DNA of 24,000 nt, taken from Aliivibrio sp. S3MY1. Its GTDB lineage: Bacteria > Pseudomonadota > Gammaproteobacteria > Enterobacterales > Vibrionaceae. This document shows positions 1 through 24,000 of this stretch, in pieces. The translations under genes were made by a program, and so were the position numbers. The notes beneath the pieces were generated by a model. The model saw only the letters and a program-made list of their open reading frames with translations. It was not told where the DNA came from and did no database searches. The stretch spans positions 130,733-154,732 of the forward strand of contig NZ_JARACO010000002.1 in NCBI RefSeq assembly GCF_028765575.1, in the 5' to 3' direction. Each line of letters begins with the position of its first letter. Within the stretch, counting starts at the first letter, position 1.

Positions 1-38
1 CAATATGCGAGTTTAACAAAGATTATTTTAAGAAGGAA

Positions 39-67
39 AGTTGAGGGCTAATAAATAGCCCTCAACT
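39..67 (-). terminator. Rho-independent terminator downstream of uspE
   Basis: Perfect 12-bp stem agttgagggcta / tagccctcaact with a 5-nt loop, starting 4 bp after the uspE stop. A T/C-rich tract follows on the minus strand. Confidence 0.7.
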
Positions 68-70
68 TGA

Positions 71-1018
71 TTAGATGTGATTAGGATCTAATGGACTTAT
101 GTAGCCATCGGGTTTTAGGGCTAAGATATCGCTGTTTAGTAAATTAAGTGTGTTTTCAGCGGTATTACCAATAAAGATAGCAGATAAACCAGTTCGTCCT
201 GTTGTCCCTAGAATGACAAGTCCTGCGTGCAGTTCATCTTCGACTTCAGAAATGACTTCTTCTGTTTGTCCTTCATAAACATGAGTTTGCTCTTCTGGTA
301 GAGCATATTTTTGACGAAGTGCTTTAATTTGGGTTAAGTGGTGTCCACGTATTGCATCTTTGTATTGAACAACATCAAATTCAGGAAGCTCTGCATGTAT
401 CGATGGTGGCGTCGATGGATAGGCATTAACTAAGTGTGGTGTTGAATTTAGGATGTCAGCAAAGTAAATCGCTTCTTCAACCATTTTATCATTAAGTTGT
501 AGGTGTGCAGGGTTTTCAGAGCCAACATGTACAGACGCAAGAATATTTCCATTATCAGGCCAAGATCTTTCTTTTACTAAAAGAACAGGAATAGGGGATT
601 TACGCAATAAATGCCAATCAGTCGGGGTAAAGAAGACCGTTTCTAATTTTGCATGTTCGCGAGTTGATTTAACCAATAATTGATAACCACCCTCAAAAAT
701 TTCATTGATGATCGCTTCATATGGTCGATTGTGCCACACCATTTTGACCGCAATAGTGATGTGTTCAGGAACATCATAGCTTTCAACAATATCGTCTAAT
801 AGTTTGGTTTTTTGTGCAACAACACCATTTCTCATTGCTGTTCTTTCATCGGCAGAAAGCATTGATGTCATTTCATAGGAGAAATCATAGGTTGTGCAGA
901 ATAGGGTTACTTGAGATGGCTTGGTACTGCGTTTAGCAATCTCTAATGCACGATCGAGAGCAGGTTGCTCACTTTGTTCAATGACCCCAGCAACGAGTAT
1001 TTTACGGTAGCGGTTCAT
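71..1018 (-). CDS. uspE: Universal stress protein E (tandem Usp domains)
   Basis: 315-aa ORF whose size and two-Usp-domain layout fit UspE. It lies next to fnr, as in E. coli and Vibrio. Confidence 0.85.
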   Translation of the reverse strand: MNRYRKILVAGVIEQSEQPALDRALEIAKRSTKPSQVTLFCTTYDFSYEMTSMLSADERTAMRNGVVAQKTKLLDDIVESYDVPEHITIAVKMVWHNRPYEAIINEIFEGGYQLLVKSTREHAKLETVFFTPTDWHLLRKSPIPVLLVKERSWPDNGNILASVHVGSENPAHLQLNDKMVEEAIYFADILNSTPHLVNAYPSTPPSIHAELPEFDVVQYKDAIRGHHLTQIKALRQKYALPEEQTHVYEGQTEEVISEVEDELHAGLVILGTTGRTGLSAIFIGNTAENTLNLLNSDILALKPDGYISPLDPNHI

Positions 1019-1105
1019 ACTAACCTCCCTTGGTAAAAACCAAATACATAAAACTGTTCTGATGTATTTACTTTAGCAGTTTAGCCGGAGATTTGTTGGC
1101 TTAGA

Positions 1106-1147
1106 ATACAAAAAAGTGAGGTACATCAAGAGATATACCTCACTTTT
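1106..1147 (-). terminator. Rho-independent terminator downstream of fnr
   Basis: Perfect 12-bp stem aaaagtgaggta / tacctcactttt (1112..1123 and 1136..1147) with a 12-nt loop. It is followed on the minus strand by a T-run (the A-run at 1107..1111 on plus). Confidence 0.8.
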
Positions 1148-1167
1148 AATTGTTTATTTAAGATGGT

Positions 1168-1920
1168 TTATTTGATTTCTTTAGCAGAGCCAGCAAGTTC
1201 TGCTAATGCATCATGATCATTGATCGTAATGTATTTCCCCTTAACCGTTAGCATTTCTGTTTTTTGGAAACGACCAAGTAAACGGCTAATAGTTTCAACG
1301 GTTAAACCAAGGTAGTTACCAATATCACCACGAGTCATGGTTAAACGAAATTCTCTTGGAGAAAAACCACGTTGATGGAAACGAGTCGATAGGTTGTATA
1401 AGAAAGCCGCTAAACGCTCTTCTGCATTTTTCTTAGACAGTAACAAGATCATTTCTTGATCGCCTTTAATTTCATTACTCATTAAACGCATAATTTGTTG
1501 GCGTAGCTTTGGCATTTTGCCTGATAAATCATCAAGAATCTCGTATGGGATCTCGCAAACCATTGATGTTTCTAGCGCTTGAGCAAAGCTTGGGTGTTCC
1601 GCGTCAGTAATAGCATCAAACCCAACGAGGTCACCAGCTAAATGGAAAGCAGTAATCTGCTCGTCACCTTGCTCTGTGATAGTATAGCTTTTGATCGTAC
1701 CTGAACGAATCGCATACAATGAATGTAACTCATCACCGGCTTTAAATAACTCTTGGCCTTTTTGAATTGGTTTTTTACGCTCAATGATTTCATCAAGTTG
1801 ATCTAATTCTGATTCATTTAAAGTAAATGGAATACATAATTGACTGATACTGCAATCTTGGCAGTGAATAGCACATCCGCCTGATTGGATTCGTTTGTTT
1901 GCTGAGTTATCTGACATCAT
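1168..1920 (-). CDS. fnr: Fumarate/nitrate reduction transcriptional regulator FNR (CRP/FNR family, 4Fe-4S oxygen sensor)
   Basis: Near-identical to E. coli FNR over most of its length ([27 protein letters not shown]..., [12 protein letters not shown] helix-turn-helix). The track ORF starts at a TTG at 1929; I prefer the ATG at 1920, which gives 250 aa as in E. coli. Confidence 0.95.
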
Positions 1921-1940
1921 CTGATTCAATGCTCTTATAA

Positions 1941-1954
1941 TTGATATAGGTCAA
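1941..1954. promoter_or_regulatory. FNR-box-like palindrome TTGAT-ATAG-GTCAA upstream of fnr (candidate autoregulatory site)
   Basis: Matches 9 of 10 positions of the FNR consensus TTGAT-N4-ATCAA and lies 21 bp upstream of the preferred fnr ATG. Confidence 0.5.
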
Positions 1955-2015
1955 TTTTAGCACTAACCAGTACCAAAGTGGTAGCATAAAAACAAAAGTA
2001 TGCAAAAATTTATAA

Positions 2016-2690
2016 TTAAATTAATTGTTGTAACGCAATATAAACGGTATGAATGCCATAAATGAGCAATAAAGCAGCGCTTATGTTTTTAGTTAACTTA
2101 TGATTTATTGCTGTTTTGAAAGTATCAGCTCCAATTCCGACAAGAAACATAGCGGGTAATGTTCCAAGCCCAAATGCTAACATGACGAGAGATCCGTTGA
2201 GAGAACTACCAGAAACCGCTGCCCAACTTAAGGTTGAATAAACTAATCCACAAGGTAACCATCCCCATAAAAAACCAAAAGGGATGGCATGAAATGGGGA
2301 CTTTAAAGGAAGTAACGGCTTAGTAAGAGGCGATATATATTGCCAAAGTTTCTTACCAATGACTTCTATATAAACAAGACCTTTCCACCAATTAGCAATA
2401 TAAAGAGCAAGTAAACACATTAATAACCCAGCAAGAATACGCAAGTAAACTAATGCACTATAACTTTCTGATATTGAGGCAATAGAGACAAACACCCCAC
2501 CAATGATAAACCCAAAAAGAGTATACGATACAATCCTTCCAATATTATAAAGAAGAATAAACAACCAACGAGGGTAGCCCGTTTTAGCTGAATTTATTGA
2601 AATTACAGCAGAAATACCACCGCACATTCCAATGCAGTGGCCAGCTCCCATTAATCCAACAACAAACGCGCCGATAAAATCAATGTTCAT
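2016..2690 (-). CDS. Polytopic membrane protein, TauE/SafE- or DsbD_2-like, with Cys motifs; linked to the cbb3 maturation genes
   Basis: 224-aa, very hydrophobic ORF carrying GAGHCIGMCGG near the N-terminus and a later WLPCG motif. Its ATG overlaps the 3' end of ccoS by 11 nt. Confidence 0.7.
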   Translation of the reverse strand: MNIDFIGAFVVGLMGAGHCIGMCGGISAVISINSAKTGYPRWLFILLYNIGRIVSYTLFGFIIGGVFVSIASISESYSALVYLRILAGLLMCLLALYIANWWKGLVYIEVIGKKLWQYISPLTKPLLPLKSPFHAIPFGFLWGWLPCGLVYSTLSWAAVSGSSLNGSLVMLAFGLGTLPAMFLVGIGADTFKTAINHKLTKNISAALLLIYGIHTVYIALQQLI

Positions 2691-2850
2691 CTTTTTTCTT
2701 TTTTATTGGTGTATCTTCATCAAATAAGATGTCTGTTCCTTGACGGTCAAGATCTTCAAACTGGTCACTCTTTACTGCCCAAATAAAAACTGCAACAGCG
2801 ACGCATACCAACATAATAGCGATTGGGATTAATAAATATAAACTAGCCAT
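2680..2850 (-). CDS. ccoS: cbb3-type cytochrome oxidase assembly protein CcoS/FixS (56 aa; absent from the ORF track)
   Basis: Hand translation gives MASLYLLIPIAIMLVCVAVAVFIWAVKSDQFEDLDRQGTDILFDEDTPIKKKKDEH, a single TM followed by the typical Q(F/Y)(D/E)DL motif. Its ATG overlaps the ccoI stop (AATGGCTAG) and its stop overlaps the next ORF's start. Confidence 0.85.
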   Translation of the reverse strand: MASLYLLIPIAIMLVCVAVAVFIWAVKSDQFEDLDRQGTDILFDEDTPIKKKKDEH

Positions 2851-5221
2851 TTTCTTTTAATAACCTAAGAGAATTAGAGACAACAATAATAGAGCTACCA
2901 GACATTCCTACAACCGCAATATAAGGAGCAACTAAGCCCATTACTGCTAACGGTAATATAATGGCATTATAGCCTAAAGCCCATGCTAAGTTTTCACGAA
3001 TGATTTTTCGTGTTTTCATCGCAAGTTCTCGCGCTTCAATAAGTCGAGAAAGATTATCCCCCAGAAGGATCATATCTGCAGAAGCTTTTGCCACATCAGT
3101 TCCTGAGCCCATCGCTATTGATAGATGTGCGCCAGCGAGGGTCGGGGCATCATTAATGCCGTCACCAACCATTAAACTTACTTCTTGTTTTGGTAATGAT
3201 TTTAAATAATCCAATTTGCCTTGTGGCGTTGCACCTGAAATAACGTCATCGATAGCTAAAGCATTAGCCACTTTTTCTACCGATGAACTACTGTCACCAG
3301 TTAGCATAGTCACTTTAATACCTAAATGGTGCAGTGATTGAATTAAGGCTTGGCTTTCTTGGCGAATTGGATCATCCAATACAAAAGCAGCAACCGCTTG
3401 TCCATTTTTAGACAACCACACTTGGTAATCTTGATTATTTTCTAATTCACAATCTTTCGCAGCAAATGCTTTATGACCAATCTTCCATTCATCGTTACCA
3501 ATAACCCCTTGTAAGCCTGATCCAATGATATTTTCAACGCTATCAAAGTGAGTTTCAGTTGAGTCTCTATATTGTGAGAAAGCACGCGCAATAGGGTGAT
3601 TAGCAAAGGATTCCATTTCAGCCGCGATTTTTTTTGCGGTTTCCTCTGATATATCTGTAAAAGAATGGACTTGAGTTAATCGAATGTTTCCTTCGGTTAA
3701 TGTTCCTGTTTTATCAATAACTAAACGGTTAACTTTACACAGTGTTTCTAAAACATGGCCACGACGAAGCATTAAACCAAGCTGTGCTAAACGAGAAGTT
3801 GAACAGGTGATTGCTGTTGGTGTTGCTAGTGATAACGCACAAGGACAAGTCGCAACAAGAACTGAAAGCATGATCCAAAAAGCATCGTCTGGTTTTGTTT
3901 CGTGCCAGTAAAACCAAGTAAATGCAGAGATGATTAGAATACCAGCCACAAAATAACGAGCGACCAGATCTGCAATTTCTGCAACTTTAGGTTTAGACAT
4001 TTGCGCTTCATCTTGAAGTTTTACAATGTTTGATATCAAAGAATCGGCTTTGGTTTTGGTTACTTTTATGGTTAAGTTACCATCGCCATTAATGGTGCCA
4101 GCGTAAACGGGGTCGGTTTCTTTTTTTGCTACCGGCATTGATTCACCAGTAAACATAGACTCATCAATCGCACTGTACCCTGAAATAACAATACCATCCG
4201 CAGGTAAGTGCTCTCCAGGAGGAACAATTACCGTATCATCTACATCAAGTGTTCGAGCAGGGACTTTCTTTCCTGATGTTAATGTTGCCATTACTGGAAT
4301 AAGCTTTAAGAGGTTTCCTGTTATTGCAGCGGCTTTTCGACGTGCGCGCATTTCAAGGAATCGACCGAGTAATAAAAAGAAGGTAAACATGGCAACAGAT
4401 TCAAAGAAAACTTCACCAGATTCAGTAACGGTTGCTACGACACTTGCGAAATAAGCAAATAACATAGCGATAGAAACAGGGACGTCCATTCCTAATGTTC
4501 TTGCTTTTAAACTGCGCCACGCATTCATATAAAATGGCAGTGCAGAGTAGAGCATAACCGGCGTTGCAAAAACTAAGCTTACATAACGTAGGTAATTTCT
4601 AAACTCGGCATCAAGATCACCAAAGACTTCAAGATATAAAGCAACGGCAAGCATCATGACTTGCATCGTTGCTAAACCGGCAACCCCTAAACGATATAAG
4701 TATTGCTTCATTGAGCGGTGATATTCTTCTTCTTGTTTGTCTGCTTCAAATGGGGCAGCTTTGTATCCCAATTGATGAATAAGAGTAAGAAGGGTACTTA
4801 ATTTAGTTTCTTCTGGGTTCCAACTCAGCAATGCTCGATGTGTAGAGGTGTTCACTTTTATTTGATGAATACCTTGTGCATTAGTAAGTTGCTTTTCGAT
4901 TAACCAAGCACATGCAGCACAAGAAACGCCATCGAGTGACAGCGTCACTTCTTTGAAGTTGTTATTGGTACGTATGAACTCTTTTTGAATCTCATTATGA
5001 TCATAATGAGCTAGGGCTTTTAGTTGTTCTGGGACTAAATCTGCTTTATCGGCAGGGGCCGTACGATATTGATAATAAGAAGATAGGCCATTTTCAACGA
5101 TAGTTTGCGCTACTGATTCACAGCCTGGGCAACACATATCACGGGTTTCACCTAAAATATCGATTTGAAAACTAGAGCCTGAAGGTACAGGCTCACTGCA
5201 GTGATAACAATCCTTCGACAT
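2843..5221 (-). CDS. ccoI: Copper-translocating P1B-type ATPase CcoI/FixI
   Basis: 792-aa ORF with DKTGTLT, a transmembrane CPC motif, GDGINDAP and N-terminal Cys-rich metal-binding motifs. It sits between ccoH and ccoS. Confidence 0.92.
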   Translation of the reverse strand: MSKDCYHCSEPVPSGSSFQIDILGETRDMCCPGCESVAQTIVENGLSSYYQYRTAPADKADLVPEQLKALAHYDHNEIQKEFIRTNNNFKEVTLSLDGVSCAACAWLIEKQLTNAQGIHQIKVNTSTHRALLSWNPEETKLSTLLTLIHQLGYKAAPFEADKQEEEYHRSMKQYLYRLGVAGLATMQVMMLAVALYLEVFGDLDAEFRNYLRYVSLVFATPVMLYSALPFYMNAWRSLKARTLGMDVPVSIAMLFAYFASVVATVTESGEVFFESVAMFTFFLLLGRFLEMRARRKAAAITGNLLKLIPVMATLTSGKKVPARTLDVDDTVIVPPGEHLPADGIVISGYSAIDESMFTGESMPVAKKETDPVYAGTINGDGNLTIKVTKTKADSLISNIVKLQDEAQMSKPKVAEIADLVARYFVAGILIISAFTWFYWHETKPDDAFWIMLSVLVATCPCALSLATPTAITCSTSRLAQLGLMLRRGHVLETLCKVNRLVIDKTGTLTEGNIRLTQVHSFTDISEETAKKIAAEMESFANHPIARAFSQYRDSTETHFDSVENIIGSGLQGVIGNDEWKIGHKAFAAKDCELENNQDYQVWLSKNGQAVAAFVLDDPIRQESQALIQSLHHLGIKVTMLTGDSSSSVEKVANALAIDDVISGATPQGKLDYLKSLPKQEVSLMVGDGINDAPTLAGAHLSIAMGSGTDVAKASADMILLGDNLSRLIEARELAMKTRKIIRENLAWALGYNAIILPLAVMGLVAPYIAVVGMSGSSIIVVSNSLRLLKENG
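4936..4948. other. matS site (MatP-binding palindrome), exact match to the consensus
   Basis: GTGACAGCGTCAC matches GTGACRNYGTCAC at all 13 positions. It lies inside the ccoI coding sequence, 5.3 kb from dif. Confidence 0.7.
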
Positions 5222-5239
5222 ATGGTTTATTTACCTTAT

Positions 5240-5719
5240 CTATTTACCTAAGGGGAAAAAATCTTCAGTTGGAAAGTTTGTGCGGCCTTGAATCATCCAT
5301 GAACTATCATGAGGTAATAATTCAATAAACCAAGGGCCTGCTAATGGTTCATCTAGGTTAATACGATAAATATTTTTCGCATCTGATGTTAATAATTGCG
5401 AGAAATCGTGGTTTGGTAACGTTCTATGGGTGAAAGTAGCGTTAATTGCAGGGTTATGCTCTAACTTGCCTTTATCAATTTCAATTTCAATTGTATTACC
5501 TACACTACGAACCTTAGCAAAAATTGAAAGTTCTTGAGCAACTTTGATTTTTGAAAGATCGACGTTTATTGCTTTGCCTTTCTTGTAATAGTCTTCTGCG
5601 ACCAGATCGACATCATGCTCTACAAATAAAATGTAAGTTGATATACATGCAACGACAACGGTACCAGGAAGGATGATGAGAAACCAAGGCCAGAACTGCT
5701 TATACCAAGGTTGAGACAT
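5240..5719 (-). CDS. ccoH: FixH/CcoH family cbb3 oxidase assembly protein
   Basis: 159-aa ORF with the N-terminal PWYKQFWPWFL motif plus a TM, then DYYKKGKAIN, which is typical of CcoH. It lies directly upstream of ccoI. Confidence 0.85.
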   Translation of the reverse strand: MSQPWYKQFWPWFLIILPGTVVVACISTYILFVEHDVDLVAEDYYKKGKAINVDLSKIKVAQELSIFAKVRSVGNTIEIEIDKGKLEHNPAINATFTHRTLPNHDFSQLLTSDAKNIYRINLDEPLAGPWFIELLPHDSSWMIQGRTNFPTEDFFPLGK

Positions 5720-5782
5720 AGTAATGATTCCTATTAAAGATCTAGTTATTATGATTTTATATTAGAGATTCAATATAAAAAG

Positions 5783-5810
5783 GAAAAAAGCCCCTGTACA
5801 TGCAGGGGCT
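5783..5810 (-). terminator. Rho-independent terminator between ccoP and ccoH
   Basis: GC-rich stem agcccctg / caggggct (5789..5796 and 5803..5810), followed on the minus strand by a T-run (the A-run at 5784..5788 on plus). Confidence 0.8.
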
Positions 5811-5820
5811 ATTATTTTTA

Positions 5821-6792
5821 TTATTTGTTACTTAAGCTCCAGACATAGGCAGAAAGAAGTTGAATCTTCTCTTCACCTAATATGTCTTTCCAAGCTGGCA
5901 TCACACCTTGACGGCCATTAGCGACTGTTTCAGTAACATCGGCACGAGAATCGCCAAATAACCAATCATTGTCAGTTAGATCTGGTGCACCCAGAGCAGG
6001 GTTACCTTTACCATCTGTACCATGACAAGCAGCACAAACGATAAATCGTTGTTTACCTGCAGCGGCTTCTTTAACGTTTACTTTACGACCAGATAGGCTA
6101 AGAGTATAACTTACTACTTCTTTAACACCATCAGCACCTAAAGCATCTCCCCAAGCTGGCATGTTCCCAATACGACCATTCATAATAGTTGTTTTGATTG
6201 CTTGAGGCTCACCACCATATAACCATGCATTATCGGTTAGGTTAGGGAAGCCTTTCATGCCTCTTGCATCAGAGCTATGACATTGAGAACAGTTTTGTAG
6301 GAATAAACGTTGTCCTACTTTTAATGCTTCTTTGTCATTTGCAATATCCGTAATAGCTCGGAACTCAGAGGTTCCTGGCTTATATGCAAGCTTTGAAAAA
6401 GTTTCGCCAAAATTCGTATTTGCGTCATCTAATTCACGAGCAAATTGATCAAGTGTTTTCTCTTTATGAGAACGCTCAATCGATGCTCGTGATTCTTCTA
6501 CAGTACGAACGGTTTGGTCTGAACTTGTCCAACCTAAAATGCCTTTAAAGTTACCTAATCCAGGATAAAGAATTAAGTAAACAACCGCAAAGACGATGGT
6601 AGCCCAGAACATGTAAGTCCACCATTTTGGCAGTGGATTATTGAGTTCACGAATACCATCGTATTCATGACCCATATCTTCACCTTCTTCAACTCCTGTC
6701 GTATTTTTCAAGCAGAAACGAAGAAGTAGGCCACAACCAATTAATGTACCAATACTAATGATACTTATCCAGAGACTCCAAAAAGTACTCAT
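5821..6792 (-). CDS. ccoP: cbb3-type cytochrome c oxidase subunit III (diheme cytochrome c)
   Basis: 323-aa ORF with an N-terminal TM and two CxxCH heme motifs (CSQCH, CAACH). Its start overlaps the ccoQ stop by 4 nt. Confidence 0.95.
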   Translation of the reverse strand: MSTFWSLWISIISIGTLIGCGLLLRFCLKNTTGVEEGEDMGHEYDGIRELNNPLPKWWTYMFWATIVFAVVYLILYPGLGNFKGILGWTSSDQTVRTVEESRASIERSHKEKTLDQFARELDDANTNFGETFSKLAYKPGTSEFRAITDIANDKEALKVGQRLFLQNCSQCHSSDARGMKGFPNLTDNAWLYGGEPQAIKTTIMNGRIGNMPAWGDALGADGVKEVVSYTLSLSGRKVNVKEAAAGKQRFIVCAACHGTDGKGNPALGAPDLTDNDWLFGDSRADVTETVANGRQGVMPAWKDILGEEKIQLLSAYVWSLSNK

Positions 6793-6971
6793 TGTTTATC
6801 AACTCCTGTCTTGTTTTGGCTTGAAGTATCTTCTTGTTCATCAGCAAAAACCAAGTTAGCCGCTTCATCGAAACGAGCTGTCTGTTTTTTACTGTAAGCC
6901 CAGAAAATAATACCTATCATGCTGCAGAACAGAATGACAGTCCAAATTGCATGAATAGTTCCAGCGTCCAT
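6789..6971 (-). CDS. ccoQ: cbb3-type cytochrome oxidase subunit CcoQ
   Basis: 60-aa single-TM protein between ccoO and ccoP, overlapping ccoP by 4 nt. Confidence 0.85.
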   Translation of the reverse strand: MDAGTIHAIWTVILFCSMIGIIFWAYSKKQTARFDEAANLVFADEQEDTSSQNKTGVDKQ

Positions 6972-6981
6972 GTGGACCTCC

Positions 6982-7593
6982 TTACTTCATTGCATGACCA
7001 AGAGATTGAAGATAAGCGATAATCGCATCCATCTCAGTCTTGCCTTTAACCGCATCAGCCGCATTTTTTACGTCTTCTTCGGTGTATGGAACACCAAAGT
7101 TGTTACGGAAAATAGCAATTTTTTGCGATGTTAATTCACCATCTAACACGTTTTCTTCCAACCAAGGGAAGCCTGGCATGTTTGATTCAGGAACCACATC
7201 ACGAGGGTTGATGAGGTGAACACGATGCCATTCATCAGAATAACGATCACCAACACGAGCTAGGTCTGGACCTGTACGTTTAGAACCCCACAAGAATGGA
7301 TGTTCCCAAACGCTTTCACCAGCAACAGAGTAATGACCGTAACGTTCCGTTTCTGCACGGAATGGACGGATCATTTGGCTATGACAAACATTACAACCTT
7401 CACGGATGTAAATATCACGACCTTCCATTTCTAGTGGAGTGTAAACTCGTAAGTTTTCTACCGGTTCAGTCGTTTGTTTTTGGAAAATTAGAGGAGTGAT
7501 CTCAACTAATGCCCCAAAACTGATTGCAACGACGATTAAAACGGCAAGAAGACCCACATTTTTTTCTATGATTTCATGACGATTAGAACTCAT
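6982..7593 (-). CDS. ccoO: cbb3-type cytochrome c oxidase subunit II (monoheme)
   Basis: 203-aa ORF with an N-terminal TM and one CxxCH motif (CNVCH). It lies immediately downstream of ccoN. Confidence 0.95.
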
Positions 7594-7605
7594 AACATGG
7601 TCTCC

Positions 7606-9036
7606 TTATAGCACTGGCTGTGGAATTGCTTTTAGGCTGTTCTTCGGAGCAGAGATAGTCTTGTATGCGTTGTACGCAAGTAAGAACATTCCTGATAAGA
7701 AGATTAGACCGCCTAAAAAGCGAACAAAGTAGAATGGGTAAGATGCTTCTAGTGATTCCACAAAGCTGTACGTTAATGTGCCATCCGAATTTACTGCACG
7801 CCACATTAAACCCTGCATAACACCTGAAATCCACATTGCTACGATGTAAAGAACTGTTCCGATTGTCGCTAACCAGAAGTGAACATTGATTAGTGATACA
7901 GAGTACATACGCTCTTGACCAAATAGCTTAGGAATTAAGTGATATAAAGAACCAATTGAAACCATTGCAACCCAACCTAACGCACCTGAATGCACGTGAC
8001 CGATAGTCCAGTCAGTGTAGTGAGATAGGGCATTTACAGATTTAATCGCCATCATTGGACCTTCAAAGGTAGACATACCATAGAAAGACAGAGAGACAAT
8101 TAAGAATCGAAGAATAGGGTCATAACGAAGTTTATGCCAAGCACCAGACAGCGTCATTATACCATTGATCATGCCGCCCCAAGATGGTGCGAATAGAACT
8201 AATGACATCACCATACCTAGTGACTGAGTCCAGTCAGGTAACGCGGTGTAATGTAAGTGGTGAGGACCGGCCCAGATATAAAGTGAGACTAATGCCCAGA
8301 AGTGAACAATAGATAAACGGTAAGAATATACAGGACGTTCCGCTTGTTTTGGTACAAAGTAATACATCATGCCAAGGAAGCCCGCTGTCAGTAGGAAGCC
8401 TACTGCATTATGGCCGTACCACCATTGAACCATTGCATCAACAGCACCAGAATAAATCGAATACGATTTTGTCATCGATACTGGAACAGCAAGGCTATTC
8501 ACAATATGAAGAACGGCAACGGTTAGAATGAAGGCTCCAAAGAACCAGTTTGCAACGTAAATATGTGATGTCTTACGCTTAAACAAAGTTCCAAAGAAAA
8601 CAATAGCATACGCAACCCAAACTAAAGTGATTGCGATATCAATCGGCCACTCTAATTCTGCGTATTCTTTACCTGATGTCATACCTAGAGGCAACGTAAT
8701 TGCTGCTGCTAAGATAATTGCTTGCCAACCCCAGAAGGTGAACGCAACTAATGGACCACCGAACAAACGTGTTTGACAAGTGCGCTGAACAACATAATAA
8801 GATGTTGCAAACAGGGCACTTGTACCGAATGCGAAAATTACTGCATTTGTATGCAGAGGACGCAAACGGCTATACGTAAGCCACGGTGTGTCGAAATTAA
8901 GTTGCGGCCAAACTAATTGAGCGGCAATTAGTACACCCACACCCATGCCAACAATACCCCATAGTATGGTAACTAAAGAGAACTGACGAACAACGGTATA
9001 GTTGTAGTTTTGTTCATGCTGCTGTACTTGGCTCAT
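7606..9036 (-). CDS. ccoN: cbb3-type cytochrome c oxidase subunit I
   Basis: 476-aa polytopic heme-copper oxidase subunit I with conserved His-rich helices ([23 protein letters not shown]). It is the first gene of ccoNOQP. Confidence 0.95.
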
Positions 9037-9084
9037 AATTGCATGCTTCCACTTTTATTATAACTACACTTTACTTTCCATAGT

Positions 9085-9101
9085 GCGAACAAATTGTTCG
9101 C
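9085..9101. promoter_or_regulatory. Perfect 8+1+8 palindrome GCGAACAA-A-TTGTTCGC in the ccoN upstream/leader region
   Basis: Read directly from the sequence, 49 to 65 bp upstream of the ccoN ATG. I could not assign a regulator. Confidence 0.35.
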
Positions 9102-9303
9102 AATGCCACCCAAAATTCAACTTCAAATAATTGGATTTGTGACCCTTTTATTTTGAAATATTCCTTTTTAATGCAAAAATGGCATTTTCGGCATCAATGA
9201 TACTGCACTTGAAAAATGAATCATAGTTGATGCAGATGGTAATTTTACGCTTAAGCAACATTTTTCCTTTTTTTTTGAACTAGATAACACAGGTTTTTCA
9301 ACT

Positions 9304-9750
9304 ATGGCTATAGAAAAGTTAACAGGCCCTCGTTTATATCAACTTATTTTCTTATTGATCGTTCTGATCAGTGCATTTACATGGAGGACAATCACATATA
9401 TAGATCCAAATGATATTGATGAAGTTACAGAGGTTTGTGATATTACAGAACAAGCTTGTAGCTTTAATATCGATAGTAATCAGCTCATTATTGATGTAAA
9501 AGAGCGCCCAATTATGCAGAATACTGAAATAAACCTTTCAATTTCAAGTCTTGATACTGAGTGGACTTTAGAGGCTGAAGGTATCAATATGAATATGGGA
9601 AAACTGAAATTTCTGCATTTAAATGCCGATAATGCTGAAGAGAAGTACTCTGTTTTTTTACCAAAATGTAAACACAATGAGATGAAATGGATGGTCAACA
9701 TATCGAATGGAGATGAGAGAATAAATGTTAGTTTTAACTCAATAAAGTAA
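9304..9750 (+). CDS. Hypothetical membrane-anchored protein (orphan, AT-rich)
   Basis: 148-aa ORF with one N-terminal hydrophobic helix (LYQLIFLLIVLISAFTW). It has a weak Shine-Dalgarno sequence and no family I recognise. Confidence 0.5.
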   Translation: MAIEKLTGPRLYQLIFLLIVLISAFTWRTITYIDPNDIDEVTEVCDITEQACSFNIDSNQLIIDVKERPIMQNTEINLSISSLDTEWTLEAEGINMNMGKLKFLHLNADNAEEKYSVFLPKCKHNEMKWMVNISNGDERINVSFNSIK

Positions 9751-9926
9751 TTAATTTCATAGCGTTAAAAAGTAAATTATTAAAAATTAGAAACTCATGA
9801 AGAAAGGTAGTATTAGTATCTAAAAGTTAAGGTTATCTCGAGTTTTCTACACAGCAGCGTTAATCAAACTTAGTATCGTAATATTAGCGAACAGACTGCT
9901 TGATTGAAGTTTACTACGTAACAATA

Positions 9927-9980
9927 ATAAGCCAGTAATTTAATCTTAGATAAATTACTGGCTTATTATATTTTATTTTA
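9927..9980 (+). terminator. Terminator-like hairpin (possibly bidirectional) at the left edge of the dif gap
   Basis: Perfect 16-bp AT-rich stem ataagccagtaattta / taaattactggcttat (9927..9942 and 9951..9966) with an 8-nt loop, followed by tatattttatttta. Confidence 0.55.
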
Positions 9981-9983
9981 ACA

Positions 9984-9996
9984 GTTACAGTGTAAC
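9984..9996. other. matS-like palindrome (variant arms), left flank of dif
   Basis: GTTACAGTGTAAC, embedded in the perfect 15-bp palindrome AGTTACAGTGTAACT (9983..9997). It ends 193 bp before dif. Confidence 0.5.
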
Positions 9997-10036
9997 TAGT
10001 ATTATGGCAAAGCGTATTAAGAACAGAGATGTTCTA

Positions 10037-10086
10037 AGCTAATAATCATTAGATAGATACGAAGTATTATTTAATGATTATTAGCT
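10037..10086. repeat. Inverted repeat with 14-bp arms and a 22-bp spacer
   Basis: agctaataatcatt (10037..10050) is the exact reverse complement of aatgattattagct (10073..10086). Confidence 0.8.
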
Positions 10087-10189
10087 ATTTTATGGTAAAT
10101 ATGATTATGGTTAAATTACCTGTTATTGGAAGAGTTAGAGTAGTGATGGGGAAGATAAAACAGACTAATATCAAGTATAACCATATCTC

Positions 10190-10217
10190 ATTTAACATAA
10201 TATACATAATGCGCACT
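10190..10217 (-). other. dif: dif, the XerC/XerD chromosome dimer resolution site
   Basis: The minus strand reads AGTGCGCATTA-TGTATA-TTATGTTAAAT. It matches 26 of 28 positions of E. coli dif (GGTGCGCATAATGTATATTATGTTAAAT) and 27 of 28 of V. cholerae dif1 as I recall it. Confidence 0.9.
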
Positions 10218-10345
10218 GTGATATACAGTAATAATAGATGATAATTTACTGATAACCATGAGTTTTAGTCAATTATCTGTTATTTATGTCTTTTGAATTT
10301 GTATCTTATTATCTTAGTCAGTTACACTAACTTAATTATATGATT

Positions 10346-10358
10346 GTTACCTTGTCAC
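10346..10358. other. matS-like palindrome (one variant arm), right flank of dif
   Basis: GTTACCTTGTCAC, starting 128 bp after dif and lying 50 bp upstream of the lipoprotein gene. Confidence 0.45.
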
Positions 10359-10408
10359 AATTAGCTTCAACGTTGTTTTGTGTTCAAGTATTTACCTAAG
10401 GTTTTTAA

Positions 10409-10966
10409 ATGAAAAATAATAAACTGACTCTCCTTGCATTGCTTTCCAGTTTACTGCTTTCTGGCTGCGCTAGTTATTCTATTACAGAAAAAGAAATGAC
10501 TGACTATCTGTCCGATGAAATTCATGTGGAAAAGTCTGTTGGGATCCCCGGCTTACTCTACGCTCAGGTTAATGTTGAAAATGTTAATGTTCAAATCGGA
10601 CGTATTGATGCTGATAGGATCAGTGTTTTCGCAAACACGACAGCTGATATTCAAATGATGGATAAATTAGAACAAACCCTATCACTTACTTTAGAATTTA
10701 GTGCTATTCCTAAATACGATAAAGAAACTGGCGAGATTTATTTGAAGTCTCTTCGCTTAGAGAAATTTGAGGATAAAAATAAACAATTATCACCAGAACT
10801 GACGTCATTATTAAAACCAGCCGTTTCTATCATCGGTTATGCGTTATCTAATGAACCGGCTTATAAGTTAAATTCAGAGAAACTAAAGGAATCTCTAATA
10901 AAGTCAGCTGAACCTAATTTGGCTATTAAGAACAATAAGCTTGTGATTGATTTGTTTGGTAAGTAA
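10409..10966 (+). CDS. Lipoprotein, DUF1439 (YceB-like) family
   Basis: 185-aa ORF with a signal peptide and lipobox LLLSGC. Its size and sequence character resemble YceB-type lipoproteins. Confidence 0.7.
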   Translation: MKNNKLTLLALLSSLLLSGCASYSITEKEMTDYLSDEIHVEKSVGIPGLLYAQVNVENVNVQIGRIDADRISVFANTTADIQMMDKLEQTLSLTLEFSAIPKYDKETGEIYLKSLRLEKFEDKNKQLSPELTSLLKPAVSIIGYALSNEPAYKLNSEKLKESLIKSAEPNLAIKNNKLVIDLFGK

Positions 10967-11010
10967 TAAATCAATTAGTTATAGTGCACTAGGCTACGTT
11001 TGATTAATAA

Positions 11011-11043
11011 CTACATGAGCTGTTACTTTAATAGCTCATGTAG
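11011..11043. terminator. Hairpin between the convergent lipoprotein and matP genes (overlaps the matP stop)
   Basis: Perfect 11-bp stem ctacatgagct / agctcatgtag with an 11-nt loop. The flanking T-tracts are weak. Confidence 0.45.
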
Positions 11044-11469
11044 ATCTGCTTTAAGTGATGACACTGTTTGACTCGCCTTTTCTGTTCTCGAGGCCTCACT
11101 TAATAAATACTCAATCGTATCTGATAGTGTTGAGTCTAAATCCTGTGCTCTAAGAGAAAGCTTTTCCCACACACGATAATCTAAGTCGATTGATTTCTTA
11201 CGCGTATGTTCTTGTTCTGCATTAAAGTGACGCTTTCTTTTCGCTCGAATTGCTTGCTTTAGCTTATTCTCTAAATCAGGATTCATATGTTTTTGGATCC
11301 ATTCGAGTGATTTTACCGGCTCATGCTCTAGTTTTAAGAACTCATTAACCTGTTGTTGTTGTTCACTAGAATCGATATAACACGTAATTGATCCCCCCAT
11401 ACGATGCTTATTAAATAAATACATCCATTTCCAACCGGCTTCTAGATTTTCAAGTTGTTGGTATTTCAT
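11023..11469 (-). CDS. matP: Macrodomain Ter organiser protein MatP
   Basis: MKYQQLENLEAGWKW..., RAKRKRHFNAEQEHTRKKSIDL... is colinear with E. coli MatP. The track ORF starts 3 codons earlier at a GTG; I prefer the ATG at 11469. Confidence 0.93.
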   Translation of the reverse strand: MKYQQLENLEAGWKWMYLFNKHRMGGSITCYIDSSEQQQQVNEFLKLEHEPVKSLEWIQKHMNPDLENKLKQAIRAKRKRHFNAEQEHTRKKSIDLDYRVWEKLSLRAQDLDSTLSDTIEYLLSEASRTEKASQTVSSLKADLHELLK

Positions 11470-11502
11470 ATAACGCACTCATATTAAAGAGAATAAATTT
11501 GA

Positions 11503-11515
11503 GTGACAGTGTAAC
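11503..11515. other. matS-like palindrome in the matP promoter region
   Basis: GTGACAGTGTAAC, 34 bp upstream of the matP ATG. Its 15-mer AGTGACAGTGTAACT differs by one base from the site at 9983..9997. Confidence 0.55.
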
Positions 11516-11536
11516 TCTAGTTTGCATTATCATCAA
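11508..11536 (-). promoter_or_regulatory. Candidate sigma70 promoter of matP
   Basis: The minus strand reads TTGATG, 17 nt, TACACT. The -10 hexamer lies inside the matS-like site. Confidence 0.35.
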
Positions 11537-11649
11537 CATTCTTCGTGGATAATGAGATTAAGATCTAATTGGTAATGTAACTACTGAAAAATCAGACGTG
11601 TGTAGTTATGTCATGTATAATCAGTTTTATTTTTTATCAATAAGTAAGC

Positions 11650-13317
11650 ATGCAGTTAGACACGCCATTTCTAATCGAACCTCAGTACGATCATATTCAA
11701 GATGCCTTGGATCAATCTCACTCAATCGACGCACAATCCCCCTATTCTCTGCAGCCAAAATTGACTCAAGCTTTAGAGGTTTTCTCTCATATAAATGGCA
11801 TTAATATACTGCAAATCAATGCGCTAGATAATCACGTTTATCGTGAATATATCGCAAACTGGTTATGCTTAAACACATCAAATCGCTTAGCTAATGACGA
11901 AATGGTCCCTGTTGTGGTTATTGAAAGTGCCTCTGAAGCAGAGCTTTTCGGTGTTTATCATAATAAAAGTGATATTCTTGAACATGGCTTATTACAAAAA
12001 GCCAATGGTGGTTTTCTAATTATTTCACCAAGTCTCCTACTGGCAAATCCACACTTTTGGCCAAGACTTAAAAGTTTATTACAAGGTCACCCGATAACAA
12101 TTTCAGCAAGTGATTCAAAGTCACCAATGCCGCATACGCACCGTTTAATGGTTGATGTTAAATTAGTTATCGTTAGTGATCGTGCTTTACTTGGGGAAAT
12201 CGAACAATTAGAGCCCGACTTGCTCGCTGGCATGTCAATGTTTGCAGAATATGAGTTTGATACCACATTAGAAAGTGACACGGTAACTGACTACATAAAA
12301 CTGATTAACTCACTATCTATTAAGAATAAACACTTACCGCTACAAAATGGTTCTGCTTTATTACCGTTACTCAAAGCAGGCGCAAGAGAATGTGAAGATC
12401 AAACTCGACTTAACTTGTGTTTATTATGGTTAAACTCTATTTTAGCTCATGCTTCTTTGGCTTCACTGTCAAAAGAATATATTACTGCTGATGATTTTAA
12501 CCAATCATTTAAAACCAAGTATCATATTGAATCCTATTTACCATCGAGAGCCCTAGATGATATTTTAGAGCAAAATATATTCATTGAAACTCAAGGTGAA
12601 CAAATTGGTCAAATCAATGGGTTAACTGTTGTCTCTGTACCCGGACACCCTATTTCTTACGGTGAACCTTCTCGAATTACCTGTGTCGTACATGCGGGTG
12701 ATGGTGAATTATCAGATGTAGAACGCAAAGTAGAATTAGGTGGCGATCTTCATGCTAAAGGCATGTTGATAATGCAAGCTTATATACTTAGCCAGTTAAA
12801 AACTCATGAACCACTTCCTTTTACGGCCTCGATGGTATTTGAACAATCTTACTGTGAAGTTGATGGTGACAGTGCAAGTTTAGCTGAGCTGTGTGCATTT
12901 TTAAGTGCCCTTGCGATAAAACCAATTAATCAAAGTTTGGCAATTACTGGTTCTGTCGATCAGTTCGGTATGATTCAACCAATTGGCGGCGTAAACGAAA
13001 AAATTGAAGCCTTCTTCCAGCTGTGTGAAAAACGCGGGTTAACTGGTGAGCAAGGTGTTATTATCCCAAAAACAAACGGAATTAATCTTGTACTTTCCGA
13101 TGAGGTAATTCAAGCAGTTAATGAAAAACAGTTTACTATTCATCTTGTTAGTCATGTTGAAGAAGCTGTAGAATTATTAACAGGATTACCATTGCAATCT
13201 GAAGAGCACGAATCGATTTTCTCTTTAATTGCTCAACATATAGAAGATGTTGAACATAATCCGAACCAGTGTTCCGCTTTATTCTGTCGTATTAAGAACT
13301 GGTTTAACCAGCGCTGA
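11650..13317 (+). CDS. ycbZ: Lon-like protease homolog (YcbZ/LonH type; C-terminal Lon S16 protease domain)
   Basis: 555-aa ORF whose C-terminal half is colinear with E. coli YcbZ (GEPSRITCVVH, ERKVELGG..HAKG, FEQSY.EVDGDSAS.AELCA, ITGSVDQFG..QPIGGVNEKIE). It lies between matP and fabA as in E. coli. Confidence 0.85.
   Translation: MQLDTPFLIEPQYDHIQDALDQSHSIDAQSPYSLQPKLTQALEVFSHINGINILQINALDNHVYREYIANWLCLNTSNRLANDEMVPVVVIESASEAELFGVYHNKSDILEHGLLQKANGGFLIISPSLLLANPHFWPRLKSLLQGHPITISASDSKSPMPHTHRLMVDVKLVIVSDRALLGEIEQLEPDLLAGMSMFAEYEFDTTLESDTVTDYIKLINSLSIKNKHLPLQNGSALLPLLKAGARECEDQTRLNLCLLWLNSILAHASLASLSKEYITADDFNQSFKTKYHIESYLPSRALDDILEQNIFIETQGEQIGQINGLTVVSVPGHPISYGEPSRITCVVHAGDGELSDVERKVELGGDLHAKGMLIMQAYILSQLKTHEPLPFTASMVFEQSYCEVDGDSASLAELCAFLSALAIKPINQSLAITGSVDQFGMIQPIGGVNEKIEAFFQLCEKRGLTGEQGVIIPKTNGINLVLSDEVIQAVNEKQFTIHLVSHVEEAVELLTGLPLQSEEHESIFSLIAQHIEDVEHNPNQCSALFCRIKNWFNQR
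12275..12287. other. matS-like palindrome (one variant arm, non-RNY centre)
   Basis: GTGACACGGTAAC, inside the ycbZ-like coding sequence. Confidence 0.4.
13297..13313. promoter_or_regulatory. FadR-box-like palindrome upstream of the fabA promoter
   Basis: AACTGGTTTAACCAGCG contains the perfect CTGGTT-T-AACCAG palindrome; compare the FadR operator core CTGGT-N3-ACCAG. It overlaps the last codons of the ycbZ-like gene. Confidence 0.45.
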
Positions 13318-13323
13318 TCAGAC

Positions 13324-13352
13324 TTGATAAGCGCACAAGTGTTAGCTAGAAT
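13324..13352 (+). promoter_or_regulatory. fabA sigma70 promoter
   Basis: TTGATA (13324..13329), a 17-bp spacer, then TAGAAT (13347..13352), about 30 bp upstream of the fabA ATG. Confidence 0.6.
13330..13347. promoter_or_regulatory. FabR operator-like sequence filling the fabA promoter spacer
   Basis: AGCGCACAAGTGTTAGCT matches 16 of 18 positions of the E. coli fabA/fabB FabR palindrome AGCGTACACGTGTTAGCT as I recall it. Confidence 0.55.
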
Positions 13353-13382
13353 CTCAGCAACTTATTTAGGAGTAATACTTTA

Positions 13383-13901
13383 ATGCAAAACAAACCTAGT
13401 TCATACAATCGTGAAGATTTACTAGCATCAAGCCGTGGCGAATTATTTGGCGCAAACGGACCACAACTACCTGCACCAAACATGTTAATGATGGATCGCA
13501 TCCCTCTTATGTCTGAAACAGAAGGTCTATTTGGTAAAGGTAAAGTTATCGCTGAGCTAGATATTACTCCAGACCTTTGGTTCTTCGATTGTCACTTCCC
13601 AGGTGATCCAGTAATGCCAGGTTGTCTTGGTCTTGATGCAATGTGGCAACTAGTTGGTTTCTTCCTTGGTTGGATTGGTGGCGAAGGTAAAGGTCGTGCT
13701 TTAGGTGTGGGTGAAGTTAAATTTACAGGTCAAGTTCTACCTACCGCTAAAAAAGTAACGTATGAAATTGATTTTAAACGTGTTATCAACCGTAAATTAG
13801 TAATGGGCCTAGCGGATGGTCGTGTTCTAGTTGATGGTAAAGAAATCTACGTTGCGAAAGATCTTAAAGTGGGTCTTTTTCAAGACACATCAAACTTCTA
13901 A
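13383..13901 (+). CDS. fabA: 3-hydroxydecanoyl-ACP dehydratase / trans-2-decenoyl-ACP isomerase
   Basis: 172-aa ORF, near-identical to E. coli FabA, including the active-site region [24 protein letters not shown]. Confidence 0.97.
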
Positions 13902-13920
13902 TTTAAGAATGTATTGATTG

Positions 13921-13951
13921 ATAAAGCTAGCCTTATGCTGGCTTTATTTTT
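13921..13951 (+). terminator. Rho-independent terminator of fabA
   Basis: 11-bp stem ataaagctagc / gctggctttat (one G-U pair) with loop cttat, followed by a T-run. Confidence 0.7.
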
Positions 13952-14058
13952 ACCCAAACCACTATAGTTATAGTGCTCTAGGCCGTAATTAGATGACCCT
14001 CGTTCGTTAACCAATAATAATGATCAGATACTTAATGGCATTGGTCTTACTCTAGATA

Positions 14059-14089
14059 AAATTAAAGCCCCATAAAGAGGCTTTAATTT
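14059..14089 (-). terminator. Terminator-like hairpin downstream of rmf
   Basis: Perfect 11-bp stem aaattaaagcc / ggctttaattt with a 9-nt loop, 15 bp beyond the rmf stop. The U-rich tail is partly within the stem. Confidence 0.55.
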
Positions 14090-14103
14090 GAAATTCTATT
14101 TAA

Positions 14104-14277
14104 TTATTTGAACAAACCGGAATGTTTGTCATCTCTTGCGTCCCGCCAACCTCCTAGCCAACATGAACGAGCATCCATTGCTTGATATGGGCAGTTCTCT
14201 GATGAACGGCCATTTAAACCAGCCTTGTAACCTTGTGATTGTGCTCGCTCTAAACGGTCACGCTTTTGTCTCTTCAT
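14104..14277 (-). CDS. rmf: Ribosome modulation factor (57 aa; absent from the ORF track)
   Basis: Hand translation gives MKRQKRDRLERAQSQGYKAGLNGRSSENCPYQAMDARSCWLGGWRDARDDKHSGLFK, colinear with E. coli Rmf (MKRQKRDRLERAHQRGYQAGIAGRSKEMCPYQ...WLGGWREA). It lies next to fabA as in E. coli. Confidence 0.92.
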   Translation of the reverse strand: MKRQKRDRLERAQSQGYKAGLNGRSSENCPYQAMDARSCWLGGWRDARDDKHSGLFK

Positions 14278-14423
14278 AGTTCAGTCCTCATAGATGGAAG
14301 GCATAATGCTTCAATAAATATACTACTTTACTACTGATACCCTTTTATTCCGTTAGGGTTCATCACGAACATTTCATGATGACAATATTAAGAATCGGAC
14401 AAGTTGAATCTTTTTTCAAGTCT

Positions 14424-14460
14424 AAAAAAAGCCCGAAGTCTCAATTTGTGACTTCGGGCT
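14424..14460 (-). terminator. Rho-independent terminator ending the rlmL-to-GlyGly-CTERM gene string
   Basis: 11-bp GC-rich stem agcccgaagtc / gacttcgggct (14430..14440 and 14450..14460), followed on the minus strand by a T-run of 6 or more. It lies 18 bp after the stop at 14479. Confidence 0.85.
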
Positions 14461-14478
14461 TAGTCTTATAAATTGCTT

Positions 14479-16161
14479 TTATTTAATTCGCTTTCGCATG
14501 AAACCAAATAAACCAAGCAGTGTCAGAGCACCAAAACCAAGTGAACCACCTTGACGTTCGATGATACTGTTCTCAGATGGACGATCATCAATATCAGAAG
14601 CTGTAGCTCCTGCAATTGGAACTAGCTTAACTGCAACTACAGTTTCAGTTGTACTTCCGTTACCACAATAAGAGTCACTCGCTACAGAGTCATAACCACC
14701 AGCACATTTAAGTGCAGTTGCTGAGATAACACCAGCGTCATTAATATCACTTGCATCGTAGATTCTATATTGATTGTTATGGGAACTTTCTGTTCCACCA
14801 TTGGTCAAATCATCAATTATCCAAGCTCTTTTGTTGAAAATATCTTTACGCTCTTGAACAGACCCTTGATCAACAGTTCCGTATGGGTAAATAAACGCAC
14901 GTTGACGACGTTGCTTACCATCGTATTCACGGTTATTTTCTACATCTACACGGCCAACAATTTCATTGAAATTATTGATCCCGCCCATCTCTCCGCCTGC
15001 ACCAGCAAAAAAGATTTCACTAGAAAGAAAAGAAGCTCTAGGTGTTGGGCTTGAAGTGTCTGAAATAACAAATAAACGATTAGCGACCGCACCATTTTGA
15101 GGATAACTACCCGAGCGCTTTGCTTGACCAACAGCAACTAAATTTTTATTTATATTTGTTACAACAGAATTAGAGTGAATAAAATCACCACCTATTTCAG
15201 CTTGAGCATTTGCAACAGTATTAGAGTCCCAATTACTCTTACTAATATCAGTACCTGGTGTTTTTTGCTTAAAAATAGTTGCTTGCATTAAGCGTGAATC
15301 GCCATCGGCAGTACTATTATATCCAACAATATACATGCGATCTGAATCATTAGCATCGATAATTAAATCACGAGCACTACCTTGAGCATAAATATCATTT
15401 CCGCTGCCGTTATCTGAGGTGTTTTTCCAATTTAATTCTATTGGTGTATTGCTCCCATCCCATATAGCTGCTTTAGAGAAATTATTTATATGTCCAGTTC
15501 CTGAAGATATACTACCTACTGTATATGTATCCTCTTTTGCCCATGCTCTAGATTGTTTACCAGTTCCATTAGCTAAATCAGCTGAATTAAATGCTTGATT
15601 TCGGGTAGTTGATGAATGGTAATTTCCAATAGCTTCAGCTCCAGATACTAGACTATTAATTACTACGTTAGTATCTGTTTTTCTAAAAGCAACTTTGTCA
15701 ATAAATGCTGCTGAATTATTTGGTGGCGTATTGCCTCCATTTAATTCGTTATACCAGCCTTCCCATTGATTTGAAGCCCAGGCTTCACAGGTAGAGTAAC
15801 CTAATTGAAAAAAGCAATAGTCTTCAAAACCATTATATCCGTCTTCAATATAATCAAAAGAATTATCGATCGCGAATGCAACTTCTTCGCGATAAGACAC
15901 GCCTTCAGCCCAATTACGAGTTTCGTTTGCTACAACAAAACTATCACATGCTTTTCCTGTCACACTTGGTGATCCAAAACACCCTAAAGGTTCAGTGGCC
16001 TCATCAACTATGACTGGTTCAACCGCAGTTCCATAATATTCTATACTTCCACGTGGATCTGGATCTGCATTTACTTCCACCACTTTATAAAGCGCCGCTT
16101 GCGCAGGAAGCGCAGCGGACACCAAAACAGCTAATGTGGTTAATTGTAATTTACTACTCAT
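14479..16161 (-). CDS. Secreted repeat protein with a GlyGly-CTERM (rhombosortase) sorting signal; probably DUF3466 family
   Basis: 560-aa ORF with signal peptide ...AALPAQA|A. The C-terminus GGSLGFGALTLLGLFGFMRKRIK shows Gly-Gly, then a TM, then a basic tail. Internal recurring I-N-x-x-x-V-(V/I)-G-like segments suggest a repeat or propeller fold. A good Shine-Dalgarno sequence (AGGAAG) is present. Confidence 0.75.
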   Translation of the reverse strand: MSSKLQLTTLAVLVSAALPAQAALYKVVEVNADPDPRGSIEYYGTAVEPVIVDEATEPLGCFGSPSVTGKACDSFVVANETRNWAEGVSYREEVAFAIDNSFDYIEDGYNGFEDYCFFQLGYSTCEAWASNQWEGWYNELNGGNTPPNNSAAFIDKVAFRKTDTNVVINSLVSGAEAIGNYHSSTTRNQAFNSADLANGTGKQSRAWAKEDTYTVGSISSGTGHINNFSKAAIWDGSNTPIELNWKNTSDNGSGNDIYAQGSARDLIIDANDSDRMYIVGYNSTADGDSRLMQATIFKQKTPGTDISKSNWDSNTVANAQAEIGGDFIHSNSVVTNINKNLVAVGQAKRSGSYPQNGAVANRLFVISDTSSPTPRASFLSSEIFFAGAGGEMGGINNFNEIVGRVDVENNREYDGKQRRQRAFIYPYGTVDQGSVQERKDIFNKRAWIIDDLTNGGTESSHNNQYRIYDASDINDAGVISATALKCAGGYDSVASDSYCGNGSTTETVVAVKLVPIAGATASDIDDRPSENSIIERQGGSLGFGALTLLGLFGFMRKRIK

Positions 16162-16169
16162 TTAACTTC

Positions 16170-18083
16170 CTATTGTAGAGCTTCAAGTTCTTCCCAACGC
16201 TCGAATGCCACTTCCAACTCTTGCTCGGCTTGAGCTAGGCGTCCTAAGACTTCATCTGTCTTTTTAGGATCTTGTTGGAAGAAAGACGCGCTGTTCACTT
16301 TCTCTTGAAGTTCAGTAATTTCGTTTTCTAATTTTTCTAACGTTTCAGGTAACTGTTCAAGCTCACGCTGTAACTTATATGATAATTTCTTTGGCTTAGC
16401 AGCCTGCTCTACTGTTTGAGTTTTAGCAGCAACTGGTTCCGCTTTTTCTTTTACTTTTGGAGCCATCGCATCACGAGTCGCCTGTACATTAGCACGTTGA
16501 CGCTGTGCATCGTGATAGCCACCTACGAATTCTTCGATCTGGCCCTCACCTTCGAAGATCCAACTGGTCATTACTGTGTTATCAACGAACTGGCGATCGT
16601 GACTTACTAATAATAATGTACCCTGATAGTTGGCAAGTAATTCTTCTAAAAGTTCCAATGTTTCGATATCTAAATCATTGGTTGGTTCATCAAGAATCAA
16701 TAAATTGTTTGGACGAAGGAACAAACGCGCAAGTAATAGACGGTTTTTCTCACCACCAGACAATGCTTTAACAGGTTGACGAGCACGTTTTGGCGAGAAT
16801 AAGAAATCTTGTAAGTAGCTTAATGCATGACGCTCACGGCCACCCACTGTTACTTCTTGTTTACCATCTGCTAGATTATCAATAACCGTTTTTTCAGGAT
16901 CTAATGCTTCACGATATTGGTCAAAGTAAGCCACTTCTAATTTCGTACCACAATGCAATTTACCTGAATCAGGTTGCAGTTGGTCAAGCATCAGTTTAAG
17001 TAACGTACTCTTACCACAACCATTCGCACCAATTAGTGCAATTCGGTCGCCACGCATAACATTGAAGCTGAAGTTCTTAACAATGTTTTTGCCATCAATT
17101 GAGTAATGAAGGTTTTCAGCTTCAAAGACAATTTTACCTGAACGATTTGACTCATCCACTTGGATATTGGCTTTACCCATTACTTCACGACGCTCTGAAC
17201 GCTCACGACGTAATTGTTTTAATGCACGAACACGACCTTCATTACGAGTACGACGTGCTTTAATGCCTTCACGGATCCACGCTTCTTCTTGAGCAAGAAC
17301 TTTATCAAACTGTGCGTTTTGATCGGCTTCTACACGCAGTGCTTCTTCTTTCGCTAGTAAGTATTCTTCATAGTTGCCAGGGTAAGAAGATAAGTTACCA
17401 CGGTCTAAATCTACAATACGTGTCGCCATTGATTGAATGAATGCACGGTCATGCGAGATAAAGATAATTGAACCTTTAAAATCTTTTAAGAAAGTTTCAA
17501 GCCATTCAATCGTCGTTACGTCTAAGTGGTTGGTTGGTTCATCAAGAAGTAATACATCAGGATCAGAAACCAAAGCACGAGCTAACGCCGCTTTACGTTG
17601 CCAGCCACCAGATAAATCCGTTAATAGCGTATGACCATCTAATTTCAATGATTCAAGAACCGATTGAATACGCATATCAAAATGCCATGCATTAAGGTGA
17701 TCAATTTTTTCTTGAGCACGAGATAGCTTATTAATGTTTGATTCACTTGGATCAGTTTCTAGTAAATCAAGAAGACGGTGATACTCTTTTAAGTATTTAC
17801 CCGCCTCTGCTAGACCTTCTGATACGTAATCAAATACAGTGCCGCTCTCATTACGCGGTGGATCTTGCTCTAGACGAGAAACCACCACATCTTGATTAAT
17901 TTGAAGTTTGCCGTCATCCATAATGATGTCACCAGCAATCACTTTCATTAGCGTTGATTTACCTGCACCGTTACGGCCAACTAAACACACTCGCTCATTT
18001 TCTTGTAAAGCGAAATCAGATTTGTCTAATAGCGGATGATCACCAAACGCTAATTGACCGTTATTAATTGTAAGTAATGCCAT
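16170..18083 (-). CDS. uup: ABC-F family ATPase Uup
   Basis: 637-aa ORF with two ABC cassettes (Walker A GRNGAGKST and GANGCGKST; signatures LSGGWQRK and LSGGEKNR) and a C-terminal coiled-coil tail. It lies downstream of rlmL as in E. coli. Confidence 0.92.
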   Translation of the reverse strand: MALLTINNGQLAFGDHPLLDKSDFALQENERVCLVGRNGAGKSTLMKVIAGDIIMDDGKLQINQDVVVSRLEQDPPRNESGTVFDYVSEGLAEAGKYLKEYHRLLDLLETDPSESNINKLSRAQEKIDHLNAWHFDMRIQSVLESLKLDGHTLLTDLSGGWQRKAALARALVSDPDVLLLDEPTNHLDVTTIEWLETFLKDFKGSIIFISHDRAFIQSMATRIVDLDRGNLSSYPGNYEEYLLAKEEALRVEADQNAQFDKVLAQEEAWIREGIKARRTRNEGRVRALKQLRRERSERREVMGKANIQVDESNRSGKIVFEAENLHYSIDGKNIVKNFSFNVMRGDRIALIGANGCGKSTLLKLMLDQLQPDSGKLHCGTKLEVAYFDQYREALDPEKTVIDNLADGKQEVTVGGRERHALSYLQDFLFSPKRARQPVKALSGGEKNRLLLARLFLRPNNLLILDEPTNDLDIETLELLEELLANYQGTLLLVSHDRQFVDNTVMTSWIFEGEGQIEEFVGGYHDAQRQRANVQATRDAMAPKVKEKAEPVAAKTQTVEQAAKPKKLSYKLQRELEQLPETLEKLENEITELQEKVNSASFFQQDPKKTDEVLGRLAQAEQELEVAFERWEELEALQ

Positions 18084-18306
18084 TGTCTTCTAACCAATTC
18101 TTTAATTGCGATATATTGAATGGCCAATTGAGCTCAGATAAGCCATTGGCCACCACAGGTATTGTGACACCGTAACGAGAGAAAAGCTCATCGTTGAACG
18201 CTATGTCTACCGTGTCTACTTTTTCGATATCTACACCCACCTCCACAAGCAAGTCAAACGCTTGCTCGCAAAGATGGCAGCCTTCCGTGCTATAGAGAGT
18301 AATCAT
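18064..18306 (-). CDS. Glutaredoxin-like small thioredoxin-fold protein (DUF836 type)
   Basis: 80-aa ORF with a CxxC motif (EGCHLCE) near the N-terminus. Its 3' end overlaps the uup start by 20 nt. Confidence 0.7.
   Translation of the reverse strand: MITLYSTEGCHLCEQAFDLLVEVGVDIEKVDTVDIAFNDELFSRYGVTIPVVANGLSELNWPFNISQLKNWLEDNGITYN
18164..18176. other. matS-like palindrome (one variant arm)
   Basis: GTGACACCGTAAC, inside the glutaredoxin-like coding sequence. Confidence 0.5.
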
Positions 18307-18312
18307 TCGTCT

Positions 18313-20430
18313 CTAGTCTTCCTTGTGAGTAATAATCCAACAGTTATGAATGTGTTTATTACGAGCAAAATCAAGCGGCAATGTTTGCTTAGAAATATTC
18401 TTCGCTTTAAGCCCTGCTTTCTCTAGCGCTTCGTCATCCATTTTGAAGTTACGTTTATTGTTCGAGAATACGATTGTTCCGTTCTCACGTAGCATACGTT
18501 TTAGGTTCTCAAGTAACATGATGTGATCACGTTGAACATCAAACGTTTGTTCCATGCGCTTAGAGTTAGAGAACGTTGGTGGATCGATAAAGATTAAATC
18601 AAACTCACCTTCCGCTTGTTGTAGCCATTGTAGACAGTCTGCTTGTAAGAACTGATGCTGAGTACCGGTTTGATCATTGGTATTCATGTTCTTCTGTGCC
18701 CACTCTAGGTAGGTACGAGACATATCAATGGTCATGGTAGATTTTGCACCACCACAAGCCGCATGAACGGTTGCAGAACCGGTGTAAGCAAATAGGTTTA
18801 AGAAATCTTTGCCTGCTGCCATTTCACCAATCATTTTACGAGTTAACTTATGATCTAAGAATAACCCCGTATCTAGGTAATCTTGTAGGTTAACGATCAG
18901 TTTTACGCCGTACTCTTCAACATCAAAGTAGCGAGATTTCTCAGCCAGTTTTTGATATTGATTTTTGCCTGATTGCTTTTGACGAACTTTCAAAATTACG
19001 TTATTTGTTTCTACGCCAGTAACAAGAACCGTTGCACGGATCATATCGGTTAAACGACGACGTGTTTTATCTTCAGAAATTGTTTTTGGTGCGGCGTATT
19101 CTTGAATGATGATGTAATCTTTGTAAACATCAATCGCTGCATTGTAATCTGGTAAATCAGCATCGTAGATACGGTAACAATCTAGTTTCTCTTTACGAGC
19201 CCACTTACCAATCTTACCTAGGTTCTTTTTAAGACGGTTCATGAATTCAGGAGCAACTTCAACGTTAACCGCTTCTTTACGTTCAGCTGATTCTGTAATT
19301 GAGTAGTTTTTCTGAACACACGGTAATGCACCATTGTTCAGTTTAAATTGCTTATCAGCACGCATACGTATACATGCTAATAAATCATCGTTACTTGAAT
19401 AGATTGATGCAGTACAACCACCAAACTGTTCTTTAAGTTGGCGGCCAAACTCACTGTACAACGCAATCAATGCAGGCTCAGTACTTAAACGCTCACCATA
19501 TGGTGGGTTACAAATCACTACGCCATTTTCAAATGCTTCTGGACGCTCAATCTTAGTTGCATCACCAACATCAAACGTAATTAAATCTTCAACGCCAGCA
19601 CGACGGGCATTTTCACGAGCCGTTTGAATAACACGGTAATCACGATCAAAACCATAGAAATGGGTATCTACTTTCTTAACGCCACGACGACTCTTAACAC
19701 GAGCTTCTGAGCGAATTTCAGTCCATAGCTCTTCATCAAAATCATTCAGTGCTTCAAAACACCATTTCTCACGCTTAACACCAGGTGCCATTTCACAAGC
19801 CATTAGTGCCGCTTCAATCAGTAACGTACCTGAACCACACATTGGGTCTAATAATGGTTTGCTCTCATCCCAAGTACTACGAAGTACTAAGGCTGCAGCT
19901 AATGTTTCACGTAATGGAGCACGACCTGCTTCAGTACGGTAGCCACGTTGATGTAAACCTGAACCAATTAAGTCAAAGCCAAGAATCCCTTTCTCACCAG
20001 ATAAACGCATATGTACACGCAAATCAGGTTCAGCTTTATCAATATTTGGACGCTCTAAGTCAGCTTTTGTAAAACGGTCAACAATCGCATCTTTAACTTT
20101 TAATGCGCCGTATTGGCTGTTTCGAATCTCACGGTTAGTACCGTTAAAGTCCACCACCAATGTTTTATCAGCACTGAAATAATTAGGCCAATTGATTGCA
20201 GAAGCACCTAGATATAAATCCATATCATCACGAACATCAAACTCAGACAGAACTTGAATAAAACGTGACGCGATACGGCTCCATAAGCAACAACGATAAA
20301 CAACCTCGGTTGGAGCTTCAAACATTACCCCTGCATAAACCAATTTTGGGTCTGTAACACCAAGTGCAATAAGTTCGTCAGCGAGTAGGTTTTCAAGGCC
20401 TTTAGAAGTGATGGCTAAGTATTTTTTCAT
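18313..20430 (-). CDS. rlmL: Bifunctional 23S rRNA methyltransferase RlmKL (m2G2445 / m7G2069)
   Basis: 705-aa ORF with an N-terminal THUMP-like region, an NPPYGERL motif in the first methyltransferase domain and DPPTF in the second. Its size and neighbours (uup, zapC) match E. coli. Confidence 0.92.
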
Positions 20431-20928
20431 GGGATTCTTTTGGTTATTAAATTACCTCGCATTATACATGAATCTAGTTGAAAGAGGACAATTAGATTGT
20501 AGATAAACACAAAGTCCACCACCTAACTAATTTCTTAAAAAACATATAGTTAACAATTAACCATACGAACCCTTTCTCACTGCGTTTCTAAACAGAAACA
20601 AATAAGAGCAACTGGATCACGCAAAAAACTGGACTATACCAATTGATTTTCATATGGGTTATTTAGTTACACATCGGCGTAAATGAGGAATTTATTTATA
20701 TTGCAGATAATTCTATCAGTGGGATATTAAAAATAAATATGCGGAATCTTGGGACTAGATCTCATTTATAAGAGACAGTAATACGGGAAAATTAACACTA
20801 AATATACAAAATAAAAGCTAGAATGACTTCTTTTGGGGAAGTTTGAATAACACTTTAAAGGTGAGATAAGGCGTTTACGTGAATTAAGAGTGGTACTAAA
20901 GAGAAGTTAAAATAGAAAAGAAGGCTTA

Positions 20929-21468
20929 CTACCCTACTAATGCATAGTAAGCAGAGTTAACCACTTGCATCTTAGCCATGCGATCGTGCATCACTTTAAT
21001 CGGCTCACAAAACGCCATGTATTTGGTTGGATTAAGTGCAAACGAGTCCATATCTACCAACATACACATACTGGCACATTCGTAGTTCTCAACAATAATG
21101 AAACGTCCTTCACCTAAATCATTTTTAAGAGAGACCACTTCCCCTTCTTCAGGGAAATATCCTTCACCTTGTGGCTCAAAGAACCAACTTTTAGGTAACA
21201 TAGGCTTATGAAAGCGCTTTGCTGCTACACAGTTAAGTGCAAGTTCCACTTTACGAGGCTCTGATAGTGGAAGAAAAGAAATGTATTCTACAAACATTTG
21301 ATAGGCAGAGGCATCATCGACAGAGAATTTACATTGCTCAAAAGCACCATCGATAAGAACCTTACAAGGTAAATTCACACGAAAGACCATATCCATACCC
21401 AAATCGAGCATTAGAGATTGTGCTTTATTATCGTAATACCAATTCCATGTATCACTGGGTTTAAGCAT
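20929..21468 (-). CDS. zapC: Cell division protein ZapC
   Basis: [13 protein letters not shown]...MLDLG..., ...[10 protein letters not shown]... is colinear with E. coli ZapC ([24 protein letters not shown]..., LKPQMPKSWHF). The track ORF starts at an upstream TTG (21513); I prefer the ATG at 21468, giving 179 aa. Confidence 0.85.
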
Positions 21469-21610
21469 TATGGTTTCTCTCTTGAAAATGGGAAGCGTCC
21501 CTTCGTAAGCCAATCATCAATTACTGCAAATTATACTGAAAACTTGTGCTTATTTTCAGGCAAAAATATACTGATGCAATTAACTTCTAATTTTACAAGA
21601 GCTTAGGAAT

Positions 21611-21636
21611 AAAAAAAGGGGAAATTCACATTCCCC
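21611..21636 (-). terminator. Rho-independent terminator of pyrD
   Basis: Stem ggggaa / ttcccc (21618..21623 and 21631..21636) with a 7-nt loop, followed on the minus strand by a run of 7 T. Confidence 0.75.
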
Positions 21637-21684
21637 CTTCTAATCGAATAATCTGTAAGCAACTTTCACTACTTTTTATAACAA

Positions 21685-22695
21685 TTAGATATTATTCACA
21701 ATATCTTTAACTAATGCAGGACCTTTATAAATAAAGCCAGAGTACACTTGAACCAGATCGGCACCAGCCATCATCTTCTCTTTTGCCGCAACATAAGAGT
21801 CAACGCCTCCTACCCCAATGATAGGTAAGTTATCACCAAGCAGCTCTTTAAGACGACGAACAACTTCAGTACTGCGAGTTTGAACAGGACGACCACTTAA
21901 GCCCCCCATTTCTTCTGCGTGCTTCATGCCTTCAACCATAGAACGATCTAATGTTGTATTGGTTGCAATCACACCATCAATCTTAAACTTAATTAACGAA
22001 GCTGCAATTTGAGATAATTCGTTATCATCCAGATCTGGTGCAATTTTTAGTGCAATCGGAACATACTTACCGAACTTCTCTGCTAACTCTGTTTGTTTAT
22101 CTTTTAATTGAGAAAGAAGATCATCCAATGCTTCGCCATATTGAAGCGTGCGAAGTCCTGGAGTGTTTGGTGATGAGATATTAATCGCAATGTAACCTGC
22201 GTATTGATATACCTTCTCCATACAAATTAGGTAATCTTCAGTACCCTTTTCAATTGGCGTGTCTTTGTTTTTACCAATGTTAATACCAATAACACCATCA
22301 AACTTTGCTTTCTTTACGTTCTCAACAAGATTATCAACACCAAGGTTATTGAAACCCATACGGTTGATAATTCCTTCCGCTTCAATAAGACGGAATAGAC
22401 GAGGCTTATCATTACCTGCTTGAGGACGAGGAGTTACCGTTCCCACTTCAATAAAACCAAAACCCATTGCACCAAATGCTTCAATACATTCGCCGTTTTT
22501 ATCAAGACCAGCCGCAAGGCCAAGTGGGTTCTTAAAGGTAATGCCCATGACATCTACAGGTTTAGAAGCCAATTTTTGACGATAGAAGAGATCGAGAGGA
22601 GTGCCGGTAAAGCGTTTGAAATTTTGAATTGCTAGGTCATGTGCTTTTTCAGCATCAAGTTTGAAAATGCCAGCTCTGGCGATGCGATATAACAT
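21685..22695 (-). CDS. pyrD: Dihydroorotate dehydrogenase (quinone), class 2
   Basis: 336-aa ORF colinear with E. coli PyrD across its whole length ([57 protein letters not shown]). Confidence 0.97.
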
Positions 22696-22923
22696 TGTAA
22701 CTCCAAAATAAGTCCCGTATAAACGGAGAGTGATTATTCACTGATTCTATTCACAATTCAAACTTAATCGTACTTTATTCATTAATATTTACAGTTCACT
22801 TTCCACCCTTAATTTTAGTAAGAAATAATAAATCAATAAAAATGACTATTAATGTAGGTAAGTGAGAAAAATCTCGGGGAAATAACAAGGGGAAGTGAAT
22901 ATAAACTCACTCCCCCTATTATC

Positions 22924-22939
22924 AGGCAAACGTTTGTCT
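22924..22939. promoter_or_regulatory. PurR-box-like operator upstream of pyrD
   Basis: AGGCAAACGTTTGTCT has a core GCAAACGTTTG identical to the PUR box and matches about 13 of 16 positions of ACGCAAACGTTTGCGT. It sits within the 22-bp palindrome ATCAGGCAAACGTTTGTCTGAT (22921..22942). Confidence 0.5.
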
Positions 22940-22967
22940 GATCGCATTAATCAGCGAATTTGTTACT

Positions 22968-24000
22968 CTATTGTTTTGACGTACAGCTTAAGTTTAGTAA
23001 CGTAAGTTCTCTTAATGCTACCGAGAATTTAGCAAACTCATGGACTGAACCTACCTTAAATTCATTCAAGATATTATCCCAACGTCCTACTGATGTAGCA
23101 TTCTTTTCACACCACTCTTCAATGGCCTTTTCTACTGACTCGGTATCTTTGTACTCAGCAAGCACTAATTGAGTCAGTTGACGTTGCTGCCAATCTAAGT
23201 CTTCACGAAAAGAAGCACGAGCAAGCGCTTGCCAATGGTTATCAACACCTTGGTTATTAATCTGTTTTAAGAACCAATGCAGAGATAACTTATCACCCAG
23301 AACATAGTATAAACGCGCCGTCGTTGAAACCGGTTGCTTCATATCTACCGCAACAGCTGAAATGTCCATTGCAGAGTACAAGCTACTTAGCCGAGCAAGA
23401 ACATTACCTAGCTCACAAGGTACACCCATTTCTAGATAGTGATTAGCTTGTTCAATATGCTCAACTACTTCATCGTTAACTAAGTAACTATCAAGGTTAT
23501 CTTTAATCTCATAAACTGCAGGCTTATATTTTTCAATAAGCTCCTGAATTGACATATTTTGTGAGCCATTACGTAATAACCAACGAGTCACTCGACGAAT
23601 GGTTCTACGCATTGCAAATAATGCTTCATACTGAGCCTCTGTCGTTGAGATATTATCGAGATTACGGATCTGTTTAAATAAGTCACCAAAATCAAAAATA
23701 GCTCGAGTCGCTGAATACGCATTGGCTATATCAGTGACGGTGTAACCTGTTTCTTCTTGCAAACGAGTGATGAAGTTACAACCCATCTCATTAACCATCT
23801 GATTTGCTAAACAAGTCGCGATGATTTCTGAGCGTAGAGGATGATTATCCATTTCTGCTTTATAGTTACGTTGTAACTCTGTTGGGAAGTAAGTCGTCAG
23901 TAAATCAGCATGGTATGGATTATGTGCAATCTCATCACAGGCTAACTCATCCTTTAGAACCATTTTTCCATAAGCCACAAGAACTGAAAGCTCTGGACGA
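22968..24000 (-). CDS. NAD-specific glutamate dehydrogenase (large Bac_GDH type), C-terminal part; continues beyond the window
   Basis: The frame stays open past the track's GTG start to the window edge (...RPELSVLVAYGKMVLKDEL...). The C-terminal region resembles the ~1600-aa NAD-GDH family. Confidence 0.8.
   Translation of the reverse strand, partial: RPELSVLVAYGKMVLKDELACDEIAHNPYHADLLTTYFPTELQRNYKAEMDNHPLRSEIIATCLANQMVNEMGCNFITRLQEETGYTVTDIANAYSATRAIFDFGDLFKQIRNLDNISTTEAQYEALFAMRRTIRRVTRWLLRNGSQNMSIQELIEKYKPAVYEIKDNLDSYLVNDEVVEHIEQANHYLEMGVPCELGNVLARLSSLYSAMDISAVAVDMKQPVSTTARLYYVLGDKLSLHWFLKQINNQGVDNHWQALARASFREDLDWQQRQLTQLVLAEYKDTESVEKAIEEWCEKNATSVGRWDNILNEFKVGSVHEFAKFSVALRELTLLNLSCTSKQ
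23734..23746. other. matS-like palindrome (one variant arm)
   Basis: GTGACGGTGTAAC, inside the NAD-GDH coding sequence. Confidence 0.5.
23865..23877. other. matS-like palindrome (both arms variant)
   Basis: GTTACGTTGTAAC, inside the NAD-GDH coding sequence, 119 bp from the previous site. Confidence 0.4.

Follow-up and report, generated by a model that had tools for sequence, protein, structure and literature searches.

The DNA analyzed here, a 24-kb stretch of an Aliivibrio genome referred to as the window, carries eight short palindromes of the form GTKAC-N3-GTMAC, which raises the question of what protein recognizes them and what part of the chromosome they mark. The initial annotation took them for matS-type sites, bound by MatP. 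We judge this identification very probably correct (roughly 93%), together with the assignment of the window to the terminus of the large chromosome (chromosome I) of an Aliivibrio (GCA_028765605.1). It rests on a motif that is specific and statistically in excess, that shares its location with dif and matP, and that is conserved in relatives even at synonymous positions.

Eight palindromes with a single spacing

A computational rescan recovered all eight sites of the earlier hand count, with the same positions and sequences. As had been noted, five of them lie in coding sequences. Site 4936 (GTGACAGCGTCAC, 4936 to 4948) is located in a P-type ATPase (ccoI-like) gene, 5.3 kb from dif, and site 12275 (GTGACACGGTAAC, 12275 to 12287) in a LonH/YcbZ-like gene. 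Site 18164 (GTGACACCGTAAC, 18164 to 18176) encodes R-Y-G-V-T in a small Glrx-like gene (18064 to 18306, minus strand, 80 amino acids [aa]) between uup and rlmL, which was overlooked by a 100-aa open reading frame filter. The remaining two intragenic sites, 23734 (GTGACGGTGTAAC, 23734 to 23746) and 23865 (GTTACGTTGTAAC, 23865 to 23877), are 131 bp apart in the C-terminal part of a large NAD-glutamate dehydrogenase gene (1610 aa). The intergenic sites are 9984 (GTTACAGTGTAAC, 9984 to 9996), 10346 (GTTACCTTGTCAC, 10346 to 10358), and the matS-like, matP-proximal site 11503 (GTTACACTGTCAC when read on the matP strand, 11503 to 11515), located in the divergent intergenic region of matP and the lonH-like gene. 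Sites 9984 and 23865 carry the T variant on both arms. A strong hairpin (9924 to 9969) immediately precedes site 9984.

The strict consensus GTGACRNYGTCAC is fitted by site 4936 alone, in contrast to the relaxed motif, which is fitted by all eight. Across 100 dinucleotide-preserving shuffles of the window, the mean was 0.07 sites and the maximum 1. This mean is close to the 0.09 sites estimated previously, and the proposed excess of about 100-fold therefore holds. All eight sites have a 3-nt spacer, while spacers of N0 to N2 and N4 to N9 yielded none in the window. Everted arms gave no matches at N0 to N15, and direct-repeat arms gave none at N0 to N10, with single matches at N11 and N12. Recounting also reproduced the RNY centers in six of eight sites and the T:A variant on 9 of 16 arms. 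The degenerate pattern had admittedly been chosen after the first examples were seen. However, of the 15 ways to relax the arms symmetrically at one position, only G to T at arm position 3 gains sites and the other 14 gain none, so that the data bear out the post hoc choice of degenerate position. In addition, the flanks of the sites show no mutual similarity when compared, indicating that the sites are not copies of a repeat element. Judged by sequence, these 13-bp inverted repeats, with 5-bp arms, a 3-bp spacer, and either the consensus or a validated variant, would qualify as matS.

A ninth matS is probable at 12078 to 12090 (ATTACAAGGTCAC) in the lonH-like gene, with one mismatch to the relaxed motif. 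When the contig was extended to 42.6 kb, two further exact sites appeared at window coordinates -1262 and 29399. The site density thus amounts to 8 in 24 kb (33 per 100 kb) and 10 in 42.6 kb.

The cluster contains dif and matP

The strongest evidence for the matS reading is the presence of both dif and matP inside the cluster, neither of which had been noticed in the initial annotation. The putative XerC/XerD chromosome dimer resolution site (AGTGCGCATTATGTATATTATGTTAAAT, 10190 to 10217, minus strand) shares 26 of 28 bases with Escherichia coli dif; no second match occurs in the window, and chance would produce 0. Its 28 bp, comprising a 6-bp center between a XerC arm and a XerD arm, and its position at the terminus are those predicted for a dif site. 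It is bracketed by two matS, as site 9984 lies 213 bp from the dif center on one side (-213 bp) and site 10346 lies 149 bp away on the other (+149 bp). Similarly, a matS is found approximately 150 bp from dif in 8 of 11 Aliivibrio loci and approximately 300 bp away in two more. Across 43 sources, window included, a dif with zero to three mismatches is located 0.4 to 10 kb from matP, and matS are densest within 1 kb of dif (41 per 100 kb), thinning out to about 10 per 100 kb between 3 and 7 kb.

The matP gene (11023 to 11469, minus strand; 148 aa from the ATG at 11469) is situated 0.8 kb from dif. Its product matches the NCBIfam equivalog model for MatP (NF003471; E = 1.3e-69, over the curated cutoff) and the PDB entries 7nyw, 3vea, and 4d8j (E = 4.5e-53 to 6.6e-50), the best being MatP of Photorhabdus thracensis. 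It is 100% identical to MatP of Aliivibrio sp. S3MY1, and PF06303 and PF17414 are annotated on that identical protein.

The Aliivibrio fischeri ES114 orthologue of this locus maps to 49.9% of chromosome I, with dif at about 1.4465 Mb of 2.8975 Mb. Within the 24-kb window, we found no KOPS (GGGNAGGG) and no clean switch in GC skew. The polarity of the terminus is consequently not independently visible at this scale.

The motif and individual sites are conserved in relatives

Conservation was assessed in 80 Vibrionaceae matP loci (1.46 Mb), which were fetched as 10-kb flanks of matP; sites 23734 and 23865 fall beyond these flanks and hence outside the conservation counts. The motif occurs 349 times at N3 in these loci, compared to 0 to 11 times at other spacings. 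Opposite a GTCAC arm at N3, GTTAC (217) is as frequent as GTGAC (216), against a background of about 2. The T variant makes up 35 to 38% of Vibrionaceae arms, and heterologous sites with a single T arm predominate (217/349). Sites with two T arms number 24 at N3 versus about 0.8 at other spacings, an enrichment of about 29-fold. An ATTAC arm opposite GTCAC at N3, which bears on the probable ninth site at 12078, occurs 61 times, versus about 1.3 times at control spacings. In four Pasteurellaceae genera (81.8 kb of non-terminus matP neighborhood, 39 to 41% GC), the matS motif was not found. This natural negative control, the single match in 20 kb of the E. coli block (the matP-proximal site), and the 526-kb Ter published for A. 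fischeri lend indirect support to the possibility that the relaxed motif is concentrated in Ter and scarce outside it.

Several window sites have been retained across considerable distances. The motif is present at the position of site 18164 in 49 of 50 aligned Vibrionaceae loci, with A, C, or G in the spacer and a GTG-to-GTT change, at the permitted position, in three loci. For site 4936, it is retained in 13 of 15 aligned loci, including those of Vibrio cholerae and Salinivibrio. Site 10346 is an identical 13-mer in all nine aligning Aliivibrio loci, and the motif at site 12275 persists in 7 of 10. Site 9984 has an orthologue in the closest relative only (locus L001) and is therefore young or fast-evolving.

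Intragenic sites are also kept at synonymous positions. Over sites 4936, 12275, and 18164, eight of the nine arm wobble positions are invariant and the ninth alternates between A and C, whereas flanking wobbles have a majority frequency of 0.73 to 0.81. The three arm wobbles of site 4936 are invariant in 10 loci (mean majority frequency of flanking wobbles, 0.74), and those of site 18164 in 12 loci. At site 12275, arm wobbles are invariant or restricted to the motif-permitted A/C, and the spacer wobble varies freely. This pattern points to selection that keeps the sites beyond the coding constraint.

A weakened matS precedes matP

Site 11503 ends 33 nt before the matP ATG. All 80 Vibrionaceae loci have a corresponding site of the form GTTAC-N-CT-GT[C/A]AC, 22 to 46 nt before the ATG. 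In Enterobacteriaceae, it lies at exactly -25 in all 79 scorable metagenome loci and in E. coli K-12, with motif-preserving variation only. In none of these loci does it take the consensus form, making it a weakened matS throughout. The conservation of a site that is never consensus upstream of matP suggests that MatP may regulate its own expression, with this site as a candidate operator. Within a 20-kb stretch of the E. coli block, the matP-proximal site has no companion, and it is not among the 28 matS called by chromatin immunoprecipitation (ChIP) in that species. The site is missing in the four Pasteurellaceae genera. A search of the literature returned no earlier report of a matS-like site at this position, and the weakened matS directly upstream of matP is possibly an unreported addition to the system.

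Alternative explanations

Could the cluster have arisen without MatP? That the degenerate pattern was set after seeing examples might invite the view that the palindromes are an artifact of chance or composition, or that they spread as part of a dispersed repeat or mobile element. We reject this explanation as having next to no probability, as it is refuted by the shuffles (0 of 100 reach two sites), by the empty controls for spacing (N0 to N2 and N4 to N9), everted orientation, and the other 14 relaxations, by the unrelated flanks, and by orthologous retention across genera. It is also very improbable that the sites are operators of another dimeric protein recognizing GTNAC-N3-GTNAC, their likeness to matS being coincidental. 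Nothing specific favors such a protein, although three sites lie between genes, close to gene starts. By contrast, five sites are intragenic, the genes concerned are functionally unrelated, and matP and dif lie within the cluster. Moreover, experiments in E. coli and P. thracensis have defined MatP targets with this very motif, which is absent from the non-terminus matP neighborhoods of the Pasteurellaceae.

A more serious alternative, which we still regard as unlikely, is that only a subset works as matS, namely those sites with conservation or with the consensus on one arm or both (4936, 10346, 11503, 12275, and 18164). Sites 9984, 23865, and perhaps 23734 would then be weak, decaying, or newly arisen, with little MatP occupancy. 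The restriction of the 9984 orthologue to the nearest relative fits this proposal, as does the count of double-T sites (24 of 349), about half of the approximately 50 expected if arms combined independently. In V. cholerae, moreover, 66 good motif matches are unbound in vivo (PMC11564523). A double-T site in the E. coli Ter (1,602,251) is probably not ChIP-called, since only four numbered sites are available to five candidates. Some MatP proteins may therefore bind double-T sites weakly. However, double-T sites are still enriched about 29-fold at N3. Site 9984 itself belongs to the pair bracketing dif, and its sequence has been shown to bind P. thracensis MatP, the best PDB match of the window protein, with high affinity. 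We favor all eight palindromes as matS-type sites.

Proposed role of the cluster

Each predicted matS would presumably be occupied by a single MatP dimer. On the model of the homologous systems in V. cholerae and E. coli, MatP at the dense matS around dif would keep MukBEF out, and the MatP-matS complexes would delay the separation of sister termini. Such a delay would keep sister dif sites at mid-cell until division. In other species, MatP binds arms with either the G or the T variant, and its cellular effect depends on matS density. From these precedents, we infer that the Aliivibrio MatP binds the sites described here and has the same cellular effect.

Comparison with known MatP/matS systems

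The packing of matS around dif and matP is a rediscovery of a known system, correct but with its core already known, because high matS density in A. fischeri has been published: Seba, Boccard, and Duigou (2024) reported for this species a Ter of 526 kb with 66 matS, or 12.5 per 100 kb, and density culminates at dif in 16 gammaproteobacteria (PMC10945525). Unlike the present analysis, that work relied on a matrix derived from E. coli, had a resolution of 100 kb, and covered another Aliivibrio species. Its main text and searchable supplements make no mention of the kilobase-scale bracketing of dif, the embedded matP, or the matP-proximal site.

Chromosome I of V. cholerae offers a close parallel within the same family, with an orthologous MatP (about 72% identity) and the same gene block by dif; as in the window, its matS include intragenic ones, occur on both sides of dif, and are most densely packed at the Ter center (Demarre 2014, PMC4177673; Espinosa 2024, PMC11564523). 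The V. cholerae locus in our set (L037) has retained orthologues of sites 4936 and 18164. The claim that the cluster is unusually dense stands, since its 33 sites per 100 kb compare to a mean of 6.1 in V. cholerae TerI (L037 has four in the corresponding 20 kb) and about 3 in E. coli. E. coli matS (GTGACRNYGTCAC; 28 ChIP sequencing [ChIP-seq] sites) share the 13-bp architecture and role with those of the window. However, they are mostly strict (six of the seven with derivable coordinates), compared to a single strict site here, and dif and matP are about 570 kb apart, with matP 118 kb outside matS1, versus a dif-matP distance of 0.8 kb in the window.

The T variant is found in both E. coli and P. 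thracensis. E. coli matS20 (coordinate from the ChIP-seq-based list of Seba et al., 2024) reads GTTACAGGGTCAC and has a GTTAC arm. P. thracensis MatP binds its cognate matS, GTTACNNNGTAAC, with high affinity (Burmann 2021, PMC8669397), and the site used in electrophoretic mobility shift assays and cryo-electron microscopy, GTTACAGTGTAAC, is identical to window site 9984 (PMC8669397; PDB 7nyw), with the same G-to-T/C-to-A change at arm position 3. The relaxed GTKAC-N3-GTMAC consensus is thus upheld, but not the suggestion that it is a purely local replacement of the enterobacterial one. In P. thracensis, the double-T form is the abundant terminus-proximal one and the E. coli consensus is bound about 10-fold worse (PMC8669397), in contrast to the mixture of G and T arms in Vibrionaceae. 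Between taxa, the difference is how often the T variant is used.

Identification of matS sites around dif

A computational rescan returned all eight GT[G/T]AC-N3-GT[C/A]AC palindromes of the initial annotation (4936, 9984, 10346, 11503, 12275, 18164, 23734, and 23865, named by window start coordinate), with identical coordinates and sequences. The large excess reported for these candidates for matS, the 13-bp palindromic target of the terminus protein MatP, was upheld, as dinucleotide-preserving shuffles contained 0.07 sites (maximum 1). The strict consensus GTGAC-N3-GTCAC is found at site 4936 only. Because the degenerate pattern had been fixed after examples had been seen, its choice was tested. 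Of the 15 ways to relax GTGAC/GTCAC symmetrically at one position, only the G-to-T change at arm position 3 (the T variant, C to A in the opposite arm) yielded extra sites. The same arms gave eight sites at N3 and none at N0 to N2 or N4 to N9 in the window. Everted arms gave no site in the window at any spacing tried, and direct-repeat arms gave none through N10 and one match each at N11 and N12. The counts of RNY centers (6/8), variant arms (9/16), and sites within coding sequences (5/8, the fifth being 18164 in an 80-amino-acid Glrx-like gene) were likewise correct.

The dimer-resolution site dif, queried with the E. coli sequence, lies at positions 10190 to 10217 (AGTGCGCATTATGTATATTATGTTAAAT; 26 of 28 bases identical) and is flanked by two of the eight sites at offsets of -213 and +149 bp. 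The matP gene follows on the minus strand (11023 to 11469; NCBIfam equivalog, E = 1.3e-69), with site 11503 located upstream, 33 nt from its ATG. Its product matches MatP of Aliivibrio sp. S3MY1 at 100% identity, and the closest solved structure is that of Photorhabdus thracensis MatP (7nyw). The gene order is uspE, fnr, a ccoNOQP-ccoGHIS-type cluster, dif, a DUF1439 lipoprotein gene, matP, a lonH-like gene, fabA, rmf, DUF3466, uup, a glrx-like gene, rlmL, zapC, pyrD, and gdh, of which the pyrD-to-matP block is shared with E. coli (1.005 to 1.019 Mb). In Aliivibrio fischeri ES114, the orthologous dif maps halfway along chromosome I (~1.4465 of 2.8975 Mb). The window contains no KOPS motif (GGGNAGGG) and no clean switch in GC skew, both of which are uninformative at 24 kb, and Rfam and tRNA scans of the window found nothing. 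The eight sites are very probably matS sites; the initial observation is confirmed and its interpretation supported.

Several other features of this region can be mentioned. The conserved block includes zapC (20929 to 21468, minus strand; PF21083, PF07126), encoding a Z-ring-associated division protein, so that in Aliivibrio two division/segregation genes, zapC and matP, are both located within 11 kb of dif. Between the convergent DUF1439 lipoprotein and matP genes, a hairpin with a 15-bp stem (11011 to 11043) overlaps with the stop codon of matP; it probably terminates transcription in both directions. The DNA from ccoN to dif (9037 to 10190) is strongly AT rich (~31% GC) and holds an ORF of 148 amino acids (9304 to 9750, plus strand) without a match in NCBIfam or Pfam, followed downstream by a strong 19-bp hairpin terminator (9924 to 9969). 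As dif-adjacent DNA is where Xer-exploiting integrative elements insert, this stretch may be the remnant of such an element.

Distribution and conservation of the motif in Vibrionaceae

The motif was compared across 80 Vibrionaceae matP loci (1.46 Mb) from Aliivibrio, Vibrio, Enterovibrio, Grimontia, and Salinivibrio. The relaxed motif GTKAC-N3-GTMAC occurs 349 times at N3, versus 0 to 11 times at each other spacing. When the arms opposite GTCAC at N3 were counted without presupposing the variant, GTTAC (217), GTGAC (216, palindromes being counted twice), and ATTAC (61) stood out from a background of ~2 (~1.3 for ATTAC). By class, 108 sites are strict, 217 carry the T variant in one arm (single-T), and 24 carry it in both (double-T), giving a strict share of 31% near Vibrionaceae matP. 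Based on the enrichment of ATTAC in these sequences, arm position 1 may accept a G-to-A change as well. The window holds a single-mismatch match to the relaxed motif at 12078 to 12090 (ATTACAAGGTCAC).

Site density is highest in the first kilobase from dif, at 41 per 100 kb, and declines through 32 and 22 to ~10 per 100 kb at 3 to 7 kb. The contig of the window has 10 exact sites in 42.6 kb, four of them within 2.1 kb of dif, with approximately one per 5 to 6 kb farther out. As a non-terminus control, loci of four Pasteurellaceae genera, in which the fabA-lonH-matP block lies away from dif, contained no relaxed-motif site in 81.8 kb at 39 to 41% GC. Separately, in 564 kb of Enterobacteriaceae metagenome loci, GTKAC-N1-GTMAC occurs 25 times and all other non-N3 spacings are empty; this N1 excess probably stems from a single sequence conserved among some closely related loci.

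Retention was scored for five window sites within the fetched flanks, beyond which 23734 and 23865 lie. The motif is kept in 49 of 50 loci at site 18164, in 13 of 15 at site 4936 (V. cholerae and Salinivibrio among them), and in 7 of 10 Aliivibrio loci at site 12275. Site 10346 is present in 9/9 Aliivibrio loci, with an identical 13-mer in all aligning loci, and site 9984 has an orthologue in the closest relative only.

Alternative explanations were also considered. The sites could be copies of a repeat element, but their flanks are unrelated, and this origin is therefore ruled out. Base composition could favor the T variant, but T arms make up 35% in Aliivibrio loci (37.7% GC) versus 38% in loci of the remaining genera (43.4% GC), and AT bias was rejected as the driver. 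Finally, the intragenic sites could be conserved through the proteins they encode. The check on synonymous positions proposed in the initial annotation, applied to the three intragenic sites whose orthologues could be aligned, argues otherwise: arm wobble positions are invariant at 8/9 positions, with variation at the ninth confined to the two motif-permitted bases, while wobble bases in the spacer vary and those in the flanks average a majority frequency of 0.73 to 0.81. Coding constraint was therefore rejected, and the DNA motif itself is under selection.

The T-variant arm as a MatP target

Seba et al. 2024 (PMC10945525) give a strain table from which 12 E. coli matS coordinates can be derived. 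The seven inspected all fall exactly on motif matches, six of them strict, and matS20 (1,721,917) reads GTTACAGGGTCAC, with a T-variant arm. Exactly four sites are required in the matS14-matS19 interval, where five motif matches qualify: two strict sites, two single-T sites, and a double-T site. Counting the numbered sites, the single-T sites are probably ChIP called and the double-T site excluded. This double-T site, GTTACCTGGTAAC, is found at E. coli K-12 position 1,602,251 (position 27252 of fetched locus L084), 1.8 kb from matS14 near dif, and the same count suggests that it is outside the 28 ChIP-called matS sites. If it is truly uncalled, E. coli MatP would disfavor double-T sites, in contrast to its P. 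thracensis counterpart. The latter binds the E. coli consensus approximately ten-fold less well than other MatPs are reported to (Burmann 2021, PMC8669397). In P. thracensis, the abundant terminus-proximal site is GTTACNNNGTAAC, and GTTACAGTGTAAC served as the cognate high-affinity matS in EMSA and cryo-EM (PMC8669397); the latter 13-mer is identical to window site 9984. MatP ChIP-seq sites of V. cholerae resemble E. coli matS with greater diversity (PMC11564523). The relaxed consensus of the initial annotation is thus sound. It is not a replacement of the enterobacterial consensus confined to this locus, given the T arms in E. coli matS20 and P. thracensis.

A matS-like site upstream of matP

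In all 80 Vibrionaceae loci, a matS-like site lies 22 to 46 nt before the matP ATG. On the matP strand it reads GTTAC-N-CT-GT[C/A]AC, the distal arm being the T variant without exception. E. coli K-12 has GTTACACGGTAAC (genome position 1,018,460; positions 13461 to 13473 of locus L081), ending 12 nt before the matP ATG, as the sole motif match in the 20-kb matP block. At 570 kb from dif and 118 kb beyond matS1, this site lies outside the terminus macrodomain (Ter); it is absent from the list of 28 ChIP-called matS sites. An E. coli MatP protein search returned only 97 to 100% identical E. coli variants, and breadth was taken from a metagenome scan. Enterobacteriaceae metagenome loci (MatP 90 to 100% identical to E. 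coli) carry the site exactly at -25 in 79/79 cases, as GTTACACGGTAAC (45), GTTACACGGTCAC (22), GTTACGTGGTAAC (8), GTGACACGGTAAC (3), or GTGACAGGGTAAC (1), with all differences confined to spacer bases and K/M positions. Enterics have kept the site even with matP located well outside Ter. Nine distinct sequences occur as the matP-proximal site, all with the T variant in one or both arms and none strict. The site is also present in a lineage with 55% identity (L095). It is not universal, being degenerate in two AT-rich lineages and absent in the four Pasteurellaceae genera and a 27%-GC endosymbiont.

The simplest reading suggested by these sequences is a weak autoregulatory operator. MatP might govern its own synthesis through a purposely sub-consensus matS right upstream of matP, a tentative proposal to which we give somewhat less than even odds. 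Such an operator would be occupied only once there is more MatP than the chromosomal matS sites can hold, and the MatP level would then be set by matS number. A promoter scan around matP was uninformative (13 consensus matches versus 9.5 expected). Within the literature that could be searched, which did not extend to the original Cell paper of 2008 (Mercier et al.) or RegulonDB, no relevant report on MatP autoregulation or on the matP promoter or expression was found. If confirmed, the site would constitute a simple and so far undescribed MatP feedback circuit. The one pertinent match of the promoter scan is the GTGACA arm of site 11503, which could act as the -35 element of the divergent lonH-like gene.

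A distant MatP-like protein (P0166; 27% identity, PF06303) is encoded in two metagenome loci (Logan SRR30247007/8; L100, 10001 to 10462, and L101, 8966 to 9427) among the conjugative-element genes TraG_N, DUF4942, and zf-dskA_traR. A perfect GTGACAACGTCAC lies ~74 nt into its own coding sequence as the sole motif match in 20 kb. This locus may be a mobile element bearing its own MatP/matS pair.

Comparison with known matS/MatP systems

By homology, each window site would bind one MatP dimer, whose helix alpha4 and strand beta1 would enter the major groove (PMC8669397). Dense MatP around dif would displace MukBEF, with sister termini separating later. The same mechanism is likely to apply in Aliivibrio, with all eight sites presumably occupied.

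A strict GTGACRNYGTCAC scan would recover only one of the eight window sites, and motif-based matS censuses in Vibrionaceae therefore hinge on the weighting of the position-3 variant. The terminus can be recognized in raw sequence from the matS motif alone. The core finding, correct and reached independently, is a case of the already known matS/MatP system, to which it adds a well-documented example of a very dense, kilobase-scale matS cluster around dif with matP within it. It supports the view from V. cholerae of selection on local matS density near dif, seen here at synonymous codon positions. For comparison, Seba et al. (PMC10945525) list 66 matS sites across the 526-kb Ter of A. fischeri, or 12.5 per 100 kb, and a density of 18.8 per 100 kb for P. 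angustum. The unusually high density first noted, approximately ten-fold over E. coli, is borne out at 33 sites per 100 kb, ~11 times the original E. coli figure. This is ~2.7 times the A. fischeri Ter mean, as expected of a peak at dif.

Follow-up and report, generated by a model that had tools for sequence, protein, structure and literature searches.

Two matS-type sites close to dif at an Aliivibrio chromosome 1 terminus, a probable by-product of dense MatP-site clustering rather than a conserved positioning device

The window (the whole stretch of DNA analyzed, 24 kb in length) carries, in this order, the genes ccoP, ccoO, and ccoN (reverse strand, up to position 9036), a conserved gene for a 148-aa protein, the dif region, a DUF1439 gene, matP, a lon-like gene, and fabA. 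The dif site lies within the 659-bp intergenic region between the 148-aa gene and the DUF1439 gene, and the features in this part of the window are as follows:

9304–9750, forward strand: conserved 148-aa gene, divergent from ccoN and beside the dif module in this lineage
9924–9969, forward strand: terminator hairpin of the 148-aa gene with 19-bp perfect arms, followed by ATTTTATTTT
9983–9997, no strand: left palindrome AGTTACAGTGTAACT, 7-bp arms around a central G, by direct sequence reading
9984–9996, no strand: 13-bp core of the left palindrome (GTTAC-AGT-GTAAC), matS-type, both half-sites GTTAC-type
10190–10217, reverse strand: dif (ATTTAACATAATATACATAATGCGCACT), XerC arm AGTGCGCATTA, centre TGTATA, XerD arm TTATGTTAAAT (read on the reverse strand)
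10346–10358, no strand: right matS-type site GTTACCTTGTCAC (GTTAC-CTT-GTCAC), half-sites GTTAC and GTGAC, centre CTT/AAG
10409–10966, forward strand: DUF1439 (YceB-like) lipoprotein gene, by family search
11023–11478, reverse strand: matP, complete, with N-terminal domain and ribbon-helix-helix domain
11503–11515, no strand: matS-type site GTGACAGTGTAAC, 25 bp upstream of the matP ORF, candidate autoregulatory operator

Direct reading of the sequence confirmed the two palindromes around dif as they had been placed in the preliminary description, with gaps to dif of exactly 192 bp on the left and 128 bp on the right; the right palindrome is imperfect (arms GTTAC vs. GTGAC), and the start codon of the DUF1439 lipoprotein gene follows 50 bp after it. 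The 148-aa protein, a predicted membrane protein, had no match in Pfam or NCBIfam, and its homologues adjoin ccoN across Vibrionaceae (tblastn). The dif site is identical to the site in chromosome I of A. fischeri ES114 and in many Vibrio species. It is single-copy in the window even when 3 mismatches are allowed in a search with the 28-bp site, and as no second dif-like site was found in the 24 kb at this threshold (≤ 3 mismatches), nothing points to a mobile element integrated at dif. A clean GC-skew switch was not seen in the 24 kb, and the KOPS motif GGGNAGGG does not occur in the window, which is too short and AT-rich to decide on the switch or to call a polarity. The window stems from an Aliivibrio and contains the replication terminus of its chromosome 1.

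In E. coli, 23 matS sites (GTGACRNYGTCAC) are found in the Ter macrodomain of approximately 800 kb. Compared with this consensus (GTGAC-RNY-GTCAC), the left and right sites have 2 mismatches each, and the window contains 9 sites with ≤ 2 mismatches to the E. coli matS vs. 1.5 expected, a number reached in none of 100 shuffles. The motif accepted in Vibrionaceae was examined in 80 loci obtained by a MatP protein scan with one genome per species. Motifs were counted in unique sequence contexts over 1.48 Mb (the 80 Vibrionaceae matP–dif loci plus the window, i.e., terminus loci only), and the same half-site pairs at spacers other than 3 served as internal control. GTGAC-N3-GTCAC was present 107 times at spacer 3 (mean 1.5 at other spacers), GTGAC-N3-GTAAC, with one GTTAC half-site, 166 times (mean 0.9 elsewhere), and GTTAC-N3-GTAAC, with two GTTAC half-sites, 24 times (0–3 elsewhere, mean about 0.5), a spacing-controlled enrichment of 50- to 190-fold for these classes. 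The remaining 14 single-base half-site variants were not clearly enriched in the 1.48 Mb under the same control, ATGAC (9 sites vs. ~1) being the sole variant slightly over background. The spacer-3 enrichment of the three half-site pairs points to a family matS that would read GTKAC-N3-GTMAC or, in its fuller form, GTKAC-VNB-GTMAC, a motif that both palindromes match. A or G occupies position 6 in 91% of the sites, C in 9%, and T in none, so that the central triplet of the right site (AAG/CTT, C at position 6) is of the minority type.

The GTTAC half-site is as common as GTGAC in Vibrionaceae, unlike in the E. coli consensus, where it counts as a mismatch. In ten loci, a double-GTTAC site stands in place of a single-GTTAC site at the orthologous position upstream of matP, which argues that the two classes may be functionally interchangeable. 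As judged from sequence, T at position 3 and A at position 11 would be tolerated as freely as the canonical bases, in which case scans based on the E. coli motif undercount the Vibrionaceae sites. The reading of both palindromes as probable MatP sites is well supported by sequence statistics, and their earlier description as matS-like stands: they belong to a class enriched at the exact 3-bp spacing, and a complete matP lies 0.8 kb away.

The window holds 8 sites of the Vibrionaceae motif. In addition to the sites listed above, these are:

4936–4948, no strand: perfect matS GTGACAGCGTCAC, intragenic
12275–12287, no strand: matS-type site within the lon-like gene, with orthologous sites in several relatives
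18164–18176, no strand: matS-type site GTGACACCGTAAC, intergenic
23734–23746 and 23865–23877, no strand: two matS-type sites, by motif scan

The dif-bearing loci of the relatives carry ~1 matS-type site per 4 kb. At the position orthologous to 18164–18176, GTTACGGTGTCAC occurs in all Aliivibrio loci that reach there as well as in the V. cholerae-like locus L037. Matches at orthologous positions from Aliivibrio to L037, some of them intragenic, were observed for 12275–12287 and 18164–18176 (~3300–3440 and ~9180 in the loci), and this conservation indicates that individual matS-type sites may be maintained over the long term across this range. Half of the window sites (4/8) fall in the ~3.7 kb of intergenic DNA. 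Given this intergenic share, ~0.7 sites are expected in the 659-bp region around dif, where every possible site necessarily lies at most about 440 bp from dif; two sites so near dif are therefore only mildly unusual if the intergenic bias is accepted. Under random placement at the window-wide density, the probability of a site within ~200 bp on each side is ~0.004, and chance is therefore an incomplete explanation of the bracket unless this bias is accepted.

For the comparison within the genus, ten dif regions were aligned; the nearest relative of the window is Aliivibrio sp. EL58 (L001; 99% in the MatP scan). The right site has an identical sequence in 8 non-fischeri Aliivibrio species, where it lies 128–131 bp from dif, and it is 1 of only 3 13-column windows at 100% identity, the intergenic mean being 37%. 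The A. fischeri counterpart (GTGACAATGTAAC) lies 280 bp from dif and ~33 bp (an estimate) before the lipoprotein gene start. With the distance to the gene similar and the distance to dif ~150 bp greater, the position of the right site appears to follow the start of this gene and not dif.

The left site is present in the window and L001 and absent from all other Aliivibrio. L001 keeps the 13-bp core, and the 15-bp palindrome is broken there (AGTTAC...GTAACC). The other Aliivibrio carry a perfect matS 885–977 bp beyond dif, within a stretch missing from the window and L001. This stretch falls between dif and the 148-aa gene in L002–L011 (e.g., 11450–12990 in L009), where the gene lies 1.5–3.4 kb further from dif, and has no counterpart in L001 or in the window (9750–10036); read by eye from the alignment, it is a putative convergent response-regulator/kinase-like gene. 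Since the stretch is kept in L002, whose MatP is 99% identical to that of the window, and in all other Aliivibrio, it was most likely lost in the lineage of the window and L001. The conservation envisaged in the preliminary description for both palindromes and their spacing holds within the genus for the right one and fails for the left one, whose apparent lineage restriction is drawn from two closely related genomes only.

Sites at ≤ 200 bp on both sides of dif were found only in the window and L001 among the 44 dif-bearing sequences (the window and 43 loci), a count that speaks against the tight two-sided bracket as a conserved arrangement. No such bracket was present in other genera (32 non-Aliivibrio dif-bearing loci), and sites within 1 kb on both sides were found in 13/44 sequences, 11 of them from Aliivibrio. 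In a strain of A. finisterrensis (L005, 10450–14598), an insertion of ~3.3 kb separates dif from the right matS-type site, on the XerC-arm side, and is possibly an element integrated at dif.

We consider it probable that both palindromes are ordinary matS sites and that the 375-bp bracket is a by-product and not a conserved positioning device. The palindromes would be part of a MatP-site cluster that is very dense and centred on dif, and the local enrichment of MatP may prolong the cohesion of sister dif sites until FtsK arrives, as inferred from the V. cholerae literature. The right site, upstream of the lipoprotein gene, would be old and kept by selection. The left one would be young: the window and L001 are without the far-side gene that bears the intragenic perfect matS, its absence would have put the conserved 148-aa gene beside dif, and a new matS-type site may then have arisen in the short spacer. 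High site density, intergenic preference, and lineage-specific gene content would together produce the bracket.

The closest studied relative is V. cholerae, where ChIP-seq located 43 and 35 matS sites on the two chromosomes, with matS density and MatP signal peaking at dif1 and dif2, and where a satellite prophage brings matS beside dif1 (PMC11564523). The matS/MatP system of V. cholerae (PMC11564523; PMC4177673) resembles that of the window in having a MatP of the same protein family and dif1-centred sites in genes as well as in intergenic DNA, and matS sites immediately beside dif1 also exist there and have been manipulated experimentally (PMC11564523). V. cholerae is of another genus, however; in the V. 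cholerae-like L037, the nearest sites lie 1.6 kb and 5.0 kb from dif, so the 128 and 192 bp of the window are tighter. As 66 good-scoring motifs are unbound in vivo in V. cholerae (PMC11564523), either palindrome could be unoccupied by MatP. Moreover, the positioning of dif1 by MatP in V. cholerae requires neither ZapB nor FtsZ-dependent divisome assembly nor tetramerisation (PMC11564523), which contradicts, in this relative, the tethering to the divisome through ZapB that had been proposed for the palindromes. The view that such an arrangement is undescribed is weakened as well, given that matS clustering at dif and its effect on sister-dif cohesion have already been published for V. cholerae (PMC11564523).

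The palindromic 5-3-5 architecture of matS is shared between E. coli and Vibrionaceae, as is a homologous MatP (59% identity between the E. coli protein and that of the window). Unlike in the window, the nearest canonical matS of E. coli K-12 lies 9.7 kb from dif on one side, with none within 24.7 kb on the other.

Among the alternatives to the by-product reading, the one that survives best concerns the left palindrome, which could be fortuitous, or could act as a small RNA hairpin within an untranslated 3′ spacer, without serving in DNA binding. It is known from two near-identical genomes only, sits between two terminator hairpins, and lies in an AT-rich region that favours GTTAC/GTAAC words. 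These points are set against the ~50-fold enrichment of GTTAC-N3-GTAAC at exactly this spacing in Vibrionaceae and against the retention of the 13-bp core in L001 while the 15-bp palindrome is broken, and we regard this explanation as rather unlikely. Two specific versions were discarded: as an RNA hairpin, the palindrome folds no better than shuffled sequences (z −0.93), and as a promoter, its best overlapping promoter-like match is apparently not conserved in L001 (by eye).

A functional clamp, with a MatP dimer selected on each flank of dif so that the sisters are held or shielded until FtsK strips the last MatP and then activates XerD, appears distinctly improbable. In this scenario, the left site would have arisen as compensation for the missing far-side intragenic matS. 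Selection for local matS density at dif has indeed been argued (PMC11564523), a matS-type site lies ≤ 1 kb from dif on each side in the window and in all 11 Aliivibrio loci but L005, and the sole lineage that is missing both the far-side gene and the matS inside it shows a new one even nearer to dif. Outside Aliivibrio, however, a site ≤ 1 kb away on each side is found in only 2/32 dif loci, and in many of them the far side is empty of sites for several kb, the supposed compensation is one evolutionary event with a chance probability of roughly 0.05–0.2, and the position of the right site in A. fischeri appears to follow the gene start. FtsK readily displaces MatP, and a role of MatP as a roadblock is therefore unlikely.

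Similarly doubtful is the proposal that the right site serves as an operator of the DUF1439 gene, and the site upstream of matP as an operator of matP, with MatP or a similar dimeric regulator acting as repressor and the proximity to dif being incidental. The right site might primarily be a transcriptional operator, as it lies 30–50 bp before the gene start in both the window (50 bp) and A. fischeri (~33 bp, estimated), even though it is 150 bp further from dif in the latter; in addition, it is perfectly conserved between diverged flanks, and a comparable site just before matP is found from Vibrionaceae to E. coli. Against this, no conserved −35/−10 pair could be placed relative to the right site, and many equally conserved matS-type sites are intragenic, so that promoter proximity is not needed to account for conservation. 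A promoter over the right site was also considered and rejected, as no arrangement was conserved across species.

A conserved and functionally special dif clamp is thus not supported, the general phenomenon is already known, and the finding of the palindromes as stated adds little, given that MatP-site crowding and its role in cohesion are published and the tight bracket is unconserved. More interesting leads than the clamp are the terminator/XerD-like block adjacent to dif and the candidate operator of matP. The features of the block are:

10037–10094, forward strand: conserved hairpin (arms 10037–10055 and 10068–10086) followed by TATTTTAT, most likely an intrinsic terminator
10090–10100, forward strand: XerD-arm-like repeat 1, TTATGGTAAAT, one mismatch to the XerD arm of dif
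10105–10116, forward strand: XerD-arm-like repeat 2, TTATGGTTAAAT, a direct repeat of the first

The block (10037–10116) is the most conserved non-dif feature inside the bracket and is nearly invariant in all Aliivibrio. It is present once, and always on the XerD-arm side, in 42/42 loci that extend far enough past a dif, where it lies 72–145 bp beyond the XerD arm (e.g., 11706–11790 in L037), and beyond Aliivibrio the loci that bear it come from Vibrio, Salinivibrio, Grimontia, and Enterovibrio; it is absent beside E. coli dif. A scan of positions 9000–11700 against Rfam gave no family for the block, only two hairpin matches, spurious and well under the gathering scores, and nothing relevant to a small RNA at dif1 turned up in a literature search. 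Small ORFs over dif (10074–10241, forward strand, and 10085–10216, reverse strand) were dismissed, as they have no coding-type conservation pattern.

The hairpin has a free energy of −23.2 kcal/mol on the forward strand (z −6.0), with compensatory changes in 5/7 consensus pairs of its AT-rich stem. It is more stable on the strand directed toward dif in 40/44 distinct versions (mean difference −3.7 kcal/mol; G.U strand bias), and directly 3′ of it, on the same strand, stands the U tract UAUUUUAU. Both the greater stability and the U tract on this strand argue for an intrinsic terminator that most likely stops transcription approaching from the XerD-arm side and keeps it out of dif. The opposite reading, a sigma-70 promoter that fires away from dif with a 5′ hairpin, was ruled out by the same two observations.

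Both repeats run in the opposite orientation to the XerD arm of dif, lie 73 bp from dif in the window, and overlap the terminator tail. Repeat 1 is identical in 44/45 copies (the exception, L073, has TTATGGCAAAT), while repeat 2, which takes the forms TTATGTTNAAT or TTATGGTTAAAT, shows 1 mismatch in 16 sequences, the remaining ones having 2 mismatches or a 1-nt insertion. Apart from the repeats and dif, only about 44 XerD-arm-like matches (≤ 1 mismatch) occur in the 1.48 Mb. The spacing between repeats and dif ranges from 49 to 129 bp, with 71/75 values within 57–87 bp and modes near 64, 72, and 83 bp; helical phasing relative to dif was rejected, since these spacings follow no clean 10.5-bp period. 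In 34 provirus contigs, the same block stands beside hybrid dif-like sites whose central regions vary, an arrangement that insertion of Xer-dependent elements on the XerC side would produce.

Known accessory sequences of Xer sites include those of the plasmid sites cer and psi, which are on the XerC side and bind ArgR/ArcA and PepA, and B. subtilis has XerD-only binding sites that are dispersed and act on SMC. Like the repeats in Vibrionaceae, these are cis elements beside or resembling an Xer core, a likeness offered only as a lead; unlike the sequences of cer and psi, the repeats lie on the XerD side, 49–129 bp from dif, and overlap a terminator tail. It is conceivable, though on balance unlikely, that dif1 of Vibrionaceae is the centre of a multi-part module, with the terminator and two inverted XerD-arm-like half-sites kept on its XerD-arm side in at least five genera and with MatP sites retained along the flanks. 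If this were true, with XerD binding the half-sites and selection acting on the flanking MatP sites, dimer resolution here would involve cis accessory elements of a kind undescribed for a chromosomal dif, and the terminator with its XerD-arm-like repeats provides a testable lead on such elements.

The second lead concerns matP itself, which was identified with 232.9 bits to NCBIfam NF003471 (cutoff 165) and by Pfam matches to MatP and MatP_C. A dif1-type site, identical or near-identical, lies 0.4–10 kb downstream of matP in 43/80 Vibrionaceae loci, and the linkage between matP and dif is therefore a trait of the family, unlike in E. coli, where matP is not near dif. The site upstream of matP is present in all Aliivibrio and in many other genera as GTTAC-N3-GTCAC or GTTAC-N3-GTAAC. 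In E. coli K-12 (L082, ~3461–3473), GTTACACGGTAAC ends 12 bp before the ATG of matP; three mismatches separate it from the E. coli matS consensus, which may be the reason why it is not counted among the canonical matS sites. The site upstream of matP suggests that MatP may regulate its own expression, a subject for which a literature search found nothing relevant, and a matP beside dif with a conserved matS-type candidate operator is a testable lead on how MatP levels are set. The gene order fabA, lon-like gene, matP is conserved in Vibrionaceae loci, and in E. coli the corresponding trio fabA-ycbZ-matP is located far from dif.

Follow-up and report, generated by a model that had tools for sequence, protein, structure and literature searches.

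One dif site per chromosome has been predicted for Aliivibrio (Vibrio) fischeri ES114 in two surveys (Carnoy & Roten 2009; Kono et al. 2011), both of which also give xerC and xerD of this strain (298 and 303 aa, respectively, in Carnoy & Roten 2009). The site predicted on its chromosome I (Table S1 of Carnoy & Roten 2009; supplement of Kono et al. 2011) is the same 28-mer that we describe here at 10190..10217 of the window, by which we mean the whole 24-kb stretch of Aliivibrio DNA that was analysed. With these predictions of 2009 and 2011 for the genus, the dif call itself is already known, down to its exact sequence. For Vibrio cholerae dif1, the form AGTGCGCATTA-TGTATG-TTATGTTAAAT is given in Table 2 of PMC2410131 and in GenBank KF664568, and it is implied by the text of Val et al. 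2008 (PMC2533119). The N16961 genome copy of dif1 reads AGTGCGTATTA-TGTATG-..., with T at position 7 (PMC2731167, PMC13142030). According to Val et al. 2008 (PMC2533119), V. cholerae XerCD recombined dif1 as well as its G17A variant 'dif12', and more FtsK-independent recombination was seen with 'dif12' than with dif1. From the wording of that paper, we infer that 'dif12' (dif1 with G17 changed to A) would be the exact 28-mer of the window. The same paper describes the dif1 and dif2 flanks of Vibrio species as having no conserved motif for accessory proteins.

Results

Sequence and uniqueness of the 28-mer

The 28-mer lies on the minus strand and has the 11-6-11 layout that fits the gamma-proteobacterial dif consensus. 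As the initial annotation had read it, the minus strand runs from a XerC arm (AGTGCGCATTA, 10217-10207) through a 6-bp central region (TGTATA, 10206-10201) to a XerD arm (TTATGTTAAAT, 10200-10190). It shares 26 of 28 positions with E. coli dif, as had been stated, the centre and XerD arm being identical and the 2 mismatches lying elsewhere. The figure of 27/28 that had been given for V. cholerae dif1 holds for AGTGCGCATTA-TGTATG-TTATGTTAAAT but not for the N16961 genome copy, which matches at 26/28.

The site is the sole match in the 24-kb window at ≤3 mismatches, and it remained single when the scan was extended to 42.6 kb of the contig, a stretch assembled from the window and two flanking loci. 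No 28-mer match at ≤3 mismatches arose in any of 100 dinucleotide-preserving shuffles. Apart from dif itself, the only sequence of the window with ≤9 mismatches to dif is a degenerate inverted one at 10073-10100, which stands 89 bp from dif, and the XerD arm alone is matched three times in the window at ≤1 mismatch.

Gene neighbourhood and orthologous loci

The site is located in a gene-free gap of 658 bp (9751-10408) between orf148 and a DUF1439 lipoprotein gene. The GC content of the gap is 29-31%, versus 37-42% elsewhere, in agreement with the AT-rich, gene-free gap of about 660 bp noted originally; the only two mechanical ORFs in it (43 and 55 aa) cover sequence that is unconserved in relatives. 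A minus-strand run of uspE, fnr, ccoS-associated genes, ccoI, fixH, ccoP, ccoO, and ccoN is followed by orf148 (+), the dif gap, the DUF1439 lipoprotein gene (+), matP (−), a lon-like protease gene (+), and fabA (+), with DUF3466, uup, rlmKL, zapC, pyrD, and gdh beyond fabA. On the XerD side, the interval is bounded by orf148 (9304..9750, + strand), which encodes a hypothetical protein with no Pfam or NCBIfam family match. This gene is kept divergent beside ccoN across Vibrionaceae, with 25-99% identity, and its product has a hydrophobic N-terminal segment. A terminator scan placed the intrinsic terminator of orf148, a 19-pair stem followed by a T-run, at 9924..9969 (+ strand), upstream of the conserved module described below. 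On the XerC side, the gap is bounded by the DUF1439 (YceB-like) lipoprotein gene (10409..10966, + strand), whose start is 191 bp from dif. Next to it, 806 bp from dif, is matP (11023..11478, − strand), the gene of the Ter macrodomain organiser, and the encoded protein is 99% identical to MatP of Aliivibrio sp. EL58. In reverse complement, the window corresponds to 39556-63555 of the 185,733-bp draft contig JARACN010000005.1 (GCA_028765605.1), with a single mismatch over 12.3 kb of compared sequence; dif is at 53339-53366 of this contig. No phage genes flank dif within the window, and xerC, xerD, and ftsK are absent from the genes of the 24-kb window.

In all 11 Aliivibrio loci fetched through MatP, dif is kept at the orthologous place. 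It lies 0.8-1.4 kb downstream of matP, in one orientation, with the exception of A. finisterrensis A33 (locus L005), where the distance is 4.2 kb owing to an insertion. Furthermore, dif is found between matP and orf148/ccoN, in the same orientation, in loci from Vibrio, Grimontia, Salinivibrio, and Enterovibrio, and the 28-mer sequence is shared identically by A. fischeri, A. logei, and many Vibrio species. When the intergenic regions of the Aliivibrio loci are aligned, the 28-mer stands out as a conserved island, the DNA around it being mostly unalignable. The ES114 site is at position 1,446,505 of the 2,897,536-bp record NC_006840.2, that is, at 49.9% of its length and just downstream of matP; about 3.5 kb of extra genes separate the module from orf148 in this strain. 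A V. cholerae locus without phages (L037) has the order ccoN-orf148-dif-matP-lon-like-fabA, and dif1 of N16961 sits between rtxA and rstC (Carnoy & Roten 2009), which confirms the cco-fabA interval that the initial annotation had given for the integrated elements of V. cholerae.

At the chromosome I position, the dif centre is TGTATA in the window, L001, and L009-L011, and TATATC in L002, L003, L004, L005, L007, and L008. TATATC is also the centre of the chromosome II dif in A. fischeri ES114. According to Val et al. 2008 (PMC2533119), two chromosomes that share the same centre may be at risk of fusing, which makes the chromosome II centres of the TATATC species worth checking.

Signals of the chromosome terminus

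Within the 42.6-kb stretch, the matP side of dif has a GC skew of +0.089 and the cco side one of −0.013. The maximum of cumulative G-C was found at about window position 1400, which is 8.8 kb from dif on the cco side; the skew shift of ES114 has been placed 14.3 kb from dif (Carnoy & Roten 2009). Much of the 8.8-kb offset arises because the cco operon is transcribed against replication, and raw GC skew within the 24-kb window alone was indecisive because this head-on operon masks the signal. GC3 skew (+ strand) is positive in 8 of the 9 cco-side genes and negative in 7 of the 10 matP-side genes, with the sign change at the gap. The cumulative-skew check proposed in the initial annotation was thus answered in part: the sign changes across dif in the 42.6 kb, but the maximum is near dif rather than at it.

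The exact KOPS sequence (GGGNAGGG) does not occur inside the 24-kb window, and the single exact copy in the 42.6-kb stretch is directed at dif. Pooled over 44 orthologous loci holding dif, 23 of 23 exact KOPS are directed at dif (13/13 on the + strand to its left and 10/10 on the − strand to its right). KOPS of V. cholerae chromosome I point at dif1 as well, according to Val et al. 2008 (PMC2533119). A motif scan recovered one matS site with the exact consensus GTGACAGCGTCAC (4936..4948) and three with one mismatch (11503-11515, 18164-18176, and 23734-23746), so that GTGACRNYGTCAC at ≤1 mismatch occurs 4 times in the window versus 0.06 expected. With a relaxed definition, 7 matS-like sites were counted in the 42.6 kb versus 0.06 expected, an enrichment of about 100-fold. 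The matS-like sequence at 11503-11515, GTGACAGTGTAAC, is 25 bp upstream of the matP start, in the divergent matP/lon-like promoter region, and MatP could regulate its own gene through this site.

The location near the skew switch, the converging KOPS, and the enrichment of matS support the placement of dif in the terminus, within the Ter macrodomain. The proposal that the window spans the chromosome terminus is borne out by the skew sign change, the 23/23 KOPS, the matS enrichment, and the 49.9% position of the ES114 site.

Integrated elements at the orthologous site

Elements with dif-like junctions are integrated at the orthologous site in relatives (L005, viral contig L088, and the 43 viral contigs recovered). 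In L005, a 3.3-kb RS1-like satellite (11293-14625) is integrated at dif. It encodes a Xre-type repressor, an RstA-like Rep (phrog_702), a ssDNA-binding protein (phrog_1199), a 117-aa unknown, and an anti-repressor (phrog_6488); the combination of repressor, Rep, ssDNA-binding protein, and anti-repressor is the gene set of RS1. The two ends of the element are an orphan XerC arm, located at the ancestral position (11293), and a complete dif. The left junction consists of AGTGCGCATTA-TATACAGTG-TTATGTTGAG, a short hairpin, and an inverted AATTCGCATTA-TACTCA-TTATGTTACGG, and by this layout it is a CTX-type two-site (inverted) attP. In the sister strain of this genome (L004), dif is empty. Furthermore, a complete filamentous prophage (inovirus) with pIV, pI/Zot, pIII-like, and pII-like genes is present on the XerC side of dif in L088, a viral contig whose flank is of the Aliivibrio type, and the prophage body is on this side in all 43 viral contigs.

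In the window itself, neither a second XerC arm nor a hybrid junction was found. No other Aliivibrio locus has a shorter ccoN-matP interval (that of L001 is equal), and the 191 bp from dif to the DUF1439 start codon leave no room for an integrated element. These results agree with the initial annotation, which had regarded dif as an attachment site for XerCD-dependent elements that is unoccupied here; the comparison of the ccoN-matP interval in relatives that it had suggested uncovered the satellite of L005.

A conserved module on the XerD side of dif

The same Aliivibrio intergenic alignment contains a second, larger conserved island on the XerD side of dif, which spans 10037-10116 (+ strand) and is referred to here as the module. 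Its order on the + strand is a hairpin, ATTTTATGGTAAAT, four bases, and TTATGGTTAAAT, followed by a spacer to dif. The hairpin (10037..10086, + strand) is long, with 23 pairs and −23.2 kcal/mol as RNA, and stands directly upstream of a T-run. The T-run and the invariant word ATTTTATGGTAAAT occupy 10087..10100 (+ strand) and include TTATGGTAAAT at 10090-10100. Across 45 diverse sequences, TATTTTATGGTAAAT varies in only one of its 15 columns, and that column is still at least 90% conserved; TATTTTATGGTAAAT contains TTATGGTAAAT, which is the XerD arm of ColE1 cer (Table 2 of PMC2410131). The distal XerD-arm-like word TTATGGTTAAAT (10105..10116, + strand) is also conserved, with the family consensus TTAYGnTnAAT, and is inverted relative to dif. 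The spacer between module and XerD arm (10117..10189, about 73 nt) is unconserved in sequence and roughly kept in length in the Aliivibrio alignment, and its length is 60-164 nt across 79 distinct sequences. On the far side, conservation ends at the hairpin end.

The hairpin sequence differs between lineages while pairing is retained. In the outer ten stem pairs, 90.9% of cells are paired versus 80.1% in shuffles, with 41 double changes versus 12.6. On 4 of 5 covariation measures, none of 500 shuffles reached the observed value, and slid controls were far lower. The strand reading towards dif (+) folds better in 64 of the 79 distinct sequences, with 133 versus 62 G-U pairs. The inverted 28-mer of the module was considered as a true XerC/XerD site and rejected, its XerC-like arm being a mere hairpin stem that is unconserved on plasmids.

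The module was seen in the window, L001-L011, L017-L080, L081-L123, L128, L130, L131, and L134-L137, and it adjoins dif in all Vibrionaceae genera sampled. In 1.46 Mb of genome loci, each dif with sufficient flank has a module, and the module core is within 300 nt of the dif XerD arm in 43 of 44 copies; the viral contigs containing the core likewise all have dif in the same geometry (43/43). The question of dif2 was addressed through chromids filed as plasmids. Six of the eight secondary replicons examined have the module beside a dif-like core site, with the same geometry, namely replicons of Vibrio sp. THAF64 (1.85 Mb), Photobacterium sp. GJ3 (1.69 Mb), Salinivibrio kushneri (659 kb), V. pelagius (396 kb), and V. 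fortis (332 kb), and a conjugative plasmid of V. nigripulchritudo (247 kb). Two plasmids have the module without a recognisable Xer core site nearby. A scan of viral contigs for V. cholerae-type dif2 returned one unrelated metagenomic contig only, and E. coli dif has no such module on its XerD side (40-nt published flank as query). In V. cholerae El Tor (KF664568, L128), the module is 69 nt from dif1, and it is present, unannotated, in GenBank records of CTX and TLC junctions. In the El Tor record, the module hairpin meets a perfect matS (GTGACATTGTCAC, L128:650-672) at its 3' foot, some 135 bp away from dif1.

Several deviating layouts were recorded. In Vibrionales bacterium SWAT-3 (L072:14672-14899), dif and module are inverted relative to matP, with the hairpin and dif degraded (dif has 4 mismatches), and in Vibrio sp. 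JPW-9-11-11 (L023:17157-17192) the module occurs without a recognisable dif within range; both layouts suggest local rearrangements of the terminus. The DNA separating the module from orf148 is a variable hot spot, which holds sensor kinases in most Aliivibrio, and in V. cholerae the 3' end of rtxA abuts the module. Some genomes (L088:10330-12093 and L103:11588-13347) have a small island directly past the hairpin, with a 103-aa gene (phrog_15908) ending at the hairpin foot, a second gene (about 120 aa), and a tyrosine recombinase (about 300 aa or longer).

No description of the module was found in the literature on Xer accessory sequences for Vibrionaceae, and a literature search with the module sequence returned unrelated eukaryotic papers only. 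Rfam searches of 9000-11700 at permissive E-values gave sub-threshold eukaryotic miRNA/snoRNA noise only, leaving the module without an RNA family, and a V. cholerae transcriptome table lists no ncRNA at the module position. The module may be a new conserved DNA element beside dif and is apparently undescribed; judging by the flank statement of Val et al. 2008, it may have been overlooked there.

Discussion

Our analyses suggest that 10190..10217 is the functional dif of Aliivibrio chromosome I, a prediction to which we assign a probability of roughly 0.94. XerC is predicted to bind the arm AGTGCGCATTA and XerD the arm TTATGTTAAAT. On chromosome dimers caught at the septum, FtsK would follow KOPS to dif from both replichores and activate XerD, upon which the two Aliivibrio recombinases would exchange strands across the TGTATA centre and resolve the dimer. 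The site would act within the Ter macrodomain, beside matP and among matS sites, with replication probably ending at dif or a few kb away. As a XerCD substrate, dif would also serve as an attachment site for IMEX, and in relatives the insertion is on the XerC side.

A very improbable alternative is that the 28-mer is a leftover integration junction (a hybrid attR or attL), with the true dif elsewhere on the replicon. Integration of IMEX does make dif-like junctions, as at 11293 of L005, the N16961 copy of dif1 appears to have a phage-type XerC arm with T at position 7, and an inverted dif-like site (10073-10100) lies 89 bp off. However, both arms and the canonical TGTATA centre are intact here, a complete site is found at the same place in all Aliivibrio loci and across genera, and KOPS polarity switches exactly at dif. 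The window has no phage genes on either side and no other site with ≤9 mismatches except the degenerate inverted one. That the 28-mer is a functionless chance or relic sequence in AT-rich intergenic DNA is even harder to credit, with a likelihood close to nil. The gap is AT-rich and near-matches to the XerD arm recur in the window, but no shuffle produced a match even at 3 mismatches, and the site is a conserved island amid unalignable DNA, with the same 28 bases in A. fischeri and A. logei as well as in many Vibrio species. Its conservation already refutes such a reading.

The remaining alternative concerns the extent of the site, not its identity: dif may work jointly with the module (10037-10116) as an accessory or insulating element, making the functional unit about 180 bp instead of 28 bp. 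We consider this unlikely on balance, yet of far more weight than the two readings above. The close pairing of module and dif (43 of 44 module cores at ≤300 nt from the XerD arm, and 43/43 viral contigs) argues for a joint unit, as do the same geometry at the Xer-type sites of six secondary replicons and plasmids, the identity of the invariant word with the cer XerD arm, and the lack of a module beside E. coli dif. Against it, no conserved motifs were reported in the flanks by Val et al. 2008 (PMC2533119), two plasmids have the module without a detectable Xer core nearby, and the hairpin and T-run could be a simple transcription terminator.

Indeed, the best-supported minimal reading of the module is that its hairpin and T-run would form an intrinsic terminator halting the transcription of convergent genes before the Xer site, because of the strand preference, the T-run, and the convergent genes at all loci where orientation was checked. 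A sigma-70 promoter firing away from dif on the opposite strand (TTAACC, 16 nt, TAAAAT) was also considered; it was one of 8 hits in a promoter scan, versus 4.9 expected. We ranked it below the terminator because the strand opposite to it folds better (twice the G-U pairs), the genes beyond are convergent wherever checked, conservation ends with the hairpin, and no ncRNA is listed in the V. cholerae table. Nevertheless, a terminator does not explain the invariance of the XerD-arm word or the presence of a second XerD-like word, and for this reason an accessory role in Xer recombination is plausible, for example in XerD loading, in the control of FtsK-independent exchange, or in IMEX traffic. 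Tentatively, and with the odds still somewhat against it, we propose from sequence comparison that Vibrionaceae Xer sites (dif1, dif2, and those of megaplasmids and conjugative plasmids) would not be bare 28-mers. Instead, they may carry a conserved companion element 57-164 bp past the XerD arm, in which two inverted XerD-like words, one of them the invariant TTATGGTAAAT, abut a covarying terminator-like hairpin.

For annotation, the dif call has practical value: it locates the chromosome I terminus on a draft contig and reveals, in an Aliivibrio strain, a vacant integration site for phages and satellites that depend on XerCD. The module, one of whose words is a sequence known to bind XerD, accompanies Xer sites on all Vibrionaceae replicon types examined. 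Binding of XerD or another terminus factor to it, or insulation of the site from incoming transcription, would make it a so far undescribed accessory part of dimer resolution or IMEX traffic. Should the module influence recombination, FtsK activation, or phage integration, then dif1, as the attachment site of the cholera-toxin phage, would have to be understood and engineered differently.

Comparison with known Xer sites

The accessory sequences of cer (ColE1) and psi (pSC101) are on the XerC side and bind PepA with ArgR or ArcA. The Vibrionaceae sites resemble them in having a one-sided conserved flank of about 100-200 bp, and TTATGGTAAAT is the cer XerD arm. In contrast, the Vibrionaceae element is inverted and has a covarying hairpin; it lies on the side of the XerD arm and is also found at FtsK-dependent chromosomal sites. 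Plasmid-type Xer sites are independent of FtsK, and their accessory sequences, about 180-200 bp next to the XerC arm, bind PepA with ArgR or ArcA. The locus is not of this type, its conserved flank being XerD-side and the site chromosomal with KOPS polarity; no ArgR or ArcA box was seen by eye.

In the pdif modules of Acinetobacter, Xer-type sites are paired in inverted orientation, and the XDS of Bacillus subtilis are stand-alone sequences near the terminus that resemble XerD half-sites. The arrangement of dif and an inverted XerD-like word is reminiscent of both. Unlike pdif modules, there is no cargo gene between the Vibrionaceae dif and the inverted word, and the XerC-like arm is unconserved on plasmids. 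In contrast to the XDS system, Vibrionaceae use MukBEF and MatP, not SMC unloading by XerD.

E. coli dif is like the site of the window in its 11-6-11 layout, centre, and XerD arm, in the 26/28 identity, in its intergenic location at the terminus, and in having KOPS directed at it, but its flank is without the companion module. In addition, matP-fabA is far from dif in E. coli. Compatibility with CTX phage depends on the bases of the centre. The centre is TGTATA in the window and TGTATG in V. cholerae dif1, the former probably being that of the engineered 'dif12', as inferred from the text of Val et al. 2008. V. cholerae dif1 (Huber & Waldor 2002; Val et al. 2008) is alike in its arms, in the match at 27/28 or 26/28, in the matP-ccoN interval, and in the KOPS switch; it hosts IMEX of the CTX, RS1, TLC, and VGJ types, whereas the site of the window is unoccupied. 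Closest of all is the chromosome I dif of ES114 (Carnoy & Roten 2009; Kono et al. 2011). Although it belongs to another species and strain, has the extra 3.5 kb or so of genes between module and orf148, and is, like ours, a computational prediction, it shares with the site of the window the 28-mer, the matP and cco neighbours, the orientation, and the genus.

Follow-up and report, generated by a model that had tools for sequence, protein, structure and literature searches.

The DNA analysed here is a single stretch of 24 000 nucleotides from an Aliivibrio (referred to throughout as the window) in which matP, the gene for the protein that binds matS sites and organizes the terminus end of the chromosome, lies close to dif and is preceded by a matS-like palindrome. 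This arrangement raises the question of whether the palindrome is one more of the structural matS sites of the terminus or an operator through which MatP acts on its own gene. The features on which the analysis draws, in the window and in genomes beyond the Vibrionaceae, are collected in Table 1.

The identity of the gene is clear from its product. The MatP of the window is 100% identical to the MatP of Aliivibrio sp. S3MY1, matches the Pfam families MatP (E = 3e-42) and MatP_C (E = 7e-30) as well as the structures 7NYW (E = 4.5e-53), 3VEA and 4D8J, and contains the ribbon–helix–helix domain PF17414. The ribbon–helix–helix fold is typical of autorepressors. A spacer of 180 nt separates matP from the ycbZ-like gene, which is transcribed divergently and is followed by fabA; a DUF1439 lipoprotein gene lies between matP and dif. 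The divergent ycbZ–matP arrangement is kept in Vibrionaceae, enterics and Pasteurellaceae. An extended −10 element (TGTATAAT) at window positions 11613–11621, about 30 nt before the ycbZ ATG, probably marks the promoter of that gene; with about 100 nt between this element and the palindrome, ycbZ is probably outside the control of the proposed operator.

Table 1. Positions of matP, dif, matS-like sites and predicted promoter elements in the window, and of the palindromes found upstream of matP in other genomes (position of the site relative to the matP ATG).
Source	Feature	Position	Strand	Sequence	Basis or remark
Window	dif (XerCD chromosome dimer resolution site)	10190..10217	−	AGTGCGCATTATGTATATTATGTTAAAT	Differs from E. 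coli dif at 2 positions; chance expectation 0
Window	matS, perfect consensus	4936..4948		GTGACAGCGTCAC	Consensus match
Window	matS-like site	9984..9996		GTTACAGTGTAAC	194 bp from dif, side away from matP
Window	matS-like site	10346..10358		GTTACCTTGTCAC	129 bp from dif, matP side
Window	matP coding sequence	11023..11469	−		148 aa plus stop codon; Pfam and PDB matches
Window	Predicted matP transcription start zone	11499..11502	−		About 7–8 nt 3′ of the −10; standard sigma-70 geometry
Window	matS-like 13-bp palindrome, proposed MatP operator	11503..11515	−	GTTACACTGTCAC on matP strand, GTGACAGTGTAAC on + strand
Window	Predicted −10 hexamer	11508..11513	−	TACACT	Within palindrome; putative promoter element
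Window	Predicted −35 hexamer	11531..11536	−	TTGATG	TTG kept across the Vibrionaceae alignment
Window	ycbZ-like gene, divergent from matP	11650..13317	+		Lon-like protease; AAA_32 and Lon_C domains (Pfam)
Window	matS-like site	12275..12287		GTGACACGGTAAC	Within ycbZ coding sequence
Window	matS-like site	18164..18176		GTGACACCGTAAC
Window	matS-like site	23734..23746		GTGACGGTGTAAC
Window	matS-like site	23865..23877		GTTACGTTGTAAC
E. coli MG1655	Candidate site	−25		GTTACACGGTAAC
Enteric L083 (GCA_029782595.1)	Palindrome	−25		GTTACACGGTCAC
Hafnia alvei and a relative	Palindrome	−29		GTTACCGTGTCAC	True ATG 23 nt inside called ORF
Pasteurella multocida	Palindrome	−35		GTGACCACGTAAC
Rodentibacter	Palindrome	−27		GTTACCACGTCAC
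Lonepinella	Palindrome	−29		GTTACCACGTCAC
Necropsobacter	Palindrome	−31		GTTACAATGTCAC
Pasteurellaceae metagenome contig L096	Palindrome	−32		GTTACCACGTCAC

The plus-strand sequence of the palindrome departs from the E. coli matS consensus GTGACRNYGTCAC at a single base (A in place of C at position 11) and fits the matS class. Between the palindrome and the matP ATG (11469, minus strand) there are 33 nt, the nearest base of the site being at −34, and this is the distance at which the first-pass annotation had placed it. Read along the matP strand, TTGATG (11536–11531) is followed by 17 nt, TACACT (11513–11508) and then GTCAC; the two hexamers and their spacing have the layout of a sigma-70 promoter (a −35 and a −10 element with a spacer of 16–18 nt), and the −10 hexamer is contained in the palindrome, both as annotated previously. 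The predicted start zone would leave matP with roughly 30 nt of 5′ UTR. The matP promoter was not among the matches of a generic promoter scan of the window because TACACT fits TATAAT at three of six bases, which is under the threshold of the scan; the support for this predicted promoter is comparative.

The surroundings of matP in the window are those of a replication terminus. The dif site, the same as that of A. fischeri ES114 (locus L005), is separated from the matP stop codon by 806 bp, in agreement with the earlier estimate of about 0.8 kb, and from the palindrome by 1.3 kb. Four sites with no more than one mismatch to the matS consensus were found in the window (0.06 expected), and the relaxed class GTKACNNNGTMAC was represented by eight sites in the 24 kb (0.07 expected, an enrichment of about 100-fold), which identifies the window as a matS-dense part of the terminus core. 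Across the gammaproteobacteria the density of matS is highest at dif, and A. fischeri has 12.5 matS per 100 kb (PMC10945525). The finding of one matS in the 180-nt matP–ycbZ spacer is only mildly unlikely on the data of the window alone. Since the window by itself is not compelling, a comparative test was needed, and the comparative data proved decisive.

For this comparison, one scan of species-representative genomes provided 80 matP loci from the genera Aliivibrio, Vibrio, Photobacterium, Enterovibrio, Grimontia and Salinivibrio, or 81 species together with the window; the sequences were distinct in 77 of the 80 loci. The 81 matP upstream sequences were aligned without gaps and anchored on the motif. 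Exactly one GTKACNNNGTMAC site was present within 250 nt upstream of matP in every one of the 80 loci, at −36 to −60, and its orientation on the matP strand, GTTAC-RYT-GT(C/A)AC, was constant in 81/81. Other matS-like sites occurred in these loci about once per 6.9 kb; for a promoter window of 41 nt approximately 0.006 matS-like sites were expected, and 80/80 were observed. Mean pairwise identity was 95% in the motif, 36% in the spacer and 31% in the 24 nt downstream; the flanks are therefore saturated with changes and the species can be taken as effectively independent observations. As comparisons of sequences go, the signal is unusually clean (81/81 species, saturated flanks).

Strong information was confined to two blocks of the alignment, the TTG and the 13-mer of the palindrome, and it is these sole conserved upstream blocks that bear out the promoter as first read. 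The bases of the TTG, which lies at −21 to −19 from the start of the motif, were kept in 81, 79 and 78 of the 81 sequences. In all 81 species exactly 17 nt stand between the −35 hexamer and the T-A-C-R-C-T formed by motif bases 3–8, so that throughout the Vibrionaceae the MatP-type palindrome covers the predicted core promoter at its −10. Ten positions of the 13-mer are invariant, and the T, A and final T of TACRCT are invariant in 81/81. The upstream half-site was GTTAC in every species and the consensus GTGAC in none; the T that stands for the G of the consensus is also where the predicted −10 begins, and this explains why the T variant is fixed. Beyond the −10 comes the downstream half, GT(C/A)AC, which has four of five positions invariant and carries C (71 sequences) or A (ten) in the middle; its invariance is explained by dyad symmetry, as the requirements of sigma-70 do not account for it. 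These patterns point to a dual-purpose element that would serve as promoter and binding site at once. The alternative that the palindrome acts mainly as the −35 element of a divergent ycbZ promoter was rejected, as the matching −10 region is not conserved.

The sample beyond the Vibrionaceae consisted of four enteric loci, eight from Pasteurellaceae and one from an endosymbiont; a search with E. coli MatP had returned E. coli and Shigella only and a profile of distant MatPs mostly Pasteurellaceae, so that Yersinia, Serratia, Klebsiella, Proteus, Aeromonas/Aeromonadales and the Shewanella-like MatP relatives lie outside its scope. Palindromes were found upstream of matP in both groups (Table 1). 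In Hafnia, its relative, Pasteurella, Rodentibacter, Lonepinella and Necropsobacter the palindrome is the sole zero-mismatch site in each 3.4-kb locus; in the E. coli candidate at NC_000913.3 1,018,460–1,018,472 both half-sites are variant and the spacer, ACG, is non-RNY. All site-bearing lineages outside the Vibrionaceae have a −10-like hexamer (TATTCT, TATCCT, TATATT, TACACT or TATAGT) 6–8 nt upstream of the palindrome, which would place the palindrome at about +1 to +13 in enterics and Pasteurellaceae.

These findings bear on the contrast with E. coli drawn in the first-pass annotation. That matP is remote from the terminus in E. coli holds (the matP–dif distance in MG1655 is 572 kb), but the matS-like palindrome at E. 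coli matP had been missed. Nor is the feature peculiar to genomes in which matP adjoins dif, since it also occurs in E. coli, other enterics and several Pasteurellaceae. Because the palindrome is found at matP even away from dif, it is linked to the gene and not to the terminus; its occurrence at matP whether dif is near or far speaks against a Ter site with a purely structural role. From the loci compared, the palindrome seems to have accompanied matP across three orders, with lineage-specific loss. No matS-like palindrome was found upstream of matP in Actinobacillus pleuropneumoniae (L084), Glaesserella parasuis (L086) and Muribacter muris (L087), nor in the region upstream of matP in the endosymbiont Ca. 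Profftia (L088), and it must be dispensable in the lineages that lack it. The absence in the Actinobacillus clade looks like a lineage-specific loss of the operator. The ycbZ–matP spacer of L084, L086 and L087 is just 76–84 nt or so in length and contains CGCTATACT.

Some of the gene calls in this sample are questionable. In L083 (positions 1335–1500) a tandem duplication takes in the promoter of matP together with the 5′ portion of its coding sequence, so that the palindrome is present twice (at −166 and −25) and the called MatP, of 197 aa, contains an internal repeat; an error of assembly may lie behind the duplication. In L082, L093 and L096 matP was called from an upstream GTG or ATG, giving proteins of 159 or 177 aa, and in the Hafnia-type loci L082 and L093 the called GTG start is inside the palindrome. 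The conserved MKYQ start lies 23–89 nt downstream of the called start in these three loci and the annotated N-terminal extensions are therefore probably wrong.

Evidence for binding in vivo comes from V. cholerae N16961, in which MatP was mapped by ChIP-seq (Espinosa et al., 2024; PMC11564523; preprint bioRxiv 10.1101/2024.02.08.578905). The list of bound sites (Supplementary Data 1 of the preprint, bioRxiv 10.1101/2024.02.08.578905) includes ChrI 1503225, CAGACAGTGG-GTTACGCTGTCAC-TGTATAACAA, with an MCAST score of 10.30. The exact 33-mer of this entry was located in one metagenome contig, where 26 nt separate it from the matP ATG downstream, the ORF on its 3′ side starting with MKYQQLENLECGWKWQY, which is MatP; the same contig has TTGCAA 17 nt upstream of TACGCT. 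No match to the V. cholerae 33-mer or matP region was found in viral contigs, nor in plasmids when the V. mimicus matP region was used as the query. The proposal of a MatP site at the promoter of its own gene is supported by binding at the orthologous V. cholerae site. The main text of PMC11564523 mentions neither the matP promoter nor autoregulation. Half-sites GTTAC and/or GTAAC occur among the V. cholerae bound sites, for example in the doubly variant GTTACGCGGTAAC on ChrII (bioRxiv 10.1101/2024.02.08.578905), and this makes the variants of E. coli and Aliivibrio credible targets. The V. cholerae sequence was also considered as a LexA box, a reading rejected because the required flanking bases are not conserved in other species.

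Taken together, it is likely that the palindrome at 11503–11515 is a genuine matS which doubles as the matP operator, and that MatP represses its own transcription through it. Occupancy of the operator is taken from the ChIP-seq of the V. cholerae orthologue; the identity of the promoter, its transcription start, the repression and the coupling to titration are inferred. The Vibrionaceae promoter would consist of TTGnnn, 17 nt and TACRCT, with the −10 incorporated in the palindrome's upstream half, and a MatP dimer on the operator would cover roughly −14 to −2 and shut out RNA polymerase. With RNA polymerase excluded in this manner, matP transcription would drop as free MatP rises (negative autoregulation). 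In enterics and Pasteurella-type Pasteurellaceae, the palindrome at about +1 to +13 would occupy another repressing position, over the start site. Dozens of other matS compete for MatP, so that the operator would read the MatP left over; it would probably sense what remains once these other sites have been filled, and the supply of MatP would thereby be matched to the number of matS sites. Of the autoregulation suggested in the first-pass annotation, the register with the promoter (kept in 81 species) and the binding of the orthologue stand, while repression itself is deduced from geometry.

The main alternative is that the palindrome is an ordinary structural matS, with a role in Ter organization and MukBEF exclusion, which happens to lie in the matP–ycbZ spacer and has no effect on transcription. 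The eight matS-like sites of the window, the density maximum at dif across the gammaproteobacteria and the 12.5 sites per 100 kb of A. fischeri (PMC10945525) speak for it; as matP of the Vibrionaceae lies where matS sites are densest on the chromosome, a structural role could still be argued from those genomes alone. A passage of a 2011 review (PMC3116907, citing Mercier 2008) further states that MatP binds the Ter macrodomain exclusively and that Ter gene expression is unaffected by it. A matP deletion cannot report on the matP promoter, however, and autoregulation would have escaped notice. A structural site needs no promoter register, yet the 17-nt spacing to the TTG and the orientation are constant in 81/81; the site is also found with matP in E. 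coli, Hafnia and Pasteurellaceae, away from dif; and any protein that covers −14 to −2 of a promoter in use should hinder RNA polymerase, whatever else it does. We therefore consider a purely structural site unlikely.

A further possibility is that MatP binds here for a regulatory purpose other than simple steady-state autorepression. In one version the occupancy by MatP would change as the terminus is replicated and thereby set the timing of matP expression in the cell cycle; in others the site would be looped or bridged to those at 10346 or 12275, or would control ycbZ. Consistent with such roles, matS-like sites lie 0.8–1.2 kb away on either side, the site inside ycbZ is positionally kept in many genera, MatP can bridge matS sites according to work cited in a passage of PMC4177673, and a −35 reading is possible for GTGACA on the plus strand, with CATTAT 16 nt downstream. 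The plus-strand match is not conserved, however (the columns upstream of the motif carry about 1 bit or less), ycbZ has the better −10 of its own described above, and the positions of the flanking sites vary between genera. An interpretation of this kind is accordingly rather improbable.

Two other explanations have very little probability. The first, that the conserved block serves purely as promoter (−10 plus discriminator), with a coincidental likeness to matS and no binding of MatP, agrees with the invariance of the T, A and final T of TACRCT, the key −10 positions, but leaves unexplained the nearly invariant dyad half outside the −10, the ChIP-seq peak at the V. cholerae orthologous site and the presence in enterics and Pasteurellaceae of a palindrome separate from the −10-like hexamer. 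The second, just as improbable, is that another dimeric transcription factor reads GTTAC-N3-GTMAC and regulates matP; palindromic operators are common and nothing specific favours it, and against it the sequence belongs among the MatP-bound motifs defined by experiment, its orthologue is bound by MatP in vivo and the motif class is enriched about 100-fold in the terminus window, as expected of MatP sites.

The matS-like sites around dif and matP show some regularities of their own. In the window dif is bracketed by the sites at 9984–9996 and 10346–10358, and GTGACAAGGTAAC (the reverse complement of GTTACCTTGTCAC) keeps a position about 141–144 nt before dif in Aliivibrio loci L002–L004. A matS-like site inside ycbZ is present in approximately 30 of the 80 loci, at positions that are steady within genera and vary between them: relative to the matP ATG it lies at −819/−821 in L002 and L005, equivalent to the window site at 12275–12287, at −491 in many Vibrio and at about −588 in Enterovibrio and Grimontia. 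Two identical MatP-bound sites in V. cholerae, ChrI 1510109 and 1514960, starred in the list as repeat-borne, are separated from each other by 4.85 kb and from the site at the matP promoter by 7–12 kb; both are probably carried by tandem elements that have inserted at dif1, in which case dif-inserting mobile elements would bring their own matS.

A dif site no more than 1.5 kb downstream of matP, in constant orientation, was found in 14 of the 80 Vibrionaceae loci (L002–L005, L013, L028, L045, L055, L058, L059, L061, L068, L072 and L076), which span the four genera Aliivibrio, Vibrio, Grimontia and Salinivibrio. The adjacency of matP and dif is a property of several Vibrionaceae genera and no peculiarity of this genome. 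This distribution suggests an ancestral adjacency that was perhaps broken elsewhere by insertions, for which dif-integrating phage-like elements may be one candidate. It is speculation that matP, by lying beside dif, has its dosage coupled to replication of the terminus.

Compared with canonical matS (E. coli Ter; V. cholerae TerI and TerII), the palindrome belongs to the same class of 13-bp dyads and in the window shares with them a location in the terminus beside dif, with the cognate MatP encoded next to it. Canonical sites have structural roles (Ter organization, MukBEF exclusion and ZapB anchoring) and, according to the passage of the 2011 review, no effect on transcription (PMC3116907). 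The palindrome at matP differs from them in its promoter-locked register and in that it stays with matP even 572 kb from dif.

Autoregulation of the proposed kind has precedents. In E. coli Tus represses tus by means of TerB, which overlaps the tus promoter, as has been known from the literature since about 1991. There too the gene of a terminus-specific DNA-binding protein adjoins a target site of its product that lies over its own promoter; the fold, the site and the function (replication fork arrest as opposed to macrodomain organization) are different. Tus has about ten sites and MatP dozens, so that titration would matter more for MatP. The ribbon–helix–helix autorepressors (Arc, Mnt, CopG, MetJ, ParG and omega) likewise place a dimeric domain on a short dyad over their own core promoter. 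MatP differs from these in its additional N-terminal four-helix bundle and C-terminal coiled coil, and in that its main known role is the organization of the chromosome via many dispersed sites. DnaA represses its own promoter and is titrated by chromosomal DnaA boxes and datA. The likeness to DnaA lies in the combination of own-promoter repression with competing chromosomal sites, so that synthesis follows the number of sites; for MatP the coupling to titration is a proposal, and no nucleotide switch takes part.

A full-text literature search, the coverage of which stopped short of Mercier 2008 and of E. coli ChIP peaks given as figures only, returned no report of MatP autoregulation or of matP expression, and nothing relevant on matS together with ycbZ. 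If the likely reading holds, operator-mediated negative autoregulation would be newly assigned to an architectural chromosome protein. More tentatively, and with the balance somewhat against it, MatP may be a titration-coupled homeostat of ancient origin, with matP transcribed until the competing chromosomal matS have been filled. The suboptimal GTTAC, forced by the first base of the −10, would then tune the switching threshold in the Vibrionaceae, and the circuit would be common to Vibrionales, Enterobacterales and part of the Pasteurellales. Were this so, the supply of MatP would track the copy number of matS, and hence the replication state of the terminus, and MatP could no longer be regarded as lacking a role in transcription.

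An operator conserved at the matP promoter would be the first regulatory target of MatP, which has otherwise been treated as purely architectural. It would have a bearing on the processes that depend on MatP, namely the timing of terminus segregation, the exclusion of MukBEF from Ter and the anchoring of the terminus to the division machinery, and the addition or deletion of matS arrays, or the tagging of matP at its native locus, may shift MatP levels via the autoregulatory loop.
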